Assembly (NCBI GenBank): GCA_965248925.1
Contig: CBDFLE010000006.1
Location: forward strand, 4,096,001-4,160,000
DNA: 64,000 bases
Direction: 5' to 3'
Origin: Candidatus Multivoradales bacterium
Lineage (GTDB): Bacteria > Acidobacteriota > Thermoanaerobaculia > Multivoradales > J023
Part shown: positions 1 through 64,000 of the stretch, one piece after another
Layout of the letters: every line of letters begins with the position of its first letter
Numbering within the stretch: position 1 is the stretch's first letter
Notes under the pieces: generated by a model
What the model was told of the DNA's origin: nothing
Databases searched by the model: none
What the model saw: the letters and a program-made list of their open reading frames with translations, nothing else
Translations under genes and position numbers: made by a program

Positions 1-877
1 CGGGACCGGTGGGCTCACAGCGGAACTCGACCTCGATCGGCGTTCCTGCCTCGACCTCCACCGTACGGTCGAGGGGAAAGACGTAGCGGCCCCAATGGGT
101 GTCAGGAGCGTCGGGAGCGTTGGTCAGCGGCGGGCTGCCGTACATCTCGGCGGAGAACCAGGTGGCCAGAGCCGAGAATTGGCGTGGCTCGCCGCTGGCG
201 ATGAAGCTCAGGTTGGCGGCGTGCACCTCGCCTGCTTGTTCGAGACTGACGGTGTAGGGATCGTTGGTCCACATCTCCTGTGGTGGCGCCAGCAGCGAGC
301 CCTGGCGGACGTTGTGGCGGTTCATGAACATACCGTGGACGCTCATATCGCCGATCGCCCGCAAGTCGAGCCCATGGGGCCGTGATTCCCAATAGTCGAG
401 TTCGTCGGCGAGGTCACCGTCCCAGACCGGCGCCAAGTAGGCGTTCAACCGGCCGGGAATGATGATGCCCCCCTCCTTGAGAAATTTCTGGCGCGCGATG
501 GCGAGCAGGCCGAGCATATTCTCGTCCATGCCAAAGCCGCCCATCCACTCGGAGATCAACACATCGACCCGCGCCGGTAAGCGAATCTTCTCCAGGTCGT
601 CGTAGATCACATCGACCTGGTGGTCGACGCCGTTGTGCTGCGCCAGCTGGCGCGCCAAGTAGCTGATCTGGGTGCGTTCTACCGCGTAGACCTTGCGCGC
701 CCCGGCGCGGGCGGCAAAGAGGCTCAAGATGCCGCTGCCGGCGCCGACATCGAGCACCGTGGCGCCGGGTTCCACGGCGGCCATGATGGCGCGTTCAAAG
801 GCCTCGTTGCGCACTTTGTCGAGCAGCATCATGCGATGCAAAGAGATATCGGCGTAGAGCTCGTAGTCGTAGGTCAT
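1..877 (-). CDS. Protein arginine N-methyltransferase-like (PRMT) SAM-dependent methyltransferase, 3' end runs off the window
   Basis: Manual translation from ATG at 877 (absent from the ORF track because it is open-ended): MTYDYELYADISLHRMMLLDKVRNEAF...VLDVGAGSGILSLFAARAGARKVYAVE...VDVLISEWMGGFGMDE...THW (92-100), all in one frame. Confidence 0.85.
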   Translation of the reverse strand, partial: MTYDYELYADISLHRMMLLDKVRNEAFERAIMAAVEPGATVLDVGAGSGILSLFAARAGARKVYAVERTQISYLARQLAQHNGVDHQVDVIYDDLEKIRLPARVDVLISEWMGGFGMDENMLGLLAIARQKFLKEGGIIIPGRLNAYLAPVWDGDLADELDYWESRPHGLDLRAIGDMSVHGMFMNRHNVRQGSLLAPPQEMWTNDPYTVSLEQAGEVHAANLSFIASGEPRQFSALATWFSAEMYGSPPLTNAPDAPDTHWGRYVFPLDRTVEVEAGTPIEVEFRCEPTGP

Positions 878-1315
878 GCTATTGGGCGCTCACTTCGCTA
901 GGGCTCATCCGCAGCCAAGCTGCGGGCCTTTCGAAGTCGGTCATTGGTCTTTTTGTTTGGATTCGGACACGGCCGAGTGATAGAAACACTATATGCGACT
1001 TGGAGCGCTACGCCACGCACGAGTTGATATGGAATCGAGTTCTTATGGATGTGCGGTCGCCGCCGCGAGTCGCTGGCGGCGATCTGGAGTTGCGGTTGTT
1101 TCCTCAGCCCCTTGGCCGGGGCGGTCGAGGCCAAGACCCTTTTGGTCGACTTCGATGGTGCGACTATCTCGGCCTTGAGGTGGACGGGGTCTTTAGCAGT
1201 GCCGACGACGTCGATGTCGATTTCGGCGTCGATCAATTCGTCAACACCGAGGGCTAGTCCCCAAGAGACCGAGCCAAACCACTTAGTCTTCGTGGCAGGC
1301 ACGACCGGCGCCGCA

Positions 1316-1390
1316 TTACACCCTGGTCGATCTGGCGGATGGGCGGTGGATGTTGTCCGGAACACTGCGAACTTGGATCATAGTGGACAT
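1316..1390 (-). pseudogene. Remnant of a ribbon-helix-helix (FitA-like) antitoxin N-terminus
   Basis: MSTMIQVRSVPDNIHR then stop after 24 aa; resembles the start of RHH antitoxins. Confidence 0.35.
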
Positions 1391-1477
1391 GCTTTCAGCA
1401 AATCTTCATCTGTGGAACTTGTCAAGCTGAACTGAACTCCCTGTCCGCTGCCGCCGGTTTGAGTTGCTGTATGCCGG

Positions 1478-2494
1478 TCACCCGCCGCCGAAGTGTTCTT
1501 GCCAAGCGGCAGTCAGCGTGCTGAAAGTGTCGGCCATGGTGGGTAGCGGCAGGTTGCGGACGCGGGCATAGTGGCTCGCCGGCAGTTTGTTGCGGGCGAT
1601 TTCGGCGGGGGTGGCGCTGAGCAGGATCGGTTGCAAGTAGGTGCCAGCCAAGAGGCCTTGGGTGGTCGGCTCGATCAGCCAATCGAGGTATCTCTTGGCG
1701 GCTTCTGGGTGGGGGGCGGCGCTGGCCAGGCCGGCGACCGTGAGGTGCTTGAAGGAGCCGTCGCGAGGAATAATCACCCGCACGGGGGCGCCACTTTCGC
1801 GCAGCCGGTAGCCATCGGCGTCGAGGCCGATCCAAACGCCAATTTCGCCCTTCGCCAGAGCGCTTTCGGCAACGGCGGGGCTTAGTGCCCTGGCTCCGTT
1901 TTGGTGTAGCTCCTTGAGATAGGCGAGGCCGGGTTCGAGGTCTTCCGCGCTGCCGCCGAGCAGCTGATTGATGCCGAATAGGAAGGTGTAGCCGGAACCG
2001 CCGCCGCGCGGATCTTCGTAGGCCACCTGGCCGCGGAAAGGTGGTCGGCCGAGATCTTGCCAGCTTCCCGGTAGGGTGACCTTGCCCAAAGCGCCTTGGT
2101 GCACCACCAGCGCCACGGTAGCGATGTGGACTGTGAACCAATGGCCGCCGCGGTCGCGATAGCCGGCCGGCACAGTTGCCAGGCCGACTGGGTTGTAGGG
2201 CTCGAAGAGGCCCTCGCGGGTAGCCAGTACAGCGCTGGTTCCCGGCAGCAGAAGGCAATCCGCGGTACTGGCAGGGGGTTTTGCGGTGAGCTGTAGCAGG
2301 ACCTGGGTGGGGGCTGAGGGGCTGCCGGCGAGGCGATGGCCGCTGGTTTCTTCAAACCCTGCCCGCAGCTGGTTCCAGACCTCCGTCGCGCCGTAGCCCT
2401 GCTGCACGATGAAAGCGGCGGGAGCAGCTTGGGGTCGTAGGCTGAGCCCGGTGGCCAGCAGAATCAGCACGGCTAGAGTCATGGTGCGTCGCAT
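1478..2494 (-). CDS. ABC transporter substrate-binding protein (Fe3+/thiamine/phosphonate-like family)
   Basis: Signal peptide; typical segments EGLFEPY, PGSWQDL, DPRGGGSG, KGEIGVWI, APHPEAAKRYLDWL; no adjacent permease or ATPase. Confidence 0.8.
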   Translation of the reverse strand: MRRTMTLAVLILLATGLSLRPQAAPAAFIVQQGYGATEVWNQLRAGFEETSGHRLAGSPSAPTQVLLQLTAKPPASTADCLLLPGTSAVLATREGLFEPYNPVGLATVPAGYRDRGGHWFTVHIATVALVVHQGALGKVTLPGSWQDLGRPPFRGQVAYEDPRGGGSGYTFLFGINQLLGGSAEDLEPGLAYLKELHQNGARALSPAVAESALAKGEIGVWIGLDADGYRLRESGAPVRVIIPRDGSFKHLTVAGLASAAPHPEAAKRYLDWLIEPTTQGLLAGTYLQPILLSATPAEIARNKLPASHYARVRNLPLPTMADTFSTLTAAWQEHFGGG

Positions 2495-2702
2495 GGTCTG
2501 TCCCCTTCTTGCATCCGGCTTGCATCCGGCTGAGCTGCCGGACGCGCCTAGTGTACTGCTGCTGCCGCGGGCCGGCGAGCGCGCCGCGATCTGATACTCT
2601 TGTCGGACTCATTCACCGCAGATTTTTGCCCAGCCTGACTCGGTGCCGCGGTGTCGTAGCAGCGTCGCAAGAGTTGGGCTTGGCCCAGGAGGTTAGCCGA
2701 CC

Positions 2703-3728
2703 GTGTCTCAAAGTCCGTTTGGCGATCAGATCAACATTCCTCGCTTCGATCCACCGAAGATTCCCCGCCGCACGCTGGTGCTTGTTTTCGCCGCGATTCT
2801 GGCGTTGGCGGTCTTATCGAGCGCTTTCTACAAGATAGACCCGGAAGAGGTCGGGGTGGTGATGCGTTTTGGCAAGCACATCACCACCACCGGCCCGGGG
2901 CTGCATTTCAAGTTGCCCGACCCGCTCGACAAGGTGATCCACGTCCCCACCCAGCGTCAGCTCACTGGCGAGTTCGGTTTCCGCACCCAGAAAGCGGGGG
3001 TGCGCAGCCAATTCACCAACAAGGGGTATCAGGCCGAGTCGAGCATGCTGACCGGTGATCTCAACACCGCCGTGGTCGAGTGGGTGATCCAGTACCGGAT
3101 CATCGATCCGGTGAAATTCTTGTTCACGGTGCGCAATCCGATCCCCACTTTCCGCGACATGAGCGAGGCGGTGATGCGCGAGGTAGTGGGTGATCGGACG
3201 GTCAACGAGGTGCTCACTGTCGGCCGTCAAGAGGTCAGCTCAGTGGTGCATCAGAAGCTGCAAGCATTGTGCGCACAATACGAGATCGGCCTACAAGTGG
3301 AGCAGGTGCTGCTGCAGGATGTCACCCCGCCGGATCCGGTGAAGCCGGCCTTCAACGAGGTCAACCAAGCCGAGCAGGAGAAAGAGAAGCTGATCAACCA
3401 AGCACAGTCGGAGTACAACAAGGTGGTGCCGCGCGCCCGTGGTGAGGCGCAGCAGACCATCCTCGCCGCCGAGGGCTATGCCCTCGATCGGGTCAACCGG
3501 GCCGAGGGTGAGGCGGCGCGCTTCAATTCTCTCTACCAGGAGTTCCGCAAGGCGCCTGAGGTGACCCGCAAGCGGATCTACCTTGAGACCATGGGCGAGA
3601 TTCTGCCGCGCGCCGGGCGCAAGGTCATCGTCGACGACTCGGTGCGCGGCCTACTGCCGCTGCTCAATTTGGCACCCCCTGCCAGCCGCGCACAACGGTC
3701 TCTAGCGAACACCGGAGGTGAAGGATGA
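2703..3728 (+). CDS. hflK: FtsH protease modulator HflK (SPFH domain)
   Basis: N-terminal TM helix, GVVMRFGK, PGLHFK, MLTGDLN, VPRARGEA, APEVTRKRIYLETM; overlaps hflC start. Confidence 0.93.
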   Translation: MSQSPFGDQINIPRFDPPKIPRRTLVLVFAAILALAVLSSAFYKIDPEEVGVVMRFGKHITTTGPGLHFKLPDPLDKVIHVPTQRQLTGEFGFRTQKAGVRSQFTNKGYQAESSMLTGDLNTAVVEWVIQYRIIDPVKFLFTVRNPIPTFRDMSEAVMREVVGDRTVNEVLTVGRQEVSSVVHQKLQALCAQYEIGLQVEQVLLQDVTPPDPVKPAFNEVNQAEQEKEKLINQAQSEYNKVVPRARGEAQQTILAAEGYALDRVNRAEGEAARFNSLYQEFRKAPEVTRKRIYLETMGEILPRAGRKVIVDDSVRGLLPLLNLAPPASRAQRSLANTGGEG

Positions 3729-4663
3729 AGAAATCTCCTCTGTTGATTCTCGTGTTGATCGCGGCGGCGGTGGTGCTGTTCGGCTCGGCCTACATTGTCG
3801 AGCAGTGGGAGCAGACCATCATCACCCGCTTCGGGGAGCCGGTCGGGGAGCCGGTGCAAGAGCCCGGGCTCTACTTCAAGCTGCCCCTGATCGATACCGT
3901 GCATCGCTTTGATAAGCGTTTCCTCGAATGGGACGGCAAGGTCACCGAGGCACCGACCAAAGAGAAGCAGCCCATCCTGGTCGACACCTATGCCCGCTGG
4001 CGGATCGTCGATCCGCTGCTGTTCTACCAACGGCTGAACAACGAACTCGGTGCCCAAGCGCGGCTCGACGGCCTGCTTGATGGCCCCACCCGTGACGCGG
4101 TGGCTCGCCACACCCTGGCCGAGTTGATTCGCACCTCGGACCGCGAGCCGGTGCTCGACCCAACCCAGGAGGCCGACGAGACGAGCAAATTGGAGGCCAT
4201 TAGCGTCGGCCGCGAAGCGATTCGTCAGGAAATCCTGGCCAACGCGCAGAAGGCCTCCGCGGGCCTCGGCATCGAGATTCTTGATGTGCAATTCAAGCGC
4301 ATCAACTATGTCGAAGCGGTGCGTCGCAGTGTTTTCGAGCGGATGATCGCCGAGCGTCAGCGGATTGCCGATCGCTATCGGTCCGAGGGTGAGGGCGAGG
4401 CTTCCCGGATCCGCGGTGATAAGGAGCGTGAACTCAAAAGGATCACCTCCGAAGCCTATCGCCGGGCGCAGGAAATTGTCGGTGAGGCCGACGCCGAAGC
4501 CACCGAGATCTACGCTCGGGCTTACGATCAGTCGGCTGATTCTCGGGCTTTCTACGGCTTCCTCAAGACCATGGAGAGCTACTCGAAAACAATCGACGAG
4601 GATACCTGGCTGGTGATGTCGACCGAAGCCGAATTCTACCGTTACTTGCAGAAGAGTCGGTAA
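3725..4663 (+). CDS. hflC: FtsH protease modulator HflC (SPFH domain)
   Basis: IITRFGEP, PGLYFKLP, VDTYARWRIVDPLLFY, RMIAERQRIA, FYGFLKTMESY; paired with hflK. Confidence 0.93.
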   Translation: MKKSPLLILVLIAAAVVLFGSAYIVEQWEQTIITRFGEPVGEPVQEPGLYFKLPLIDTVHRFDKRFLEWDGKVTEAPTKEKQPILVDTYARWRIVDPLLFYQRLNNELGAQARLDGLLDGPTRDAVARHTLAELIRTSDREPVLDPTQEADETSKLEAISVGREAIRQEILANAQKASAGLGIEILDVQFKRINYVEAVRRSVFERMIAERQRIADRYRSEGEGEASRIRGDKERELKRITSEAYRRAQEIVGEADAEATEIYARAYDQSADSRAFYGFLKTMESYSKTIDEDTWLVMSTEAEFYRYLQKSR

Positions 4664-4694
4664 GGACCGGCCGACTAGCACCGGGGGACCGCGC

Positions 4695-6302
4695 ATGGAT
4701 AAAGCGATCAGCTTGTTGGGCCTCGTCGTCATCATGGGAATTGCCTGGGTGTTTTCCAAGCATCGTCGGCGGGTCAATCTCCACACCGTAGTCTGGGGCG
4801 TTGGCTTGCAGCTCTTGCTGGCGGTGGTGATCTTGCGTAGCGGCACGGCGTCATTCGTCGCCATGTTCGTGCTCGCTGCGTTAGTGGTGATCTACCTGCT
4901 CACCGCCGAAGTTGAAGAACGTGGCTGGAGCCAGCTCCAAGCATTGCTGGTGGCGGTGGTCGGGGCCGCTGGGCTGGTGGCTTTGGGCAGGGTTCTCTAC
5001 GCCTATAGAGTCACCGAGCTATTGATCGCCGTGGCGGTGGTATTGATGGTGTTGGGGGGCTGGAGCGAGCGGCCGCAGTGGGTGCGCTGGGGCATGGCCT
5101 CGGCGTTGCCTTTGGGGGTGGCGGCGTTGTGGGAGCGTGGCATCGATGGGCGGGAGTTATTCCAAGGGCTGTCAGACCGGGTGTCCGGGTTCCTCAATCT
5201 CTCCACCTTGGGCTCGGAGTTCCTCTTTGGCAACTTGGTCAAGGCGGAGTATTGGTTCCCGGCCGCAGGCGACAGCTACTGGCCTGGGTTCGGCGTGCAG
5301 TTCGCCTTTGCCGTGCTGCCGACGATCATCTTCTTTTCCGCCTTCATCGCGGTGATGTATCACCTTGGGGTAGTGCAAGTGGTGATCACGGCGATGGCCC
5401 GCTTCATGCGTTGGAGCATGAAGACCAGCGGCTCTGAGACCGTGTCGTGTTCGGCCAACGTTTTTGTCGGTCAGACCGAGGCGCCATTTCTAGTTAAGCC
5501 CTTCCTCGAAGGGATGACCACGTCAGAGTTACACGCCATCATGGTCGGCGGTTTCGCCACCGTGGCGGGTGGGGTGCTGGCAGGTTATATCCAGATGGGG
5601 GTCAATCCCGGCCACCTTATTGCCGCCAGCGTTATGTCGGCGCCGGCGGCGTTGGTGATCGCCAAGCTGCTCTATCCCGAGACCGAGCAATCGGCGACCG
5701 CCGGTGATGTAGAGCTGCCCAATTTACGTACCGCCGACAACGTGGTCGGTGCGGCCGCCAACGGCACTACCGATGGTCTCAAGCTGGCCTTGAATGTCGG
5801 TGCCATGTTGATCGCCTTTATTGCTCTGATCGGTTTCCTCGACGTGTTGTTGGGCTTTGCCGATGGTTGGGTCGATGGCCGTTTGCTGGGCGGTTCGTTG
5901 GTGCAGTCAAGCGGCGAGTATGCGGGTATTTTTCCCGGCTCGATGAAAACTTTGTTTGGCACTGTGCTGCGGCCCTTGGCGTTCATCATGGGGGTGCCGT
6001 GGGAGGATTCGGCGGCGGTGGGTAATCTGCTCGGCGTCAAGCTGACAGTCAACGAATTCGTAGCCTACGGTTTCCTCGGCGAGGCGATCAACAACGGCGA
6101 GATGGGCGAGCGGGCTCAGATCATCTCCACCTACGCGCTGTGCGGGTTTGCTAATTTCTCGTCGATCGGCATCCAGATTGGCGGTCTTGGTTCGGTGGCT
6201 CCGGGGCGGCGGTCGGATTTGGCGAAGATCGGTGTGCGGGCGATGTTCGGTGGCGCCCTGGCCTCCTTCATGACTGCCACCGTGGCTGGCATCTTGCTCT
6301 AG
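4695..6302 (+). CDS. nupC: Concentrative Na+/H+ nucleoside transporter (NupC/CNT family) with extra N-terminal TM segments
   Basis: FAFAVLPTIIFFS, ANVFVGQTEAP, GGFATVAGGV, AASVMSAPA, NEFVAY, YALCGFANFSSIGIQIGG motifs. Confidence 0.9.
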   Translation: MDKAISLLGLVVIMGIAWVFSKHRRRVNLHTVVWGVGLQLLLAVVILRSGTASFVAMFVLAALVVIYLLTAEVEERGWSQLQALLVAVVGAAGLVALGRVLYAYRVTELLIAVAVVLMVLGGWSERPQWVRWGMASALPLGVAALWERGIDGRELFQGLSDRVSGFLNLSTLGSEFLFGNLVKAEYWFPAAGDSYWPGFGVQFAFAVLPTIIFFSAFIAVMYHLGVVQVVITAMARFMRWSMKTSGSETVSCSANVFVGQTEAPFLVKPFLEGMTTSELHAIMVGGFATVAGGVLAGYIQMGVNPGHLIAASVMSAPAALVIAKLLYPETEQSATAGDVELPNLRTADNVVGAAANGTTDGLKLALNVGAMLIAFIALIGFLDVLLGFADGWVDGRLLGGSLVQSSGEYAGIFPGSMKTLFGTVLRPLAFIMGVPWEDSAAVGNLLGVKLTVNEFVAYGFLGEAINNGEMGERAQIISTYALCGFANFSSIGIQIGGLGSVAPGRRSDLAKIGVRAMFGGALASFMTATVAGILL

Positions 6303-6305
6303 ACG

Positions 6306-7820
6306 ATGGTGGCCCGCGCGGTGATCGGAGGGCTGTTCGCCGGCTGCACTTTGCTCTTTGGGCTGAGCCTGGTGCCGCCGCTGTTTGCTGATTCGGCGCA
6401 CGCGGTGGGGCTCACGGTAGTGCCCAGAGTGGCACTTGAGGTGGTGCCTGCGTCGCTGACCGCGGCGGTCAAACTCAAAGTGACCGCGGCGCGTAAGGTG
6501 GCGCCGGCTCTGGGGGTGCATGTAATGCGGGTCGCTGACGGTGCCCACGTCTATGGCTTTCGCGCCGATCAGCTGCGTATTGCCGCCTCTAACACCAAGC
6601 TCTTCACCTCGGCGGCGGCTCTAGACCGTCTGGGACCTGGCTACTTTTTCGAGACCCAAATACTGCTTCGCGGCGAGTTGGACGGGGGGGCTCTTGGGGG
6701 CGACCTGGCGATCGTCGGCGGTGGTGATCCCAATATCTCCGGTCGTCACTATGCCGGCGATTCCTTCGGCGCCTTCCGCGAATGGGCGCGGGCCTTGGAC
6801 CGTTTCGGCATTTCCAGGATCTCCGGCGATCTATACCTGATCCACGGTTTTCTCGATCGCCAATACCACCATCCGAGCTGGCCCCGGGAGCAGCAAGATC
6901 GCTGGTACGAGGCGCCGGTGGCGGCGTTGGCCTTCAACGACAGCTGCACCTTGGCCAAAGTGCATCCCGGCGATCGAGCGGGTGTTCGGGCACTGACCGA
7001 GCTGGTGCCGCCTTTGGGGCTCTATCCGGTGGACTCGACCGTGCTGACCAGCTCCAAGGGCCGCCAGGTCAGCGTTGGGCGGGCCGCCGGCCAGAAGCGC
7101 ATCGTGGTCAGCGGCCGCATTGGCAAGGGGCGTCTGTCCTACGACGAGTGGGTGGCGGTGCCCGATCCGCTGGAATATTTTGGCGTCGCCTTGATCCACG
7201 CACTCAGCGAAGAAGGCATCCAGCTCGATGGCCGGTTGCTACTCACCGCCGAGGTGCCAGCGGGGCACTGGCGGCGCTTGCTGACCCACCGTAGCGATCT
7301 GCTGAGCACCCTCGAGATCGTCAACAAGCGGAGCCAGAATTTCTACGCCGAGAGTGTTTTCAAGACCCTGGGCAAGCAGGCCTGTGGTGATGGTAGTTGG
7401 GCCGGTGGCCAGCGAGCGGTGAAGGAATTTTTGACCGCTGTAGGTATCGAAGAAGATACCTACCAGATTGCCGATGGATCGGGGATGAGCCGCGGCAACC
7501 GCTTCGCGCCAAGCCAGGTCACCACCTTGCTGCGCCACATGTACAACCAACACCGTTGGGGGCAGGAGTATCTACGCACCTTACCCTACAGCGGCGAGTT
7601 CGGCCTGGGCTGGGCCAAGCGTCTAGCCAAGCCGCCCTACCGTGGCAACGTCTTCGCCAAGACCGGCACGCTGAGCGGTGTCTCGGCCCTGTCGGGATTC
7701 GCCAAAGGGCGCTCCGGCGACCTCTATGTTTTCTCGATTCTGATGAACTCGACCCGCTCAGCCTGGCAAGCCCGCAATGCCCAGGACCGCATCGTCGAGG
7801 CGTTGATCGACGGCGGATGA
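6306..7820 (+). CDS. dacB: D-alanyl-D-alanine carboxypeptidase/endopeptidase PBP4 (peptidase S13)
   Basis: SxxK (ASNTK), SxN (SQN), DGSGMSR and KTG (AKTGTL) motifs. Confidence 0.92.
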   Translation: MVARAVIGGLFAGCTLLFGLSLVPPLFADSAHAVGLTVVPRVALEVVPASLTAAVKLKVTAARKVAPALGVHVMRVADGAHVYGFRADQLRIAASNTKLFTSAAALDRLGPGYFFETQILLRGELDGGALGGDLAIVGGGDPNISGRHYAGDSFGAFREWARALDRFGISRISGDLYLIHGFLDRQYHHPSWPREQQDRWYEAPVAALAFNDSCTLAKVHPGDRAGVRALTELVPPLGLYPVDSTVLTSSKGRQVSVGRAAGQKRIVVSGRIGKGRLSYDEWVAVPDPLEYFGVALIHALSEEGIQLDGRLLLTAEVPAGHWRRLLTHRSDLLSTLEIVNKRSQNFYAESVFKTLGKQACGDGSWAGGQRAVKEFLTAVGIEEDTYQIADGSGMSRGNRFAPSQVTTLLRHMYNQHRWGQEYLRTLPYSGEFGLGWAKRLAKPPYRGNVFAKTGTLSGVSALSGFAKGRSGDLYVFSILMNSTRSAWQARNAQDRIVEALIDGG

Positions 7821-7821
7821 G

Positions 7822-7893
7822 GCTGATTGAGGTGCCAGTCACATTTGTGATTGAGGTGCCTGCTGATTGAGGTGCCAGTCACATTTGTGATTG
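7822..7893. repeat. 32-bp direct repeat, two copies with a 40-bp period (REP-like)
   Basis: GCTGATTGAGGTGCCAGTCACATTTGTGATTG at 7822-7853 and 7862-7893, with a partial TGATTGAGGTGCC copy overlapping the junction. Confidence 0.85.
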
Positions 7894-10800
7894 GAGATTC
7901 GTTTCAAGACCTGATCACGGTCGCCGCGTCGAATGGCGGGACGAACGTACCGGTGACGCTGAGCTGGGGTTCGAACCTAGTGATCTCGGGTCAGACGGCA
8001 ACTGCAATCGTGGTGGCGGGCGTTGGGGGAAACCTGTTGCCGACCGATCCGGCAGGGACGCTGACCGCGTCGACGAGCCTTCCCTTCGACACCTTCAGTC
8101 TGATCTACCAAAACGGCCCGGACGACCCGATTAACGAGGGAGGGGCCGGGGTGAGCAACGGACATTCAGTGCGTATACCCGGCTTCGACTTCTGCGTCGA
8201 AGACACGCCGCCGGATCTCGAGATCGTCAAGACCGCGAGTCCGGCCGGCGCCGTGTCGCCCGGCGACACGATCACCTACACGATCGAGGTCACCAACAAC
8301 GGGCCGGGCAGCGCCACCGCCGTCACCGTCACCGACACCTTGCCCACCGGGGTCACCTACGTGCCGGGCTCGAGCTCGGCGACGTATTGGGTCGATCAGA
8401 TCACCGTCGTACCGGGCAGTTTTACCCACAACTACGGCGGCGCCACCTTCGACATCGCCGGTTTGAGCCAGACGTTCGACACCACCGGCAGCATTCCGGC
8501 CGGCGCCACGCTGACGTCGTACGAATTCACTGTCACCGGCAGCACGGTGGATTTCCTGAGCGACATCTCGTTGGCCGCGACCTATCCCGGCGGCACCGCC
8601 TATTCGTTGGCGGCCGGCAGCTTCGGCGGCGGTGGCCCGGGGGCGTTTAACGAAACCCGTGGCCCTGATCCCCTTGCAGGATCAGCCGAGGGGGTGTATC
8701 AGCTCATATGGGGAGATGTCTTCGACGGCGTCGGCGGCGACGACAACACGATCACCGCGGCGTCGTTCACCATCAACCACGAAACCACAACGGTGGGGCT
8801 AAGGCTGCGGGTGACCAATCCGTCGGCCGCGGCGCCCGGTCTGGTCACCGCCACGGTGCCCGAAGCCGGGGGCATCGATCTCGAGCCCGGCGAGACCATG
8901 ACGGTCACGTTCCAGGTCACCGTCGACGATCCGGCCCCCGGCGGCATCACCCAATTCCTTAACACCGCCGCGGCCGCGGCCACCGGCGTGCCGCCAGTCA
9001 GCGACACCGCGACCAATCCCCTCGGCGGCGCCGACGTAGCGGTGACCAAGACCTTGCTCACCCCGGGTACCTGCAGTGCGGGCCAGCAGGTGACCTACTT
9101 GGTGGCGGTGACCAACAACGGGCCGCTCGTCGCCACCAACGTGGTGGTGAGTGACACCCCATCCAACGTGATCATCCAGTGCGTCTCGAGCGCGAGCTGC
9201 GCGGCCTTCCCCTGCACCATCCCGAGCTTGGCCGTCGGTGCCACCGAGACCATCACGGTGGTGGGAGTGATCGGTGCCATCGGCGTGTTCGAGAACGCGG
9301 TGAGCGTCGCCGCCGACCAGGCCGACAGCGATCTCACCAACAACTCGGACCAAACCTCACACCTCGCCGGCAACGCGGTCAACGCGGCGTGCGAGTTCGA
9401 CAACGTGGCCTTCGTCAGCGCCGACACCAACGATCCCAAACCGGCCGATAACGTGGACGCCACGGGCAATGGTGGCTCGGCGTGTGCCGTCGACCTGGCG
9501 ATCACCAAGAGTGCGTCGCCGGATCCGGTGGCGGTGGGCGAGACCCTGACCTACACCCTGACCGTGACCAACAACGGGCCCGACGGTGCCACCTCGGTGG
9601 TGGTGACCGATCCCCTGCCGTCGCAGGTGACATTCCAGGGTGCGGTCCCGATCCAGGGTACGTGCAGCGAAGCCGGCGGCACTGTCAGCTGCAATATCGG
9701 GGACCTGGCGAACGGCGCTACGGCGACCGTCACCGTCACCGTCATCCTCGACACCACCGCTGTCTCTGACCCGCCGTGTCCGGCCGGCAGCATGAGCAAC
9801 GTGGCCACGGTCGGCGCTACCGAGTCCGATACCGACAGCGCCAATGATCAGGCCCAGATCTGCACCGCTACCCAGGCCCAGCTGCGGGTGGTCAAGAGCC
9901 TGGTCCCGAATACCGACATCGGGACCTTCGATTTGCAGATCGCCGGCGTCACCTACGCTGCGGCGGTCGGCAACGGCGGCGATACCGGCTTCCAGGGCGT
10001 CGACGCGGGCACCCCGGTGACCTTCGGGGAGCTGGCGGTGAGCCCGGCGGCGCTCAACTCCTACGACGTGATCTTCCTGTGTGTCGATGGCCATGGCGAT
10101 GTGCTGGCGACCAGCAACGAGGTGGTCACCGGTACCGGCGCCACGGCCGACGTGACGATCCCGGCGGGCGGCGCCGTCACCACGCTCGACCAGCAGGTCA
10201 CCTGCACAGTCTCCAATATCCGCAAGGCGAACATCGCGATCACCAAGAACGCGACACCGGCGGACGAGACCAACTTCGATTTCATTAGTGTCAAGAGGGT
10301 GGGCCCGGGGCCCAACCAGATCGGCGACTTCACGCTCGACGGCGAGCTGGTCGATGGCGCCGACGCCGACAGCGTCAACAACCAGCTGAGCTTCCAGGTA
10401 TCCGCCAACCGGACCTACCAGGTCACCGAGCTGGTGCCGGCGGGGTGGGAGCTGACCGATATCTCCTGTACAGACAGCACCTCCAACTCGACGGTGGACG
10501 TGGCGGGCCAAACCGCGACGCTGGTGCTCGATCCGGGCGACACGCTGGTCTGTACGTTCTTCAACCGCCAGCTGAGCCAGCTGACAGGAACGGTGTGGCT
10601 GGACGTCGACGGCGACGGTGTCGAGGACAACGGCGAGCCGGGGATCGCCGGCGTCACGGTCTTCTTGTGCGACGCGTCAACGCCGGTGTGCGATGCCGGC
10701 ACGGAGATCGCCACGGCGGTGACCGATGCCGACGGCAACTACGTGTTCCCGGATCTGATGCCCGGCAACTACCAGGTCCAGGTGGACGACACCGATCCGG

Positions 10801-13795
10801 CGCTCGACGGTCTCCAGGGCTCACCCGGCAACGGGGTGGGCAACAGCGGCACCATCGCCTTGCCGCCGGGCGGCACCGAAGTGGTCGATTTCGGCTACCT
10901 GCCGGACGCCGGCACCGCCGCCGTCGAAGGCACAGTGTGGAGCGACGCCGACGGCGACGGCATCGAGGATCCGGACGAGGTGGGAATCGCCGGCGTCACG
11001 GTGCAGCTGTTCAATGCCGACGGCACCCCGGCGCTCGACAGCGGCGGGCAGCCGATCACCGCGATCACCGGCCCGGACGGCTCCTACTTACTCACCGGAA
11101 CGCCCGTCTTGATCGGCACCACGGTCACGGACGCGAGCGGTAACTACAGCTTCAACAACCTGCCTGACGGCGACTACGTGGTCGAAGTACAGACCGCCGG
11201 TACCGCGGTGGACGGCTATGACCAGACCACCCAGAACGCCACGGGCGGTGTCGAGCTGGTCACTCTCGCGGGGGCGGACTCCACGGACCACGACTTCGGT
11301 TTCTTCGACAGCGGGCTAGTGACCAACCCGGTGACCCTGGCGTCGTTCGAGGCGTCGGGCACCTCTTTCAGGTGGGCCACGGCGACCGAGAGCGGAAATG
11401 TCGGCTTTTTCCTGTGGGCCTGGAACCGGGAGACCGGCGACTGGCAGGCGATCAACGAATCGCTGATCGCGTCTGAGGCGGTCTACTCGACTGATCCGCA
11501 GCACTATGCCTACGACGCGGGCTTACTCCACCAGGGACCGTTCATGGTGGAAGATGTCGACATCTACGGCCGCTCGCGTTTCCACGGGCCGTTCGAGGCG
11601 GATCAGCGCTTCGGCCATAAGGTCGCCGCGCAGCCGATCGATTGGCTGGCGGTGCGCGTTGCCCACGAACGTGCCGCGCGGTCGCGGTCGGCCGCCAAAG
11701 CTGCATCGTCCGGGACCGCGTCCGGGGCCGAGCTGCTGGTTGCCCAAACCGGTCTTTACCGCGTCACCTACGAACAGCTGTTGGCCGGCGGTGTGGACTT
11801 TCGAGGAACGCTCAAGCGCCGCCTGGCGCTGCTCGGTCCGGACGGCCCGGTGCCGATGCGCGTCGAATCGCCGCAAGGGCGTTTCGGCCCCGGCGGCTGG
11901 CTCGAGTTCCTGGGTGAGGCCATGGAGTCTCTGTACACCGAGACCCAGGTCTACCGCCTGGTAGTCGATGCTGCCCAGGCGCTGCGGCCGGCGGTCGACC
12001 ACAAGCCGGTGAACCCCCGGGCGGTAGCCCCCACCTCGTACCTCGAGACTCTGGCGGTGGGCCAGGACCGCCTTTACAGCTTCGGCTCGCCGAACGGTGA
12101 CCCATGGTTCGACGCTCGGCTTCTCGCCTCGTCGCAGCCGGCCGAGAAGGTCTATCGCTTCGAACTCGACGGCTACCTGCCCGATCAGCGGGCGCCTGAG
12201 CTGCGGGTCGAGCTGTGGGGTGTGACCGATTGGCCCGCAGCCCCCGACCACCATGCCGAGGTGTCGGTGAACGCTACCGTGGTGGCTGAGGCCCTCTTCG
12301 ACGGCCTGAGCGAGCAAACGCTCAAGGCGACCCTCACCGGCCTGAGCGCTGACGGCTCCGAAGAGCTGGTCGTGCGCTTGCCCCACGACACCGGTGTCGG
12401 CTTCGATCTGGTCCATGTGGAAGGCTTCTCGATTATCTACCCCCGTGCCGTCATCGCCCGCGATGGCCGTCTGCGGCTGGAGGCCAGCAGCAAAGTGCTT
12501 GAGGTGCGTGGCATGCCGTCTCCCAAGGCCGTGGTCTACCGTCTCGAAGACGGCCAGCTGACCCGCATCGACGCGCTGCAGAGCACCCTCGAAGCAGACG
12601 GATACCGCCTGCGCTTCAACGGTACCGCCGGCATGCCTGCGACCTGTTGGGTGGCGGATGTTGCCGCCCTGCTGACTCCGCAGATCCGTCCTGGCGCGGC
12701 AGCGGTCGATCTGCTCGACCGAGAGGCCGAACTCTTGATCGTCGCGCATCCGAGCTTCCTGGCCGGCATCGAGCCGCTCGCTGCGGCCCGCCGTGACGAC
12801 GGCCTGAGCGTGCGGGTGGTGGATCTCGAAGATGTCTACGCGGCTTACAGTGGCGGTGTGATCGATCCCGAGGCGATCCGCTCCTACGTCGCAGACGCTC
12901 ATGCCCGGATTGCCACCCGCTACCTGCTCTTGGTCGGATCGGATACCTACGACTACCTCGACCATCTCGGTCTCGGGGGGATCAGCTTCGTGCCGACTCT
13001 CTACGGCGCCACCGACGACATTGTAAGCTTCGCGCCGATCGACACTCGATTCGGCGACATCGACGGTGACCATGTCCCGGAGGTCGCGGTGGGCCGGTTG
13101 CCCGTGCGCACCCCGGACGAGCTGGACACGATGGTGAGGAAGATCTTGGCCTACCCCGCCATGGCAGCCGAGCGAACCGCGGTGTTCGCGGCCGATGGCT
13201 ACGACGCGGCCAACGCTTACTCCTTCACCGCCGACAGCGAGAGCCTGGCCGCGACCCTGCCCGCATCTTGGCAGTTGACCCGCGCCTACATCGACCAGCT
13301 CGGCCTGGCAGGTGCCAAGGAGTTGCTCATCGACACCCTCGACGCGGGTGTCTCCCTGGCCAGCTTCTTCGGCCATTCGGGTCCCACGGTGTGGAGCTTC
13401 AGCGGCCTGCTGAGCGCTGGTGACGCCGCCGCGCTCGACAACCGAGGCCGGCCGACGGTGATCACCCAATGGGGCTGCTGGAATACCTACTATGTATCGC
13501 CGTACTACGAGACCATGGGCCACCAGCTCATGGCCGGCGGCGATCCGAGAAGCGATCGCGGCGCCGCCGCCGTGCTCGGTGCCTCTACCCTGACCACCGC
13601 GGAAGGCGAACGCGAACTCGCGGCCGTCTCGTGCCGCGGCTCTTCGTCCCCGGCAACCGTGTCGGCGACGCCATCGTCGCCGACAAGCGAGCCTTGGCCC
13701 GAGAGTTCGGAGTAGGTGGCAGGCTAGACGTGCTCCTCGGATGGAACTTGCTCGGAGACCCAACCCTGGACCTCGGCCAAGCCGCGGCGCCCTAG
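7851..13795 (+). CDS. Large surface protein: DUF11 repeats, SdrD B-like repeats and C-terminal C25 (gingipain-like) cysteine peptidase; frameshift near 13620, 5' end probably lost
   Basis: DLEIVKT/GDTITYTIEVTNNGP DUF11 units; GTVWLDVDGDG...EPGIAGVTV SdrD-B units; VAVGRLP, FFGHSG (His), QWGCWN (Cys); conserved WNLLGDP end lies in another frame ending at 13795. Confidence 0.8.
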
Positions 13796-14196
13796 ATCGT
13801 AGTCGCGGGTGGCTTCGAATCGGGAGATATCCATCTGTAGTCGAGCGATAGGGCACACAGTTGACGTCAAGGACGAGATACTGGGAGAGCCAGAGGACAC
13901 CGTTCAGGCCCATATGAGGGGACGACAGAGTTGCACACTCAATGGGTCGTCCCCCGTAGCCTTGCCTCATACCCCGCCGCGAAGTGTCTGGCACCGCCGC
14001 GGGTGGTGCCAGTGGTGGCACCACCCGGAACCCAGCCCAACCAAACCGGAAGGACCGCAAGAAGAATGCTGAAGCTGCCCGACAAGGATGAAGTTTCGAT
14101 GCCGGCCGGCAAGAGCTAGGAACAGCAGACGGTTTCAATGCAGCTGCGCCCGCCCTAGCTCCTCGGCGGCGGTTCATGACAGCAGGAACCGCACCC

Positions 14197-16683
14197 TCAT
14201 GGAAAGGGCTCGAGACGGATCTGATAACCGATCGTCACCGCCGGTTCATCGAACTTGGTCATCACCAGGTGCAGCTCGAAGTCGGTTCCAGGAACCACCG
14301 GCGACACCAGATTGACACTCCACTCGCGGACGGACCCGCCCACGGCCAGGTGCCGTCAGGTTGCTGGCGGATCGCGCTCCGTGGATAGGCCACGAGTGCT
14401 GGTAACATGAAGAGTTCGACTTCCGCCGACCAATTCCAAGATCACCGTGTTGTCGAAGATGATGTCGATGTCACTGATGTGATCCAGGTCGATGGTCGCG
14501 CAGCCCGACGTCGGATGGTCGAATTCGCAGGTCTGATCGGGGCGATCAATATCTCTCAACCCCAGCACCAACCTGCCACTGTCCGATGCCAGCAGATTGG
14601 GAAGTTGCCCGAAAATGTCGATCTTTCTGTGAAAGTTAGGGCTATTGAAGTCCACCGCGGCCAGCAGCTCGAACTGGCCCTCAGCCAGGAGTGTCGACCC
14701 GCCGACGGCAGGCAGGCAAACATCGATACTGGAATTGAAACCGAAGTCCGGGCCTACGTCCTTGACGCAGACCAACCCACCGGCGCACTCCGAGTCGTTA
14801 TCGCAGTCTCCCTGGCCGCGGCTGCAGGGGCCGCACTCGGTGCAGAAGCGGCCATGACCCGGCGGCCGAGGGCAGCTTCCACCACCGCCACCACCACCAC
14901 CACCACCGGTCCCGGCAAGGCAGACATCGACGGCGGGAGGGAAACCAAAGTCCGCACCAACATCGTTAACGCAGATCAGCCCGCTGGCACATTCCGAGTC
15001 GTTATCGCAATCCCCCTGGCCCTGTGTGCAGGGACCACATTCGGTGCAGAAACGGCCATGACCAGCCGGCCGAGAACAGCTTCCACCACCACCACCTCCT
15101 CCGCCGCCTCCGCCGCCACCGCCACCGCCGCCACCGCCGCCATCACCGGCAACGCAGACATCCACCGCCGGATTGAAACCAAAATCGACTCCGACATTGT
15201 TGGCACAGACCAGGCCTGGGGCACATTCGGCATTGCTGTCGCAGTCCCCCTGGCCAGCGGCGCAAGGCCCACACTCGGTGCAGAAACGGCCGTGACCAGC
15301 AGGACGGGAGCAGCTGTTACCGCCACCACCTCCGCCGCCACCTTCAGCCACGCAGACGTCGACGGCGGGAGGGAAACCGAACTGGCTGCCGACGTTGTCG
15401 GCGCAGCTCAGGCCAGCGAGGCATTCGAGGTCGCTGTCACAGTCGCCCTGTCCCTGCCCGCAAGGGCCACAAACAGTGCAGAACCGACCATTGCCAGGTG
15501 GCAGATCACAGTCCCTGGCGATAGCGTAGAGGAAACGCAGATCGGGCCGCTCAGCGTCGGCGAAGGCGATGGCGTCGTCGCTCACGGCAATCAGCGCAGG
15601 CTGGGCTCCTGCTGTCACTCCAAGCCAGGACCCTGTCTGAGTCGCGTCGATACGACCCAGGCTGTGGCGAATCTCACGACCGAGCAGAGCCATCGCGGCG
15701 CCTCGGCCACTGGCCAGCCAGCACTCGGCACCCTTGTTGAGCAGCACCTCGGCGCGAACGATCTGGTGAAACGGCTGGCCCTTCCAGGGATGCTCGGCAG
15801 GCTCGTACCAGACTCCGCTGAGCGCCAGGGTACCACCCTCTTGACAGTCGAAGCTGTCGCCGAGCAAGTCCGAGGAGGCGTCGAGATAGAGCACATTCGA
15901 TCCGCTGGCAGACTTGAACGGCAGACTGGTCAAGTCGCTAGCCAGCGCGCCTTGGAGGAGATCAATGGCGAAGAAGGGATCGCTCGACCAGAGCTCCAGA
16001 TTCCGAGAGAATGGCCCCAGATATTCGGCGACAGGGTCTGTAGCCAACCCATGAAGGTCCCACTGAACCGAGCCGCCATCGTCGAAGACCCGCCAGCGGA
16101 GGTTCACCGCCGAACTCTTCGTCGTCGTCAGGGCGCCAGCCAGCTCGACCGGTGACTCGACGAGATAGTCGGTCTTGACCTCCAGACCTTGGCTGGAGTC
16201 GCGCAGCCAGGCGAGGAAGCGCTCGGCGTGGCGATAGGGCCGCTGCTCAGTACCGCCCGGCGCCGCGGACCACAGCCGGCCCTGCTCGGAATCGACCCGC
16301 CAGAAGACACCTTGCGGAAAGTCGACCAGACGGTAGTGCTCGCTGCCACGGCGCAGGAAGAGCAATACCTCCTGACCGGGTGAGAAGACCGGTGCCCCCC
16401 AGATGTGGAGCACTCGGCCGCTCGATCCACGGCCGCCGGGAAATGACAGCCGCAGCACGGATCGAGCCACGTCACCAGCGATCAACGCCTCAATCCGCAC
16501 TTCCACCTCGGTGCGCGGACCCTGGGGAGTAGCGACAAACGCGACCTCGTCGACCACTCCCCGAACGATCAGCTCTGCCCGTTCAACCAGCCGCTCGTCC
16601 GCAACCTCGACGTAGCTGGTCGCCAGACTCGGCGCCACAAGACAGAGCATGCTCGCCAGAGCGAGCAGCACCTTGGTCGGCAT
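14197..16683 (-). CDS. Secreted protein with degenerate metzincin-like domain, four 8-Cys repeats with poly-Gly linkers and a C-terminal domain with an in-frame UGA at 14356-14358 (candidate selenocysteine); ends at 14356 if not read through
   Basis: Signal peptide; ORF 14356-16683 (775 aa); frame stays open 52 more codons after the UGA (RHLAVGGSVREWSVNLVSPVVPGTDFELHLVMTKFDEPAVTIGYQIRLEPFP). Confidence 0.75.
14325..14358 (-). promoter_or_regulatory. Candidate bacterial SECIS element
   Basis: mRNA UGA-CGGCACCUGGC-CGUGGGCG-GGUC-CGUCCGCG: 11-nt spacer, 8-bp stem with two G-U pairs, GGUC loop at nt 23-26 counting U of UGA as 1. Confidence 0.6.
14714..15511 (-). repeat. Four intragenic Cys-rich repeats separated by GGN-rich poly-Gly linkers
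   Basis: C-x2-P-x-G[HN]GRFCT[EV]CGPC-x2-GQGDCD-x3-EC-x2-GL-x-C-x3-VG-x2-FGF-x3-[VI]DVC repeated four times. Confidence 0.9.
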
Positions 16684-16924
16684 TCGTACCCCTTCACAGT
16701 TGACGCAGATGACCTGCGCCGGTGGACCTAATGCAAAAAGTTGACCGCACCAGCATAAAGAAGCTGTGGCGATAGGGCCACAGGCCTGTGACAGCTGGTA
16801 GGTAATTTGGGTCGAAATGGAGGCCTATAGGGGCGGCCAGCACATAGCTGCTAGAACCCGCTGACCGTCTCGACCCGGCTGCGGCCCCCGCCTCTATTAA
16901 AACGATGGCACCATTTGAGCGGGA

Positions 16925-17254
16925 TCACCCGACGGCATGCGCCGGAATCTTCTCCAGCTCTGCGCCGAGCCGCCTCTCTGCGTGCCAGAGATCGTAAGCC
17001 TGCTGCATCCGCAGCCAGAGCCCCGGTCCGTTGCCACAGAATCTACCGAGCCGAACGGCCATCTCCGGGCTGATGCCAGACTTGCCGGCCAGAACTCGGT
17101 GGAGAGTCTGGCGGGTCACTCGCAGCTCTCGTGCTGCCGCGGTGACCGACAGGTTCAGCGCCGGCAGCACGTCCTCGCGCAGGATCTCGCCAGGATGGGT
17201 TGGTGGCCGGTCGCGCCGTGCGCCACCTCTCAGGTCTTTAGACATCTCGTTCAC
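16925..17254 (-). CDS. higA: HigA-family antitoxin (HTH-XRE)
   Basis: PPTHPGEILREDVL, SVTAAARELRVTRQTL, ISPEMAVRLG, WLRMQQAYDLW. Confidence 0.92.
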   Translation of the reverse strand: MNEMSKDLRGGARRDRPPTHPGEILREDVLPALNLSVTAAARELRVTRQTLHRVLAGKSGISPEMAVRLGRFCGNGPGLWLRMQQAYDLWHAERRLGAELEKIPAHAVG

Positions 17255-17537
17255 CTCGCTGGTGGTATTGCTCCAAGTCCAGGTGCATGGCCCGCTTATT
17301 CTCCCAGCCGAAGGTGATGGACCAGGGGCCGTTGACGTGCAAGCTATACCTCGTTGGCTTGCCCCTCAGAGCATGGAAGTTGAATCCTGGCAGGTTCAGC
17401 TCAGACAGCTCCTCGGCAGAATCGAGAGCGTCCAGTCTGCGGAGTGCGCGGGTCTGGAGATCGGATCTCATCCGCCGGCTCCTACCGCGTTCTGAAAGCT
17501 CTTTGAGACCCTTGTGCCGGAAGCTCTTGATCACCAT
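17238..17537 (-). CDS. higB: HigB/RelE-family toxin
   Basis: MVIKSFRHKGLK, PGFNFHALRG, YSLHVNGPWSITF, LDLEQYH; toxin upstream of antitoxin. Confidence 0.9.
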   Translation of the reverse strand: MVIKSFRHKGLKELSERGRSRRMRSDLQTRALRRLDALDSAEELSELNLPGFNFHALRGKPTRYSLHVNGPWSITFGWENKRAMHLDLEQYHQRGERDV

Positions 17538-17539
17538 CG

Positions 17540-17564
17540 GAGTGTAACATGAGACGTGACACTC
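17540..17564. promoter_or_regulatory. Palindromic HigA operator candidate
   Basis: GAGTGTAAC-ATGAGAC-GTGACACTC imperfect inverted repeat directly upstream of the higB start. Confidence 0.6.
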
Positions 17565-17570
17565 TGCCGT

Positions 17571-17609
17571 TGCTCAGATGGGCTGCTCAGTTGGGCTGCT
17601 CAGTTGGGC
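17571..17609. repeat. 13-bp tandem repeat, three copies
   Basis: TGCTCAG(A/T)TGGGC x3. Confidence 0.8.
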
Positions 17610-17654
17610 TGGTACCCTCTTGGCAGATTCGCTGCATGAAATTCGGTAGTTGAT

Positions 17655-17888
17655 TCACTTCCTGAGCGCCGCCCGGGCCGCTGCCAGCTTCGAGTCCGAA
17701 ATTGCTGGCTGGGAAGCGCGCAACTCCACCAGAGCCTCGATTGCCGCTGCCCGTCGCTGAATTCTGCGACGCTTCGTCACCGCCTCTTGCATCAGTCGGG
17801 CGACGATGGCGTCCTTGTCCTCGCCGGAGAAGGTAGAGTCGAACTCTTCCTCGACTTGATCGGGTACGTTGAATTGGATCGTCGCCAC
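17655..17888 (-). CDS. Small RHH-like antitoxin without adjacent cognate toxin
   Basis: 77 aa, MATIQFNVPDQVEEEF...IVARLMQEAV; GGAGG RBS upstream. Confidence 0.55.
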   Translation of the reverse strand: MATIQFNVPDQVEEEFDSTFSGEDKDAIVARLMQEAVTKRRRIQRRAAAIEALVELRASQPAISDSKLAAARAALRK

Positions 17889-18011
17889 CGCAGCCTCCGC
17901 GTTGAGATCATTGGCTAGATTCTAGAGCTTGTGAGTCCGCGCTCGCAAGCTGGAGAGACCAGGCCAGGCCGGCCTTGATCGACTCGACCCGACTGAACCT
18001 CGAACGCAGCG

Positions 18012-20543
18012 ATGACCCTCAACCACCACATTCTGCCAGCTGCCAACCCGAGCGCCAGGCTCAGCGGCTGGCGTCTATTGGCAGTCTGGGTGTTGATCTG
18101 CGCAACCGCGGCCTGCGGCACGGAAGAGCAGCTCCCCGAGGCCCCTGCCTTGGCCGGCGAGAGCATAGGGGATTTGGCGACCTCGCCAGATATTCGCTGT
18201 GGCCACCATCTCGAGCAAGGTGAGAATCAGTTGGCCCGCGCGGTCTGCGAGGAGGCGGTCGAGCAGGCTAGGCGGGACGCCAACCCGCGGCTCGAAGCCT
18301 CGGCGCTCAGCAAACTCGGCCAAGCCTGGCATGCGTCGGGCGATTTGCAGCGCGCCCTTGAACTCTACGGTCAGTCCCGTGACCTGGCGACCGCGGTTGG
18401 CGCGAGGGATTTGGCGACGGCTGCCGGGCACAACCTGGCGGTGTTGTTCGGTTCGGTAGGGCGCTACGACGATGCGGCTGAGCAGTTGCGGCGAGTAGTT
18501 TCGCAGCATGCTCCCGGTCCGGAACGGGCTGTGAGCACCATGACCTTCGGTCTGGCCCTGGTGGATAGTGGGCGGTTGCAGGAGGGCCTTGCTACCTACC
18601 ACCAAGCGCTCCAGCGACTGCGGGCTAGCGGCCAGACCGCCTACCTGGCGTTGACCCATGATCTGCGCGGCAAGTTGCTACTCCAGCTGGGTCGCCCGGA
18701 GGAGGCTCTAGCGCAGCATCAGCTGGCACTGCGGCTGATCAGAGAGACCGACGCCGTGCCCATCAAGGCCCATATTCACCTCAGCCTGGGCCTGCACTAT
18801 CAGCAGCGCGGCGACTGTGCGGCTGCCCGGCAATCCTTACGCCATGCCCGGCAGCTCTTCACCGAGCAGGGAAACGACGCCGCGGTGGCCGAGGGTGTGC
18901 CGGCAGAGGCACGTTGTCTGGCGTCGCAAGGCCACTGGCAGGAGGCTGAAGGTATATTGAATGAGGCGATGGAGAAGATCGAAGCGATGCGGGCTCGCCT
19001 TGCCCAACCCTCAATGCGGGGCGACTACCTGGGCTCCCGCTTTGGCATTTTTGGTACCGCGGTAGAGCTGGCCATGGAGCGTCATCGCGCCGAGCCTGGG
19101 GCTGGTCACGATGAGCGCGCCTTCGAACTCGCCGAAGGTGCTCGGGCTCGCACCCTGCTCGACCAACGGGTGAGGGTCGAACAGCGTTCGCGCTGGCGTT
19201 CCGACAGTGAGGAGGGGCGCCTGCGTCAGCGGCTCAGTGAGCTGGAAAATCGCCAGCTTCGTGCTCAGCTCGCTGGCCGCGAGCCAGCAGCGGAGTTGAA
19301 TCAGCGGATCGAGCAGCTCTACCAGCGCATCGATCGTCTCACCGGTCCCTTGCCACTCACCACGCCGCCCCTTGACTTGGCGACGATCCAAGCGGAGATC
19401 CTCGAGCCTGGGACCGTCCTCTTGAGCTTTCTATTGGGCAGCGAGCGCAGTCATCTGTGGTGGATCGAGCACAACGATCTGCACAGCTTCGAGCTGCCGG
19501 GTGTCGAGATCATCGATCGCTTGGCGCGCCAGGTACACCGCTCTTTGGCCAGTCCGGCGGATGCTGCCGGCGCTGACCAGCGCGAGCTCGATTTGAGGGA
19601 TCTCAGTGGTTTGTTGCTCGGCCCGGTGGCCGAGCGGTTAGCAGGGCAGCGCCTGCTGGTGGCGGCCGATGGCGCGCTGCATTACTTGCCCTTTGCGGTG
19701 CTTGCCCATCCGCTTACCGGCGAGCCCCTGGTGATGGAGCACGAGGTGGTTCACCTGCCCGCCGCGTCGTTGCTGGTGGCGCAGCGGCGGCGGCTAGTCG
19801 ATCGTTCGCCGGCCAAAGGTTGGTTAGCGGCGATCGGCGATGCAGTCTTCGATGCTGACGATCCCAGGTTGTCGGCAGCCGGTGCTGGCGTTGTGGTGCC
19901 GGGAACCGAGGAAACAGCTACGGCCAGCCGGGCGCTTGCCGGCCTGGGCATTGCGGGCTTGCGGCGATTGCCATTCTCGGGTCGTGAGGTAGAAGCCATT
20001 GGCAAGTCAGGCAAGCGAGAGGATGAGGTACTGCCCGCCACTGGCTTCGCCGCCACCCGCGAGCTGCTGCTCGGCGGCGGTGTGCGAGGTTTTCGCATTA
20101 TCCATCTGGCCACGCACGGGGTGTTCGACACTAGCCATCCTGAACGGTCCGGCTTGGTGTTCTCGCTTTTTGATCGCCAGGGGCGCCCGATCGATGGTTT
20201 GGTGCAGGCTCACGACATCACTGACCTCGACTTGCCCGCCGAGTTGATCGTGCTGAGCGCTTGCCGGACGGCACTTGGCAAAGAAGTACGTGGCGAGGGT
20301 TTGATGGGCCTCACCCAAGCGTTCTTTCAGGCCGGTGCCGCTCGCTTGATAGTCAGTTTCTGGCGCATTCCCGATCGTTCGACCGCCGAGTTGATGGGTC
20401 GTTTCTACCGTCACCTGGGTGAGGGCGGCCTGGCCCCAGGGGCGGCACTCCAGCAGGCCCAACGCTCGATGTATCAGGAGGGGTACGCCCCGCACCAATG
20501 GGCCAGCATGGCCCTGATCGGCGATTGGCGAGCCTTCGAATAG
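18012..20543 (+). CDS. TPR-CHAT (caspase-like) protease, possible lipoprotein
   Basis: Hydrophobic leader ending TAAC; TPR helices; AFELAEGARARTL, ADGALHYLPFAVL, IHLATHG (His), VLSACRT (Cys), GEGLMGL, WASMALIG. Confidence 0.9.
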   Translation: MTLNHHILPAANPSARLSGWRLLAVWVLICATAACGTEEQLPEAPALAGESIGDLATSPDIRCGHHLEQGENQLARAVCEEAVEQARRDANPRLEASALSKLGQAWHASGDLQRALELYGQSRDLATAVGARDLATAAGHNLAVLFGSVGRYDDAAEQLRRVVSQHAPGPERAVSTMTFGLALVDSGRLQEGLATYHQALQRLRASGQTAYLALTHDLRGKLLLQLGRPEEALAQHQLALRLIRETDAVPIKAHIHLSLGLHYQQRGDCAAARQSLRHARQLFTEQGNDAAVAEGVPAEARCLASQGHWQEAEGILNEAMEKIEAMRARLAQPSMRGDYLGSRFGIFGTAVELAMERHRAEPGAGHDERAFELAEGARARTLLDQRVRVEQRSRWRSDSEEGRLRQRLSELENRQLRAQLAGREPAAELNQRIEQLYQRIDRLTGPLPLTTPPLDLATIQAEILEPGTVLLSFLLGSERSHLWWIEHNDLHSFELPGVEIIDRLARQVHRSLASPADAAGADQRELDLRDLSGLLLGPVAERLAGQRLLVAADGALHYLPFAVLAHPLTGEPLVMEHEVVHLPAASLLVAQRRRLVDRSPAKGWLAAIGDAVFDADDPRLSAAGAGVVVPGTEETATASRALAGLGIAGLRRLPFSGREVEAIGKSGKREDEVLPATGFAATRELLLGGGVRGFRIIHLATHGVFDTSHPERSGLVFSLFDRQGRPIDGLVQAHDITDLDLPAELIVLSACRTALGKEVRGEGLMGLTQAFFQAGAARLIVSFWRIPDRSTAELMGRFYRHLGEGGLAPGAALQQAQRSMYQEGYAPHQWASMALIGDWRAFE

Positions 20544-20799
20544 CGGCCCCAAGCCCCCTGGCCACCTACCCGTTCTGGTCGCGCATTCTGCCCAATGCGG
20601 CTCCATCCCGGCGATCGACAATACGTTCCGTCTTGATCCCACCAGACCTCTCAGGGCAATTCCGACGTGTACTCGAGGTTCTTCGGGTACTGGAGTCTGA
20701 GTTCTTGTCTTAATCCCACCAGACCTCTCAGGGCAATTCCGACCAAGCTGCACGGCGTCTGAGGTGCTCCCCATGGTTCTACCACGGCCAATGAGAGTT

Positions 20800-21645
20800 T
20801 TAGCACACTCTCATTTCTTGCTTGCTCATCGCACCAGCAAACTCAGCCGGCGGTAGGTTCCCCAACGAGCTGTGGGGACGTACATGGTTGTAGTCTATTC
20901 GCCAGTGCTCGATCTTGCGGCGAGCGTCTACTAAGTTCGTGAACCAGTGCAGGTTGCGGCACTCATCTCGCAGGCGGCCATTGAAGCTCTCCACAATACA
21001 GTTTTCGATGGGCTTGCCGGGCCGAATAAACAACAAGGTGACGGCGTTCTGGTAGGCCCACTCATCCAAGGCTCTGCTAGTAAACTCCGGGCCGTTGTCC
21101 ACCACAATCCGGTGCGGGTATCCTCGACTCTCGGCAACGCGATCTAGTACTCGGGCCACACGATGACCCGACAGGGACGTATCGACCTCGATAGCTACAC
21201 ACTCTCTCGTTGCCTCGTCCACAACGTTGAGAGCTCGGAAGCAGCGTCCACCTGCCAAAGTGTCGCTGATGAAGTCCATCGACCACTGCTCATTGGCTTG
21301 CTCAGGAACGACTCGCGGCAAGCGGTTTGCCTGCGCTACTCGCTTGCGCTTCCGGCGCCGCACAGCGAGCCCCAGGGCCTTGTAGAGCCGATAGACGCGC
21401 TTATGGTTGATCTGCTTGCCTTCGCGTCGTAGCAGCACATGCAGGCGCCTGTAGCCAAAGCGTGGCCGCTCGCCAGCGAGCTCTAGGAGTCTTTCCACTA
21501 CCTGTTCTTCATCAGGATTCTCTTGGCGGTGATAGCGCACCATCGAGCGACAGGTAGTCGCCAGACGGCACGCTCGGCGCTCACTACAACTGCGGCGCTC
21601 CCGGATCCACTCGACTGCCTCACGCCGGGTCGCGGGCGTCACCAT
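20800..21645 (-). CDS. IS3 transposase OrfB (DDE integrase core)
   Basis: [51 protein letters not shown]. Confidence 0.93.
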
Positions 21646-21905
21646 TTTCTCGACAGGGCTTCTTTGAGCACTTGCTTGTCCAGAGTTAACTCGGCAACAG
21701 CGACCTTTAGCCGCCGATTCTCCTGCTCTAGCTCTCGCAGTCGACGCGCCTCGCTGACCCCCATGCCACCGAACTTCGACTTCCACCGGTAGTAGGTTCC
21801 TTGGGACACGCCGTGTTCCCGGCATACGTCCTTCACTCGCTGCCCCGACTCCACTTGGTCGAGAACTCGGATGATCTGCTCTTCACTAAATCGGCTCTTG
21901 CGCAT
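21639..21905 (-). CDS. IS3 transposase OrfA (HTH and leucine zipper)
   Basis: [46 protein letters not shown]; ends AGAAAATGGTGA overlapping orfB in the -1 frame. Confidence 0.93.
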
Positions 21906-23860
21906 CGGCTCCTCCTCATGCCCAGTCTCTCATTTTGACTGGACCAGAATTCGGGGAGCACCTCACGTCAACACCATCCCTCGAGACGGAACCTGTCTTA
22001 ATCCCACCAGACCTCTCAGGGCAATTCCGACTCGAAAGAGGTGTTCGAAAATGGCCAAGCAAAGCCAGAGTCTTCATCCCACCAGACCTCTCAGGGCAAT
22101 TCCGACGACTTTTTTTTGGGGACACGATTCTGGGTATTCTGTCCCGTCTTCATCCCACCAGACCTCTCAGGGCAATTCCGACAGTGACGAGTGGCGGATG
22201 GTATTTGATTTGTCCGCAACGTCTTCATCCCACCAGACCTCTCAGGGCAATTCCGACTGGCTGACATTCCCATTCCTGACAGGATGGTGATGGAGGGTCT
22301 TCATCCCACCAGACCTCTCAGGGCAATTCCGACGCACGGAAGCAGTGGCCCGTGAGGCACAAGCCTCGCTGTCTTAATCCCACCAGACCTCTCAGGGCAA
22401 TTCCGACCGGACGAGACGGTTTTCGTCGTCACCGAGATCCTGGCTACAGTCTTAATCCCACCAGACCTCTCAGGGCAATTCCGACCGTTCAATTCCAGCG
22501 GCGCGGTTGCAGGCGAGTTCCACCGTCTTAATCCCACCAGACCTCTCAGGGCAATTCCGACAAGGCCGAGTGCTGCCGATCAACGGTGACTCCACCAACG
22601 TGTCTTAATCCCACCAGACCTCTCAGGGCAATTCCGACCACCTCTTTCGGGATGGTGGGATGATCATCACTTCTTGGTTGTCTTAATCCCACCAGACCTC
22701 TCAGGGCAATTCCGACTTGAACGGGATAGCATATATTTCATCCATCTCAGGATCAGTCTTAATCCCACCAGACCTCTCAGGGCAATTCCGACATAACAAT
22801 TGAAGAGTGCAAGCTAAAGTTTAAGGAAGGTCTTAATCCCACCAGACCTCTCAGGGCAATTCCGACCGAGTATGCAACGGGGAACCTTGTTGGAATCAGT
22901 GATGAGGGTCTTAATCCCACCAGACCTCTCAGGGCAATTCCGACAAGGCCGAGTGCTGCCGATCAACGGTGACTCCACCAACGTGTCTTAATCCCACCAG
23001 ACCTCTCAGGGCAATTCCGACCACCTCTTTCGGGATGGTGGGATGATCATCACTTCTTGGTTGTCTTAATCCCACCAGACCTCTCAGGGCAATTCCGACT
23101 TGAACGGGATAGCATATATTTCATCCATCTCAGGATCAGTCTTAATCCCACCAGACCTCTCAGGGCAATTCCGACATAACAATTGAAGAGTGCAAGCTAA
23201 AGTTTAAGGAAGGTCTTAATCCCACCAGACCTCTCAGGGCAATTCCGACCGAGTATGCAACGGGGAACCTTGTTGGAATCAGTGATGAGGGTCTTAATCC
23301 CACCAGACCTCTCAGGGCAATTCCGACTCTATTTGGAGGCCCTCTATTTGGAGGCCCTCGAGAAAATCGTCTTAATCCCACCAGACCTCTCAGGGCAATT
23401 CCGACTGTTTTGGGGGGTTTTACGCAACTTGGCAGGATTGGAGAGTCTTAATCCCACCAGACCTCTCAGGGCAATTCCGACAGCGTAGACGCAGGAGGCG
23501 GCAAGTATGTGGGTGGCCCGTCTTAATCCCACCAGACCTCTCAGGGCAATTCCGACCTTCCTTATGTTCCAACAGTCGGTCGGGTCAGTCAACCGTCTTC
23601 ATCCCACCAGACCTCTCAGGGCAATTCCGACGCACGGAAGCAGTGGCCCGTGAGGCACAAGCCTCGCTGTCTTAATCCCACCAGACCTCTCAGGGCAATT
23701 CCGACTTTCGATACTTAAATTCAGCGCCAAACTGGCATTTAAGCGTCTTAATCCCACCAGACCTCTCAGGGCAATTCCGACGTAAAGGTTCTCCTCGATC
23801 CTACTCCACTTACGTCTTTGTGTGTCTTAATCCCACCAGACCTCTCAGGGCAATTCCGAC

Positions 23861-24058
23861 CCCTGCCTCTGTAAGTGGCTCATTCTATTGAGTTTAAGTG
23901 TCTCGTTTCTGTACCCTCTATTTTCTGTTAGCAAAACCATTCGAAAAGTTACCCGTAAGTGCCTCTGCTCAAGAGGCTATCCCACTGAATCAAAGCCACT
24001 TACAGGTATTTGTGTATCCTCCGGTCAAAACTGGCTTGAGAGCCTGGTATGCTCTTTG
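23861..24058 (-). promoter_or_regulatory. CRISPR leader
   Basis: AT-rich non-coding stretch adjacent to the last canonical repeat; contains a 12-bp inverted pair CTGTAAGTGGCT/AGCCACTTACAG. Confidence 0.75.
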
Positions 24059-24406
24059 CTAGTTAGCACCTTCCAGCTTCTGGCGCAGCCTGAAATCACG
24101 CCGTAAGGCTTGATCATCAGCCTGCGTGGCCGAATAGAGGGTTTGGATCGCTTCATTCAGCGACTCCTGCCGCACCCCGCCGATGATGGCGTAGAGGTGC
24201 ATACCCAGATCATGCGGCAGCTGGTCCTCGCCCATTTGTTGGCTATCCACGGGGATAGGCAGCATTCGACTGAGCTGGAACAGATGCTGATCGCAGCGCT
24301 GTAGCGAGATGACCAACTCGAGCAACTTGCTCTGCGCTTTGGCCAAGTCCAGCGGGCCATTTTGCCCCTGGAGGTTGATTGAGGTAGAGTAGTCGGAATC
24401 CGACAT
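24059..24406 (-). CDS. Small helical hypothetical protein (115 aa)
   Basis: GGGAGG RBS before ATG at 24406 (MSDSDYSTS...); amphipathic helical composition. Confidence 0.65.
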   Translation of the reverse strand: MSDSDYSTSINLQGQNGPLDLAKAQSKLLELVISLQRCDQHLFQLSRMLPIPVDSQQMGEDQLPHDLGMHLYAIIGGVRQESLNEAIQTLYSATQADDQALRRDFRLRQKLEGAN

Positions 24407-24587
24407 AGGGCTTCCTCCCTGTGTGGGATGGCTCGGTGAGTATTCGAAGTATTCACCGGGCCGTTTGGTGAAAGGTCTGGTGGGACCTACTTTCATCTGT
24501 TGATCAATCATGAGTCGATCGACGAAAGCGACTTCATATCTAGTTGGAGTATATGAGATGTCGGTCATTCTTGTCAAGCCATTCCGG

Positions 24588-25577
24588 TCAAGTACCCATG
24601 CGAAAGCCATTGTATTCGACTCCCTCTAGAGCCTCTCTGTAGCGCTCTACTTGGCGACGAAAGAGCTCACGGTAGCAGAGCCGAGCACCGCCGACGGAAA
24701 CCTCACCTTCGAGTGCCTTCTCCCAAGCCGGGAAGAATCTTTTTTGACCCAAACGGGTCAGCCGAACACCTTTGTTGGGATGTTTTCGAAAATGCTCAAG
24801 CCGCAGGATCTTTGTTCTGACCAGGCGGAGCACGAAACGATCGACCAATGGGGCTCGAAACTCCTCGAGTAGATCCAAGGCCAAGGACGGCCGCCCGTAT
24901 TGAGTTTGATGCAGCACCCCCAGGTAGGGATCAAATCCCATGCCGTCCAGCAACGCCTGCAGCTCCACGCCGGCCAAGACATAGGCGAATGAGAGTAGCG
25001 CGTTGACCGGGTCCGGGGGAGGGCGGCGTTTGCGGCCTGGGAACTCGAACGGCGCCGGGATGAGCTTGGCCAGCAGAGAGAAGTGGCGGCGGGCAGCGGC
25101 TCCCTCGGTGCCCAGCAAAGACCCCATCGAACCCGCTTCGAGAGCCTGAGCGGCGGCTGATTTCAGCTCGCGAATCTCGCTCAGCGGGACTTCCTTGGGA
25201 TGGTTGCCGCGAAACCGCTGCCACACAGCCGCCGCTCCGCGGATCTTGTTGCTGACCAGACGACGGCTCAGATCGAGGCAGAAGTCAGGATCGACCGATC
25301 TTTCGTACTGCCGCAGACGAAGATGGACATTCTTGGTCTCTGGCGGTGTTAGCTGGCCGCGGAGGCGGCCGTTGCGCGATAGCAAGGCTAGCTCAATGCC
25401 GTGGTCCAGCATCTCTACCGCCGCCTGCGTGGTAAACTGAACGTTGCCGAATAGCATTACTGTGGTCAGCTTCCTGCACGGCACTTCGAGCAAGATGCGG
25501 TCGTCCTTTTCTACATAAAGACGGTCACTGGTTTTGCGGACGATCGCTTGCTGTTCGGTGATGTAGAGGGTTGTCAT
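24588..25577 (-). CDS. cas1: CRISPR-associated endonuclease Cas1
   Basis: MTTLYITEQ, LLGTEGAAA, RRPPPDPVNALLSFAY, GFDPYLGVLH, SLALDLLEEFR. Confidence 0.97.
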   Translation of the reverse strand: MTTLYITEQQAIVRKTSDRLYVEKDDRILLEVPCRKLTTVMLFGNVQFTTQAAVEMLDHGIELALLSRNGRLRGQLTPPETKNVHLRLRQYERSVDPDFCLDLSRRLVSNKIRGAAAVWQRFRGNHPKEVPLSEIRELKSAAAQALEAGSMGSLLGTEGAAARRHFSLLAKLIPAPFEFPGRKRRPPPDPVNALLSFAYVLAGVELQALLDGMGFDPYLGVLHQTQYGRPSLALDLLEEFRAPLVDRFVLRLVRTKILRLEHFRKHPNKGVRLTRLGQKRFFPAWEKALEGEVSVGGARLCYRELFRRQVERYREALEGVEYNGFRMGT

Positions 25578-26533
25578 ATCGAACTCTCCTTGCTGGCGAC
25601 CGAGCGCAGCTCGATATAGCGTCGTAGCCCAAGAGCCTGGGGCAGCGACGGCCGGCGCCGCTCTCGCTTCGCAGTGTCGAATGGGCGATAGATGGCATCG
25701 CCCACGAAGAGGGCGCCGAGAAAGCGAAAGCCACGCTCGAAGTTAGTCACCGAGGTCTTGGTGGGTTCGAGCAGCAGCTCCAGCTCGGCCAGCAACTCAT
25801 CGGCTACTCCCAGGGCGGTTTCGGCAGCAGGCTCGTCGCGGCAGAGGAGAATGAAGTCGTCGCCGTAGCGAACCGCCTGTTGACCGCGTCGCATCAGCTC
25901 CTCGTCGAACCGGTCGAGAAAGAGGTTGGACAGCATCGGTGAGACCACAGACCCCTGCGGTAGGCCCGCTTTGAGCTGCCAGATCGAAGTCCCATCGTAG
26001 ACTTCGGCGCAGACCCACAGCTCGATCAGAGTTTCTAAGTAAGGGTGAAGAGAGAGTTCCTTGACCCGACCCATCAATAGCCGATGGTCTACGCTGTCGA
26101 AAAAGTCGTCGATATCGGCGTCGACCACCCAGCGGAAACCGCGATCACGAAGATCTCTGACTCGCAACACCGCGTCTCTGACCGAGCGCCCGGTTCGATA
26201 GGCGAAGCTGCTGTCCTCGAAGCTAGCTTCGAAGCGTTCGCGACAGAGGAGATAGACGGCGCTCTGGGCGACCCGGTCGCGCACCGTCGGCACGCTCAAC
26301 CAGCGCTGACCGCCGTTCGGCTTGCCGACCGCAAAGCGCATCAGCGGCAGAGGGCAATAGACCCGGCGCGCCAGTGAGTTGGCGAGATCGTCGAGTTCGT
26401 AGTCCAAGCGGGCTCTGAAGCCGCCAAGATCCTGCCCATCGCAGCCGCGGCAGCCGCCGTTCTTGGCCACCCGCTCGAAGGCTCGGTGAAGCAGGCCGCA
26501 GGACGTCAGCTCTGCCATCAGTTCGTCGTTCAC
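25574..26533 (-). CDS. CRISPR-associated stand-alone reverse transcriptase (group II intron-like RT domain)
   Basis: KPNGGQRWLSVPTVRDRVAQ, SFAYRTGRS, DADIDDFFD, GLPQGSVVSPMLSNLFL, RYGDDF, GFRFLG; no maturase or endonuclease tail; sits between cas2 and cas1. Confidence 0.93.
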   Translation of the reverse strand: MNDELMAELTSCGLLHRAFERVAKNGGCRGCDGQDLGGFRARLDYELDDLANSLARRVYCPLPLMRFAVGKPNGGQRWLSVPTVRDRVAQSAVYLLCRERFEASFEDSSFAYRTGRSVRDAVLRVRDLRDRGFRWVVDADIDDFFDSVDHRLLMGRVKELSLHPYLETLIELWVCAEVYDGTSIWQLKAGLPQGSVVSPMLSNLFLDRFDEELMRRGQQAVRYGDDFILLCRDEPAAETALGVADELLAELELLLEPTKTSVTNFERGFRFLGALFVGDAIYRPFDTAKRERRRPSLPQALGLRRYIELRSVASKESSI

Positions 26534-26805
26534 AGGACGTAGACCTCCGGGTCATGGGTTAGCTCGCCGACCCCGAGAATCCGTACTCGCGGATGGCATT
26601 GCCCGCATAGCAGGTAGAGCCGCAAGCTGTCGACTTCTGGGTCGATCTCACGGGCTGTCGCGGCCTCCAGCTCCGCGATGCCCGTCGGCTCCAACCAGCA
26701 CTCGAAGACCGACAGCTGGACCCGCCGGCCGAAATCCTCGAGCCGGTGCGCCAGCCGGGTGCGGCGGCGGTCGTCTGAGATGTCATAAGAAATCAGCACT
26801 AGCAT
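26530..26805 (-). CDS. cas2: CRISPR-associated endonuclease Cas2
   Basis: MLVLISYDISDDRRR, RVQLSVFEC, DSLRLYLLC; start reassigned to ATG 26805 with GGAG RBS. Confidence 0.95.
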   Translation of the reverse strand: MLVLISYDISDDRRRTRLAHRLEDFGRRVQLSVFECWLEPTGIAELEAATAREIDPEVDSLRLYLLCGQCHPRVRILGVGELTHDPEVYVL

Positions 26806-26968
26806 CAAGGGCTCCAGCAGCCGGCGAAGTTCCAAATCGGCCGGCTCTGATTGGGTAGACCCCATCTCTCGGCCCGAGGGTGGAGAAGAATTCCGAAATA
26901 ATCTGCCGGATTCGACGCCCTGCTCCAACTTTGGTTCCGGCTTCGCTTATTTGGTCCATAATCTGTGC

Positions 26969-28969
26969 ATGGACTACCAAAATCTGTGGATCAACTTGCA
27001 GTCGCGGGGAGAGGAAGAGATCGTTGTCGAGCATATGGTGAAGCACCCGAGCGGGGACCGGCCGCTGCGGCTCGCGTTTGCCGTGGGTGATATTCAGCGC
27101 CGCCTCGCCGAGCTCGAGAAGTTGATCATCACCTGCGCGTCACAGAACCCTGATCCGAAGGTGGCCCTTGATACCGCGGAGGCCACCAAGCTGGCTAGCG
27201 CGAAAGCCAAGCTCGCTGAGTTGCAGGAAGAGCTGGGTTGCAGCTTGTATGAGGCGATCTTCTACGAACACCATGCGGGGATCGTCGCCGACCTCTGGCA
27301 CAAGCACAAGAGCCTCCGCCTGCGGCTGACCATCGATCCCAGCGATAGCAGGGTCGCGCCGCTACTCAGCTTGCCGTGGGAGCTGATGCGAGCAAGGGAG
27401 CAAGGCGATGCCTATGCTCGACTCCGTCAGACTCCCATGGTGAGGTACGGGATAGTTCCCCGCCAAGTTGTCGAGAGTCTTGCCGGGGAGGTCGGGGAGC
27501 TGCCCGAGTCTCCCGAGCTACGGGTCCTCTTTGCCGCTGCTTCTCCCGACCAGCCCGAGCGGGCGATCGACATCGACGGTTTCCGAGAGTGGCTGGAGCA
27601 AGGTATGGCGAGCGCTCAGAAGCTCGCGCCCAAGGTGCTTTCGCAGACCACAATCCAGTCTCTGGATGCGGCGTTGCGGGACTCAGAACCTCACATCTTG
27701 GTGTTGCTCAGTCACGGAGTGTTCGATCCGCAAGACGGCATCGGCTATTTGGGTCTAAAGGATCAGGATCAGGATATGGCCTCTGTGACCGACTCCGCAT
27801 TTGCCGAGATTCTCAAGGGCAAGGCCTCCCTGCGTCTGGTAGTTCTGGCGACCTGCTCCGGTGGGGCCTTGCGTCGGCGGGGTGATCAGCATCCCTATGC
27901 CAATGTTGCGGCGGCATTGTTGCTAGCCGGAATGCCCGCGGTCATTGCGATGCAGCACCCGATATCTGAGGAGGCGGTGCGGACGTTCTGCCGCGCCATG
28001 TTCGCCGATCTGGCCAAGAACTTGCCGGTAGAGGCCGCTGTTGCGGCGGGCCGCATGGCGATCTACCAGCACCCGACACACAGCCTGGAGTGGGCCACGC
28101 CGGTTCTGTTTAGCCGCGCGGACGATGGCCGGTTGGTCGCCTTGCCGGAAGAGCCGGAAGAGCAGGAACTCGGATTGGACTACGGGCAGCGGTTGCCGCT
28201 GCGGGCCGCTATTCGCAGCATCGGCCGCGGCTGGGGAGTCGAAATCGAGCAGCAGGGGCTGGCGGACCGATGGCTCAAGCTTGAAGATCACTTCCGGCCC
28301 GATCGTTTTAGGGTTCTCAAGAACCCGGATGCCTGGAATACGGTGCTATTTCCCGCGGTTGCCGACTTTCTCGAACAGGTGAGGTCAGAAGGCCGGCCCG
28401 TAGAGCTTATCTTGCCCTGTTGCGGCAGCCTCGCGTTCGCTGCCGGCTATTCAATGGAAAGATGCAACGTGCCGGTATCGGTGGTTCAGCGGGCCCGCTC
28501 CAAACGCTTCTTTCTCTGGCCCGATCGGGGACCAGAGGATGGCAAGGGTTGCGAAGGTCCGGATTGGCGGGTCGAAGAGCGGGAACTCGGCGAGCAGGGA
28601 GGCCTCGCTGTGGCACTGAGCGTGTCGACGCCAATCCACAAACATCTGAATAGCTTTATTGACCACCAACGCTTCCCAGCAGTCCGCCGGGTAGTTTGGT
28701 TCGAGCCCGAGGGCGGAGCCCACCCAACGGCGATCTTCGGGGCGGCACATGCGCGCAGACTAGTTCAGGACTTGATGCTCTGGCTGCTCAAGAACGTGAC
28801 GGTCGAAGAAGAGAAGGCGGGCCTGCACATCTTCTTTGCGGCCCCCAACAGCCTGATGTTCTATCTCGGCCAGCAGGCGGCGAGCCTGTCCCGAGTACAG
28901 ATCTGGGAACTACCATTCGGCATGGGTAGACCCGGAGAGTATGATCCGGCGATCCGGCTGCCCCTCTGA
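26969..28969 (+). CDS. CHAT-SAVED fusion: putative cyclic-oligonucleotide-activated caspase-like protease
   Basis: CHAT: LPWELM, LRVLFAAASP, LSHGVFD (His), LVVLATCSG (Cys), AVIAMQ, EWATPVLF; SAVED: SLAFAAGY, LAVALSVS, LHIFFAAPNSLMFYLGQ, YDPAIRL. Confidence 0.88.
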   Translation: MDYQNLWINLQSRGEEEIVVEHMVKHPSGDRPLRLAFAVGDIQRRLAELEKLIITCASQNPDPKVALDTAEATKLASAKAKLAELQEELGCSLYEAIFYEHHAGIVADLWHKHKSLRLRLTIDPSDSRVAPLLSLPWELMRAREQGDAYARLRQTPMVRYGIVPRQVVESLAGEVGELPESPELRVLFAAASPDQPERAIDIDGFREWLEQGMASAQKLAPKVLSQTTIQSLDAALRDSEPHILVLLSHGVFDPQDGIGYLGLKDQDQDMASVTDSAFAEILKGKASLRLVVLATCSGGALRRRGDQHPYANVAAALLLAGMPAVIAMQHPISEEAVRTFCRAMFADLAKNLPVEAAVAAGRMAIYQHPTHSLEWATPVLFSRADDGRLVALPEEPEEQELGLDYGQRLPLRAAIRSIGRGWGVEIEQQGLADRWLKLEDHFRPDRFRVLKNPDAWNTVLFPAVADFLEQVRSEGRPVELILPCCGSLAFAAGYSMERCNVPVSVVQRARSKRFFLWPDRGPEDGKGCEGPDWRVEERELGEQGGLAVALSVSTPIHKHLNSFIDHQRFPAVRRVVWFEPEGGAHPTAIFGAAHARRLVQDLMLWLLKNVTVEEEKAGLHIFFAAPNSLMFYLGQQAASLSRVQIWELPFGMGRPGEYDPAIRLPL

Positions 28970-29014
28970 GGCTGAGTCGCAAGAGAAGGGGCAGCCGGGC
29001 TCTGCTCAATCGGC

Positions 29015-29176
29015 CTACGGCGTGTCATCCGCCGGCTGCTTGGTTTTCTCTTCTGCCGGCTGTGCGTCGTGGTCCTGTGACATTTTGCCGGTCGCCTTGC
29101 TCTTCTTGCCAGGTACATCCATGCCGAGAATCCAAGCTCCCTTCTGGCTCATTGTTTGTTCTGGGTCATCGCACAT
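29015..29176 (-). CDS. 53-aa small ORF at the end of the cmr operon
   Basis: AGGAG RBS 7 nt before ATG; MCDDPEQTMSQKGAWILGMDVPGKKSKATGKMSQDHDAQPAEEKTKQPADDTP; shorter than the ORFs listed in the track. Confidence 0.55.
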   Translation of the reverse strand: MCDDPEQTMSQKGAWILGMDVPGKKSKATGKMSQDHDAQPAEEKTKQPADDTP

Positions 29177-29226
29177 CGCGAACTCCTACGGTTTGTTGTC
29201 AGTGGTTACGTCTCCATGCTGCGCTA

Positions 29227-29976
29227 CTATCTTCCCCCCGTGTGGTCGCTCATGAATTGAGGCACTCCCTCATGGGCGTCGCTAGGTTCAAGAATCAAGC
29301 CCTTTCGCCCTCCTTTTTCGCCTTTGCCAACGACGTAGATTGATGAGACTGCACATTCTTCGGCAGCTTGGAAGGCGCCGATCGACATGGGCACCGTGCC
29401 GCCTGTGGTGTCGACAAAAATGCGGTGGCGGTGAATGCCAAGACGCTTGAAACGGTCAACGAAGTGCAGTGCCATTCGCCGGCTGTCTTCTGGATTGTGC
29501 GGATCATCAAGCCAGAAACCGCCGCGGTCGATCTCGGCAACTGGCGGGTAGATCTCTACCCGATCGGCGAAGCTGCGAGCCAACTTGGCGGCGATCTTCT
29601 GAGTTTGTTCAGTGTATAGAAATGCCACGCGCTCGGGCTGTAGGTGACGCAAGATCCACTCCGGCTGCTCGCGGCGGCTGACCGGGACCACCATCGCATC
29701 GACCTGCTGTTCGAGGATTGCAAGCCGAACGCCTGCGTTGGCGAACTCACGGCGTCGCACCCAGCGCCGCACTAGACGGCGCACCGAGCCGCGTTCGATC
29801 AAGGCGAGTAGAAACCCCGCCGCACCTAGACAACTCCAGGCGAAGCTGAGCAGGATTCCGGCATGATCGAAGGCATCAATCCAACCCGGCGAAAAAAGCT
29901 TGGAGAAGAGGACCGCCGCAGTGGCAATTGCCAGGAAGAAAGCAGCGGTCAGTAGGATTGTGCGTAGCTTGGGCAT
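29227..29976 (-). CDS. Two-TM plus CARF domain effector (Cam1-like)
   Basis: Two N-terminal hydrophobic helices; CARF-type VVPVS, VAFLYT and IFVDTTGGTVPMSIGAF motifs; directly after cmr6. Confidence 0.85.
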   Translation of the reverse strand: MPKLRTILLTAAFFLAIATAAVLFSKLFSPGWIDAFDHAGILLSFAWSCLGAAGFLLALIERGSVRRLVRRWVRRREFANAGVRLAILEQQVDAMVVPVSRREQPEWILRHLQPERVAFLYTEQTQKIAAKLARSFADRVEIYPPVAEIDRGGFWLDDPHNPEDSRRMALHFVDRFKRLGIHRHRIFVDTTGGTVPMSIGAFQAAEECAVSSIYVVGKGEKGGRKGLILEPSDAHEGVPQFMSDHTGGR

Positions 29977-29990
29977 GATCCTACTCCCGC

Positions 29991-31130
29991 TCAGGGTTTT
30001 TCACCCAACAGGCGGATGATCTTGAGAGTCCGCATATGCGGCTTGTCGTTTCGCGCTTTGCCCAGAAGGCGCGGGCGCCAGTGATCTTGCGCCAGCATCA
30101 GTTCCTTTGCCTTGCGGGCGGCGCGCAGTAGCTCGTCGCCCTGCCAGGTGTTCTTGTAAAGCCCCTCGACAATCAACTCGTAGTCGGGCTTCTTGCGGCG
30201 AATCGCTTTTTCGGCGAGCTTGGCGAGGGAGCGGTCGAAAGGATCGAGGGCGGCATATCCGGCGTGGCGTTCCTGGGTGTCGAGCTGTCGTTCGAGCCTG
30301 GAGAGGATTCTCTTGTCTCCGGGAATCAGCTGGCCATAACCTGCCGCGGTCTTGGCGCCAGCTCCCAGCAGGTCAAGGGCCTGGCGCATCTCTGCAAAAG
30401 CCGCCGGCACCTCGGCACGGGCTGTCTCCGTGCGGGCCGCTATCTGGACGAGGAATGATGGCTGCTTGGCCACCAGGAACTTCACCGGGTTGGGACTGTG
30501 AAAATCCCCAGGCAGAAGCTCGGCGGAGTCGGCCGAATCGATCTCCTCGATTTGATCACCGCGCTCGTACCACTTGCCCATGTGCGGTGTCATCACATCT
30601 ACTACCAGCGATGGTGCGGTGATCGGTAGTGCATCGAAGAAGATCAGATCGCCGGCTCGATCGGGCTTGCCGGGTTGCTCGGGCTCACCCAACCAGCGGC
30701 GACGGCGCTCTTGGCATAGCTCAGCGGTTTCTCCGGACCATTCCTCGAGCCACCCCCGCAGTATGCCCTTGACCGCCGTGCCGGTCAGATAGGGGACTCC
30801 CAGCGTAGGGTGCCAGGCAAAACCATTCTCCAGCGGGTGCGGCAGACCGAGGCCGGATGCGAAGTGCCAGCTGGCCTGAAGCTCACGGCTCTCGGCCCCG
30901 AGCGAACGGCCCAGACGCAGCAGGCGTAGGGCCGTCGCTTCGGGTAGCTCCGTGTCGCTACAGGTGGCCTGTGCCAAGTCTCTAAGCCAGTGATTCTTGG
31001 TGTCGGGATCGTCGAGAGTCCAACCTTCTTCATAGCGAAAGAAGCGGCTGTGCCAGAGGCCCAGATGGGCGCCGGCCGGTGGTCTGTTGGGAGCGCCATG
31101 GCCACGGTATAGGGGCAGCTCAGTCATCAC
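29991..31130 (-). CDS. cmr6: Type III-B RAMP Cmr6
   Basis: GLGLPHPLENGFAWHPTLGVPYLTGTAVKG, FFDALP, DVMTPH, PNPVKFL, GAGAKTAAGYG. Confidence 0.96.
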   Translation of the reverse strand: MMTELPLYRGHGAPNRPPAGAHLGLWHSRFFRYEEGWTLDDPDTKNHWLRDLAQATCSDTELPEATALRLLRLGRSLGAESRELQASWHFASGLGLPHPLENGFAWHPTLGVPYLTGTAVKGILRGWLEEWSGETAELCQERRRRWLGEPEQPGKPDRAGDLIFFDALPITAPSLVVDVMTPHMGKWYERGDQIEEIDSADSAELLPGDFHSPNPVKFLVAKQPSFLVQIAARTETARAEVPAAFAEMRQALDLLGAGAKTAAGYGQLIPGDKRILSRLERQLDTQERHAGYAALDPFDRSLAKLAEKAIRRKKPDYELIVEGLYKNTWQGDELLRAARKAKELMLAQDHWRPRLLGKARNDKPHMRTLKIIRLLGEKP

Positions 31131-31548
31131 TGGCCTCCTCGCTCTCTGACTGGTTGTCCTCGTCCAAGAAGGCTGTTGCGAATTTGCGCACCCACTCCAT
31201 CAGGGCCATGGCCTCGGTTTGGGCGACCCGATAGTGAAACATCTTGGTCTTGGTGATGCCGGTCAGCAGATCGTCGTATTCCTCCAGAGGCTGGCCGGCC
31301 TGTGTCATCCACTCCGAGACAATGTTGTACAGCTCGCCGTGACTGCCGCCCTTCATTTTGCTGAAAGCAGCTGCCTGGCCGAGCCCATTCATGCGAATCA
31401 TGGCTGGCAACTCTTGGGCGTAGGCGCGAAACTCCTTGGCCTTGAGTTCGTTCGCGGCGATCTTCGTATTGACGGTGTTGATGATCCGTTTGAGGGCGAA
31501 CGCTGCGCGTCGCTGTTCGATGGTTTGCGGTACGGCTGCGGGGTCCAT
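31120..31548 (-). CDS. cmr5: Type III-B small subunit Cmr5
   Basis: TIEQRRAAFA, LPAMIRMNGLGQAAAF, YRVAQTEAMALMEWVRKFA. Confidence 0.93.
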   Translation of the reverse strand: MDPAAVPQTIEQRRAAFALKRIINTVNTKIAANELKAKEFRAYAQELPAMIRMNGLGQAAAFSKMKGGSHGELYNIVSEWMTQAGQPLEEYDDLLTGITKTKMFHYRVAQTEAMALMEWVRKFATAFLDEDNQSESEEASDD

Positions 31549-31550
31549 GC

Positions 31551-32429
31551 TCAGCCCTCCACGGTGGGGAGTTGAACTCGGCACCAGCCCATGCCAACGG
31601 TTTCGTTACCTCCGAGCTGTAGGTAAGGCTGCTCGCCGAAGAGCTGAGCTAGGGTTTCACTCAGCACCTGAGCCGAACTCTTCTTCAGATCGCTACGCGA
31701 GGCCCACGCGGCCAGCGCTACGTAGAGCAGAGTGTCTGGCGGCAGGGTTTCCTCATACCAGAGGGCGCCGGATTCCACCGTCTTCGTCTTGTTGTCGATC
31801 CGCACATGCGCTGCCACAGGAACCGCGAAGCGGGCCAGATATCCGAACAGGTCGTCGTCGACGACGGCCAGCTGCTCGCTCAAGCGATCTCCAGCTTGGG
31901 GATCGGGGAACAGGTCGGCGAGCTCCCCTATCACGCTAGTGAGATCCCCGGTGACGACCTCCAGGCGAAACTCCTCGAGGAAGAGCAGGCTGTCGCTACT
32001 ACCAGCTGGCAGTATTGCCTTGTCAACGGCTGGCAGGGGTAGAGCTTCGGTGGCGGGACTGCCGCCGAGCCGTTGCCGATCTTCGCGCAGGCGGCGCAGC
32101 AAGGCCGGGCAGGTGACCCATTTGAAGTGACCGGTGAGTGAGCGAACCGGCAGCAGCACGAGCCGAGCGTCGCCGACGATCAGGGCGCCAGCGTGGTCGG
32201 ATGCGTTGTCGGTGTCAGGACCGAAGATCGACCAGCGCAGGTCTTTGGGCATCTGACGATCTTCGGCGCGGGCGCGGAGCGCTCCTTTGACCGCGCTGCC
32301 GTAGACACACGGCCAGTCGGTGTGTGCCTCGCGCTGGATGGGCAAGTCAATAGGTCCGGCGCTGTGGCCGGCGCCGGCGTGGATCGAGGTTTCGGCCAGC
32401 AGGCCGAGGATGGCGGTGGGTTGTTTCAC
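31551..32429 (-). CDS. cmr4: Type III-B RAMP Cmr4 (target RNase)
   Basis: ETSIHAGAG, IDLPIQRE (catalytic Asp), GSAVKGALR, DARLVLLPVRS, ALWYEETLP, LQLGGNETVGMG. Confidence 0.96.
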   Translation of the reverse strand: MKQPTAILGLLAETSIHAGAGHSAGPIDLPIQREAHTDWPCVYGSAVKGALRARAEDRQMPKDLRWSIFGPDTDNASDHAGALIVGDARLVLLPVRSLTGHFKWVTCPALLRRLREDRQRLGGSPATEALPLPAVDKAILPAGSSDSLLFLEEFRLEVVTGDLTSVIGELADLFPDPQAGDRLSEQLAVVDDDLFGYLARFAVPVAAHVRIDNKTKTVESGALWYEETLPPDTLLYVALAAWASRSDLKKSSAQVLSETLAQLFGEQPYLQLGGNETVGMGWCRVQLPTVEG

Positions 32430-32470
32430 GATTGCGGACTCCTTGATTGAGTGATCGGATTGGTTGGGGC

Positions 32471-33676
32471 TCAGTCGGCCCACAAGCCCACGGCTAACAG
32501 ACCGCGGCCGAGTTGGGTGTCATAGCCAATCGATGTGCCGTGGAGGATGGCGATGGCTTCGTCGATGGCGCCCTCGTCGACTGTGCATAGCCAGACACTG
32601 CCGGCGGGCACCAGGCTGCGGACTGGGTGCGATCGATGATTGGCGAGATCCCAGCCGCCTTCGCGAATGGGTTTGCCGAGGATTGCTGAGTGCAAGGTCA
32701 GAGGGACCTGCAGAGCGATGGACTCACCTCGCCGGGGTTCGGCGTCGCAGCGGGTGTTCCAGATCTCGGGATCGAAGCCGGGAGCTGGATTCAGTCCCTC
32801 CGGCCGCCAACGGCAGCGACCGAAGTCGGCATGGGTCAGCAGGCACAGTGCCAGCCAGCGTTGACCTGGCTCTGGCCGAGGAGCGTGGGGGAGCTTGGCC
32901 GTTTGGTCTCTGACACTCACCATCGCCATTCGGCCTTCGCCGCCGAATCGCACCGGTGATCGCGGTTGGTGGAGTCGGGGGTTAACCTTGTCAGCCCGCA
33001 ACTCGACGTCTATTTCTACTGCCAGCTGGTGGTTAGGTCGCAGGTGGCGAGTCTGATAGAGCAGCCCTTCTTTAACGGTGCGCAGTGCATTCTCACGGGC
33101 GATCCCGAGCCGTGGCTCTTCGGGTACCAGTGGTGCGAGCAGGACGACATCGTCGCTGGCAGGTAGCTCGCCTGCCAGCGTTTGTCGCAGGCCCTGAAGG
33201 GTTAGCCAAGCACGGTCGAGAGGCTTGGCATGGTCTCCAGTAGGTAGTTGCGGCAGGCGAACTCTGCCCAAGTCACACTTCTCTGCTGAACCCAAAGCGA
33301 GACGGACGATTCCCTGCTTGCCCTCGCCGCGTGACATCAGAAAGGCCGGAGCGGGGAAGAGGCGTTCGGTGGTGCCGCTGTCGTTGCGCCGGGTGAGCCA
33401 AGGGCCAGCGAAGTGCAGCGAACCGAGGTCGTCGCCAAAACCTATCCAGCCTTGCAGGCTGCCGCCGGATGGCCCGGCCTGGTCCTTGGCGACGCGGAAG
33501 TCATTCCAATTAACCCCGACGCTCTCGCCCATCAGGAATCGGGTGGCTCCGGCAAGGGTCCGAGCCGGTGGTGGGAAGACGCTGCCGAGCTCTAAGCCGC
33601 CAACGACACCGTGGGGACGGGATTCGCGGAAGAACCAGGTGTCGTGGGCTTCGTAGCGCCAGGTCTCGACGGTCAT
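32471..33676 (-). CDS. cmr3: Type III-B Cmr3 (Cas5 family)
   Basis: DTWFFRESRP, FPPPARTLAGA, EPRLGI, RFGGEGR, GGWDL, PAGSVW, LGRG. Confidence 0.95.
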   Translation of the reverse strand: MTVETWRYEAHDTWFFRESRPHGVVGGLELGSVFPPPARTLAGATRFLMGESVGVNWNDFRVAKDQAGPSGGSLQGWIGFGDDLGSLHFAGPWLTRRNDSGTTERLFPAPAFLMSRGEGKQGIVRLALGSAEKCDLGRVRLPQLPTGDHAKPLDRAWLTLQGLRQTLAGELPASDDVVLLAPLVPEEPRLGIARENALRTVKEGLLYQTRHLRPNHQLAVEIDVELRADKVNPRLHQPRSPVRFGGEGRMAMVSVRDQTAKLPHAPRPEPGQRWLALCLLTHADFGRCRWRPEGLNPAPGFDPEIWNTRCDAEPRRGESIALQVPLTLHSAILGKPIREGGWDLANHRSHPVRSLVPAGSVWLCTVDEGAIDEAIAILHGTSIGYDTQLGRGLLAVGLWAD

Positions 33677-35670
33677 GCCTCTACCCCCTTGCGGGCCAGA
33701 AAGCGCACTAGCAGCGCGCCGTCGGCCTGGAGTTGATCGGTGATCTCGAAGGTAACGTCATCCTTTGGTGGGTCATTGTTCACATGCCTGATTTGCGGGC
33801 GGCATTGCCGCAGCAAACGCTCCACGGTCGGCTGTACCTGATCCGTCGTCGGCCTCTTTTCGCCATGGACTCCGGAACTGATGTATTCGGCTGTCATCAG
33901 TTTGAGGGCCTGTTCAGAAGTGAGATGCTCTTGATCCGTGTGGCGTGGATTGAGCAGTGCGAAGAGTTCACGGATGCGATAGAAGAAACGGCTTGAGAAA
34001 ACACTCTCTTCCGGTTGCTTAGGTCTACCAGACTCATTTCCCGAGGGACTCCGTAGTTCGTCTACCAATGCTTCCAGCACCAGCCGTTGATCCTTGCCTT
34101 CGACCGGCTCGTCGAGAGCCGCTTCCCAGGGCATCGCCCAGGCCATGAGCTGACCGCCAGGTGCCCAGACCCGCACTGCCAGAGAATCGCGACCACAGCC
34201 ATCCTTGGCGACGTTGTCCAGCAGGTGGTGGGAGTTGCTCAGCACTCTGCTCAGCGGCACCCGAAAGTGGGCGTATTCGATGGCGCCCGAGAGGGTGGAA
34301 CGTACAGGTTTGCCGACTGCGTCGACCTTGCTGGCGAAGCATGCTTCGTAGTGATCTCGCAGCTTACGAGCGCAGGGCATCGCTTGGTCCAGGGACAACA
34401 TTGCCAGGACATCATCGCCCCCGGCGTAGATCAGAAACCCGCTTTGGGCGTCGACGATTTTCTTGACCTGACCAGTGAACTTCCCCAATGCCTTGCTGAT
34501 GGGTTCTTGCCGGTCGACAATCGACATCTGCTTGCCGAGCGCGTCACCGTCCATTCGCAGGATCGAGTAGTAGGGAGATGGATGGGCGATGTCTTTTGCC
34601 CTGGCTTGATCACGCAGCACTTCGAGGGCTTCGCGGGCGTGTTTCTTGGTCTCCTCAGGAACGTCTTTGAAGAGGTTCGGGTTGAGCAGGGTTTCCTTGA
34701 AGAATAGCGAGCCATCGAGTGAGCGGAAGAAGTGGGCGGGGGCGCCGCTCGTCTTTCCGGCTTGGCGCAGGCACTCGAGATCGATCTTCCATTCGCCGTA
34801 GTTACCGGTGACTTCCCGGGCAGCTAGGGTGAAGGTTTCGACCGCCGAGGGATCAATTTTCTGGCTGACGATCTGTTCGATCCAGGGCACCGCCGCCAAG
34901 TAGGCCACCGATGGGACGGCGGTGGGGAGTTTCCAGCCTCGCAGCATCCAGCCTCCCGGCATTTCAGCCTTGAGGCATTTGAAGTGACGAGCGAACCGCC
35001 GCTTGACAAAGGCCATGGCACAGAGCTGCTCGCCCTCACGAAAGTCGGTGGTGTTGCAGCTCTGCGCGATACTCTTCCAGAACTCCTTGCGGCGGTCGCG
35101 GTCGTCTTTACCTTCGCCCTGGATCCCCGAGAGTTCTTGCCAGCCGTCCATCACCAGGCATTTGGCCCCTGGTTCGTCGGGCGCCAGGTGGTTACGCCAG
35201 TTCTTGCGCCGGTCGATCAGGTCGCTGTGCTGATCATCAGGTGCTACCGCCCAGTAGATCTCCCAGAAACTCTTGACTTGACGATTCCAGATTCTACGAC
35301 TTTCGGATTCCTCACCTAGCGCTGCGAGATCTCTCTTCCAAAGTTCCTCTGCAAGTTGGTGCCAGGCTTCGCGTACAGTTTCCGCGATGCGCTTTGCAAC
35401 GAATCCTTCTTCTATCTTTGCTTTGAATCGATTCGGTACGGACCCTTGGGTAGGTGAGAACTTCGCCTTGTTTCCCTGCGTCAGGCACTTGATGAATTCC
35501 GGGTCTGGGGCGGGGAAGGTGATCCTGCCATCCTGCTGTTGCACAGCTTTCATCGCGACCGCAGATAGAAACGAGAGGATGAATGACCCAGCCCAAAAAT
35601 CGCGAGTCCTTCTGGCTTGCTCGACGAAACTCTGAACTGGTCCGATGGTGAAGTGAAAGTGCTGGCTCAC
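33673..35670 (-). CDS. cas10: Cas10/Cmr2 lacking an HD domain, intact cyclase Palm motif
   Basis: Starts at FHFTIGPVQSFVEQARRTRDFWAGSFILS; YYSILRMDGDALGK; IYAGGDDVL; only 665 aa. Confidence 0.96.
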   Translation of the reverse strand: MSQHFHFTIGPVQSFVEQARRTRDFWAGSFILSFLSAVAMKAVQQQDGRITFPAPDPEFIKCLTQGNKAKFSPTQGSVPNRFKAKIEEGFVAKRIAETVREAWHQLAEELWKRDLAALGEESESRRIWNRQVKSFWEIYWAVAPDDQHSDLIDRRKNWRNHLAPDEPGAKCLVMDGWQELSGIQGEGKDDRDRRKEFWKSIAQSCNTTDFREGEQLCAMAFVKRRFARHFKCLKAEMPGGWMLRGWKLPTAVPSVAYLAAVPWIEQIVSQKIDPSAVETFTLAAREVTGNYGEWKIDLECLRQAGKTSGAPAHFFRSLDGSLFFKETLLNPNLFKDVPEETKKHAREALEVLRDQARAKDIAHPSPYYSILRMDGDALGKQMSIVDRQEPISKALGKFTGQVKKIVDAQSGFLIYAGGDDVLAMLSLDQAMPCARKLRDHYEACFASKVDAVGKPVRSTLSGAIEYAHFRVPLSRVLSNSHHLLDNVAKDGCGRDSLAVRVWAPGGQLMAWAMPWEAALDEPVEGKDQRLVLEALVDELRSPSGNESGRPKQPEESVFSSRFFYRIRELFALLNPRHTDQEHLTSEQALKLMTAEYISSGVHGEKRPTTDQVQPTVERLLRQCRPQIRHVNNDPPKDDVTFEITDQLQADGALLVRFLARKGVEA

Positions 35671-36857
35671 GGCAGTAGGTCCTTTCGTTCCGAAAAGCGA
35701 TCGAGAAAGTCTGTGATGTGCTTGAAGTTGGGTTGAGGGACTAGGTCGGGAGTCCTTCCAGTGATCGAAATCTTGTCGCCGGATGGTAGAAAGATGGCTG
35801 GTAGAAGGGTGTGAAATGCAGCGTGACTTCCGTTGGGAAACTGATGAATGTGCAGCAAGAGAGGAGAAGCACGGCGAGCGCGCCGTTCGCCTGTGGGCTC
35901 CACTTCTAGCCTTCGTCTCGCTATTGGTATGTGTCCTGGCGAGGAGAAGAAGTAGTTGTGGGGCAAGCCGAATACGATACGGCCGGGTAGCTGCTCGGCA
36001 ACGCCTCCCATCATCGCTTTCTGCATTTCATTGTGATCATCCGGGAAGTTCTGTTCCGCTCTTTGGCCCAGGACCTTGTGGTATGAGTCTTGCGGCCGAC
36101 GAAGTCCCCAACTACGATAGAACATCATTTTTCTTCCGACACCCTCGAGTAGTTGCCAGCCATTCGCCGTTGAGGACTTGGTCGAGCAGTGGACCTTGCT
36201 CATCTTGGAAAAGGCGGTTAGCGGAGGTAGATCGCTGCCGAGGTCGGGCAGATTGTCGTTGAGTTGTAATTTCAGCTCATCAAGGGTTCTCGGAATCTTT
36301 ATCGCAGCTCCTTCTAATGACTCCAGTACGACACTGCCCATTCCATGGCGTGAGCGACTGCCGAGCCCACCCAGCATTCCCCACAGCCATAGGGCTCTTG
36401 AGATGCTGGCGATCGATGCGTCATCTTTATTCCGCAAGCGAATACGGACTGTGAAAGAGGTGTCGGGCTTGAACGCTTTGCGTAGGCAGCGATCTCTGAA
36501 GTGGAACAGGCCCATTCCGAGGAGATACCCTTGGCCGGGTCCCGCGTCAGGCTTGTAGGTTGAGCCTCCTGTTGCGATCGACGTTCTGATCAACATGCGC
36601 TGCCCGCCTTGTTCTTCGCCACCTTCAATCTTGCTAGCCGCTCCAAACAGCCTTGTTTCCCGCTGATGCAGCTCGCACAGCGCCGCGGCTGGGTCCGCAT
36701 GCTCAACACAAACCCGCGGCCACTCCGAAGCCCGCCACCAAAACCGCAACGCTCCACGAATCGAAGGTGGTCGCAAGCTGCTCGGCTTCTGATCAGCGTC
36801 GCCGAGGAACATCGGCGTGGTTATCCGATAAGTCGCTGAGATCTCATGCCCTCTCAT
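35667..36857 (-). CDS. cmr1: Type III-B RAMP Cmr1
   Basis: ITTPMFLG, LRPPSIRGALRFWWRA, LFG, GGLGSRSRHGMG, FGLP, RRASPL. Confidence 0.95.
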   Translation of the reverse strand: MRGHEISATYRITTPMFLGDADQKPSSLRPPSIRGALRFWWRASEWPRVCVEHADPAAALCELHQRETRLFGAASKIEGGEEQGGQRMLIRTSIATGGSTYKPDAGPGQGYLLGMGLFHFRDRCLRKAFKPDTSFTVRIRLRNKDDASIASISRALWLWGMLGGLGSRSRHGMGSVVLESLEGAAIKIPRTLDELKLQLNDNLPDLGSDLPPLTAFSKMSKVHCSTKSSTANGWQLLEGVGRKMMFYRSWGLRRPQDSYHKVLGQRAEQNFPDDHNEMQKAMMGGVAEQLPGRIVFGLPHNYFFSSPGHIPIARRRLEVEPTGERRARRASPLLLHIHQFPNGSHAAFHTLLPAIFLPSGDKISITGRTPDLVPQPNFKHITDFLDRFSERKDLLP

Positions 36858-37897
36858 CGCCCCACCTCAACCTGCCCCAACCCAAACGCCGTACTCTTCC
36901 CCACATGCAGCACCTCTGCCGCCCTGAGCATTGGCCACAGCGGCTCGATCTCCCCATCAAGGTCAATCTCGCCAACAAAACCACCCATCGACAGATGGCG
37001 CTGCTGCCGATTGCTCCAGCGTTGCCAGGTTTCCCAACGCAGCCGCTCGGCGACGATCTCTATTTGGTCGGCGAGATCAAGATAGGGGCGGAAGGTCCAG
37101 TCAACCTCGATGCTGGGGCAGTGGAAGTGAGCCAGCTCGAGCTGGCGTCGCAGCATCTTGAAGGCCAAGGTGCGGAAGCTGTGGCAGCGCTCGATAACTT
37201 GGCTGTGGACTTTGAGCCGGCAGGGGGTGAGGAAGCGCAGGGTGATCGGTCCGCTGGGCGCCTTGCTGCTCGGCTGAGTGCTGGCGACTACCGGCTGCCA
37301 GCGGCGCTGGCGGCGTTGGTAGCCGCTTTGCCAGTGGCCGTCTCGGTCTTGCCAGCGCACTTCGTGCAGCTCGAAGGGCCAACGCTGACTACCAAGCCCG
37401 GCTTGGGCCATGCCGTCGATCGCCAACAAGACCTGACCCTGGAGCTCGGTGGCTTGGCCGATCAGCAGCAAGTCGAAGTCGAAGTGCTCGCCGGTGGCGA
37501 AGTCGCGACGCAGGTCTGAGGCTTCGATGACGTAGGGGCGGGGGGCGCTCACGGAGCCGCCGAGCAGCGGCGGCGGCTCGCCTTCGATGCGGTTTTCATA
37601 CATCCGGCTGTAGGCGCAGCCAAGGCGCAGGGCGCAGCTGGGACAGCGGGTGCCGGCGGGCTGGCTGCACACCAGGCGGCGCAGGGCATGGCCCAGGGCG
37701 CCGCGCAGCATGGAGCCTTTTTGGGTGTTGAGCCGCGCCGGCCGCTGGGCTTCGAGGGTGCATCGCAGCCGCAGGTGGGGAATGCTCGGTAGGGTGTAGG
37801 CCCGCGCCCAAGCTCTGGGGGCGTCGGACAGGGGTGGTGTCGAGACCTCAGCGGTCCGGCGGTCCGGGGCGACGGGTTGCAGGGGTTGAAGGCTCAT
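36854..37897 (-). CDS. cas6: crRNA-processing endoribonuclease Cas6
   Basis: GSMLRGALG, Cys cluster, PRPYVI, LRFLTP, C-terminal Gly loop HVGKSTAFGLG. Confidence 0.92.
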   Translation of the reverse strand: MSLQPLQPVAPDRRTAEVSTPPLSDAPRAWARAYTLPSIPHLRLRCTLEAQRPARLNTQKGSMLRGALGHALRRLVCSQPAGTRCPSCALRLGCAYSRMYENRIEGEPPPLLGGSVSAPRPYVIEASDLRRDFATGEHFDFDLLLIGQATELQGQVLLAIDGMAQAGLGSQRWPFELHEVRWQDRDGHWQSGYQRRQRRWQPVVASTQPSSKAPSGPITLRFLTPCRLKVHSQVIERCHSFRTLAFKMLRRQLELAHFHCPSIEVDWTFRPYLDLADQIEIVAERLRWETWQRWSNRQQRHLSMGGFVGEIDLDGEIEPLWPMLRAAEVLHVGKSTAFGLGQVEVGR

Positions 37898-38087
37898 GCG
37901 ATCGGTTTCCTCTCATGCCATGGGTGGCGCCCGGCCCGGCGGCCGGCGCCGGCCCAGGTCGATGGGCGAGCGGCGTCTCTTTTGAGGTAGACCCGATCGA
38001 GGGCGGGAGGGGTGGGGAGAACTTTCGCGATCGAGCTGCGAAGAATCAGGGCGATGTCGAGGCAGAGAAACGCTGAGGGGGGTCGAA

Positions 38088-38693
38088 CTAGTTAAGCAGC
38101 TCTTCGACTTCTTGCCAAAAGGCAGTGAGGCTGAGCTGAAGACCTTCGATCTTGGAGGAGCGGTAGAGGTCGCCCTGGGGAAGGAAGACCACGAAACGGC
38201 CTGGTTCGTTGACCTGGCCCTGGTTGATCAGAAAGTCGATCTGGCGCTCGGCCGGGTCGACGATCCAATACTCTTGCACTCCGCTCTCGGCGTAGAGGCG
38301 TAGCTTCTCACCGCGATCTCGTCGTGCGGTGCTCGGCGAAAGGATCTCGACCAACAACTCGGGTGCCCCTTCTAGCTTCTCACCCAACAGATGCTTGCTC
38401 TCGCCGGTGAGGTAGATCAGATCGGGCTGCACGACCGAATGCTCGGCCATGTGGACATCGAGGGGCGCGGTCAAGGTTAGGCCGCCGTGGGCACGGGCAA
38501 TGCGGTAGAGCTGCCTGGAAAGTACCAGTGCGACGACCTGATGTAGAGGAGATGGGCTCGGGCTCATGAAGATCCTTCCCAAGATCAGCTCGTAACGTTG
38601 CTCGTCCGGCAGCTCTGCGTAGTCCGCGCTACGGTAGGGGCCCAACTCGTCGGGCAGTGAGATCGGAATTTCCTTCAGGACTGCTGCGGCCAT
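38088..38693 (-). CDS. Uma2/DUF820 family PD-(D/E)XK endonuclease-like protein
   Basis: RYELILG, MSPSPSPLHQ, VQPDL, APELLVEILSPST, DRGEKLRLYAESGVQEYWIVDP. Confidence 0.92.
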   Translation of the reverse strand: MAAAVLKEIPISLPDELGPYRSADYAELPDEQRYELILGRIFMSPSPSPLHQVVALVLSRQLYRIARAHGGLTLTAPLDVHMAEHSVVQPDLIYLTGESKHLLGEKLEGAPELLVEILSPSTARRDRGEKLRLYAESGVQEYWIVDPAERQIDFLINQGQVNEPGRFVVFLPQGDLYRSSKIEGLQLSLTAFWQEVEELLN

Positions 38694-38872
38694 ACATGGA
38701 GTATACCTGAGCGCCTGGCGGCCCCTGTGCCACGGCTTTCAGGCAGAATTCCCCACCCGCGTCAGGTAAACTCCCCCGCAGCCGCCTTTGCAATCGATCT
38801 CATCTACATCGAGCGCAGTTCCGGAATGCCTGGCCCTGGTCGGCGGGCGTCCGGGTAGGGAGTCTGAAAAAT

Positions 38873-39517
38873 ATGGGAGAGAATCGGCAGCCTCCCGTCG
38901 CCGGCAGGGGGCTCGGCGAGGGGACTCTGATCCGTCAGCTGCAAAAGGGTGGGAAAGCGGCAGAAACCGCCTTTCAGCAGCTCTTCGTGGAGTACTACCC
39001 GCGTCTTTTCGCCTTCTTCCTGCGGCGGGGTCTGGCTCCTGATCTTGCAGATGATCTCATCCAGGAAACCCTGATTCGGGTCTACCAGAAGGTAAGGCTC
39101 TATCAGTTCGATGCTCCGTTCGAGCATTGGCTGTTCACCATCGGGATGAACGTGTGGAGAAAAGACTATCGCGCCAAGGCCGCTCTGAAGCGTAAGTTCG
39201 ACCTTGCTGACTCGCTGGAGCAGATGGAGCAGGCCTTTGTCGAGGAGGGCCGCCGAGGTTCGGCTTTGCCCGCCGATCCGAGGCTTGCTCCTGAGGCCGA
39301 GAGTCTGGCCAGGGAGTTGCGGCGGGTGTTGTTCGAGATCTCTGGCGGCCTTCCACCGCGAATGAGCGAGTGTGTACGCTTGTCGCTTGGGGACAAGACC
39401 CAAAGGGAGATCGCTTGCCTGATGAAGATCAGCGTCTCCACCGTCAAATCGCAGCTCCGGGACGCTCGCCTGCGTCTTCGGCCGGAGCTGGAACGGCTCG
39501 GCTTGACCTGGCCATAG
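38873..39517 (+). CDS. ECF-type sigma-70 factor
   Basis: Region 2 ADDLIQETLIRVY...FEHWLFTIGMN; region 4 LPPRMSEC...EIACLMKISVSTVKSQLRDARLRL. Confidence 0.9.
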   Translation: MGENRQPPVAGRGLGEGTLIRQLQKGGKAAETAFQQLFVEYYPRLFAFFLRRGLAPDLADDLIQETLIRVYQKVRLYQFDAPFEHWLFTIGMNVWRKDYRAKAALKRKFDLADSLEQMEQAFVEEGRRGSALPADPRLAPEAESLARELRRVLFEISGGLPPRMSECVRLSLGDKTQREIACLMKISVSTVKSQLRDARLRLRPELERLGLTWP

Positions 39518-39539
39518 GACGAAGGCTCAGCGAATCACC

Positions 39540-40298
39540 ATGAATGCCAAGAGAACGATCCGTGAGCAAGCTAGAGTGTTGCGTGCCGAACTCGGTCTCG
39601 CGCCGACTCCCGAGGAGCTGGTGAGCTACTATTTCGGCGAACTCGACGATGCCAACCGGCGGCGGATTCGGGCTTACCTGGCGGTCAGCCCGGAGGCCGC
39701 TGAGACGGTGCTCGACATGGCTCGATTTTCAGAGCTTGAGCCCGACTCAGCGGAGCTGCCGGACCTCGAGGCCAGCTGGCAGCGCTTGCGTCAGCGAGTG
39801 GCGGAGCTACCTTCGACCGAGCCAGTCGAACCGGCATTTGAGGTGGCGTCGATGCCGCAGCAGACGCGACCGCGCTCGTGGCAGCTAGCGGCGATGCTGG
39901 TGCTGGGTCTCGGCCTGGGCTGGCCGCTCACTAGCTGGCTGCGCGGGCCGGCGATCGCTACTCAGCCGGCCGAGGTAAGCCTGAGCGACGTGGTCAGCCG
40001 TGGCGGTGATGAATCGACTCTGGTGGTACCGACCGACGCCGACAGGGTGATAGTGCGGCTTAGTCTCGGCTCGCGCGAGCTTGCCGACTCTTGGCAGTTG
40101 GAGATCTGGCGGCGGCGTGACGCCACGGCCAAACGGGTGCGGCAGCTGTCGATCTCGCGCCAGCCGGGAGGGAGCTTCACCTTCACGTTACCCCCCGATC
40201 TGTTGCCCACGGGCAACTACGAGCTACGCCTGTTCGGCACCTCGGCCGGCGAGCGAACCCGGCGGGCTAGCTACGAGCTGGAGGTCGAGCGGCGATAG
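39540..40298 (+). CDS. Putative anti-sigma factor (degenerate zf-HC2-like N-terminus, TM helix, extracytoplasmic Ig-like domain)
   Basis: PTPEELVSYYFGELD...IRAYLAVSPEA; WQLAAMLVLGLGLGW; LPTGNYELRL; follows the sigma gene. Confidence 0.7.
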   Translation: MNAKRTIREQARVLRAELGLAPTPEELVSYYFGELDDANRRRIRAYLAVSPEAAETVLDMARFSELEPDSAELPDLEASWQRLRQRVAELPSTEPVEPAFEVASMPQQTRPRSWQLAAMLVLGLGLGWPLTSWLRGPAIATQPAEVSLSDVVSRGGDESTLVVPTDADRVIVRLSLGSRELADSWQLEIWRRRDATAKRVRQLSISRQPGGSFTFTLPPDLLPTGNYELRLFGTSAGERTRRASYELEVERR

Positions 40299-40319
40299 AT
40301 TGGGGCGGCCTCCCCTCGA

Positions 40320-41657
40320 TCAGGGGCGGCTATTTACGGATCCCTGCCTGGTCGCCAAGTCCCGCGCCACAACTTTCGCAACGGCCGCGGCCACTATGCG
40401 ACTCCCCGTTCGATTGAAATGGCAACAGTCGTCGGTGTAGAGCGGCTCTTCGATTTTGGCAAATACCGTGCTGAGATCTGCGAAGCAGACGCCGGCAGCT
40501 TTCAGCGCTTGCCCTGCTTTTCGCAGCATCGGATAGCCAAGCTTGATCGCTTCTTGGTATGGGCTTTCTTGATGAATCGCCACTTTCGCTTCTTCGGCGG
40601 ACAGTGGTTTGCCGCCGAGATCGTATTGATTAGGTTGTAGGAAGTGGCAGTAGGTGATTCCGTTGGCTCGCGATAGGTGGTGCATTTGAAGGGAGCTGCG
40701 CTGCCACACATCGACCAAGGAACTTAGCAAGGCGTCAGTGTTGTCTGCTGTCGTGAACGGCCCCTGGAGGGCGTAGTGCTCGCCGGCGGACGCAGAATCT
40801 CCTATCGCTTGTGCGAGCTCCTTGTCGGTCGTCGCCAGCTGCCGGTCGATGCTGAGCCAGATGACGTTGGATATCGCCAGGGACCGGGGGACTGGCAATT
40901 CAAATCCTCTGGCGATCGCAACCCTTGTCTTACGAAGCGCATCTCGCCGTGAAAGCAAGCGCAGAAACGAACGTGAGGAAAGCCCTTCGACGCGCTGTCG
41001 CCAGGCGCGTGGATAGGGCGGAAAAATACGATGTTGGTAGTTGTCGAACCAGCTTAGCGCCAACTCGTTGAAGCCGTCGAGGTTGACGATGATCTCGATC
41101 TCCTCGCCGAGCGTCAACAGGTAGTTGAGAGTCATCAATGCCTGGGGTTGTTTGTAACCCCCAAGGGCGAGGCTCCTGACACCGATCGAGCCGAGCTCGG
41201 GCCGAGCTGCGCTGAGGATCTCGGATAGGGCATCTCTTCCGTGAAAGGAAAAGAGCATCGCGACCGAGCCGCCAAAGATGCCAAGGCTGGTGTCCTTGTC
41301 TGCGTACGCCGGCTGTTCGCCGGGAAGTCGAAGAAATCCCAGGCGGGTGACTTCGAGCATGCCGTTGTCGCGCCGCTTCTCGCGCTGGTTCGCTCCTGGA
41401 TCGAAGACAAAGCCAAGGTAAGGGTGCAGAACTTCGTTATCGAATCCCCGGATGTCTGACTCGAACTGATAGGCCAGCCTCCCGTCGCCTAGCTCGTCAA
41501 CGAGCTGTCGTCGTAGAGCTGACACTTCGCCGATGGACTGCTCGGGGAAAGCGACTCGGGCAAGCAGGCGCGCGCCCACCTCAATCGCACCGAGTGTGGT
41601 GAGCCCCATGAGACAGTAGAAGACGAACTGTCTTCTGCCGCTGGTCGCCATTCTCAA
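40320..41657 (-). CDS. Membrane-anchored SGNH/GDSL-like hydrolase domain protein
   Basis: N-terminal TM helix; IFGGSVA, LDGFNE, LQP, DDCCHFN (DxxH). Confidence 0.7.
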   Translation of the reverse strand: MRMATSGRRQFVFYCLMGLTTLGAIEVGARLLARVAFPEQSIGEVSALRRQLVDELGDGRLAYQFESDIRGFDNEVLHPYLGFVFDPGANQREKRRDNGMLEVTRLGFLRLPGEQPAYADKDTSLGIFGGSVAMLFSFHGRDALSEILSAARPELGSIGVRSLALGGYKQPQALMTLNYLLTLGEEIEIIVNLDGFNELALSWFDNYQHRIFPPYPRAWRQRVEGLSSRSFLRLLSRRDALRKTRVAIARGFELPVPRSLAISNVIWLSIDRQLATTDKELAQAIGDSASAGEHYALQGPFTTADNTDALLSSLVDVWQRSSLQMHHLSRANGITYCHFLQPNQYDLGGKPLSAEEAKVAIHQESPYQEAIKLGYPMLRKAGQALKAAGVCFADLSTVFAKIEEPLYTDDCCHFNRTGSRIVAAAVAKVVARDLATRQGSVNSRP

Positions 41658-41714
41658 CCTCCTGGGCAGTTTCTGGAATTGGGCCGGTCTAGCTGGCCCA
41701 ACTTCGAGAGCATC

Positions 41715-42130
41715 TTAGACCACCCGCCGCAGACGCAGCTCGAAGGTGGCGCCCCGAGGGGTGTCGAGGCAGCGCAGCTCACCGCCTTGGGCACGAGCTA
41801 GGTGGCGCGCCAAGCTGAGGCCGAGGCCGACGCCAGGGGTCTTGCCAGCGGCGTCGTGGGCGGCGCGGTGGAAGGGGCGAAAGATGCGGCGGCGTGCCGC
41901 TGGAGTCAGGCCGGGGCCGCCATCGCTCAATCGCAGAAGCAGGTGTCGCGGTTGGCTGGTGAAGGTCAAGACGAGGGGCGCTGCCCCGTATTTGCAGGCG
42001 TTGTCGACCAGATTGAGCAGGATACGGCTGAGCGTTGCGGGCTCGGCCAGTACCGCGGTTGCGGTGTGAAGGTGCAACCCTTCGATCTTGAGTTCCAGGC
42101 CGGCTTGTGTGGTGCGTTCTTGGAGGGTCG
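41715..42130 (-). pseudogene. C-terminal HATPase_c fragment of a sensor histidine kinase
   Basis: N box NLVDNACKY, G1 DGGPG, F box IFRPF, G2 GVGLGL; no H-box or sensor upstream. Confidence 0.75.
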
Positions 42131-42345
42131 GCAGAATGCCGAGGGATCGGGGTGCCACCCTTCTCGGGGACGGCCGATGAACCTGTAGGGGCGACGCATG
42201 CGTCGTCCTCTTACATGTTGTCTGCCTAGCCTTCGAGCGCCACATGCCCGGCTTTGCTCAGCTTCCAGAACAGCAGCTGGGCGTCGAGCTTGGGCATCGG
42301 GCATTGTTGCGGGATGGACTTGAGGTCGTAGCGGCCCGAGCTGAG

Positions 42346-43974
42346 TTACCCGCAACGGTGTAACAGCCGGCAGCCGGCCAGGCTGATGATCAGGATCAGA
42401 AGCAGCCGGCCCCACCGGCCGCTGGCCGGGATCTCGATGACGGGCAAACCCCCCTGGACGACCTCCAGCCGCTGATTGGCGGCCAACGGGCCGATAACTT
42501 CGACCTCACCATCTGGCCAACGGATGGTGAGCTGGTCGATGGCAGTGGCCGCTCCGAGACCAAAGCTCAGGGTCGCCGGATTCTGCGATACGTAGTTGCT
42601 GCCGGCGCGAATCTCGCGTAGCTGGCGATGGCCGCCGGCGCTGAGTTCGACGCGCGCACCGATCGCTTCGCTGTTGCCACCGGCACCGCGCAGCCGCAGA
42701 GCGAGAAATGATCTCTGGTTGCCGCCTTCGTTACGATAGAGCAACGGCGGACCGCCGTGGTTGGCGACTAAGATGTCCAGGTCGCCGTCTTGGTCGTAGT
42801 CGAAGCAGACCACACCGCGGCCCTGGCCGGTATGGTCGAGGCCGAGTTCGGCGGCGCGCTCGGTGAAGGTGCCGTCACCGTCAGCCACGAACAGGCGAGC
42901 CGGGTCGTGGTGGAAATCCACCGCTTGCAAGGCTTGGAAGCCGTTGGTGTGGAACAGATCGAGGTGGCCGTCGTTGTCGAGGTCGGCCAGGCAGGCACCC
43001 CAGCCCCACCAGCCCTGGCTCACCCCGGCCTCCTCGGTAGCGTCTTCGAAGCTGCCGTCGCCGAGGTTTCGGTAGAGGCGGTTACCGGTCGTGCCCCAGT
43101 TGCCTTCGGCTTGTCCATCGGGGTCCCAGATGCTCGAAACAAACCAATCGAGGTCGCCATCGGCGTCGTAGTCGCCGACCGCCGAGCCCATCCCGTTTTC
43201 ATCCGAGATCACCGCCGAGGTGACGATCTCGAAGCTGCCGTCGCGTCGATTGAGGAAGACCTGGCTGGTGCCGAAGTCACCGGCCACTACCAGGTCCGGC
43301 CAGCCGTCATCGTCGAGGTCGGTGAACGTCGGCGTGAAGCTCCAATCGACTTCCTGGTAGGCGGGCGCGATACCGGCGGCAAAGTCGACCGGTGAGAAGG
43401 TGCCGTCGCCATCGTTGCGCCACAGGTGGTTGCGGAAGAACTCCTGCACCCCCCAGCGGCTGACGAACATGTCGAGATCTCCGTCCCGATCATAATCACC
43501 AAAAGCACGGGAGAAGGTGTCACCGCCCGGCAGCTCTTCGAGAAGCTCGAATCCGGCGTCGCCGAGGTTGCGGTAGGTACGGGCCGGCGCGCCGGCGATA
43601 CCGCCGAGCACCAGGTCGAGTCGGCCGTCGCCGTCGAGGTCCGCGAAGGCTGGGCCGACACTGACTCCGCCGCCGTCCGGCAGCGCTACCAGCACCGCCT
43701 CGAAGGTGCCGTCTTGGCGATTGCGGTAGAACAGGTCAGGACCCTTGCCGCCCCGAACCACCCACAGATCCGGCCAGCCATCGCCGTCCAGATCGCCAGC
43801 GGCAACACCACCCGAAACCAGATGAGCCTCGGTCAGCGGTTCGCCGCCAAAGCCGTGCTCGTAGGTCAGCCCGGCAGCGGCGGCAACCTCGGTGAAATGC
43901 CACTCGGCGGCGGCTGGCCGCGGGGCCAGCAGCAGCGCCAGCACCGCGAGGTGCCGCCTCAGGTGCCGGCTCAC
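42346..43974 (-). CDS. CRTAC1-family FG-GAP/ASPIC-UnbV protein with IPTL-CTERM-like tail
   Basis: Signal peptide; repeated D-x-D-x-DG-x-x-D motifs; NSEAIGARV, GSNYVSQ, FGLG, IRWPDG; tail IEIPASGRWGRLLLILIISLAGCRLLHR. Confidence 0.9.
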   Translation of the reverse strand: MSRHLRRHLAVLALLLAPRPAAAEWHFTEVAAAAGLTYEHGFGGEPLTEAHLVSGGVAAGDLDGDGWPDLWVVRGGKGPDLFYRNRQDGTFEAVLVALPDGGGVSVGPAFADLDGDGRLDLVLGGIAGAPARTYRNLGDAGFELLEELPGGDTFSRAFGDYDRDGDLDMFVSRWGVQEFFRNHLWRNDGDGTFSPVDFAAGIAPAYQEVDWSFTPTFTDLDDDGWPDLVVAGDFGTSQVFLNRRDGSFEIVTSAVISDENGMGSAVGDYDADGDLDWFVSSIWDPDGQAEGNWGTTGNRLYRNLGDGSFEDATEEAGVSQGWWGWGACLADLDNDGHLDLFHTNGFQALQAVDFHHDPARLFVADGDGTFTERAAELGLDHTGQGRGVVCFDYDQDGDLDILVANHGGPPLLYRNEGGNQRSFLALRLRGAGGNSEAIGARVELSAGGHRQLREIRAGSNYVSQNPATLSFGLGAATAIDQLTIRWPDGEVEVIGPLAANQRLEVVQGGLPVIEIPASGRWGRLLLILIISLAGCRLLHRCG

Positions 43975-45119
43975 TCGCCCGACGAATTGGTCAGCAGGTC
44001 GAACCCTGGACTATTGCGCGGCGTGGTCAGGAATACCGCGGTATCGGCTATTCGCTTCTGAACACAGGCCAGCGAGCGATTGCCGGCCGGACAGCGCGAA
44101 CTCACCAGTTGACGCCAATCGACACAGGCGGTATCGAGCTCCGCGAGCACTTCGGAACCGGCGCCGGCGCTACCGATCTCCGCCACCACGGCCTCGATCA
44201 GCAACCGCGCGGTCGCTACCCGGCAGCTGTCGCCGGACAGGTCGACGTGCCTTTCAGGCGCCGGCTCGTCCGGATGCTGCTCGTAGTGACAGAAGTAACC
44301 GTAGAATCCCGGTGAGCCGGACAGAACCAACAGATCGGCTACCTGCCGGCCAAGGCTGTAGGCTGAGTAGGACAGGTCGAAACCGAGCTCGAGAACCCCG
44401 TTGACGAGCTCGCCGTCCGGCGGTCCGCCACCCAGCTCAGCCGGTCGCAGCATGGCCTCTGACCACATCCGGACACCCTCGGACAGCAGCTTACGATCCT
44501 CGTATCCGAGATTGGAACCGGTCCGCGAGCCGCTGCACAGGCCGTCGCAGATATCGCCGCCCCAAGCGCCGATATGTGGAATGTTGCAGCCCGCACCGGG
44601 CACCCCTTCCGGCTTGACGTCCATCCAAGTGCAAAGGTCTTCGGTGGAGAAACCGCCCGGACCGTAGTCACAGAAGCTACCGCCGGCGCAATCGCTGGAG
44701 AAGTAGCAGGTGCAGCCATCGCGCAGCGGCTCGGTCTCGTCCCAGGCCGCGGTGTCGCCGGATGCGAAGGTATCGCCGAACACACCGACGACGGTGATCG
44801 TTCCGGTCATCCCCGAGCCGCCGTGAATCTCGCACGCATAGGGGTAAACTCCGCCCTTGTGGAACGTGTACGAGTACACCCAGAGGTCGGTCGACGGCGG
44901 TCCGCTGCCAAAGCTGCCGTCGTCCGCCAGAACGTTGTGATTGCCGCCGTCGTTGGTCCAGGTAACCGTGTCGCCGACCTCGATGGTCATCTCGGCCAAG
45001 ACGAAGGACAGGCCGGAGATGTTGACGGTGTACTCGGTGGCGCTCGCCATGGCCGGCAGCGCAAGGGCAACGGCAACCGCACAGAGCTGGAGGAACAGAG
45101 AGTTCTTCGCATCGCGCAT
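43971..45119 (-). CDS. Secreted plastocyanin/azurin-like cupredoxin fused to a Cys-rich domain
   Basis: GDTVTWTN, HNV, YACEIHGGSGMTG (type-1 Cu ligands H, C, H, M). Confidence 0.82.
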   Translation of the reverse strand: MRDAKNSLFLQLCAVAVALALPAMASATEYTVNISGLSFVLAEMTIEVGDTVTWTNDGGNHNVLADDGSFGSGPPSTDLWVYSYTFHKGGVYPYACEIHGGSGMTGTITVVGVFGDTFASGDTAAWDETEPLRDGCTCYFSSDCAGGSFCDYGPGGFSTEDLCTWMDVKPEGVPGAGCNIPHIGAWGGDICDGLCSGSRTGSNLGYEDRKLLSEGVRMWSEAMLRPAELGGGPPDGELVNGVLELGFDLSYSAYSLGRQVADLLVLSGSPGFYGYFCHYEQHPDEPAPERHVDLSGDSCRVATARLLIEAVVAEIGSAGAGSEVLAELDTACVDWRQLVSSRCPAGNRSLACVQKRIADTAVFLTTPRNSPGFDLLTNSSGE

Positions 45120-45327
45120 CGGTAGTCTCCTAGTCCGGGATTAGCTTGTTAGCTCGCGGGATCGATTGTCAGACTTAGAGGATATGATGCCACTCACGAA
45201 GACGATCTGCAAACTGCCACCGGACGCGCGTGGTTTCTGGTATTAGTTCGCCCAACCGGGAGGTGCGCAGCTCATCGCCAAGCCTGATTGAGCGAGCGGC
45301 GGAGCCTGGGCAAGATATCATGGCCAG

Positions 45328-45465
45328 ATGTCACGCCGGACTCAACAACGCGATGCCATTCGCCAAGCTATCGAGACCACCGACCGGCCCTTGGGCCCGC
45401 AGGAAGTCCTCGATTACGCACCGCGCCAACTGCCCCGTCTGGGCTTGGCGACGGTGTATCGCAAC
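45328..45465 (+). pseudogene. Truncated Fur-family regulator (DNA-binding N-terminus only)
   Basis: RRTQQRDAI...RPLGPQEV...LGLATVYRN, then loss of family resemblance. Confidence 0.65.
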
Positions 45466-45586
45466 AGCCGCTGCTTTTTGGGCTGGGGTGGGACGGCCCC
45501 TTCTTGGCATCGCGCCTACCGGCTGTTCGCCAATCTGCTCGCCGGCGGCCGTTAGGCAGGAATTGGGACCTGCGCAGTACAGGGCA

Positions 45587-48500
45587 CTAATGCAGAGCCA
45601 CCTTGATGCGGGGCTCTCCCTGGGCGAGCACAGTCGCCATCCAGGATCGCCCGTCGGGGGACCGCGCCTCGACCGTCCATAGGCCCGGCGGCAGGCCGTC
45701 GATCACCCCGACCCCGGCGCGAATCTTCCAGGCGTCGCGCAAGGCGCCACCCTCGGCCAGAGTCTCGACACGTCGCCCATCGGCGCCGACGACGACCAAG
45801 GCAGCGAGCTGATCCGAGCTTGCCAGATCCTCGACCGAGACTTCTAAGCGAGAGCCGGGAATCAGCTGGACCTCGACCGGAGGTCCCGGCACCGAGGCGG
45901 TGATCGTCGTCAGGCTGGCGCCCGGGGCACCGATCGCCACCTGCCATTCTCCCGCCGGCACGGTGGCCAGTTGGCAACGACCCTGGCTATCGAGAGCGCG
46001 GGATTGTTGCAACACCTGGCCGGTCGTGGCATGGGTCAAACGCGCGCTAAGCCATGCCGGTGGCCCACCCACTGCCCGCACCAAGAGCTGCAAGCCGCGG
46101 GTCGCGGCGAGCTCGATCCGGAGATCTTCGAGCTCCTGTCCGGCGACCACCTCGATCTGGGCGCTGTGCTCGGCAAATCCTTCCTTGTGCACGGTCAGCT
46201 GGTAGTGACCGGCAGGCACCCGCGGAATGAAGAAGGAACCGTCCTCGTGGCTCCCGTGGGTCACCAGGAAAGGAAACTCCCGAGGCCTGGTGACTACTCG
46301 GCGAAGCGCCAGCAAGGCGGCGCTGAGAGGGGTACCGCTCTGACTTTCGACCACCGCTCCGCTCAGACTCCCGGTCTCGAGGTCGATGGTCATCGTGCGG
46401 TCGGCGTCGAGCAGGATCTCCTCGTTGTGCACCAAGCGCTCGTGGCCGTGTCGCAGGCTCAAGAGATAGGCCCCGGGGCGCAGGTCCTCGATCTCGAAAC
46501 GACCGTCTTGGTCGGTCACCACCCGGCGGGCAACCGCCAGCCTGTTGCCTTGCAGGGTCACGTCGACCGCCGCCAGTCCGTCTTCGCCGCGGATCACCTG
46601 GCCATCCAGGTTGAGCCGGCGCTCGAACTCGAGGTCCCGTTCGATGTCCGAGTCGCCGGCACCGAGCAGCAGGCGCGCCTGGGTGTGCCGTGCTCCATCG
46701 CCCCTTGTCGCCCGCAACAGCCAGCGGCCCGGCGCCAGATTCTGCACTTCGAAGTTGCCGTCGAAATCGACGGTCCCCGATTTCGCCCGACCGGCACCAG
46801 TCTCGGCCTCGATTCGCACCCCGCTGAGCTCGGTGGGCTCGAGACCCAAGACCCGGCCATGGACTCGAACACCACGATCAAAGATCAGCTGCAAGGCGCT
46901 GCCGTCGGTATCAGGAACCACGACCGGCGCTTCGAGCCGGGCATCGGCAAGACCGACCAGCTGGCCCTCGAGTTGGTACTCGCCGTCGTCGACCGAGGGA
47001 AAGGAAAACCTGCCCCCAGAGTCGGAGGAGGTCGAGTAGAACCGTCCACCGGAAGCCGGCACGCGCAAGGTGACGTAGGCTCCGGAGAGTAGTCGGCCTG
47101 CTGCATCTACCGCTTCGCCGAGCACCTCCTGCCCTTTTTCGAGGGTGAGCGTCAGGGTGTTCTCGCCTTCCCCTACCTCGATTTCCTGTTGGATTTCCCC
47201 ATAATCAGGATGCTTCGCGATCGCGGTCTGCTCTCCCGTCGGCACGCCGGCGACCCGGTACTGTCCCTGCGCGTCGGCGGAGGTTCCGGCGTCGGCGACC
47301 TGGACATGACTCCGTGGCACCGGCTGTCCATCGCTGTCGATGACCTCGCCGGTAACCACCGCACCGGCAGACAGCTGGTAGTCGACATCCTCGACCACGG
47401 CACCTTCCGCGATCGTTAGCCGGCGCTCCTGCGGAGACACATAGCCCGCGGCTCGGATCCAAATCCTGAGCTCCCCGGCGGGGATTCCGAGCACTTCGTA
47501 GAACCCTTCTGGATCGGTTTCGGTGCCTTCGAGCCGGGGTCCGGATCGCATCGCTCGGCCGCCGGTCGCCGGCAAGGGCTCGGAATGAGCCATCGCCACT
47601 CGCGCGCCAGCTACCGGTTCACCGTCGCCAGAGGTCACCCGGCCGCGAATCGCCGCCGCCGGACGGAGCACGACCTCGATCGCGCTGCCACCGGCGCGCA
47701 CGGCGGTGAAATGCTGGTCGAGATAGCCCTCCTTGGCGACCCGGAGTCGCAACACGCGGTCTCTGCCAAGGTCGTCGAAGCGTAGGGTTCCGTCCTCACC
47801 GGTGAGAGCCTGGCGCAAGAGTTTCTCCCGCCATTCCTCGACCGGGACCAGCAGTTGGACACGGGCACCAGCGACCGGCAGGTTAACCAGGGTCGTGACT
47901 CGAACCGCCACGCTGGCCCCTTGAGGCAACACCAGATCTCCCAGCGCCGTATTCTTGCCCGCGACGATTCGAACTCGCTGCAAACGCACTGGTGCGTAAC
48001 CCGACGAGCGCAGCTCGACCTCGCACAGTCCGGGTGGCAGACCCTCGACCAGCACTTCGCCAGCCGGCGACGACTCGGCCGTCCAAGTGCGGGCGCCGCG
48101 CTCCTCCCGCGACGGCCAGACGCTCACCGCCACCGCCGCGACCGGCGCACCGTCCGAATCCAGAACTCTGCCGGTCAAGGTGGCTAGAGCGGTCAGCCTC
48201 AACCGCGGCTCGCCTGCCGCGCCGACTGTCCACGACAGCGCCGCGGTGCCCAGAGTCCGATGCTCGGCCAGCAGCTCGTAGGTGCGGCCCTCGGCCAGGC
48301 CTTCCAGACTAAAGCGGCCGTCAGCCTCGCTGAGGGTTCGCGCGGCCGCCGAGTCGGTCCGGTAGAAGGTCGTTGCTCGTTCGCTCTCCCGGGCTGACAC
48401 GGCAACTCCCGCGACCTCTCCCCCGGTGGCATCGAGCACCCGGCCGAGCACCGGGCCCGCTGCCGGCAGGCTCAAGCGGGTCGGCTCGCCAGCCGCTGAC

Positions 48501-49606
48501 TTCAAGGGCCAGATCCGGCCGGGAACGAAGCCGCTGGCCTGAGCCTGGACAAAGGTCGGCACGCCGGCGAGGTGGGCGAGCTCGAATCGGCCCTCGCGAT
48601 CGGTCAGCACCCAGCGTCCGGGGTCGACGCCGGCCCACACCAACGCACCAGCTACCGGCGTCTCGCCAGCGATCGCCAAGACCTGCCCGTGGACCGACTG
48701 TCGGTGAGGAATCCTCAGCCGATGCAACCCGCTACCGAGCTGACTGACCGTGATGACCAATGCCGACGACGAGCCGTCGGGCGCCTGCAGCCACAGCGGC
48801 TGTTCTGGTGCCGTGCCAAGGTCAGGCAGCGACACCAAGCCGGCGGCATCGGAGATCGCCAGCGGCTGCTCCCAACCTTCGGCCCAGACGACGACATTCG
48901 GCATCGCCTCGCCCGCTGCCGCGGTGACCGCCAGCCGCTCCCGGCGCTCCGCGGCACGAACTTCGAGGACCGCAGGGTCCTGAGCAGCTGGTAGCTCGTA
49001 GCTTGCCAGAGCTCGATCCGTGAGCTGCAACTCGAGCTCTTCTCCCGGCCGTCGCTGAAGCAGAATCTCTCCCCGCCGATCGGACCGGTAATGCCGCGGG
49101 GCCGGCCTCCAACCAGGCGCCGCGGCCGATTTGACCGAAGAGCGCGCCGCGACCCTGCGACCGCTCACCGGCTCGCCGGCCGAGTCGACCAGCAGGACGG
49201 AGGCAATCTCTGATCTGGAAAGCACCAGCGGCGGCAACTCGACCGATCGGGTCTCGGCGAAAGGCCCCAGCCGCATTGCCAAGAAGCCTGCCGCGGAGAC
49301 CGTGACCGTCAGCAATGTTGGAGTGCCGATCTCGACGGCGAAACGCCCCGCGGAGTCGGTAGCCACTTGCAACCGCTGGTCCATCGCGGCCCCCTCGACG
49401 CCTCGCCGGCCCTGCTCGGCGCTGGTCGGCAAGTCGGCAAGGCTCACCCGCGCCCCGGCCAGCGGACGGCCCAGCCCATCTAGCACCGTCCCAGAGAGGA
49501 TCCAGAGTTGCTTGGCGGCGGCGGCGGGCGGCAGCCCCATCCATGCCAGATAGCCCACCATCAGCAGGGCATTGATCCTTCGCAGTGTTACAGGCCTTCG
49601 AAACAT
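45587..49606 (-). CDS. Large secreted protein with many carboxypeptidase-regulatory-like (Ig/prealbumin-fold) repeats
   Basis: Signal peptide from ATG 49606; about ten G-x-V-x-D-x-x-G-x-PV-x-GA-x-V...TD-x-x-G-x-F units. Confidence 0.88.
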   Translation of the reverse strand: MFRRPVTLRRINALLMVGYLAWMGLPPAAAAKQLWILSGTVLDGLGRPLAGARVSLADLPTSAEQGRRGVEGAAMDQRLQVATDSAGRFAVEIGTPTLLTVTVSAAGFLAMRLGPFAETRSVELPPLVLSRSEIASVLLVDSAGEPVSGRRVAARSSVKSAAAPGWRPAPRHYRSDRRGEILLQRRPGEELELQLTDRALASYELPAAQDPAVLEVRAAERRERLAVTAAAGEAMPNVVVWAEGWEQPLAISDAAGLVSLPDLGTAPEQPLWLQAPDGSSSALVITVSQLGSGLHRLRIPHRQSVHGQVLAIAGETPVAGALVWAGVDPGRWVLTDREGRFELAHLAGVPTFVQAQASGFVPGRIWPLKSAAGEPTRLSLPAAGPVLGRVLDATGGEVAGVAVSARESERATTFYRTDSAAARTLSEADGRFSLEGLAEGRTYELLAEHRTLGTAALSWTVGAAGEPRLRLTALATLTGRVLDSDGAPVAAVAVSVWPSREERGARTWTAESSPAGEVLVEGLPPGLCEVELRSSGYAPVRLQRVRIVAGKNTALGDLVLPQGASVAVRVTTLVNLPVAGARVQLLVPVEEWREKLLRQALTGEDGTLRFDDLGRDRVLRLRVAKEGYLDQHFTAVRAGGSAIEVVLRPAAAIRGRVTSGDGEPVAGARVAMAHSEPLPATGGRAMRSGPRLEGTETDPEGFYEVLGIPAGELRIWIRAAGYVSPQERRLTIAEGAVVEDVDYQLSAGAVVTGEVIDSDGQPVPRSHVQVADAGTSADAQGQYRVAGVPTGEQTAIAKHPDYGEIQQEIEVGEGENTLTLTLEKGQEVLGEAVDAAGRLLSGAYVTLRVPASGGRFYSTSSDSGGRFSFPSVDDGEYQLEGQLVGLADARLEAPVVVPDTDGSALQLIFDRGVRVHGRVLGLEPTELSGVRIEAETGAGRAKSGTVDFDGNFEVQNLAPGRWLLRATRGDGARHTQARLLLGAGDSDIERDLEFERRLNLDGQVIRGEDGLAAVDVTLQGNRLAVARRVVTDQDGRFEIEDLRPGAYLLSLRHGHERLVHNEEILLDADRTMTIDLETGSLSGAVVESQSGTPLSAALLALRRVVTRPREFPFLVTHGSHEDGSFFIPRVPAGHYQLTVHKEGFAEHSAQIEVVAGQELEDLRIELAATRGLQLLVRAVGGPPAWLSARLTHATTGQVLQQSRALDSQGRCQLATVPAGEWQVAIGAPGASLTTITASVPGPPVEVQLIPGSRLEVSVEDLASSDQLAALVVVGADGRRVETLAEGGALRDAWKIRAGVGVIDGLPPGLWTVEARSPDGRSWMATVLAQGEPRIKVALH

Positions 49607-49771
49607 GCTCGGTGGCTCCTCTACGCAGGGGTTCGGTAGCCAGCGCCCGGGCCAGCCGGCGGCGGCCGGCACCTGGACGCCAGTCACGGTCTCACGGCAG
49701 CAGGGTCTCACAAGAAACGGCGGTTCCCACTGGGTTGACGGCCTCGGTGTCGGTGGCCGTTCTAGAAAGGA

Positions 49772-49860
49772 GACGCGGAAGGAGTGCCGGACGGGGGACA
49801 AACGAGGGTGGCCGATTTCCGCTAACGACTTTGGCCCACCTGCATCGACTTGCCCGCGTC
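49772..49860. promoter_or_regulatory. Back-to-back candidate ECF promoters TTGKCCC-N18-GCGTC
   Basis: Minus 49772-49801 TTGTCCCCCGTCCGGCACTCCTTCCGCGTC; plus 49831-49860 TTGGCCCACCTGCATCGACTTGCCCGCGTC. Confidence 0.5.
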
Positions 49861-49921
49861 ATCCATACAAGAAACGCGAGTTCTCGTTCCAAGAGGGCTG
49901 CTCAACAACGGAGGCAACGAA

Positions 49922-50434
49922 ATGACACGGAAAAACATCTTGCTACTCGGTCTGCTAACCGCCGCGCTGACGATGCCGGCGACCCCTTCCTGGGGGGCGA
50001 CTTGCTTCGGCTCCAACGCCACGATTCTCGGCACCGGCGGCGCTGACTTGATCTACGGCACCTCCGGGGCCGACGTGATCGATGCCAAAGGTGGCAACGA
50101 CGTGATCGATGCCAAAGGTGGCAACGACAAGATCTGTGGCCGGTCGGGCAACGACAAGATCACCGCCGGGTCGGGCCACGACTCGGTCGAGGGCGGCAAT
50201 GGCAATGACCAGATCGATGGTGACAGCGGCAGGGACGATGTGCGAGGAAACGCCGGGGACGACACTGTTGATGGCGGTATCGGACATGACGACGTTTGGG
50301 GGTACGGCGGCAGGGACTTTGTTCTCGGTGGCGGCGGCACCAACTACGTTCACGGCGGCAACGGCATCGACCGGTCGCTCCTGGGTCAGGGCAGCCAGAC
50401 TTTCGTCTCGGTCGAAGTCCTCGGAAGCCCATAG
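49922..50434 (+). CDS. Small secreted RTX/hemolysin-type Ca-binding repeat protein, copy 1
   Basis: GGAGG RBS; signal peptide; ATCFG..ATILGT; GG-x-G-x-D nonapeptide repeats. Confidence 0.88.
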   Translation: MTRKNILLLGLLTAALTMPATPSWGATCFGSNATILGTGGADLIYGTSGADVIDAKGGNDVIDAKGGNDKICGRSGNDKITAGSGHDSVEGGNGNDQIDGDSGRDDVRGNAGDDTVDGGIGHDDVWGYGGRDFVLGGGGTNYVHGGNGIDRSLLGQGSQTFVSVEVLGSP

Positions 50435-51039
50435 CTCGCCAGAGCTCGATCCGTGAGCTGCAACTCGAGCTCTTCTCCCGGCCGTCGCTGAAGCAGAATC
50501 TCTCCCCGCCGATCGGACCGGTAATGCCGCGGGGCCGGCCTCCAACCAGGCGCCGCGGCCGATTTGACCGAAGAGCGCGCCGCGACCCTGCGACCGCTCA
50601 CCGGCTCGCCGGCCGAGTCGACCAGCAGGACGGAGGCAATCTCTGATCTGGAAAGCACCAGCGGCGGCAACTCGACCGATCGGGTCTCGGCGAAAGGCCC
50701 CAGCCGCATTGCCAAGAAGCCTGCCGCGGAGACCGTGACCGTCAGCAATGTTGGAGTGCCGATCTCGACGGCGAAACGCCCCGCGGAGTCGGTAGCCACT
50801 TGCAACCGCGAGTCCATCGCGGCCCCCTCGACGCCTCGCCGGCCCTGCTCGGCGCTGGTCGGCAAGTCGGCAAGGCTCACCCGCGCCCCGGCCAGCGGAC
50901 GGCCCAGCCCATCTAGCACCGTCCCGGAGAGGATCCAGAGTTGCTTGGCGGCGGCGGCGGGCGGCAGCCCCATCCATGCCAGATAGCCCACTATCAGCAG
51001 GGCATTGATCCTTCGCAGTGTTACAGGCCTTCGAAACAT
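50386..51039 (-). pseudogene. 5' fragment copy of the 45587-49606 gene (217 aa)
   Basis: Near-identical to the first about 200 codons, then runs into the antisense of RTX copy 1. Confidence 0.8.
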
Positions 51040-51354
51040 GCTCGGTGGCTCCTCTACGCAGGGGTTCGGTAGCCAGCGCCCGGGCCAGCCGGCGGCGGCC
51101 GGCACCTGGACGCCAGTCACGGTCTCACGGCAGCAGGGTCTCACAAGAAACGGCGGTTCCCACTGGGTTGACGGCCTCGGTGTCGGTGGCCGTTCTAGAA
51201 AGGAGACGCGGAAGGAGTGCCGGACGGGGGACAAACGAGGGTGGCCGATTTCCGCTAACGACTTTGGCCCACCTGCATCGACTTGCCCGCGTCATCCATA
51301 CAAGAAACGCGAGCTCTCGTTCCAAGAGGGCTGCTCAACAACGGAGGCAACGAA

Positions 51355-51867
51355 ATGACACGGAAAAACATCTTGCTACTCGGTCTGCTAACCGCCGCGC
51401 TGACGATGCCGGCGACCCCTTCCTGGGGGGCGACTTGCTTCGGCTCCAACGCCACGATTCTCGGCACCGGCGGCGCTGACTTGATCTACGGCACCTCCGG
51501 GGCCGACGTGATCGATGCCAAAGGTGGCAACGACGTGATCGATGCCAAAGGTGGCAACGACAAGATCTGTGGCCGGTCGGGCAACGACAAGATCACCGCC
51601 GGGTCGGGCCACGACTCGGTCGAGGGCGGCAATGGCAATGACCAGATCGATGGTGACAGCGGCAGGGACGATGTGCGAGGAAACGCCGGGGACGACACTG
51701 TTGATGGCGGTATCGGACATGACGACGTTTGGGGGTACGGCGGCAGGGACTTTGTTCTCGGTGGCGCCGGCATCAACTACGTTCACGGCGGCAACGGCAT
51801 CGACCGGTCGCTCCTGGGTCAGGGCAACCAGACTTTCGTCTCGGTCGAAGTCCTCGGAAGCCCATAG
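51355..51867 (+). CDS. RTX-like secreted protein, copy 2
   Basis: Three amino-acid differences from copy 1 near the C-terminus. Confidence 0.88.
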   Translation: MTRKNILLLGLLTAALTMPATPSWGATCFGSNATILGTGGADLIYGTSGADVIDAKGGNDVIDAKGGNDKICGRSGNDKITAGSGHDSVEGGNGNDQIDGDSGRDDVRGNAGDDTVDGGIGHDDVWGYGGRDFVLGGAGINYVHGGNGIDRSLLGQGNQTFVSVEVLGSP

Positions 51868-52472
51868 CTCGCCAGAGCTCGATCCGTGAGCTGCAACTCG
51901 AGCTCTTCTCCCGGCCGTCGCTGAAGCAGAATCTCTCCCCGCCGATCGGACCGGTAATGCCGCGGGGCCGGCCTCCAACCAGGCGCCGCGGCCGATTTGA
52001 CCGAAGAGCGCGCCGCGACCCTGCGACCGCTCACCGGCTCGCCGGCCGAGTCGACCAGCAGGACGGAGGCAATCTCTGATCTGGAAAGCACCAGCGGCGG
52101 CAACTCGACCGATCGGGTCTCGGCGAAAGGCCCCAGCCGCATTGCCAAGAAGCCTGCCGCGGAGACCGTGACCGTCAGCAATGTTGGAGTGCCGATCTCG
52201 ACGGCGAAACGCCCCGCGGAGTCGGTAGCCACTTGCAACCGCGAGTCCATCGCGGCCCCCTCGACGCCTCGCCGGCCCTGCTCGGCGCTGGTCGGCAAGT
52301 CGGCAAGGCTCACCCGCGCCCCGGCCAGCGGACGGCCCAGCCCATCTAGCACCGTCCCAGAGAGGATCCAGAGTTGCTTGGCGGCGGCGGCGGGCGGCAG
52401 CCCCATCCATGCCAGATAGCCCACCATCAGCAGGGCATTGATCCTTCGCAGTGTTACAGGCCTTCGAAACAT
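51819..52472 (-). pseudogene. Second 5' fragment copy of the 45587-49606 gene
   Basis: Same structure as 50386-51039. Confidence 0.8.
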
Positions 52473-52745
52473 GCTCGGTGGCTCCTCTACGCAGGGGTTC
52501 GGTAGCCAGCGCCCGGGCCAGCCGGCGGCGGCTGGCACCTGGACGCCAGTCACAGTCTCACGGCAGCAGGGTCTCACAAGAAACGGCTCTAGAAAGGGCA
52601 CGCGGAAGGAGTGACGGACGGGGGACAAAGGAGGGTGCCCGATTTCCGCCAACGATCTTGGCCCACTTCTGGCGAGTTGTCCGCGTCATCCCTCAGGAAA
52701 TCCGAACGCTCTTTCTAGGAGTGGTTCCACAACGGAGGAAACGAG

Positions 52746-53267
52746 ATGACATGGAAAAGCACCCTTCTACTCGGTCTGATAGCCGCCGCGCTGACGATGC
52801 CGGCGACCCCTTCCTGGGGGGCGACTTGCTTCGGCTCCAACGCTACGATTCTCGGCACCGGCGGCGCTGACTTGATCTACGGCACCTCCGGGGCCGACGT
52901 GATCGATGCCGAAGGTGGCAACGACGTGATCGATGCCAAAGCTGGCAACGACAAGATCTGTGGCCGGTCGGGCAACGACAAGATCACCGCCGGGTCGGGC
53001 CACGACTCGGTCGAGGGCGGCAATGGCTATGACCAGATCGCTGGTGGCAGCGGCCGTGACGATGTGCGAGGAAACGCCGGGGACGACACTGTTGATGGCG
53101 GTATCGGACATGACGACGTTTGGGGGTACGGCGGCAACGACTTTGTTCTCGGTGGCGACGGCACCAACCTCGTCCACGGCGGAAACGGCTACGACTATTC
53201 GACGACACTGGGTCCGGGCAACCAGACCTTCGTCTCGATCGAAGTTCTCTTTCCGCGGCCGCTGTAG
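52746..53267 (+). CDS. RTX-like secreted protein, copy 3
   Basis: 173 aa, ends VLFPRPL. Confidence 0.88.
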   Translation: MTWKSTLLLGLIAAALTMPATPSWGATCFGSNATILGTGGADLIYGTSGADVIDAEGGNDVIDAKAGNDKICGRSGNDKITAGSGHDSVEGGNGYDQIAGGSGRDDVRGNAGDDTVDGGIGHDDVWGYGGNDFVLGGDGTNLVHGGNGYDYSTTLGPGNQTFVSIEVLFPRPL

Positions 53268-53308
53268 CGCCCCCGACCGGACTTGACGGCCTTGAGCGCA
53301 GGTTCGCC

Positions 53309-53335
53309 AGAGCTGGCCTTCGACGGGCCAGCTCT
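53309..53335. terminator. Hairpin between convergent RTX and sigma genes (present in each 1259-bp unit)
   Basis: AGAGCTGGCC-TTCGACG-GGCCAGCTCT; alternate units carry GAGCCGGCC...GGCCGGCTC. Confidence 0.55.
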
Positions 53336-53346
53336 CCGGGGCCGCT

Positions 53347-53847
53347 CTACTGCCCGGGTCCGCCTCCCTCTCGTAGCTGGCGTTGCAGGAAAGCCCGGGC
53401 GCAACGCCATTCCCGCTTAACGGTCCGACCGCTCACCCCCAAGGCCGAAGCGGTCTCCTCGACCGACAGACCAGCGAAGTAGCGCAGCTCGACGACCTTG
53501 CCCGCGCGCCGATCCCGGGCCTCCAGCTCGCACAGGGCGGCGTCGAGTTCCAACCAATCGGTAGGGCTGGCGCTGGCCACGTTTGCGGCCATGATGAGCG
53601 GTAGCACCGGCGCCCCTTCGCCACGTTTGAGGCTGACCTTACGGCGAAAATGATCGACCAGGATGCGGCGCATGATGCGGGCGGCGATGGCAAAGAAATG
53701 CTCTCAATTCTGCCAATCTGAACGCCCCTGCTTGACCAACCGAAGGTAGGCTTCGTTGACCAGCTCGGTGGGCCGCAGGGACGGGTTCGCCGGGTCGCTG
53801 GAGAGTCGTCGAGCGGCAATGGCATGAAGTGCCGGATAGATCATCCG
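53347..53847 (-). pseudogene. 5'-truncated ECF sigma copy with nonsense codon
   Basis: Matches 57124-57624; WQN-CGA changed to WQN-TGA. Confidence 0.85.
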
Positions 53848-54004
53848 GCGGAAAGGAGACGCGGAAGGAGTGCCGGACGGGGGACAAAGGAGGGTGCCCG
53901 ATTTCCGCCAACGATCTTGGCCCACTTCTGGCGAGTTGTCCGCGTCATCCCTCAGGAAATCCGAACGCTCTTTCTAGGAGTGGTTCCACAACGGAGGAAA
54001 CGAG

Positions 54005-54526
54005 ATGACATGGAAAAGCACCCTTCTACTCGGTCTGATAGCCGCCGCGCTGACGATGCCGGCGACCCCTTCCTGGGGGGCGACTTGCTTCGGCTCCAAC
54101 GCTACGATTCTCGGCACCGGCGGCGCTGACTTGATCTACGGCACCTCCGGGGCCGACGTGATCGATGCCAAAGGTGGCAACGACGTGATCGATGCCAAAG
54201 GTGGCAACGACAAGATCTGTGGCCGGTCGGGCAACGACAAGATCACCGCCGGGTCGGGCCACGACTCGGTCGAGGGCGGCAATGGCAATGACCAGATCGA
54301 TGGTGACAGCGGCAGGGACGATGTGCGAGGAAACGCCGGGGACGACACTGTTGATGGCGGTATCGGACATGACGACGTTTGGGGGTACGGCGGCAACGAC
54401 TTTGTTCTCGGTGGCGACGGCACCAACCTCGTCCACGGCGGAAACGGCTACGACTATTCGACGACACTGGGTCCGGGCAACCAGACCTTCGTCTCGATCG
54501 AAGTCTTGCTTTCCGCAGCCGTGTAG
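54005..54526 (+). CDS. RTX-like secreted protein, copy 4
   Basis: 173 aa, ends VLLSAAV. Confidence 0.88.
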   Translation: MTWKSTLLLGLIAAALTMPATPSWGATCFGSNATILGTGGADLIYGTSGADVIDAKGGNDVIDAKGGNDKICGRSGNDKITAGSGHDSVEGGNGNDQIDGDSGRDDVRGNAGDDTVDGGIGHDDVWGYGGNDFVLGGDGTNLVHGGNGYDYSTTLGPGNQTFVSIEVLLSAAV

Positions 54527-54605
54527 CGCTCCTGGGCGGACCCGACGGCTGCGAGCGTGGGTTCGTTGGAGCCGGCCTCCGACGGGCCGGCTCTCAGGGG
54601 CCGCT

Positions 54606-55106
54606 CTAGGCCCTGGGTCCGCCTCCCTCTCGTAGCTGGCGTTGCAGGAAAGCCCGGGCGCAACGCCATTCCCGCTTAACGGTCCGACCGCTCACCCCCA
54701 AAGCCGAAGCGGTCTCCTCGACCGACAGACCAGCGAAGTAGCGCAGCTCGACGACCTTGCCCGCGCGCCGATCCCGGGCCTCCAGCTCGCACAGGGCGGC
54801 GTCGAGTTCTAACCAATCGGTAGGGCTGGCGCTGGCCACGTTTGCGGCCATGATGAGCGGTAGCACCGGCGCCCCTTCACCACGTTTGAGGCTGACCTTA
54901 CGGCGAAAATGATCGACCAGGATGCGGCGCATGATGCGGGCGGCGATGGCAAAGAAATGCTCTCAATTCTGCCAATCTGAACGCCCCTGCTTGACCAACC
55001 GAAGGTAGGCTTCGTTGACCAGCTCGGTGGGCCGCAGGGACGGGTTCGCCGGGTCGCTGGAGAGTCGTCGAGCGGCAATGGCATGAAGTGCCGGATAGAT
55101 CATCCG
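54606..55106 (-). pseudogene. 5'-truncated ECF sigma copy with nonsense codon
   Basis: Same truncation and TGA as 53347-53847. Confidence 0.85.
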
Positions 55107-55263
55107 GCGGAAAGGAGACGCGGAAGGAGTGCCGGACGGGGGACAAAGGAGGGTGCCCGATTTCCGCCAACGATCTTGGCCCACTTCTGGCGAGTTGTCC
55201 GCGTCATCCCTCAGGAAATCCGAACGCTCTTTCTAGGAGTGGTTCCACAACGGAGGAAACGAG

Positions 55264-55785
55264 ATGACATGGAAAAGCACCCTTCTACTCGGTCTGATAG
55301 CCGCCGCGCTGACGATGCCGGCGACCCCTTCCTGGGGGGCGACTTGCTTCGGCTCCAACGCTACGATTCTCGGCACCGGCGGCGCTGACTTGATCTACGG
55401 CACCTCCGGGGCCGACGTGATCGATGCCAAAGGTGGCAACGACGTGATCGATGCCAAAGGTGGCAACGACAAGATCTGTGGCCGGTCGGGCAACGACAAG
55501 ATCACCGCCGGGTCGGGCCACGACTCGGTCGAGGGCGGCAATGGCAATGACCAGATCGATGGTGACAGCGGCAGGGACGATGTGCGAGGAAACGCCGGGG
55601 ACGACACTGTTGATGGCGGTATCGGACATGACGACGTTTGGGGGTACGGCGGCAACGACTTTGTTCTCGGTGGCGACGGCACCAACCTCGTCCACGGCGG
55701 AAACGGCTACGACTATTCGACGACACTGGGTCCGGGCAACCAGACCTTCGTCTCGATCGAAGTTCTCTTTCCGCGGCCGCTGTAG
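55264..55785 (+). CDS. RTX-like secreted protein, copy 5
   Basis: 173 aa, ends VLFPRPL. Confidence 0.88.
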   Translation: MTWKSTLLLGLIAAALTMPATPSWGATCFGSNATILGTGGADLIYGTSGADVIDAKGGNDVIDAKGGNDKICGRSGNDKITAGSGHDSVEGGNGNDQIDGDSGRDDVRGNAGDDTVDGGIGHDDVWGYGGNDFVLGGDGTNLVHGGNGYDYSTTLGPGNQTFVSIEVLFPRPL

Positions 55786-55864
55786 CGCCCCCGACCGGAC
55801 TTGACGGCCTTGAGCGCAGGTTCGCCAGAGCTGGCCTTCGACGGGCCAGCTCTCCGGGGCCGCT

Positions 55865-56365
55865 CTACTGCCCGGGTCCGCCTCCCTCTCGTAGCTGGCG
55901 TTGCAGGAAAGCCCGGGCGCAACGCCATTCCCGCTTAACGGTCCGACCGCTCACCCCCAAAGCCGAAGCGGTCTCCTCGACCGACAGACCAGCGAAGTAG
56001 CGCAGCTCGACGACCTTGCCCGCGCGCCGATCCCGGGCCTCCAGCTCGCACAGGGCGGCGTCGAGTTCCAACCAATCGGTAGGGCTGGCGCTGGCCACGT
56101 TTGCGGCCATGATGAGCGGTAGCACCGGCGCCCCTTCACCACGTTTGAGGCTGACCTTACGGCGAAAATGATCGACCAGGATGCGGCGCATGATGCGGGC
56201 GGCGATGGCAAAGAAATGCTCTCAATTCTGCCAATCTGAACGCCCCTGCTTGACCAACCGAAGGTAGGCTTCGTTGACCAGCTCGGTGGGCCGCAGGGAC
56301 GGGTTCGCCGGGTCGCTGGAGAGTCGTCGAGCGGCAATGGCATGAAGTGCCGGATAGATCATCCG
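55865..56365 (-). pseudogene. 5'-truncated ECF sigma copy with nonsense codon
   Basis: Same truncation and TGA as 53347-53847. Confidence 0.85.
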
Positions 56366-56522
56366 GCGGAAAGGAGACGCGGAAGGAGTGCCGGACGGGG
56401 GACAAAGGAGGGTGCCCGATTTCCGCCAACGATCTTGGCCCACTTCTGGCGAGTTGTCCGCGTCATCCCTCAGGAAATCCGAACGCTCTTTCTAGGAGTG
56501 GTTCCACAACGGAGGAAACGAG

Positions 56523-57044
56523 ATGACATGGAAAAGCACCCTTCTACTCGGTCTGATAGCCGCCGCGCTGACGATGCCGGCGACCCCTTCCTGGGGGGCG
56601 ACTTGCTTCGGCTCCAACGCTACGATTCTCGGCACCGGCGGCGCTGACTTGATCTACGGCACCTCCGGGCCCGACGTGATCGATGCCAAAGGTGGCAACG
56701 ACGTGATCGATGCCAAAGGTGGCAACGACAAGGTCTGTGGCCGGTCGGGCAACGACGTGATCGACGCCGGGTCGGGCCACGACCGGGTCGAGGGCGGCAA
56801 TGGCAATGACCAGATCGATGGTGGCAGCGGCAGTGACAATGTGCGAGGAAACGCCGGGGACGACACTGTTGACGGCGGTATCGGACATGACGACGTTTGG
56901 GGGTACGGCGGCAACGACTTTGTTCTCGGTGGCGACGGCAACAACCTCGTTCACGGCGGCAACGGCTTCGACCAGTCGACGATCCTGGGTCCGGGCATCC
57001 AGACTTTCGTCTCGGTCGAACTCCTCCTTCCGGGGCCGCTGTAG
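56523..57044 (+). CDS. RTX-like secreted protein, copy 6 (most divergent of copies 3-6)
   Basis: 173 aa, ends LLLPGPL. Confidence 0.88.
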   Translation: MTWKSTLLLGLIAAALTMPATPSWGATCFGSNATILGTGGADLIYGTSGPDVIDAKGGNDVIDAKGGNDKVCGRSGNDVIDAGSGHDRVEGGNGNDQIDGGSGSDNVRGNAGDDTVDGGIGHDDVWGYGGNDFVLGGDGNNLVHGGNGFDQSTILGPGIQTFVSVELLLPGPL

Positions 57045-57123
57045 CGCTCCTGGGCGGACCCGACGGCTGCGAGCGTGGGTTCGTTGGAGCCGGCCTCCGA
57101 CGGGCCGGCTCTCAGGGGCCGCT

Positions 57124-57705
57124 CTAGGCCCTGGGTCCGCCTCCCTCTCGTAGCTGGCGTTGCAGGAAAGCCCGGGCGCAACGCCATTCCCGCTTAACGG
57201 TCCGACCGCTCACCCCCAAAGCCGAAGCGGTCTCCTCGACCGACAGACCAGCGAAGTAGCGCAGCTCGACGACCTTGCCCGCGCGCCGATCCCGGGCCTC
57301 CAGCTCGCACAGGGCGGCGTCGAGTTCTAACCAATCGGTAGGGCTGGCGCTGGCCACGTTTGCGGCCATGATGAGCGGTAGCACCGGCGCCCCTTCACCA
57401 CGTTTGAGGCTGACCTTACGGCGAAAATGATCGACCAGGATGCGGCGCATGATGCGGGCGGCGATGGCAAAGAAATGCTCTCGATTCTGCCAATCTGAAC
57501 GCCCCTGCTTGACCAATCGAAGGTAGGCTTCGTTGACCAGCTCGGTGGGCTGCAGGGACGGGTTCGCCGGGTCGCTGGAGAGTCGTCGAGCGGCAATGGA
57601 ATGAAGTGCCGGATAGATCATCCGCATCAGATCTCGTTCGGCACCCGCGTCTCCCCCTTGCCATTTCTGAAGCAGTGCGGTGATGTCGGCGGAAGGTGTG
57701 CTCAT
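57124..57705 (-). CDS. ECF sigma factor of the Ser/Thr-kinase-associated type (TIGR02999-like)
   Basis: DITALLQKWQGGD, LQPTELVNEAYLRL, WQNREHFFAIAARIMRRILVD, VVELRYFAGLS, TVKREW. Confidence 0.93.
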   Translation of the reverse strand: MSTPSADITALLQKWQGGDAGAERDLMRMIYPALHSIAARRLSSDPANPSLQPTELVNEAYLRLVKQGRSDWQNREHFFAIAARIMRRILVDHFRRKVSLKRGEGAPVLPLIMAANVASASPTDWLELDAALCELEARDRRAGKVVELRYFAGLSVEETASALGVSGRTVKREWRCARAFLQRQLREGGGPRA

Positions 57706-57727
57706 TCGGGATCTCCAAGCGGCTTGC

Positions 57728-60397
57728 TCAACCCTTGCTCATCCATTCTTCGAGATCCGCCGCCAGCGACTCGCGGCCGGTCGTCTGGTAGAGCTCGACC
57801 AGCCAGCGGGCGGCCCTGAAACGAAACCGATTCGACAGCTTACCATCGCGCGACAAGACCTCGTGACAAGGGATGAGCAAATTCTCCGCCTCCTCCACCC
57901 GACCCTGGCGCAAGAAGGCTCCACCAAGGTCAGCCTTGGCAACACAGGCATTGCGCCCGTCGGCGCCGCCGCGAGAGTGACGGCTAAAGATGGCGATGGC
58001 GCCGCGAAGATGATCCTCGGCTTCGCCGGGGCGGGCCAGCTCGATCAGCGTCGCTCCCAACCCGGCCTTGAAGTAGCCCATGCGCAGATTATCCTCCCCG
58101 CCGCCGCTCAGCTGGAGTTCGATGGCGCGGCGAAAATAGCCTTCGGCCTCGGCGAAGCCTTGGTTGGAAAAAAGCACGCCACCGATGTTGTTGACTTTGG
58201 TGGCCAGCTCGGGATTCTCGGAGCCCAACAGACCTTCCTGGATACGCAGAGCGCGCTGATAGTTGGCCAGCGCCCGGACACCGTCTCCCAGATCCCGATA
58301 GAGACTTCCCAAGGTGGTCAGCGCATCGGCCACCATGGGGTGCTCTTCGCCATAGAGTTCTTGGGCCAGCTGGGCCGCCTGCCGGCCCAGCACCAGGCCC
58401 TCCTCGGCACGCCCTTCACGGCCCGCCAGGCGGGCCAGGCGGCGCAGGGCCCGCGCCGCGGTCGGATGCCGTGCCGCATCGAGGGAGTCTAGCAGCGCCA
58501 GGCTCTGGCGAAAAAGCTCCGAGGCCTCGCCGCGGTCGCCTTCGAGCTCCAGGGTTTCCCCCAAGGCCACCAAACCACTGGCGTGCTCCAAGCTCTGGGC
58601 ACCAAAATAGGCGATCGTCTCTTCGACCGCCCGACGATGTAGAACGATGCCGGCCGGACGGTTGCTACGGTCGAACTCGATATCTCCCAACAGCCGGAGG
58701 GTATCGGCGGAGCCGGCGCTCGCGGTGGCGAGAAATCCCCGCAGTGCGACTTGCGCGGTTTCGTGGGCGCCGTCCAGATCGCCCTGTACGTACTGCAAGC
58801 TCGCCAGCTCCTTTTGGGTCAGAGCGAGGCTCTCGCTGGCCGGGCCCAAAGTCTGTTCTTTGAGGATCAGCGCCTCTTCCAACGCTCCACTGGCCTGCGA
58901 AAACAGTCCCAACGCTGCTTGCACCGAGCCGATGGTATGCAGCAGGTCCGCTTTGGCGACCAGATCGTCGTCCAGACTATTGCGGATCGAACGCACGCCG
59001 GCCTCGAGAATCTCCCGAGCGGTGACATTGGCTCCCCGGGTGCGAGCCGGGTCCGCTTGCAGGAAGGCATCTTTGAGCAGGGTGCTGACCCGCTCTGCCC
59101 GGCCTTGTTGCTGACGGGCCAGATCCCGCTCCCGTGCCGCCTCCCGAGCCAGGAACAAGGAGGTGATGGCAAAGGCGAGCACCAGCGCCAGAAACGCCAC
59201 CGAGGCACCCACCGCCAGTAGGTGTCGGCGCATGAATTTGCCGATGCGGTAGCGCCAAGTCGGCGGCCTGGCGGCGATTGGCAGACCTCGACGGCAACGG
59301 TCGAGATCGTCGACCCAACGATCCACCGACCCGTAGCGGGCCGCTGGATCCGACCGCAAGGCCTTGGCCAGAACAATCTCCAGGTCCCCTGCCAGGGCTC
59401 GCCGCAGCCCCTGGACCGTCGTATTTCGGCACTCGGCTGCCGCCGCCAGCTCCGCCGAGGCGCCGCGCCGGCGGCCCGGCAGCCAGCGACCGATCGGCCA
59501 AGAGCCCGGTTCCCCGCGTGTTGCGGTAGCTTGAGAGTCGGACTGCTCCGGCGGTCGTCCACTGAGCAGTTCATCTAGGAGCACCGCCAGCGAGTAGACG
59601 TCCGAAGCCGTCGAGATAGGAGCCCCCGCCCGTTGTTCGGGGCTGGCGTAGCGCGGGGTGAGAAAGGAGTCTCGGGTCTTGGTTTGAGGATCCGCCGTAC
59701 TCCGCAAGAGCTTGGCAATGCCGAAGTCGAGGAGCTTGGGCTCGCCGTCTTCGGTGACCAGGATATTGCCTGGCTTGAGGTCTCGATGGACCACCAATCT
59801 GCGGTGGGCGAAGCTCACCGCAGAGCACACTTTGAAAAACAGCTCGAGGCGTGCCTCGATGGAGAGGCGGCGGCGGTCGCAGGCCGCGGTGATGGCCTCG
59901 CCCTCGACATAATCCATCACCAAGTAGGGCAGGCCGTCAGCCGTCGTACCGCCATCGAGGAGACGCGCGATGTTGGGGTGGTCCAGCATCGCCAGGATCT
60001 GCCGCTCCTGACGAAAACGATCGAGGGCCAGGGCGCTGTCGAGACCCAGAGGCAGGATCTTGATGGCGACTCGCTGGTCGTACTCCTGGTCCGCCCGCTC
60101 GGCCAGGTACACCACTCCCATGCCACCTCGGCCGAGCCGACTTTTCAGCCGGTAAGGACCCAGCTGCCGGTCGATCCAGGATTCGTCTTGCAGCTCCGCG
60201 AGGACGGTCGGGAGCCGCGCGGCATTCTCGGTCGGCGACAGCAACTCCAGGTCGTTGCGGAGCAGGGAATCGACTTCCCTGGCCAGCCAAGGATCTTTCT
60301 CGGCGACCTCCACGAGGCGCTCGGCGCGGCTTTCCTCGTCCGCTTCTGAAAGTTCCAGAAAGAGTTCCTTGGCTCGCTGCCAGCTTTTTTCGACCAT
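57728..60397 (-). CDS. Ser/Thr protein kinase with TM helix and C-terminal TPR repeats
   Basis: LGRGGMGVV, VAIK, HPNIARL, HRDLKPGN, DFGIAK, TPRYASPEQ, DVYSL; TM helix; TPR region. Confidence 0.95.
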   Translation of the reverse strand: MVEKSWQRAKELFLELSEADEESRAERLVEVAEKDPWLAREVDSLLRNDLELLSPTENAARLPTVLAELQDESWIDRQLGPYRLKSRLGRGGMGVVYLAERADQEYDQRVAIKILPLGLDSALALDRFRQERQILAMLDHPNIARLLDGGTTADGLPYLVMDYVEGEAITAACDRRRLSIEARLELFFKVCSAVSFAHRRLVVHRDLKPGNILVTEDGEPKLLDFGIAKLLRSTADPQTKTRDSFLTPRYASPEQRAGAPISTASDVYSLAVLLDELLSGRPPEQSDSQATATRGEPGSWPIGRWLPGRRRGASAELAAAAECRNTTVQGLRRALAGDLEIVLAKALRSDPAARYGSVDRWVDDLDRCRRGLPIAARPPTWRYRIGKFMRRHLLAVGASVAFLALVLAFAITSLFLAREAARERDLARQQQGRAERVSTLLKDAFLQADPARTRGANVTAREILEAGVRSIRNSLDDDLVAKADLLHTIGSVQAALGLFSQASGALEEALILKEQTLGPASESLALTQKELASLQYVQGDLDGAHETAQVALRGFLATASAGSADTLRLLGDIEFDRSNRPAGIVLHRRAVEETIAYFGAQSLEHASGLVALGETLELEGDRGEASELFRQSLALLDSLDAARHPTAARALRRLARLAGREGRAEEGLVLGRQAAQLAQELYGEEHPMVADALTTLGSLYRDLGDGVRALANYQRALRIQEGLLGSENPELATKVNNIGGVLFSNQGFAEAEGYFRRAIELQLSGGGEDNLRMGYFKAGLGATLIELARPGEAEDHLRGAIAIFSRHSRGGADGRNACVAKADLGGAFLRQGRVEEAENLLIPCHEVLSRDGKLSNRFRFRAARWLVELYQTTGRESLAADLEEWMSKG

Positions 60398-60590
60398 CGT
60401 GCGTCACCTTCCAAAATTTCGAATAGTTCTTGAGTTAGTATGAGACAGGGGGTTTCGCCAGCGAATGACGAATGAGGGGCTATTTCTTCTTCTCTTGTCC
60501 CATTTCCATGGGTTCTTATGCGTCAGTGACTGAGCGAGAGCTGAAACAAGGGGTCGAGAACTGATCATCAAGAGCAAAGGAGAACCAAAC

Positions 60591-61283
60591 ATGTCACGCC
60601 TCCACCATAGAACCCTTTGGCTGGCCGTCCTGATCTGGGCGTTGGCGCCGTCGAACTCTCAATCCGAGAATACCGTGCGACCCTGGGATTGCGATGTCAT
60701 GGGCTCGGATCATTACTTTCTGGACCGCTTCGCGAGCCATGAGGGCACCGTCGGCGTGGTGGAGAAAGACTCCGAGTGCCGGGCCCACTCCCCGGACGGC
60801 TGGGTAGAGATCGATCTTGCCCAACAGCCCGCCCAGGTGGTCGTTGACTTCGATATCGACCTCACGGAGCTGACGATTTCGGACCGCGAGCAGTTGCAGG
60901 TTTTTCAATTCGTCCGCTTGGACGGCAGCCCTATCGCCTCCGTCTGGATCCGCCGCCTGGGTCTTGATGACTGGGTGAATCTACAGTGGAGTGACGACCA
61001 GAGCAACGGCACGCTGCGCTACCTCGCCAAGCTACGCCGAGGTGAGCAACGGCTCAGCGTGACCTGGACCGCGACCCATCCCGAGGTCGTCGGCGGGCTC
61101 AAGCTCAGCTTGGCGGGGCAAGTGATCGCCGAGTTGAGCGGACTGATCATGGAGGACTACAGCACTCCGGTTCGAGCCCTAGTCGGCCTGATCGGCGGAG
61201 ATTCCGGGATCGAGGGCGAGCTCGTCTTCCGGCCGGTAGGCTTCTCCTGGAGGTTCGCACCGGCTTCGAGCCTTGTTCCTTAG
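60591..61283 (+). CDS. Secreted hypothetical beta-rich protein
   Basis: AGGAG RBS, signal peptide, 230 aa, followed by a terminator. Confidence 0.75.
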   Translation: MSRLHHRTLWLAVLIWALAPSNSQSENTVRPWDCDVMGSDHYFLDRFASHEGTVGVVEKDSECRAHSPDGWVEIDLAQQPAQVVVDFDIDLTELTISDREQLQVFQFVRLDGSPIASVWIRRLGLDDWVNLQWSDDQSNGTLRYLAKLRRGEQRLSVTWTATHPEVVGGLKLSLAGQVIAELSGLIMEDYSTPVRALVGLIGGDSGIEGELVFRPVGFSWRFAPASSLVP

Positions 61284-61320
61284 GGTCCTCCTCAATCTGG
61301 CCGCCGCCGGAGCGACCAGC

Positions 61321-61345
61321 AAGGCCCTTCTTCGGAGGGGCCTTT
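61321..61345 (+). terminator. Intrinsic terminator-like hairpin
   Basis: AAGGCCCTTC-TTCG-GAGGGGCCTT followed by T. Confidence 0.7.
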
Positions 61346-61497
61346 GTCGTATCTGCAGCCTGCCCGAGCGCCTCTCACCCCTCCCTGTTGTCACTTCGTG
61401 GCTGCTTTTGCGCGTCAGCTCTTAAGACGACTACCACCGCGGGGTCAGCCGGCAAGCTCGCCGAGCGACGGCGGCGCCGCGAAGAAGGAGGCTATTG

Positions 61498-64000
61498 ATG
61501 AGACTCGGAACAATTCTGCAACTACTGGCGATGATCTGCTGCCTGCTGGCGGCGCCGAGCCATGCCATGCACCCTGCCCACCCCGAGGGCTACTCACCGG
61601 AAAAGATGTATCAGTTGGGCCTGCCGGACCAGGTGGACCTGTTCGGCGGCTCGTTGTCGATACGGATCCCCATCGGCCCACTCACCCTGACCTATGGCTC
61701 CACCATCTGGACTTATGAATACGAATGGGACGAGCAGGCCAACGACCTGCGAATCGTCGTCAAGCCGAACAAGAAGAACACCGGCGGCCTGGGCTGGACT
61801 TTGGGCTGGGGCGAGGTCTACCGCCCCGGCCACTGGTACAACCCGGGCACCCAGTGGGTGTACGTCGATCAAAACGGCGGCCGGCACGTTTTCTACCAAC
61901 AGCTGCACAAGGACGAGGACGACGGCGATGCCGACGTGCTCTACACCCGGGACAGCAGCTACCTGCGACTGCGGCGCTTTCCGATCAATGGCTCCAGCAC
62001 CATCTACAAGGTCTGGATCGAGCACCCGGACGGCTCGACCCGCAGCTTCGTGGCGCCGACCGGACAGGGTGGCACCGCCTTCAACCTCACCGCCGGATGG
62101 AGCGCCTTCGCCGCCGAAGGCGACCCCGACTTCAGCGTCTCCTACGTGCGGGGCACCGGCGCCGACGGCTTGGAGGAGTGGATTCTCACCGACCGCTGGG
62201 GCCGGGTGACGAGGGTTCACTCCACTAACGAGTACACCAACCTGATCAACACCGTGACCTCCGTCGAGCTGCCGCCGGCGATCCAGGGGGGGCCGGCGAT
62301 CGTCTATGGCTTCTCCTATGTCCAGGCTTCCCACAAGCGCAGCTGCAAGGACACCCACTCCTCGACCGCGGCGACGGTCCAGGTTCCCTACCTCGAACGC
62401 ATCGACCTGCCGGACGGCACCTCCTGGAAGATGAAAGAGGGCGGCGCTCTGCTCTACGAGACTCAGTGCACTCCGACCGACGACGCGGCCGGAGTGCTCA
62501 AGGGATTGATCCTGCCCAGCGGCGCCAAGGTGGAGTGGGAATGGCAGCAAGTCAAATTCCCGGCGGTGGCCGGGGAAGAGATACAGCACAACGCCGCCGG
62601 GGTGAAATTTCGCCGGCTCTACGACAAGAACGGCCAGCTGGCGGGAGAGTGGCGTTACAAATTCAACCAGGTGATGAACGCCGGCGGCACGGACCAACAC
62701 GAGATGCGCTCGCATCTGGTGCAGCCCACCGGCGATTGCACCAAGAGCTACTACGACGCTCGATTCAAAATCTCTCCGGCGTTGAAATTGGGTTGGCGCT
62801 ACGGCCTCCCCGGGGCCTCCTCAGACACCCTCGACGTCAACGGGGAGGAGCGCTACATGGCGAAGAAGATCTTCGCCTCCAACAACGGCGACGGCTCGTG
62901 CGCCGGAACGTTGCTGCGCTCGACCTACGTCGACCATCGACGGGACGTACCGCCGACCAACGCCGACAACCCGGGAGATTGGCGAAACCTCAACCGCGGC
63001 CTCTACGCCAGCCACACCATCTACCACGACGATGGCGACCGCTGGACCGACCAAAAGAGCACTTCCTTCGATGGCCTCGGCCACTTTCGCCGGACCAAGA
63101 CCTGGGGCAACTTCTGGGGTGGCTCGAGCAACGAAGAATACCGGCAGACCTTCACCGACTACACCGACGCCATCGGCTTCTACCCGAGTTCGGGCTACGT
63201 GCCGCCGGCCGCTACCGATCCCTGGGTGCTGGGGAAGTGGTCGTACCTGGAGGTGAAAGAGCCGGACTCCCAAGGAGAGTGGCGCAGCCGAATCGAGCAG
63301 GAGGTGGACTCGGCCACCGGGGCGGTGACCTGCAGCCGCGTCCTGAAGTCGGATCTGAGCCGCTCCGCCCAAGACATCCTGGCCCGCTTCGACCGCGATT
63401 CGCTTGGCCAGGTGACCGACGCCAAGATCTACGGCGGCGACTTGCAGCCCATCCCGACCAGCGGCACCTGCGGATTCGTGGTGGCGGGTCCCGAGTACTG
63501 GACCCACCACGAGTACGAGCGGGGAGCGCGGGTGCGAACCGTGCAACGCACCAGCGCAGGAGTCGACGCCCCCTTCTTCTCCTACGACGTGGACTTGGAT
63601 CCGGAGACCGGCAAGGTACTAGTGGCGCGGGATCCTGCCGGGCAGGCGACCACCTACAGCTACGACACCCTCGGCCGATTGATTGGGGCGGCGCCGGCAG
63701 AGGGCGCTCAGGTGAGCTACGTCTACTCTTCTCCCAGCGCCAGCAGCGACGCCAGGGTGGCGACCAAGGTTCGCCTGGGTCTCAGCGTGCTGAGTGATTC
63801 GGAGAAGGTCTACGACGAATTCGGCCGTTTGAGCCTCACCCGCCGCAAGATGCCCGGAGGCTCGTGGTCGAGCCAGGAAACTCAGTACAACGCTCGGGGG
63901 TGGAAGACCTCTGTTTCGGTGCTCGGTGACGACCCCCGCAAAAGGACCCGCTACCTCGCCTTCGACGCCTTCGGCCGGCCGGGGGTGATCCGGCCGCCGC
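61498..64000 (+). CDS. Rhs/YD-repeat protein with Sec signal peptide, runs off the window
   Basis: Manual translation: GGAGG RBS, MRLGTILQLLAMICCLLAAPSHA, DQVDLFGGSLSIRIPIG, in-frame RDPAGQATTYSYDTLGRL, YDEFGRL, YNARGW, FDAFGRP. Confidence 0.88.
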   Translation, partial: MRLGTILQLLAMICCLLAAPSHAMHPAHPEGYSPEKMYQLGLPDQVDLFGGSLSIRIPIGPLTLTYGSTIWTYEYEWDEQANDLRIVVKPNKKNTGGLGWTLGWGEVYRPGHWYNPGTQWVYVDQNGGRHVFYQQLHKDEDDGDADVLYTRDSSYLRLRRFPINGSSTIYKVWIEHPDGSTRSFVAPTGQGGTAFNLTAGWSAFAAEGDPDFSVSYVRGTGADGLEEWILTDRWGRVTRVHSTNEYTNLINTVTSVELPPAIQGGPAIVYGFSYVQASHKRSCKDTHSSTAATVQVPYLERIDLPDGTSWKMKEGGALLYETQCTPTDDAAGVLKGLILPSGAKVEWEWQQVKFPAVAGEEIQHNAAGVKFRRLYDKNGQLAGEWRYKFNQVMNAGGTDQHEMRSHLVQPTGDCTKSYYDARFKISPALKLGWRYGLPGASSDTLDVNGEERYMAKKIFASNNGDGSCAGTLLRSTYVDHRRDVPPTNADNPGDWRNLNRGLYASHTIYHDDGDRWTDQKSTSFDGLGHFRRTKTWGNFWGGSSNEEYRQTFTDYTDAIGFYPSSGYVPPAATDPWVLGKWSYLEVKEPDSQGEWRSRIEQEVDSATGAVTCSRVLKSDLSRSAQDILARFDRDSLGQVTDAKIYGGDLQPIPTSGTCGFVVAGPEYWTHHEYERGARVRTVQRTSAGVDAPFFSYDVDLDPETGKVLVARDPAGQATTYSYDTLGRLIGAAPAEGAQVSYVYSSPSASSDARVATKVRLGLSVLSDSEKVYDEFGRLSLTRRKMPGGSWSSQETQYNARGWKTSVSVLGDDPRKRTRYLAFDAFGRPGVIRPP

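Follow-up and report, generated by a model that had tools for sequence, protein, structure and literature searches.

The window analysed here is a 64,000-nucleotide stretch of Candidatus Multivoradales bacterium DNA (contig CBDFLE010000006.1). On its minus strand, a 775-codon ORF (14356–16683, codons at 14359–16683) ended in ...ERDPPAT followed by a TGA at 14356–14358. Past this TGA the same frame contained 52 open codons (RHLAVGGSVREW...RLEPFP) with no additional stop and no frameshift in the translation, up to a second TGA at 14197–14199. An initial annotation of the window had proposed a candidate selenoprotein from this arrangement, and the ORF ending at UGA and its 52-codon extension were confirmed. 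The large gene adjoining this one is possibly frameshifted, and 4 kb off there is a gene for an integrase. The features of the locus were determined as follows.

14197–16683, minus strand: complete gene of the predicted selenoprotein, with 775 residues, Sec and 52 residues (828 in all) and then the terminal stop, from the ORF list and translation with TGA as U
16618–16683, minus strand: putative signal peptide MPTKVLLALASMLCLVAPSLA/TS, approximately residues 1–22, identified by eye from the translation
15484–16617, minus strand: N-terminal domain, a predicted distant relative of HExxHxxGxxH (metzincin-type) peptidases, from the aligned homologues P0152 and P0153
15646–15678, minus strand: degenerate metzincin motif REIRHSLGRID, residues 336–346
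14713–15513, minus strand: four Cys-rich repeats, G[HN]GRFCT.CGPC...GDCD...C...VDVC (Pfam Dickkopf_N), with poly-Gly linkers of 8, 20 and 10 Gly
14200–14691, minus strand: putative Sec-containing beta-sandwich domain, residues 665–828, with Sec as domain residue 112, from alignment A1, AlphaFold2 (AF2) and profile matches
14500–14529, minus strand: conserved Cys pair C719 and C728, invariant in alignment A1 and in alignment A4, which includes non-Sec forms
14356–14358, minus strand: UGA-776, predicted Sec codon, TGA in the same alignment column at 17/18 genome loci and 48/49 metagenome loci
14345–14355, minus strand: spacer of 11 nt
14325–14344, minus strand: putative SECIS hairpin, a GGUC tetraloop on a stem of 8 bp, 11 nt past the UGA, encoding V-G-G-S-V-R
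14337–14344, minus strand: 5' arm of the hairpin, CGUGGGCG
14333–14336, minus strand: loop GGUC, nt 23–26 with the U of UGA as 1
14325–14332, minus strand: 3' arm of the hairpin, CGUCCGCG
14197–14199, minus strand: true stop TGA, 52 codons past UGA-776, with no SECIS-like hairpin after it

The middle region matched Pfam Dickkopf_N (PF04706) in three stretches (37.1 bits, above the gathering score of 25; E 4e-9); together with the signal-like N-terminus, these Cys-rich repeats fit the secreted, multi-disulfide protein described in the initial annotation. In the PDB, a phmmer search with the 775 residues before the TGA returned just poly-Gly linker matches to scFv chains. Homologues P0152 and P0153 had the full HExxHxxGxxH motif at the aligned place of the N-terminal domain (HELGHSLGAAHS and HELGHTLGLAHS) and weak Pfam matches to M10/M12/M57. 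This zinc-binding motif was absent from the window copy, which has REIRHSLGRID, and a Pfam search with the N-terminal domain of the window copy gave no match. The AF2 model of the N-terminal 381 residues, built from three sequences, had a pLDDT of 38.5 and was set aside.

Comparative analysis showed that TGA occupied the site column in 65 of the 67 homologous DNA loci covering it. When the C-terminal 191 aa were used as the query against 41 genomes, each of the 11 full-domain matches contained exactly one in-frame TGA, and after translation these fell in a single column. A search of 300 genomes from the order gave 16 site-covering matches, of which 15 had one TGA, and in a phylum sample of 401 genomes the three that matched each had TGA. 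When metagenomes were scanned from an alignment of seven non-Sec homologues and no Sec forms, 53 loci were recovered, 49 of which covered the site (48 TGA, 1 CGG). The two loci that had lost the TGA carried Arg codons (CGA in L052 and CGG in L096). Conservation did not fall after the site: in the domain alignment, the majority-residue fraction was 0.65 upstream and 0.67 downstream.

Read-through homologues were also found in protein databases. Cys stood at the site in 5 of these 24 proteins (P0002, P0004, P0042, P0069 and P0107), and the other 19 had G (5), R (3), S (3), W (2), H (2), A (2), T (1) or N (1). Part of the family can thus do without this residue, uncommon behaviour for a catalytic Sec. 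All five Cys forms had an extra Cys within the last one to three residues, while 51 of the 54 distinct Sec forms had no Cys after U. The conserved motif around the Sec position consisted of a Pro-rich loop, U-x-H, three residues, (V/L)GGS, three residues and W.

The stem-loop with GGUC eleven nt past the UGA, on which the initial annotation had based its proposal, was confirmed by coordinates; the 11-nt spacer and the 5' arm before the loop place GGUC at nt 23–26. The comparison that it had drawn with E. coli fdhF also held: on NC_000913.3, codon 140 is the in-frame UGA, and the apical loop contains GGUC at nt 22–25. The E. coli fdhF SECIS has a bulged U below the apical helix, whereas the window stem is a continuous G+C-rich helix of 6–8 bp. 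The consensus of the homologues was likewise continuous, with no E. coli-type bulged U and with unpaired bases solely below the helix. The literature criteria of bSECISearch reportedly ask for a downstream stem-loop with G and U in an apical loop about 16–37 nt from the UGA, and the GGUC loop at nt 23–26 agrees with this pattern. A search of 14100–14450 against Rfam (E <= 10) yielded chance matches only (RT-15 and Six3os1).

The fold energy of the 60 nt past the UGA was -24.6 kcal/mol, a z of -0.65, with an equally good fold in 53 of 200 shuffles. This energy is ordinary for the GC content. Judged on the single sequence, the hairpin does not exceed chance; the comparative data lift it far above chance. 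The conserved stem core was 6–7 bp, and the share of paired cells was 97.4%, 91.2% and 91.1% for 11, 17 and 50 aligned sequences, respectively, against 31–54% in a control with slid partners. All 50 sequences kept the hairpin register free of gaps and the GGUC loop at a constant distance. Compensatory changes were present at 3–4 stem pairs, with two-sided changes at 22–39 (GC 22, CG 5), 26–35 (GC 43, AU 4) and 27–34 (CG 46, UA 2), and 0 of 500 shuffles equalled the alignment in paired fraction or in covariation score. Through one base pair, the amino-acid swaps G-to-D and A-to-V were linked. Since the stem overlaps conserved codons, conservation of the hairpin is partly at the protein level. 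Of 47 metagenome copies, 41 had at least 6 of 7 pairs and GGTC, and six deviated (loop GUCU or GGUU, or a shifted hairpin); one genome copy (L045) had the loop GGAC. The hairpin was gone in both TGA-less loci. The host genome has 382 hairpins of 6 bp or more with a GGTC tetraloop, 38 of them with a TGA 19–26 nt upstream (11 being copies of one repeat); the UGA-776 hairpin was the only one of the 38 to follow a long open frame, with 822 codons upstream and 52 downstream.

Taken with the homologues, the minus-strand region 14197–16683 very probably encodes one exported protein of 828 residues in which UGA-776 is read as Sec, insertion and export both being inferred from sequence. During translation, the hairpin 11 nt past UGA-776 would recruit SelB carrying Sec-tRNA(Sec); UGA-776 would then be decoded as selenocysteine rather than as a stop, and the last 52 codons would be translated. 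The proposed recoding mechanism is that of E. coli fdhF. The fdhF product is a cytoplasmic molybdoenzyme unrelated to the window protein, which is a predicted exported beta-sandwich, and an fdhA-type selenoprotein was not found in the window host. This reading rests on comparison and not on hairpin energy, the z of -0.65 being unremarkable. The initial annotation's assignment of UGA as a Sec codon is therefore supported by comparison, and the refuting conditions that it had named (a host lacking Sec genes, other sense codons in homologues, no conservation past the UGA) each turned out in its favour, while the single hairpin in one GC-rich sequence from which it had been drawn is insufficient on its own.

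The AF2 model of the Sec domain was a single beta-sandwich with a pLDDT of 90 and a pTM of 0.86 across the site. It had 11 strands, four of them encoded past the TGA, with Sec immediately before a strand; termination at the UGA would thus leave half a domain. The Cys pair TCEFDHPTSGC, noted in the initial annotation upstream in the same domain, was located at residues 718–728, with both Cys invariant in 11/11 aligned homologues, and C719 and C728 probably form a structural disulfide. A Foldseek search against the PDB gave no match at E <= 1e-3. VIA-align wide returned generic beta-sandwiches only, and its best match (Z 7.1; 107 residues superposed at an rmsd of 3.9 A) falls in the background stated for the tool (Z < 8). 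Homologue P0004, a natural Cys form, drew no usable match from the ESM Atlas. Jelly-roll/P-domain-like modules (TPP II 3lxu, the furin P domain 4omc, CBMs and GOLD domains) have the general beta-sandwich arrangement in common with the window domain and are often the C-terminal accessory module of secreted enzymes, but they have no sequence similarity to it and none has Sec.

As the initial annotation had stated, the protein could not be assigned to a known selenoprotein family: none of the 11 members matched Pfam or NCBIfam release 20.0 profiles at E <= 0.1. Likewise, none of nine non-Sec homologues had a meaningful Pfam score, and the best hit of a PDB profile search had an E of 0.39. Table 1 of a 2026 review (PMC13188914) lists 119 prokaryotic selenoprotein families, nearly all with Pfam/NCBIfam-type model ids, and none with the motif or description of the Sec domain. 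The putative Sec domain of about 165 residues is a module unnamed in Pfam, NCBIfam, the PDB or the 119-family catalogue. In Acidobacteriota genomes and metagenomes it was usually free-standing, as small secreted proteins or lipoproteins of about 200–240 residues; in the window copy it is fused behind the degenerate metzincin-like domain and the four Dickkopf-like Cys-rich repeats. Domain paralogues were not found in the host genome.

It is unlikely, although less so than the other alternatives, that the family is a genuine selenoprotein already described under another name. Large automated surveys exist (deep-Sep and BSepDB), and their supplementary tables could list it; no description of the family was found in the literature searched. 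Against this stand the absence of matches to family models and of any similar entry in the 119-family table, the construction of BSepDB by homology to known families, and the storage of the two halves of homologues in GenBank as separate 'hypothetical protein' entries, which also bears out the expectation that standard annotation would truncate the gene.

The genes selA, selB and selD and a tRNA-Sec were all present in the host (SelA 431.7 bits, SelB wing domain 67.8 bits, SelD 282 bits). The single tRNA-Sec(UCA) was the sole UGA-reading tRNA among 48. TGA was the commonest stop, closing 1037 of the 1672 open frames that are 500 codons or longer; the genetic code of the host is unchanged and TGA is in normal stop use. 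A second host selenoprotein was sought in two families: FdhA was not found, and SelD had no TGA. Of the 300 genomes from the order, 277 had SelA, and its co-occurrence with the family is therefore uninformative; this tally includes G126, flagged as unpublished, and is the only statement here to draw on that genome. No SelA match was found in G122, a Sec-form carrier that is 86% complete.

The identity of the inserted residue is itself a prediction, and G, R, S, W, H, A, T and N are tolerated at the site in some homologues, as would be expected if the UGA were read through without Sec, by hairpin-stimulated near-cognate insertion of Trp, Cys or Arg or by SelB-independent local recoding. This is very improbable: the hairpin loop and its spacing are as in the SelB-binding fdhF element, the host has the full Sec machinery with tRNA-Sec as the sole UGA decoder, and Sec/Cys pairs exist. 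We know of no established bacterial mechanism for hairpin-stimulated non-Sec read-through of this kind.

Gene callers treat the TGA as an ordinary stop, 73 of 149 representative matches ending at the site and 35 beginning directly after it, and TGA is the usual stop of the host. The protein would then have 775 residues, and the 52 codons would be untranslated or form a small ORF starting from the GTG of VGGS. Such termination would sever the beta-sandwich after 7 of 11 strands; conservation downstream equals that upstream, and the halves are joined by Cys or other sense codons in 24 homologues. It would also leave unexplained a TGA at one column in 65/67 loci of distant lineages with an in-register hairpin after it, and is very improbable.

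Over 14100–14800, the contigs from separate assemblies of four runs, all on one sample that may be the window's own source, showed 0 differences, so the TGA at 14356–14358 is not an assembly slip. A nonsense mutation or sequencing error in a decaying gene, which the possibly frameshifted neighbour and the integrase gene might suggest, can be dismissed almost entirely, as the four separately assembled contigs are identical across the site, the TGA is common to 64 other loci, the 52 codons are free of more stops or frameshifts, and homologues do not have sense codons as the rule, as decay would require.

The terminal TGA was also considered as the site of a second Sec. The 60 nt after it folded with a z of +1.11 and had no GGUC loop, and the terminal stop was TAA or TAG in 37 of 54 distinct homologue copies. 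With tails past the second stop unconserved and homologues mostly ended by TAA or TAG, this second site was ruled out.

With UGA-776 read as Sec, the window family can be compared with other selenoproteins. Of the 119 prokaryotic families counted in the 2026 review (PMC13188914), most are cytoplasmic and thiol-oxidoreductase-like. The predicted exported or envelope selenoproteins in Table 1 of that review (DUF1573 'UGC', the FCYXU-type TonB-dependent receptor, the ExtKL cytochrome and the GSU2204 outer-membrane protein) are, as here, sequence-only predictions and, like the window family as predicted, non-thioredoxin-fold and extracytoplasmic; they have no sequence relation to it, and none of their Pfam/NCBIfam models matches it. 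The motif of the window family is U-x-H without an adjacent Cys, and not UxxC, CxxU or CU. The MerB-like SaoL (Haft and Gwadz) differs in fold, has a CU dipeptide, serves cytoplasmic organometallic chemistry and has a conserved gene neighbourhood, which the window family lacks.

A lone exposed selenol, acting together with the His two residues later on the same strand face, might be a ligand for soft metals or metalloids, or else an extracytoplasmic redox nucleophile that resists oxidation; this tentative suggestion is drawn from the position of the motif alone. A wider and equally speculative reading is that this could be the first selenoprotein family that is typically a small exported jelly-roll-like lipoprotein with a lone Sec, in which Sec-x-His would either coordinate a soft metal or metalloid or be an extracytoplasmic nucleophile proof against oxidation, and in which the SECIS would dictate VGGS, a motif that would relax in copies without the UGA. 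Sec would be preferred there because a lone thiol would not survive extracellularly.

Selenoprotein families are few, and each new one shows where biology needs selenium over sulfur. The window family has unusually strong support from comparison alone, lies outside the usual folds and the UxxC/CxxU motifs, is predicted to be exported and is widespread in environmental Acidobacteriota-like genomes. It is consistently missed by public databases, and a profile from the Sec-domain alignment would mend the annotation of all detectable members. The family is a clean target for biochemistry, and its Sec forms, its Cys forms with a C-terminal Cys and its Arg, Gly or Ser forms constitute a natural series for asking what selenium does. 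In the gene neighbourhood, no partner was common to different lineages; recurrent neighbours were observed only among closely related loci, namely a nucleotide cyclase upstream (4), an alpha/beta hydrolase (3) and a molybdopterin oxidoreductase (2).

The UGA at 14356–14358 is very probably decoded as selenocysteine (Sec, U), which would make the 828-residue window protein (775 residues, Sec and 52 further residues) a member of a genuine selenoprotein family. The gene, on the minus strand (14197–16683), and its surroundings were organized as follows:

7851–13715, plus strand: 1954-codon gene with DUF11, SdrD_B and SpaA-like repeats, then Peptidase_C25
14197–14199, minus strand: terminal stop TGA, reached after 52 further open codons in the same frame
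14325–14344, minus strand: hairpin CGUGGGCG-GGUC-CGUCCGCG, 11 nt past the first TGA
14356–16683, minus strand: ORF of 775 codons, ending ...ERDPPAT-TGA
Window protein, part 1: signal-like N-terminus
Window protein, part 2, within 15484–16617, minus strand: region related to two HExxHxxGxxH proteins
Window protein, part 3, 14713–15513, minus strand: four Dickkopf_N-type repeats with poly-Gly linkers of 8, 20 and 10 glycines
Window protein, part 4: C-terminal Sec domain of about 165 residues
18012–20543, plus strand: TPR-CHAT protein, just past the Sec gene
20800–21825, minus strand: rve-type integrase, just past the Sec gene

ORF prediction and translation of the minus strand confirmed the 52 open codons that the initial annotation had reported past the TGA, and the stem-loop with GGUC that it had placed 11 nt after the UGA was present. 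The GGUC position that it had given for fdhF agreed with E. coli K-12 (UGA at codon 140, GGUC at nt 22–25), whereas GGUC was at nt 23–26 in the window hairpin. Taken singly, this hairpin was unremarkable (fold z = -0.65; 53 of 200 shuffles folded equally well). The host genome contained 38 GGTC-loop hairpins (at least 6 bp) with a TGA 19–26 nt upstream, and only that of the window followed a long open frame. Eleven of the 38 belonged to a dispersed repeat outside the window (G000 contigs C4 and C5, e.g. C4:157610–283996), with at least 11 near-identical copies of a TGA followed 20 nt on by a 6-bp GGTC-loop hairpin; this repeat was rejected as a SECIS. The Cys-rich 13-codon run GCGSCCHEPPPRS past the terminal TGA (14158–14196, minus strand; then TAG) was attributed to chance and was not conserved among homologues. 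Four runs of a single sample yielded contigs identical to the window over 14100–14800, and the window may derive from that sample.

SelA, SelB, SelD and a single tRNA-Sec(UCA) were all found in the host, and the latter was the only tRNA reading UGA among 48 host tRNAs. The host was assigned the standard genetic code because, of 1672 open frames with 500 or more codons, 1037 were terminated by TGA, and internal TGA was absent from the conserved host genes examined.

A search of 41 related genomes with the last 191 residues gave 11 full-domain matches, each with exactly one TGA, and these TGAs shared one alignment column (...PEPDGP-U-DHSGVGGSA..W...). When 300 genomes from the order were searched by profile, 16 matches covered this site; 15 had one TGA, and the sixteenth (L052, G122:C267) had CGA at the site. 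Two additional matches, both with TGA, came from a 401-genome phylum sample. The metagenome scan was seeded with seven homologues without Sec, so its query could not favour TGA; 49 of its 53 loci covered the site, with TGA in 48 and CGG in one. The surrounding metagenome motif was G-U-P-H-T/S-A-V-G-G-S-A, and the segment after U was 43–57 residues long in nearly all copies, like that of the window.

The 72-nt SECIS regions aligned without gaps. Stem cells were paired at 97.4, 91.2 and 91.1% in alignments of 11, 17 and 50 sequences, respectively; the control with partners slid by 1–3 columns gave 31–54%, and none of 500 shuffles matched the observed pairing or covariation score. Compensatory changes occurred at three stem pairs (G-C to C-G, G-C to A-U, and C-G to U-A). 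Through one of them, replacement of Gly by Asp is tied to replacement of Ala by Val, a coupling that selection on the protein would be unlikely to account for. The hairpin was gone in both loci with an Arg codon replacing TGA. Deviations were a GGAC loop in one copy and, among 47 metagenome copies, six with a shifted hairpin or with GUCU or GGUU as the loop; the seventh stem pair was present in only 27 of 50 sequences.

A profile search over 1.84 billion representatives yielded 149 proteins, of which 73 stopped at the site, 35 began just past it (at the GTG of the VGGS motif), 25 read through and 16 were other fragments. After exclusion of P0013, a 4072-residue repeat protein, 24 read-through proteins remained. 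Alongside UGA, the initial annotation had proposed looking for Cys in homologues, and Cys was found in five; the others had Gly (5), Arg (3), Ser (3), Trp (2), His (2), Ala (2), Thr (1) and Asn (1), and 18 of the 24 residues were one base change from TGA. Both Trp forms retained VGGS and may represent TGA read under another code. By eye, an extra Cys lay within the final three residues in all five Cys forms, which belong to at least two subgroups, and in none of the other 19; 51 of 54 distinct Sec forms had no Cys after U. The Cys pair upstream of the site looks structural, since it was retained with or without Sec.

Conservation, which the initial annotation had expected on both sides of the UGA, was 0.65 upstream and 0.67 downstream. 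The AlphaFold2 model from the 11-sequence alignment (pLDDT 90, pTM 0.86) was an 11-stranded beta-sandwich in which four strands follow Sec. The alignment and model indicate that the halves before and after the TGA form one protein, not two; GenBank has both as 'hypothetical protein', cut as had been foreseen.

The domain had likewise been judged unassignable to a known family, and none of 11 members matched Pfam or NCBIfam at E ≤ 0.1. The best PDB profile match had E 0.39, and fold searches returned no more than generic resemblance to jelly-roll, P-domain, CBM and GOLD structures. The selenoprotein family was absent from the 119 families in Table 1 of a 2026 review (PMC13188914), the deep-Sep and BSepDB passages covered contained no description of it, and literature text searches gave no account of it. 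The family has probably not been catalogued before. The recoding mechanism is already known; the novelty would lie in the protein family and its predicted exported, partner-less Sec. A Sec-x-His metal or redox site is the favoured function, though a doubtful one.

The majority of members were free-standing; at least 24 of 48 metagenome copies had, by eye, a lipoprotein-type signal at the N-terminus, and some other members bore Calx-beta or type IX secretion tails. The two proteins aligned to the N-terminal region of the window protein carry the metzincin motif as HELGHSLGAAHS and HELGHTLGLAHS; the window has REIRHSLGRID (15646–15678, minus strand), retaining Glu and missing two of the three motif His, and this region may be an inactive peptidase-like domain. 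Short matches showed that the host and its relatives have further large secreted proteins with Cys-rich repeats similar to these Dickkopf_N-like ones. In genome G015 (L061, G015:C94), a short free-standing Sec gene was immediately preceded by a GDSL-lipase gene (3765–6835, minus strand) with the same Dickkopf-like Cys-rich repeats; these separate genes and the window's single repeat and Sec-domain gene constitute a fusion or fission pair. Short Sec proteins of L018, L020 and L022–L024 ended in a tag of about 20 residues, FADGFESGDTSAWS plus about four residues and the stop. The tag also ended unrelated secreted proteins of related genomes (L049 and L053) and may be a lineage-specific sorting signal.

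No neighbour was common across lineages in the gene neighbourhoods of the Sec loci. In four closely related metagenome loci (L098, L099, L106 and L117), a class III adenylate/guanylate cyclase gene adjoined the Sec lipoprotein gene upstream on the same strand. In the window, the C25 match of the Peptidase_C25 gene ended at profile position 315 of 374, and an overlapping frame (13469–13795, plus strand) stayed open beyond the gene's end at 13715; the 108-residue piece from this frame had no Pfam match, and a frameshift near the 3' end of the gene (7851–13795) is possible. In genome G036 (L063), a CHAT/TPR gene and the Sec gene were about 3.6 kb apart.

Follow-up and report, generated by a model that had tools for sequence, protein, structure and literature searches.

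Within the window (the whole stretch of 64,000 nucleotides analyzed here) lies a complete CRISPR-Cas locus of type III-B (Cmr), in which the DNA-cutting HD domain has been lost. Its genes are cas6, cmr1, an HD-less cas10 with a GGDD motif, cmr3 to cmr6, those for a 2TM-CARF protein and a CHAT-SAVED protease (the latter divergently oriented within the locus), cas2, a reverse transcriptase (RT) gene, and cas1, followed by a CRISPR array. The locus extends from 20630, the first array repeat, to 37897, the start of cas6, as an earlier note on this DNA had proposed. Profile searches matched Cas1, Cas2, Cmr1, Cmr3, Cmr4, Cmr6, and Cas6 each to its own family.

The genes for the effector complex lie on the minus strand: cas6 (36854..37897; PADLOC Cas6, 8.4e-87), cmr1 (35667..36857; PADLOC Cmr1, 3.6e-20), cas10/cmr2 (33673..35670; 665 aa), cmr3 (32471..33676; PF09700, 3.3e-53), cmr4 (31551..32483; TIGR02580, 1e-66), cmr5, in another frame (31120..31584; PF09701, 8.5e-28), and cmr6 (29991..31130; TIGR01898, 4.4e-27). 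Cas10, whose start overlaps with the stop of cmr1, opens at a Cmr2_N domain (residues 6 to 108, E = 5.6e-21). Its alignment to Pyrococcus furiosus Cmr2 delta-HD constructs begins at residue 8, and its match to PADLOC Cas10 model PDLC01444 does not begin before position 126 of 605; it thus lacks the HD domain. Palm2 was matched at E = 1e-31, and the GGDD motif reads YAGGDDVLA, in full agreement with the HD-less Cas10 of the earlier note. Such a Cas10 is ordinary, an HD domain having been reported in only 39% of 1113 loci (PMC11229360). Cleavage of target RNA by the Cmr complex is probably retained, because Cmr4, aligned to that of P. furiosus, keeps the catalytic Asp.

The CRISPR array (20630..23860, minus strand) is made up of 27 repeats (37 nt each) and 26 spacers. 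Of the spacers, 20 are unique; a block of five is present twice, and spacers 7 and 24 are identical. Its transcription probably starts from a leader at 23861 to 24058 and proceeds on the minus strand. Read on that strand, the repeat, which has no further copies elsewhere in the genome, ends in ATTAAGAC; this resembles the 8-nt tag typical of type III systems. An IS3-family element of 1206 bp (20760..21965, minus strand; transpos_IS3, 6e-74; rve/HTH_21) sits in a 41-nt spacer and separates only the two oldest repeats from the rest of the array; the sequence shows its terminal inverted repeats and a target duplication of 4 bp. The adaptation genes, also on the minus strand, are cas1 (24588..25577; PF01867, 5.8e-86), the gene for a stand-alone group-II-intron-like RT with a YGDD motif (25574..26533; RVT_1, 1.1e-31; PADLOC RT, 1.2e-82), and cas2 (26530..26805; PF09827, 3e-20, residues 42 to 112), whose true start, judged from the translation, is Met42 of the longest ORF. 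This arrangement confirms the RT-linked adaptation genes noted before.

Downstream of cas1, the ORF at 24059 to 24610 probably contains a shorter real gene (24059..24406, minus strand) encoding a small conserved protein of 115 aa; about 53 homologous cluster representatives (E ≤ 1e-3) all align to residues ~85 to 180 of the long ORF. The 115-aa protein had no match in Pfam or the PDB and was absent from all 164 loci fetched. Two other ORFs without a family match look spurious: 28941 to 29255, which is rich in Cys and Ser and runs into the 3' end of the CARF gene, and 20007 to 20774, an antisense shadow of the TPR-CHAT gene described below.

Directly downstream of cmr6 is the 2TM-CARF gene (29227..29976, minus strand), which encodes a predicted Cam1-like membrane effector. 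The earlier assignment holds: the protein matches PADLOC CARF_TM (7.8e-30) and CARF_2M (1.8e-18) and has hydrophobic segments at residues 6 to 24 and 41 to 59. Its family yielded 97 homologs, and the cmr6-cam1 gene order recurs in another genome, G266. The CARF domain is homologous to that of Nitrosococcus halophilus Cam1 (PMC10808066; PDB 8t64, E = 8.9e-16); the two have in common the motif FVDTTGG.VPMSIGAFQAAEE (alignment A5), and both carry TGGK.PMS.GAF.AAEE. Both also have an N-terminal membrane anchor and are encoded in type III loci, but N. halophilus Cam1 has one TM segment in 206 aa, whereas the window protein has two predicted segments in 249 aa and a conserved Asp at the start of TM2.

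The predicted CHAT-SAVED protease (26969..28969, plus strand; longest ORF from 26951), likewise recognized earlier, has an N-terminal CHAT domain (9e-23) with His255/Cys302, followed by a C-terminal Cap4-type SAVED domain (1.1e-16). All 14 homologs in the alignment keep the catalytic dyad, and in a profile search of the PDB the SAVED domain matched Cap4 (7yia) at E = 8e-50. For comparison we used related loci: 22 of 160 CHAT-related loci kept (two scans, 80 each) matched both CHAT and SAVED. In the protein tree the window CHAT-SAVED is a long branch (1.62) that joins a pair formed by a paralog from its own genome and the L049 protein (SH-aLRT 92), where long-branch attraction may be at work; it is not placed with the clade of loci L006 to L012.

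In genome-wide searches, signaling is the only output that can be seen. CARF models PDLC01360, PDLC01031, and PDLC01880 each matched only the Cam1-like gene in the whole genome, and SAVED occurs in only two genes, both CHAT-SAVED. Searches of the 7.98-Mb genome by tblastn with the relatives' proteins found neither NucC nor Cap4; Crn2 and CARF proteins of the Csx1/Csm6/Can type were found in neither the locus nor the genome; and no model for Csx1, Csm6, Can, NucC, or a ring nuclease matched any scanned ORF of the locus. The earlier note had recognized no such effectors in the locus and had named nuclease effectors encoded elsewhere as a possible source of immunity; the genome search found none of the Csx1/Csm6/Can, NucC, or Cap4 type. 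Its view that the system relies on signaling gains support from the HD-less GGDD Cas10 and from the Cam1-like protein and the two CHAT-SAVED proteins as the sole cyclic oligoadenylate (cOA) sensors found in the genome. The probable means of defense are a protease and a membrane protein, both set off by small signaling molecules. Two parallel arms, as that note envisaged, are plausible: both sensors are present, the only CARF gene found is Cam1-like, the only SAVED genes found are CHAT-SAVED, and searches for NucC, Cap4, and Crn2 in the genome gave no match.

The paralogous CHAT-SAVED lies in the second locus of the genome (type III-D/CBASS), 3.8 Mb from the window locus, beside an E2 and the single CD-NTase of the genome. 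This arrangement and the Cap4/CBASS type of the SAVED domain would suit a window CHAT-SAVED that acts as a CBASS effector, served mainly by that CD-NTase and not by the Cmr Cas10. We think this quite improbable, because the CD-NTase already has its own CHAT-SAVED neighbor and the window gene is embedded between cas2 and cam1/cmr6; among the 22 related loci, moreover, type III genes lie within 10 kb of CHAT-SAVED in 14, whereas a CD-NTase adjoins it in only 2 (L009 and L085).

The earlier note counted the CHAT-SAVED and 2TM-CARF genes and two small ORFs as the only ancillary genes. It missed three others, which we count as ancillary because they belong with CHAT-SAVED in relatives; all are on the plus strand. 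A TPR-CHAT protease of 843 aa (18012..20543; CHAT, 5.6e-59, plus TPR families) is encoded by a gene whose end lies 87 bp away from the array. The protein is a predicted lipoprotein of the periplasm because its N terminus, read by eye, has a signal peptide with a lipobox-like Cys; by the same reading, in 10 of 14 TPR-CHAT N termini a hydrophobic stretch leads up to a lipobox of the L-x-x-C-like kind. His702 and Cys751 fall at nearly invariant and invariant columns, respectively, of alignment A2, and a ~120-aa N-terminal beta domain present in orthologs is missing. Beyond cas6 lie genes for an ECF σ factor (38873..39517; Sigma70_r2/r4), for which a PDB search gave only generic ECF σs and no detectable closeness to DdvS, and for a single-pass anti-σ factor of 252 aa (39540..40298; NF052375, 7e-10). 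The anti-σ is predicted (alignment A3) to have an N-domain that lies in the cytoplasm and lacks Zn ligands, followed by a TM segment at ~114 to 134 and a periplasmic C-domain of ~120 aa; one TM segment was found in 9 of 9 orthologs. Between cas6 and the σ gene lies a gene for a Uma2-family PD-(D/E)xK-like protein (38088..38693, minus strand; PF05685, 1.8e-31; PADLOC candidate PDC-S03, 5.9e-35) with 5 paralogous matches elsewhere in the genome.

An ECF σ gene directly follows CHAT-SAVED in 18 of the 22 related loci (12/12 genome, 6/10 metagenome), an anti-σ match (tblastn, E ≤ 1e-5) is present in 17, and TPR-CHAT in 16, counts that include several loci ending at contig edges. A switch made of σ, anti-σ, and periplasmic protease appears to control such loci in relatives. 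By their trees, the window σ and TPR-CHAT are orthologs of the CHAT-SAVED-linked genes: both group with the same seven module copies (L006 to L012), the σ with SH-aLRT 97 and apart from 17 paralogs of its own genome, TPR-CHAT with SH-aLRT 98 and apart from 18. The locus is not self-contained but sits inside a conserved σ/anti-σ/TPR-CHAT context. In the window this module is rearranged: the array and adaptation genes stand between TPR-CHAT and CHAT-SAVED, and the cmr operon between CHAT-SAVED and σ/anti-σ. Neighborhood alone is weak evidence, since such triads are common and mostly not linked to SAVED: the anti-σ profile matches 6 places in this genome and, among 401 genomes sampled from the phylum (one, G049, unpublished), has matches in 54; SAVED was found in 15 of the 401, but together with the anti-σ profile in only 2.

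The abundance of triads in the genome makes a chance neighbor conceivable, and with it a self-contained Cmr system whose sole accessories, CHAT-SAVED and 2TM-CARF, form independent arms answering to cA3 and cA4, the σ, anti-σ, and TPR-CHAT being irrelevant neighbors. In its favor, the locus has both sensors, and no other cOA sensor was found in the genome apart from the second CHAT-SAVED; NucC adjoins CHAT-SAVED in 3 of the 22 loci (L006, L049, and L088), which hints at cA3 as the ligand of the latter, and the CARF domain resembles that of the cA4-binding Cam1. We nevertheless consider this reading rather unlikely, because out of 17 to 18 paralogs it is specifically the orthologs of the CHAT-SAVED-linked σ and TPR-CHAT that flank the locus. 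Regarding two signals, the ligand of a SAVED domain is not readable from sequence, a CARF-TM effector that binds cA3 has now been described (PMC13577387), and loci with mixed signals are very rare, one having been reported among 1113 (PMC11229360).

Promoter motifs bear on the proposed regulation. In relatives, GTCCAACA-N14-yGTGTn, with AAC in the −35 and CGT in the −10 element, is of the ECF type; DdvS promoters likewise have AAC and CGT at these positions (PMC6061681). A search of 164 loci (2.09 Mb) gave 23 sites. All but one belong to module loci, 10 in number, where they precede CHAT-SAVED, cas6, cas10/cmr, NucC, TRIP13, or Cap4; of these 22 sites, six defined the motif and 16 are independent finds. 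The window contains no copy at ≤1 mismatch per half-site and no relevantly placed one at ≤3 mismatches in total, and no motif was found upstream of its σ, CHAT-SAVED, and TPR-CHAT genes. Another promoter-like element, CCACCC-N16-GGTCTA, is found on the minus strand at 26856 to 26883, ~51 bp upstream of cas2, and at 37988 to 38015, ~91 bp upstream of cas6. Only one further exact match exists in the 7.98-Mb genome, upstream of the Cas6-RT-Cas1 gene in the III-D locus, so that all three precede cas operons; the motif was, however, defined from two of these three sites, and by an estimate from base composition a genome would contain ~2 exact matches by chance.

The IS3 element in the array and the missing N-terminal domain of TPR-CHAT suggest that parts of the locus may be decaying. 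Taken further, cmr with cam1, CHAT-SAVED, the adaptation block, and scattered pieces of the triad would form a mosaic of which some parts no longer function; duplicated spacers, the dispersed module, the long CHAT-SAVED branch, and the cmr6-cam1 block standing alone in G266 are consistent with this. We give the idea little credence, because all 17 listed genes are open frames, the GGDD, Cmr4 Asp, YGDD, and both CHAT dyads are intact where checked, and IS3 cuts off no more than the two oldest repeats.

We favor, with a probability of roughly 0.55, a signaling-based III-B locus without DNA cleavage by Cas10 that is wired into an ECF σ switch of the DdvS/DdvA kind. By analogy with relatives and the Ddv precedent, an envelope cue would be passed by the periplasmic TPR-CHAT lipoprotein to the periplasmic domain of the anti-σ, and the freed ECF σ would cause the cas, cmr, and effector operons to be transcribed more strongly. 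Judged from the genes present, Cas6 and Cmr1 to Cmr6 with crRNA would recognize target RNA, and the stand-alone RT with Cas1-Cas2 might supply spacers from RNA. The HD-less GGDD Cas10, like others of its family, would then make cyclic oligoadenylates, to be read by two sensors: the Cam1-like 2TM-CARF protein, cotranscribed with cmr6, would depolarize the membrane, most likely upon binding cA4, and the CBASS-type CHAT-SAVED would oligomerize and cleave protein substrates, its most likely ligand being a cyclic trinucleotide such as cA3.

Among known systems, the CBASS-CRISPR island of Myxococcus xanthus comes closest. Under the control of DdvS, it comprises a CD-NTase with CHAT-SAVED, DdvS itself, DdvA (in which an anti-σ and a periplasmic TPR-CHAT form one protein), a type III-B system, and another CBASS (PMC11506125; PMC6061681). 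It shares with the window an ECF σ and a single-pass anti-σ next to an N-CHAT/C-SAVED gene and a type III-B Cmr system, and a TPR-CHAT protease domain on the periplasmic side. Promoters of the AAC/CGT type before defense operons are experimental in M. xanthus and predicted in the relatives of the window. However, DdvA is a single protein of ~1000 aa, whereas the window encodes anti-σ (252 aa) and TPR-CHAT (843-aa lipoprotein) separately, the anti-σ domain being without Zn ligands; the window lacks a CD-NTase (the CD-NTase/E2 CBASS of its genome lies in the second locus), adds a Cam1-like effector and an RT, and has its genes dispersed. The phyla also differ, the window's relatives being labeled Acidobacteriota/Thermoanaerobaculia.

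Other systems share fewer features. The SAVED-CHAT/PCaspase cascade of Haliangium ochraceum (10.1101/2023.06.23.546230), as described, also combines type III-B, a CBASS-derived SAVED sensor fused to CHAT, and a nearby σ gene. The window protease is not of the Haliangium kind, to which the earlier note had referred: in Haliangium PDB 8tl0 CHAT occupies residues 282 to 453 of 496, the reverse of the domain order here, and the window SAVED matches Cap4 (7yia) rather than the Haliangium SAVED. Nor does the window locus encode a caspase-like (Peptidase_C14) partner, a kinase, or an inhibitor; the genome has 8 C14 genes, none of them in the locus. Type III-E craspase (gRAMP, TPR-CHAT Csx29, Csx30/31, σ) likewise links TPR-CHAT and σ to type III, but the window has no gRAMP, and its TPR-CHAT could not dock on a cytoplasmic effector complex, given its predicted export signal.

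CalpL-CalpT-CalpS, in published accounts, pairs a cOA-sensing SAVED protease with anti-σ and ECF σ in type III loci (PMC11229360; 10.1101/2023.06.23.546230); CalpL is a SAVED-Lon and the window protease a CHAT, and unlike CalpT the window anti-σ is predicted to span the membrane and to be accompanied by a periplasmic protease. This system and Csx29/Csx30 are precedents for CRISPR-linked proteases that set σ factors free (10.1101/2023.06.23.546230) and raise the hypothesis of a feed-forward loop, in which target recognition would, through cOA-activated CHAT-SAVED, cut the cytoplasmic part of the anti-σ, free σ, and boost defense genes, the anti-σ integrating periplasmic (TPR-CHAT) and cytoplasmic (CHAT-SAVED) inputs. 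The position of CHAT-SAVED directly before σ/anti-σ in 18 of the 22 loci, under one predicted shared promoter, would fit, but cotranscription explains this adjacency without an enzyme-substrate relation. Most triads lack CHAT-SAVED, CHAT-SAVED occurs without the triad in L085 and L088, and alignment A3 of the anti-σ revealed no conserved cleavage motif; we regard such a loop as unlikely. None of the 22 related loci was seen to combine Cam1 with CHAT-SAVED.

The system in the window is a rearranged member of a conserved four-gene module (CHAT-SAVED, ECF σ, anti-σ, and TPR-CHAT) related to the Ddv island of Myxococcus xanthus, in which an ECF σ (DdvS) and its anti-σ (DdvA) control CBASS and type III-B genes. 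Mapping from the ORF listing and three HMM libraries placed a TPR-CHAT gene, identified by HMM match, at 18012-20543 on the forward strand, its end 87 bp before the oldest repeat of a CRISPR array (20630-23860; 27 repeats of 37 nt and 26 spacers, 20 of them unique). Beyond the array lie, on the reverse strand, a small conserved ORF of 115 aa (24059-24406), cas1 (24588-25577), a stand-alone group-II-intron-like reverse transcriptase (RT) gene with a YGDD motif (25574-26533), and cas2 (26530-26805), whose true start is Met42. These are followed by the CHAT-SAVED gene (26969-28969, forward), a Cam1-like gene encoding a CARF protein with two transmembrane segments (2TM-CARF; 29227-29976, reverse), and a reverse-strand run of cmr6, cmr5 (31120-31584), cmr4, cmr3, cas10 (33673-35670), cmr1, and cas6 (to 37897). 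All four module genes are present, although dispersed: the ECF σ (38873-39517, forward) and anti-σ (39540-40298, forward) genes lie beyond cas6 and a Uma2 gene (38088-38693, reverse).

For cmr5, we discarded the frame 31127-31597; ORFs 20007-20774 and 28941-29255 were dropped as spurious, and Rfam gave no match at gathering score within 16000-42000. Directly upstream of the TPR-CHAT gene is a HigB-like toxin gene (PF05015, 6e-14) with an HTH antitoxin-like gene (16925-17537, reverse). Elsewhere in the window are long tandem repeats (49300-57050; motif every 1433 bp, at 49323, 50756, and 52189), four 173-aa RTX-repeat ORFs spaced every 1259 bp (52746-57044), and a second, unrelated ECF σ gene (PF07638) adjoining a Ser/Thr kinase with TPR repeats (57124-60394, reverse).

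The type III-B set is complete: Cas10/Cmr2, Cmr1, Cmr3, Cmr4, Cmr5, Cmr6, and Cas6 all have family matches, and an array is present. In palm 2 of Cas10, YAGGDDVLA aligns with the GGDD of Pyrococcus furiosus Cmr2; by this motif, Cas10 is predicted to be cyclase-competent. We found no HD nuclease domain, an optional feature of the type, in Cas10, whose N terminus corresponds to Cmr2_N and leaves no room upstream: its start overlaps the cmr1 stop, and alignment to P. furiosus Cmr2 delta-HD constructs begins at residue 8. An earlier note on this DNA, which described an HD-less Cas10 with GGDD, was correct on this point. Cmr4 keeps an Asp that aligns with the catalytic Asp in P. furiosus Cmr4; its retention argues that RNA cleavage by the Cmr complex is probably intact.

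Within the array, a five-spacer block is exactly duplicated (22525-23271, 383-bp period) and one further spacer is present twice (22297-22407 and 23595-23705), which suggests recombination between repeats as the source of the duplications. In addition, an IS3-family element (20760-21965; 1206 bp, inverted ends, 4-bp duplication) has inserted cleanly into a 41-nt spacer between repeats 2 and 3 and cuts off the two oldest repeats from the remaining array. The genome contains no further copy of the array repeat, and none of the spacers finds a full-length self-target in it. A strong σ70-like promoter match (24548-24577, reverse; TTGACA-18-TATACT, 11/12) falls within the terminal part of cas1, ahead of the 115-aa ORF, leader, and array, in a region where such matches are no more frequent than in shuffled sequence. 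The 115-aa protein is helical; its family comprises about 53 cluster representatives of 95 to 140 aa, and there is one weak paralog in the genome (C6:2508765). It lacks a Pfam or PDB match and was not found in the 164 loci compared.

Both effectors that the earlier note had named, a CHAT-SAVED protein and a 2TM-CARF protein, are present. The former is a SAVED and CHAT fusion whose CHAT His/Cys dyad is conserved without exception in the 14 aligned homologs. The latter matches PADLOC CARF_TM as well as a separate PADLOC "CARF, 2 TMs" model, and its CARF domain is homologous to that of Cam1 (crystal construct 8t64; E 8.9e-16, residues 68-217). It has two hydrophobic segments, with an Asp at the start of the second in 10 of 15 aligned homologs, as judged by eye; NhCam1 is described as having one N-terminal transmembrane helix (PMC10808066), and an Asp lines the pore in Cam1.

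The same note saw no nuclease effector, and this held up: no nuclease effectors or ring nucleases were recognized among the locus ORFs scanned. In searches of the whole genome (7.98 Mb, 96.9% complete), three CARF models matched only the Cam1-like gene, SAVED matched only the two CHAT-SAVED genes, and there was a single CD-NTase. tblastn of the genome with relatives' NucC and Cap4 proteins returned nothing; since the PADLOC NucC model, like that for Csx3, was silent in controls too, the absence of NucC rests on tblastn with a relative's protein. Among ring nucleases, the genome-wide search covered Crn2, which was not found.

A scan of genome contigs with a single protein as query returned no relative, but scans based on an alignment (the window protein and 13 homologs with both domains) did. 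We ran the latter against one genome per species and against a metagenome collection, keeping 80 loci from each; among these, 12 genome and 10 metagenome loci matched both the CHAT and SAVED parts, and we identified their neighbors by tblastn with window proteins. An ECF σ gene directly follows CHAT-SAVED in all 12 genome loci and in 6 of 10 metagenome loci; an anti-σ match occurs in 11 and 6, and TPR-CHAT in 12 and 4, respectively. Two loci (L089 and L093) end within the σ gene and L142 is too short; in L086 the σ pair is 7.4 kb off, and L085 and L088 have none. Nine of 12 genome loci and 5 of 10 metagenome loci have type III genes no more than 10 kb away, and in L012 and L092 all four module genes are placed between cas6 (or Cap4) and cas10. 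The earlier note was largely right in its observation and sound in reading the locus as one that signals, but it missed the σ/anti-σ/TPR-CHAT module conserved in relatives.

Among the loci seen, the layout closest to the M. xanthus island is that of L009 (5255-20184): TRIP13, CD-NTase, and Cap4 (CBASS), then CHAT-SAVED, σ, anti-σ, and TPR-CHAT, then cmr1, cas10, and cmr3. The metagenome locus L086 (1152-6548) has separate RT, Cas1, and Cas2 proteins 49 to 53% identical to those of the window and a Cas6 49% identical; there, CHAT-SAVED is followed by a III-D Cas10, another dispersed arrangement.

The window's own genome carries a second type III locus (C6:285500-310300; L003 and L004), all on one strand, with σ, anti-σ, TPR-CHAT, a further CHAT-SAVED (28% identity with that of the window, E 3e-48), CD-NTase, and E2 genes. 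Its type III-D module includes an HD-less Cas10 with GGDD, and it is flanked by two genes for Cas6-RT-Cas1 fusions (957 and 980 aa).

Because the genome has many paralogs, we built trees that included its 18 other TPR-CHAT and 17 other related ECF σ genes, using only HSPs that covered at least 40% of the query. The window σ and TPR-CHAT each cluster with the same seven CHAT-SAVED-linked copies (L006 to L012; SH-aLRT 97 and 98), apart from every paralog in its own genome; the σ and TPR-CHAT of the second type III locus pair with those of L049. In the CHAT-SAVED tree (21 rows; L018, L062, and L142 dropped out at the filter, their HSPs not covering both domains), the position of the window copy, on a long branch outside a 12-member clade, was not resolved.

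By eye, 10 of 14 TPR-CHAT N termini have a hydrophobic stretch with a lipobox-like Cys at its end, and the anti-σ orthologs have one transmembrane segment, the aligned segment of the window protein being weaker. From these N termini and the anti-σ topology, TPR-CHAT is predicted to be periplasmic, beside the C-terminal domain of the anti-σ. The window TPR-CHAT lacks the N-terminal domain of its orthologs. When the TPR-CHAT alignment was run as a profile against the PDB, TPR proteins crowded out other matches.

Although tblastn detects no paralog of the anti-σ in its own genome, the profile search finds six places there. Across the phylum, the profile matches 54 of 401 genomes (the unpublished genome G049 included) and SAVED is found in 15, yet both occur together in only 2. 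Since σ/anti-σ/TPR-CHAT triads are widespread and mostly unlinked to SAVED, the triad is a general signaling unit, one clade of it having ties to type III/CBASS. The window's genome has multiple triads (e.g., C6:461137-467537, C6:1217023-1222238, C6:5041254-5047547, and C5:1911744-1921078), several with a gene for a caspase-like Peptidase_C14 close by; L018, L062, and L090 likewise have this arrangement, after TPR-CHAT.

Upstream of CHAT-SAVED in six relatives, we saw the motif GTCCAACA-N14-CGTGTC. A scan of 164 loci (2.09 Mb) yielded 23 sites, 22 of which fall in 10 module loci at the starts of CHAT-SAVED, cas6, cas10/cmr, NucC, TRIP13, or Cap4 units, including some divergent pairs. Its AAC and CGT cores are those reported for DdvS promoters (PMC6061681), and it is a candidate promoter motif for reporter tests. 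We sought this motif in the window and found none there; the window has a different element, CCACCC-N16-GGTCTA, before cas6 and cas2 only. Its sole other exact match in the genome precedes a Cas6-RT-Cas1 gene of the second type III locus; 4.6 kb beyond that site is a near-copy. As the motif was defined from two of the three exact sites and about two matches are expected from composition (an estimate), the evidence lies in where the third site falls and in the similarity that extends around it.

NucC adjoins CHAT-SAVED in L006, L049, and L088, with a remnant in L010, and CD-NTase adjoins it in L009, L085, and the second type III locus; the SAVED profile matches Cap4 (7yia, 8e-50), and the Haliangium SAVED-CHAT 8tl0 is matched only in its CHAT part (residues 282-453), in reversed order. 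Because of these NucC and CD-NTase neighbors and the Cap4-like SAVED, we favor a cyclic trinucleotide as the putative CHAT-SAVED ligand. The CARF motif common to 2TM-CARF and NhCam1 favors cA4 as candidate ligand of the former, but a CARF-TM protein that binds cA3 has been described (PMC13577387). Cam1 itself binds cA4 and depolarizes the membrane. A Cam1-like gene is found in none of the 22 CHAT-SAVED loci and in 2 of the 401 genomes sampled from the phylum; in the other (G266), it stands in the order cas10-cmr3-cmr1-cmr4-cmr6-cam1, without CHAT-SAVED. One published survey reports SAVED-CHAT in 3 of 1113 loci and mixed-signal loci as very rare (PMC11229360). The pair in the window would lend itself well to testing whether a single Cas10 drives both effectors through one cyclic oligoadenylate (cOA) species or through two.

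The explanation that we prefer, with a probability of roughly 55%, is that the window holds a Cmr locus that signals via cOA and is under an ECF σ switch of the DdvS/DdvA kind. A more ambitious proposal, which we regard as improbable, makes the anti-σ a two-input switch, cut outside by the TPR-CHAT lipoprotein and inside by cOA-activated CHAT-SAVED. The outer cut would answer an envelope or phage-adsorption cue and the inner cut crRNA-guided recognition of target RNA, so that type III recognition would feed forward onto σ-dependent expression of CRISPR, CBASS, and effector genes. If true, this would couple an adaptive immune system to an extracytoplasmic-function σ circuit. The distribution of triads favors a role in regulation over one in which the triad and CHAT-SAVED are necessarily substrate and protease. 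The split architecture makes each protease-substrate step separately testable. Two wider questions are at stake here: what turns type III CRISPR loci on, and which proteins CHAT-SAVED proteases cut.

Among known systems, the SAVED-CHAT of Haliangium, which the earlier note had cited as responding to cA3, shares with the window protein a SAVED and CHAT fusion with a His/Cys dyad. The Haliangium type, however, has SAVED N-terminal and CHAT C-terminal; here the order is reversed and SAVED is Cap4-like, so the window CHAT-SAVED is not the Haliangium SAVED-CHAT. Peptidase_C14 (PF00656), the family of the PCaspase substrate encoded next to SAVED-CHAT in the Haliangium type, has eight matches in the genome, all of them outside the window and the III-D locus. 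In CalpL/CalpT/CalpS, SAVED is fused to a Lon protease, whereas the protease domain here is CHAT.

The Ddv island is closer. In M. xanthus, DdvS and DdvA, an anti-σ fused to a periplasmic TPR-CHAT, are reported to control four units: a CD-NTase and CHAT-SAVED CBASS, their own operon, a second CBASS, and a type III-B system; self-cleavage by the DdvA CHAT was proposed as the first step of regulated proteolysis (PMC11506125; PMC6061681). CHAT-SAVED and type III-B genes share one island here too. PDB sequence searches detected no homology to DdvA or DdvS. The window also encodes a surface-type protein of 1954 aa (7851-13712, forward) that carries DUF11/SdrD repeats and, at its C terminus, a Peptidase_C25 domain; we rejected it as counterpart of the Ddv-operon C25, as five paralogous matches lie elsewhere in the genome and the 164 loci have none.

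All three regulatory elements of the Ddv design (ECF σ, single-pass anti-σ, and TPR-CHAT) are present here, but anti-σ and TPR-CHAT are two proteins; by analogy, these loci are a split version of that design, a form for which we found no description in the literature searched. Fused DdvA-like proteins are reported only from Myxococcota and one Comamonas (PMC11506125). In DdvA, protease and presumed substrate reside in one polypeptide, and its authors consider clipping by CHAT verifiable only once the signal is known (PMC11506125; PMC6061681). Here they are encoded by separate genes, and a cleavage assay with two purified proteins is therefore possible. With the loci described here, the connection of an ECF switch to type III/CBASS defense reaches a second phylum.

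Follow-up and report, generated by a model that had tools for sequence, protein, structure and literature searches.

How a protein that joins a CHAT protease domain to a SAVED sensor would be switched on within a CRISPR-Cas locus of type III-B, and on what it would then act, are the questions raised by one gene in the 64,000-nucleotide stretch of the Candidatus Multivoradales bacterium genome analysed here (the window). The CHAT-SAVED protein is genuine and belongs, as an uncharacterized variant, to a class of immune effectors already known; it is probably a cOA-gated caspase-family protease that serves the adjoining type III-B system as an ancillary effector and is tied to a DdvS/DdvA-like sigma switch.

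The CHAT-SAVED gene and its product

26969..28969, + strand: CHAT-SAVED gene, 666 aa (ORF, Pfam, NCBIfam, PADLOC, alignment, AlphaFold2 and Foldseek)
27281..28108, + strand: CHAT (caspase-fold) protease domain, residues 105-380 (Pfam, E 8.8e-23)
28187..28963, + strand: SAVED sensor domain, residues about 407-665 (PADLOC Cap4-type models)

The open reading frame extends over 26951-28969 of the + strand, and the ATG at 26969 yields a 666-aa product whose start agrees with the N-termini of its relatives, which open with M-x-Y-x-D/N. A previous sequence-only reading of this DNA had proposed an N-terminal CHAT domain with intact His (LSHG) and Cys (LATC) residues and a C-terminal SAVED domain, and both assignments held. 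The two motifs correspond to His249 and Cys296, a dyad that is unchanged in all 75 full-length family members aligned, and SAVED was recognized by Pfam (residues 484-663, E 1.1e-16), by NCBIfam (residues 445-665, E 4.9e-26) and by the PADLOC Cap4-type SAVED effector models (residues 407-665, E 1e-41). The SAVED residues W456, G493, H620, P626 and E647 are invariant in the same 75 members. Structure prediction and a Foldseek search, which had been proposed as a check, were also in favor of this architecture, the AlphaFold2 model (mean pLDDT 86.8, pTM 0.69) matching Cap4 (7yib, E 1.7e-18), Csx29 (7zoq, E 1.4e-9), the SAVED-CHAT filament (8tl0, E 3.3e-9), Cap5 and separase. Hydropathy analysis revealed no signal peptide and a sole hydrophobic window (residues 309-332), located within the CHAT fold, and the protein is predicted to be cytoplasmic.

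Cap4, a CBASS endonuclease-SAVED receptor, is the best match of the SAVED half both in sequence (PDB 7yia, E 3.4e-16) and in structure, and the effector is placed N-terminal to SAVED in Cap4 and in the window protein alike; however, Cap4 carries a nuclease and belongs to a CD-NTase operon, whereas the window protein carries a protease and has a Cas10 context. The SAVED-CHAT protein of the Haliangium ochraceum type III-B system (Steens et al., 8tl0) is more distant from the SAVED half than Cap4 is. It resembles the present case in having SAVED and CHAT beside a type III-B locus with a sigma gene nearby, but its domains are in the opposite order, with H375 and C422 as the catalytic residues. Residues 287-357 of 8tl0_A (496 aa) align with residues 185-251 of CHAT-SAVED (E 0.021), which represent part of CHAT, and this weak partial similarity suggests an independent fusion.

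The CHAT-then-SAVED order itself is not new. PMC11506125 reports it from the DdvS/DdvA defense island of Myxococcus xanthus, where the protein neighbors DdvS/DdvA and a type III-B system, and an exhaustive search revealed about 100 sequence clusters sharing it; the argument that the reversed order by itself implies a different substrate is not supported. The M. xanthus protein, MXAN_7290, which we liken to the window protein by description and not by sequence alignment, also has a CHAT domain at its N-terminus and a SAVED domain at its C-terminus. Its gene is located directly upstream of those for an ECF sigma factor and a TPR-CHAT-linked anti-sigma, near a type III-B Cmr system; its partner there is a CD-NTase, and it is interpreted as a CBASS effector (PMC11506125), whereas the window is without a CD-NTase. 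Our literature search for biochemistry on N-CHAT/C-SAVED proteins found none, the M. xanthus description being the only account of such a protein.

Among the matches listed, the alignment runs through the end of SAVED in 100 of 149 other representatives (manual count). The nearest relatives are at most 37% identical to the window protein, which forms a long branch with no supported sister in the tree. The cluster members of 10 representatives are mostly nameless, one being recorded as 'SAVED domain-containing protein [Thermoanaerobaculia bacterium]'.

The type III-B locus and the loci of related proteins

20630..23860, - strand (probable): CRISPR array, 27 repeats of 37 nt
20800-21825: IS3-family transposase gene interrupting the CRISPR array (Pfam)
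24588-25577, - strand: cas1 (Pfam)
25574-26533, - strand: stand-alone reverse transcriptase (Pfam, NCBIfam, PADLOC RT)
26530-26805, - strand: cas2, divergent from CHAT-SAVED (Pfam)
29227..29976, - strand: Cam1-like effector, two N-terminal TM helices plus CARF, convergent with CHAT-SAVED
29991-31130, - strand: cmr6 (Pfam)
about 31120-31584, - strand: cmr5 (clusters with the Pfam-confirmed Cmr5 of L016, L020 and L028)
31551-32483, - strand: cmr4 (Pfam)
32471-33676, - strand: cmr3 (Pfam)
33673-35670, - strand: cas10/cmr2 (Pfam, NCBIfam Cas10/Cmr2)
35667-36857, - strand: cmr1 (Pfam)
36854-37897, - strand: cas6 (Pfam)

The type III-B (Cmr) locus is complete, with Cmr1-6, Cas6 and a Cas10 that has an intact cyclase motif (GGDD) and no HD domain; GGDD or GGDE is kept in 12 of the 13 Cas10 proteins adjoining members of the CHAT-SAVED family. 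As had been pointed out, CHAT-SAVED is the only gene on the + strand between 24059 and 37897, all other called genes there being on the - strand, and the divergent gap to cas2, first given as about 160 bp, amounts to 163 bp with the Met of '...LMLVLISYDIS' (26805) as the cas2 start and shrinks to 40 bp with the longest cas2 ORF. The product of the convergent gene on the other side matches Cam1 (PDB 8t64, E 8.9e-16) and the PADLOC model CARF8--CARF_TM (E 7.8e-30), with TM segments at residues 3-31 and 39-61 by hydropathy. This convergent pairing recurs in L096 and L100, and the Cam1-like protein adjoining CHAT-SAVED is a predicted second cOA effector, whose ligand would be cA4. The CRISPR array probably belongs to the - strand because the reverse complement of its repeat ends in ATTAAGAC, which resembles a type III 5' tag.

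The view that there is no PCaspase nearby was also borne out, since the 8 Peptidase_C14 matches of the genome are all outside the window, and none of PCaspase, PCi and PCk adjoins the CHAT-SAVED gene of the window. A Pfam scan covered 27 related loci, and L058 and L127 were the only ones with a caspase domain near CHAT-SAVED.

The surroundings of the family were compared in 28 loci, from which duplicates had been removed (L103 shares the contig of L016, and L124 is one and the same contig stretch as L058); 10 short metagenome loci (L098-L100, L102 and L106-L111) were left out of the tallies. Type III genes are present in 20 of the 28, and no cas genes were found in the surveyed DNA of the other 8, 4 of which are contigs no longer than 11.3 kb. 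In contrast, a CD-NTase was found in 1 of the 27 Pfam-scanned loci, that of a CHAT-SAVED paralog (28% identical) from the same genome, which adjoins a CD-NTase and an E2 gene, and no SMODS match was obtained by Pfam among the genes of the window. The family is thus not restricted to CBASS operons, and these counts weigh against the possibility that the gene is a stray CBASS effector within a CRISPR locus that answers to a CD-NTase elsewhere and not to Cas10. Such an origin would fit with the closeness of the SAVED half to the CBASS Cap4 models, with the company of the paralog and with the interpretation of the M. xanthus gene in PMC11506125; nevertheless, the composition of the gene (GC 0.617, GC3 0.729) lies inside the range of the neighboring cas genes, and many loci show the same placement, divergent from or adjacent to cas10 or cas6, and we regard a CBASS leftover as highly improbable. 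That CHAT-SAVED belongs with type III loci and not with CBASS is supported.

The sigma, anti-sigma and TPR-CHAT module

18012..20543, + strand: TPR-CHAT protein, 843 aa, lipoprotein-like N-terminus (Pfam CHAT, E 5.6e-59, and TPR)
38873..39517, + strand: ECF sigma factor (Pfam, NCBIfam)
39540..40298, + strand: single-pass membrane anti-sigma (TM 116-134 by hydropathy; homology)
26855..26883, - strand: promoter-like motif CCACCC-N15-GGGTCTAC in the cas2/CHAT-SAVED gap, pointing to cas2
37987..38015, - strand: second exact copy of this motif, upstream of cas6-cmr

Three further genes of the window make up a module that in the loci of the relatives is usually located directly downstream of CHAT-SAVED. 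In the window this module is split, its parts lying on both flanks of the CRISPR-Cas block at 7.6-10.6 kb from CHAT-SAVED (9.9 kb for the sigma gene and 7.6 kb for the TPR-CHAT gene, which stops 87 bp before the CRISPR array). The sigma factor is 32-38% identical to those encoded after CHAT-SAVED in other loci, and the TPR-CHAT is 32-36% identical to those adjoining CHAT-SAVED elsewhere. The anti-sigma, which gave a weak NCBIfam anti-sigma match below the cut-off, is homologous over its full length to those that follow CHAT-SAVED and sigma elsewhere (with that of L062, 32% over 251 aa, E 1e-22), and of all own-genome proteins it best matches the anti-sigmas of L062 and L028. The TPR-CHAT ranks 7th and 9th among the own-genome matches of two cassette TPR-CHAT queries, and the genome contains at least six further sigma/anti-sigma/TPR-CHAT sets and 31 CHAT matches.

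In the surveyed DNA, 17 of the 28 loci have a sigma gene, 16 an anti-sigma gene and 18 a TPR-CHAT gene, and 20 have at least one of these; TPR-CHAT also lies beside both own-genome copies of CHAT-SAVED, and a sigma gene comes right after CHAT-SAVED in L102 and L106, outside the tallies. The anti-sigma and the TPR-CHAT, both listed by the sequence-only reading as local candidates for the substrate, are thus conserved companions of the protease. The identity matrices of sigma and SAVED are correlated (Mantel r 0.86, a value reached by 0 of 2000 permutations), although this co-inheritance may reflect the species tree alone, the compared loci not being independent. No module part was found in the surveyed DNA of 8 of the 28 loci (L012, L017, L020, L021, L027, L096, L123 and L126, with L012 and L126 cut by contig ends), and therefore the CHAT-SAVED protease can exist without the module.

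The existence of loci without the module is in agreement with a self-contained abortive-infection protease, in which cOA would lead to the degradation of many host proteins or of a conserved host target with its gene elsewhere, and the module would set expression only. Further support for such a protease comes from the all-against-all clustering of 14 loci, which revealed no other conserved small neighbor of CHAT-SAVED, and from the CHAT domain of the family, which is common to proteins with NACHT, FGE-sulfatase, TPR or WD40 partner domains (36-41% identity). Regulation by the sigma factor is, moreover, what the M. xanthus experiments showed (PMC6061681), and a published immune protease of bacteria, caspase-like and switched on by a signal that a TIR makes, provides a precedent. 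However, the module is present in 13 of the 20 type III loci with CHAT-SAVED but in only 1 of 19 Cas10 loci without it, and in 10 loci the protease gene lies directly before the sigma gene in the same strand run, the latter starting 42-352 bp past the end of SAVED, an arrangement tighter than one would expect of a mere regulon member. In addition, the three characterized CRISPR-linked proteases, Craspase, CalpL and SAVED-CHAT, all end at sigma factors. A self-contained abortive-infection protease is a possible but tentative reading.

A regulatory role of the module, of which the sequence-only reading took no account, was demonstrated in M. xanthus. PMC6061681 reports that loss of DdvA induced the two genes immediately upstream of ddvS 572- and 285-fold and that DdvS promoters precede these two genes and the cmr operon; the two genes are described in PMC11506125 as encoding a CD-NTase and the CHAT-SAVED effector, MXAN_7290, whose expression is sigma-dependent (PMC6061681). 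In the relatives, an ECF-type motif, TCCAAC-N14-16-YGTGT, gave 15 matches in 7 of 19 loci scanned, which in annotated loci are mostly just upstream of cas6, CHAT-SAVED or cas10, and 8 matches in the whole 8-Mb genome of the window. It was found in 6 of 13 upstream regions of CHAT-SAVED compared, and one clade of relatives has a predicted promoter of ECF type ahead of CHAT-SAVED and of the cas operons. The window has no match to this motif and a weak look-alike only before CHAT-SAVED, and visual inspection of the 230 nt upstream of its sigma gene did not show the DdvS pattern GTAA-n16-CGT. The two exact copies of CCACCC-N15-GGGTCTAC in the window are part of 4 matches at two mismatches or fewer, a number reached by 0 of 100 shuffles, and more copies lie at other CRISPR-related places in the genome; the idea that the motif is a lookalike of the CRISPR repeat was dropped, one copy only having an 8-nt word in common with it. 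CHAT is unmentioned in the main text of the ECF re-classification paper. Taken together, the module most likely controls the transcription of CHAT-SAVED and of the cas operons, a role that we infer for the window, that the promoter motif indicates in one clade and whose experimental proof (PMC6061681) is confined to M. xanthus.

Candidate substrates and significance of the CHAT-SAVED protease

The small open reading frames of the neighborhood do not qualify as partners. The 53-aa ORF (29015-29176, - strand), proposed earlier as a substrate, has no homolog in the fetched loci or elsewhere in the genome and no Pfam match, and the only 115-aa ORF within 14000-44000 (16128-16475, - strand), a length also proposed, lies within a larger gene. 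A 104-aa ORF (28941-29255, + strand) and a 183-aa ORF (24059-24610, - strand) have neither homologs in the fetched loci or the genome nor Pfam or NCBIfam matches. The small ORFs located between TPR-CHAT and CHAT-SAVED in L011, L126 and L128 are of low complexity and not mutually homologous.

The TPR-CHAT at 18012 kept its place as a companion but is disfavored as a substrate. The TPR-CHATs of the window, L011, L013, L014, L016, L028 and L062 have an N-terminal hydrophobic stretch followed by a Cys, so these proteins look exported, and with such lipoprotein-like N-termini they are poor candidate substrates for a cytoplasmic protease. The homologous TPR-CHAT domain of M. xanthus is periplasmic by cryo-EM (PMC11506125), and therefore the two proteases should occupy different compartments. 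These observations make it very unlikely that CHAT-SAVED cleaves and activates the neighboring TPR-CHAT as SAVED-CHAT does PCaspase, a cascade that can otherwise invoke that precedent and the recurrence of TPR-CHAT in 18 of the 28 loci and beside both own-genome copies.

The conserved cassette of CHAT-SAVED, ECF sigma, membrane anti-sigma and exported TPR-CHAT lipoprotein would represent a split version of the DdvS/DdvA arrangement. In M. xanthus, DdvA combines anti-sigma and TPR-CHAT in one protein, whereas in the window they are encoded by separate genes and the TPR-CHAT is lipoprotein-like. As in CalpL-CalpT-CalpS, a SAVED domain, here predicted to sense cOA, and the protease fused to it are genetically tied to an anti-sigma/ECF sigma pair, but the protease of CalpL is Lon and not CHAT. 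When compared with CalpT, the window anti-sigma differs in sitting in the membrane with a domain in the periplasm and in having TPR-CHAT as an additional partner, and the likeness is one of genetic linkage. Craspase (Cas7-11, the TPR-CHAT Csx29, Csx30, Csx31 and RpoE) also combines a type III system with a protease of the CHAT fold and has sigma factor release as its output; however, it is activated by direct RNA-guided contact and not by cOA and has no SAVED domain, whereas in the window the TPR-CHAT is separate and looks exported.

The anatomy of the protein and the characterized SAVED effectors suggest how the CHAT-SAVED protease would work as an effector of the type III-B system. Binding of target RNA by Cmr would lead Cas10, with its GGDD motif and without an HD nuclease domain, to make cOA; the C-terminal SAVED domain would bind cOA, and the resulting oligomerization would activate the N-terminal CHAT domain at its His249/Cys296 site. 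Cap4 receptors bind cyclic trinucleotides, and because they are the nearest relatives of the SAVED domain, cA3 is more likely the ligand than cA4. For the substrate, the anti-sigma at 39540, whose candidacy stood, is the leading specific candidate, and by analogy with the CalpL/CalpT/CalpS logic its cytoplasmic part might, tentatively, be what is cleaved. A complex prediction of CHAT-SAVED with residues 1-115 of the anti-sigma (score 0.02, mark 0.32) speaks neither for nor against this. To the same tentative degree, the substrate might be host proteins broadly, in an abortive infection; the caspase-like immune protease activated by a TIR signal degrades proteins indiscriminately. Another specific target encoded elsewhere is only slightly less likely.

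A more speculative and rather unlikely extension of the anti-sigma reading would cast CHAT-SAVED as the cytoplasmic branch of a sigma switch with two inputs, in which one anti-sigma is attacked from both sides. On the periplasmic side, the exported TPR-CHAT lipoprotein would act on phage sensed at the envelope; on the cytoplasmic side, cOA-activated CHAT-SAVED would act once the type III complex sees phage RNA or, at the paralogous locus, when the CD-NTase fires. Either cut would free one ECF sigma and turn up CRISPR-Cas, adaptation genes and effectors. If this were true, it would constitute a feed-forward loop, interference strengthening the machinery that carries it out, and CRISPR-linked proteases that end at a sigma factor would gain a fourth, independent example.

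The CHAT-SAVED family would add a fourth wiring, whose origin is probably independent, to those of the CRISPR-linked proteases, and the sigma switch that travels with its members may be a regulator, a target or both. The sigma regulon of the family is partly readable from the DNA, with a putative ECF-type promoter before cas6, CHAT-SAVED and cas10 in relatives, and the homologous sigma/anti-sigma pair of M. xanthus already has genetics and structure. The two own-genome paralogs, one by a CD-NTase and the other by type III-B only, form a natural pair that lets one ask how CBASS and CRISPR signaling share one effector family. Should the anti-sigma be the substrate, cOA signaling would be linked to an amplification of CRISPR immunity at the level of transcription; otherwise, the family would still be an uncharacterized caspase-like effector, predicted to be gated by cOA and common among Acidobacteriota.

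The CHAT-SAVED protein and its type III-B locus

The ORF at 26951-28969 (+) encodes a 666-aa protein from an ATG at 26969, a start that is sound because the M-x-Y-x-D/N N-terminus is common to its relatives. CHAT-SAVED is a real feature, and its sequence-only reading as an N-terminal CHAT protease with a His/Cys dyad (motifs LSHG and LATC) followed by a SAVED domain was correct. Pfam models placed CHAT at residues 105-380 (E 8.8e-23) and SAVED at 484-663 (E 1.1e-16), NCBIfam placed SAVED at 445-665, and the Cap4-type effector models of PADLOC widened this region to 407-665 (E 1e-41). When 75 full-length relatives were aligned, the dyad (His249 and Cys296) was invariant in all 75, and so were five SAVED positions. 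The AlphaFold2 model derived from this alignment was confident (pLDDT 86.8, pTM 0.69), and in Foldseek searches its C-terminal half matched Cap4, Cap5 and a viral SAVED protein and its N-terminal half Csx29, separase and the SAVED-CHAT filament 8tl0. Hydropathy analysis revealed neither a signal sequence nor a membrane segment, apart from a stretch buried in the CHAT fold.

The CHAT-then-SAVED order is not new, since a gene of this order adjoining a CD-NTase, DdvS, DdvA and a type III-B system is already in print (PMC11506125, introduction and Fig. 1 legend). In the characterised SAVED-CHAT, according to a preprint, CHAT is C-terminal with catalytic H375/C422; residues 287-357 of 8tl0 align with residues 185-251 of CHAT-SAVED. 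The PADLOC 'SAVED_CHAT' model matches the window CHAT through model positions 104-286 of 498, which is its N-terminal half. A word-indexed search recovered just three further proteins with both domains among 37 matches; an exhaustive HMMER search with CHAT-SAVED yielded 652 proteins at E<=1e-30, and the best stretch reached query residue 640 or beyond in 100 of the 149 other representatives listed. The literature searched contained neither the exact term 'CHAT-SAVED' nor a biochemical study of the CHAT-then-SAVED order.

Features of the type III-B locus and its flanks (window coordinates)
18012-20543, +, TPR-CHAT gene, with 87 bp between its end and the CRISPR array
20630-23860, CRISPR array of 27 repeats
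20800-21825, IS3-family transposase gene splitting the array, two repeats lying beyond it
24059-24610, -, 183-aa ORF with no family match, overlapping the cas1 stop by 23 nt
24588-25577, -, cas1
25574-26533, -, stand-alone reverse transcriptase
26530-26805, -, cas2, starting at the Met of '...LMLVLISYDIS'
26969-28969, +, CHAT-SAVED
29227-29976, -, Cam1-like 249-aa gene
29991-37897, -, cmr6, cmr5, cmr4, cmr3, cas10, cmr1 and cas6, in window order
38088-38693, -, Uma2-family putative endonuclease between cas6 and sigma (PADLOC candidate PDC-S03, E 5.9e-35)
38873-39517, +, ECF sigma, on the other flank of the cas block, past the Uma2 gene
39540-40298, +, single-pass anti-sigma

As had been noticed, CHAT-SAVED is the sole + strand gene between 24059 and 37897, all others there being on the - strand, and its divergence from cas2 across about 160 bp corresponds to a gap of 163 bp with the cas2 start adopted here. 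The 183-aa ORF has no homolog in the related loci or in the rest of the genome. A Uma2 gene also lies near CHAT-SAVED in L017 (L numbers denote the related loci compared). The array contains a 383-bp repeat-spacer block in 2.1 tandem copies of 100% identity (22525-23327), and its repeat variants are GTCTTCATCC in six repeats and GTCTTGATCC in one.

The GGDD motif of the window Cas10 is intact (IYAGGDDVLAM) and an N-terminal HD is lacking, so the system should signal, without a Cas10 HD nuclease. The 249-aa protein combines two N-terminal TM helices with a CARF domain homologous to Cam1 (E 8.9e-16 against 8t64; E 7.8e-30 against PADLOC CARF8--CARF_TM) and is the predicted second cyclic oligoadenylate (cOA) effector of the locus; the convergent CHAT-SAVED/Cam1-like pair recurs in L096 (2981-3730) and L100 (1018-1668). 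The closest match of the SAVED half is Cap4 of Enterobacter cloacae; the ligands of Cap4 receptors are cyclic trinucleotides. L027 and L095 additionally contain TIR-SAVED genes. SAVED-CHAT is activated by cA3 and Cam1 by cA4 (PMC11229360); our guess is cA3 for CHAT-SAVED and cA4 for its Cam1-like neighbour.

Genomic company of the relatives

The neighbourhood survey covered 28 non-redundant loci, each with a full or nearly full relative, from genome contigs (12 of the 80 retained matches, the other 68 having only CHAT in common), metagenome contigs (7 of 18 used, 10 being too short and one a duplicate), related genomes (7 loci) and the window's own genome (2 loci). Type III genes were present in 20 of the 28 by Pfam annotation and Cas10 search; the loci without them were L013, L018, L094, L104, L105, L123, L125 and L127, and four of these (L013, L018, L094 and L105) are short contigs, none longer than 11.3 kb. 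Two type III flavours were found, Cmr and another with a divergent Cas10, and closely related proteases adjoin either. A CD-NTase occurred in one of the 27 Pfam-scanned loci, that of the own-genome paralog. Confinement of the homologs to CBASS operons, which the sequence-only reading had named as counting against it, is therefore not what the loci show.

The paralog (647 aa, 28% identical to the window protein) is flanked by the CD-NTase, E2, a type III set and a sigma/anti-sigma/TPR-CHAT set. Its home is a second defence island (L011 and L092; G000:C6:288000-321000, G000 being the window's own genome and C5 and C6 its contigs), a CBASS/type III hybrid closely resembling that of M. xanthus. 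Besides the paralog, CD-NTase and E2 it contains sigma, anti-sigma and a 1157-aa TPR-CHAT, together with a divergent Cas10 with GGDD, RAMP genes, cas2, arrays with a different 35-nt repeat and a 980-aa ORF with a Cas1 match in its C-terminal part, the part that the scan covered. A 797-aa ORF with an identical internal-ORF pattern, probably a mobile element, has three genome copies (L092 7395-9788 and 12531-14924; L093 1788-4181), two of them near the second CRISPR region.

The composition of the window gene (GC 0.617, GC3 0.729) falls inside the cas gene range, and its product forms a long branch for which no sister group has support. Among 40 related genomes, 10 held a full-length family member and no relative exceeded 37% identity. 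A remnant of the first 34 CHAT-SAVED codons (68% identity), with the adjacent cas2/CHAT-SAVED intergenic motif, lies at C6:3898202-3898414 (about 9200-9415 of L093), with no CRISPR array in the surrounding 18 kb.

A sigma/anti-sigma/TPR-CHAT module

All-against-all ORF clustering of 14 loci identified an ECF sigma, an anti-sigma and a TPR + CHAT protein of about 1,000-1,100 aa as the sole recurrent non-cas companions. By uniform tblastn (E<=1e-6), sigma was found in 17 of the 28 loci, anti-sigma in 16 and TPR-CHAT in 18; at least one part was present in 20 and at least two in 17. The order is CHAT-SAVED, sigma, anti-sigma, TPR-CHAT in 10 loci, where 42-352 bp separate the SAVED end from a sigma start downstream on the same strand. 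M. xanthus likewise has MXAN_7290, ddvS, ddvA (PMC6061681), although its DdvA is an anti-sigma fused to TPR-CHAT, whereas these are separate genes in the relatives' cassettes. Each separate anti-sigma comprises an anti-sigma domain at the N-terminus (H-x3-C-x2-C is present in those of L013, L014 and L016), a single TM helix and about 140 aa of periplasmic domain.

The window anti-sigma is a full-length homolog of the cassette anti-sigmas (32% over 251 aa, E 1e-22) and the best own-genome match for those of L062 and L028; the window TPR-CHAT is homologous to the cassette TPR-CHATs, ranking 7th and 9th in the genome with two TPR-CHAT queries. The window cassette is thus present, dispersed to both CRISPR-Cas flanks. 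The same genome has 31 CHAT matches and six or more additional sets; the module serves it as a general signalling device, beyond defence loci too. Further sets lie, for example, at C6:4968957-4973453, 3370142-3374630, 5041287-5045646 and 1218260-1222211 and at C5:1912164-1916143, and Peptidase_C14 (caspase) genes stand beside several (C6:5046882, C6:1217023, C5:1920317).

Cas10 palm searches of 41 related genomes gave 30 matches, from which 20 stretches without known CHAT-SAVED were taken as a control. One of them, L141, proved to contain CHAT-SAVED with the full module in canonical order. The module was present in one of the remaining 19 (L130; L131 had a weak CHAT match and nothing else of it) vs 13 of the 20 type III loci with CHAT-SAVED, in sets that were sampled differently and consist of non-independent relatives. 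Sigma and SAVED identities co-vary across 17 loci (Mantel r 0.86, reached by 0 of 2000 permutations). The module accompanies the CHAT-SAVED protease, not type III systems as such.

Other genes of the window were also recorded. About 4 kb upstream of TPR-CHAT, 7851-13715 (+) encodes a 1954-aa repeat-rich surface protein ending in Peptidase_C25; a putative C25-type peptidase likewise belongs to the DdvS regulon of M. xanthus (PMC11506125), which may be coincidence. Tandem units of about 1259 bp, each with an RTX-like 173-aa ORF, occupy 52746-57044, with ECF sigma pieces on the opposite strand, at 54606-54932 and, in full length, at 57124-57705, beside a Ser/Thr kinase-TPR gene (57728-60397).

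Regulator or substrate

The module is probably a regulator of CHAT-SAVED and the cas genes. In M. xanthus, expression of MXAN_7291 increases 572-fold and that of MXAN_7290 285-fold without DdvA, and DdvS promoters (GTAA-n16-CGT) precede MXAN_7291/MXAN_7290, ddvS, the cmr genes and one more operon (PMC6061681). A de novo search of the relatives found a dyad (CAAC,16,GTGT) in 6 of 13 upstream regions, the maximum in 30 shuffles being 3-4. The form TCCAAC-N14-16-YGTGT gave 15 matches in seven loci, most of those in annotated loci lying immediately 5' of cas6, CHAT-SAVED or cas10; those of L028 are divergent, between CHAT-SAVED and cas10.

Sites of TCCAAC-N14-16-YGTGT (locus coordinates)
L028: 9918-9971
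L062: 8731, 9764, 16637
L095: 7695, 8736, 15421
L101: 7751, 8772
L104: 5770, 10178
L105: 455, 2523
L106: 207

This motif is absent from 12 other loci, the window among them, and has 8 matches in the whole own genome; it is an ECF-type promoter motif that would make the sigma regulon readable in one clade of relatives. The window has a promoter-like motif of its own, CCACCC-N15-GGGTCTAC, at 26855-26883 (-) and 37987-38015 (-), exactly 5' of cas2-RT-cas1 and of cas6-cmr, with the extended form (TTCTCYCC)CCACCC-N15-GGGTCTAC(YCAATCAG). Further copies lie at G000:C6:310227, 314860 and 3898202, those with one mismatch being upstream of the 980-aa ORF at the second CRISPR region and at the remnant locus. 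Upstream of the window sigma gene only the left half, GAATTCCCCACCC, was found, and no convincing promoter was found for the window CHAT-SAVED itself.

By analogy, the module might also, or instead, be the protease substrate. CalpL cuts its substrate, the anti-sigma CalpT, Craspase releases a sigma factor by cutting Csx30, and the cleavage target of PCaspase is a sigma factor; the tight operon linkage of CHAT-SAVED with the module points the same way, but eight CHAT-SAVED loci (L012, L017, L020, L021, L027, L096, L123 and L126) have no part of it. The TPR-CHAT at 18012, which had been put forward as a candidate, is an unlikely substrate because of its probable compartment: TPR-CHAT N-termini consist of a hydrophobic stretch followed by Cys and resemble lipoprotein signals.

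Taken together, these results add to what is in print that the CHAT-SAVED family is mainly type III-associated in Acidobacteriota, that its genes share a cassette with a DdvS/DdvA-like switch in split form, that this switch would have a readable regulon in one clade of relatives, and that one genome carries both CBASS-linked and CRISPR-linked CHAT-SAVED paralogs.
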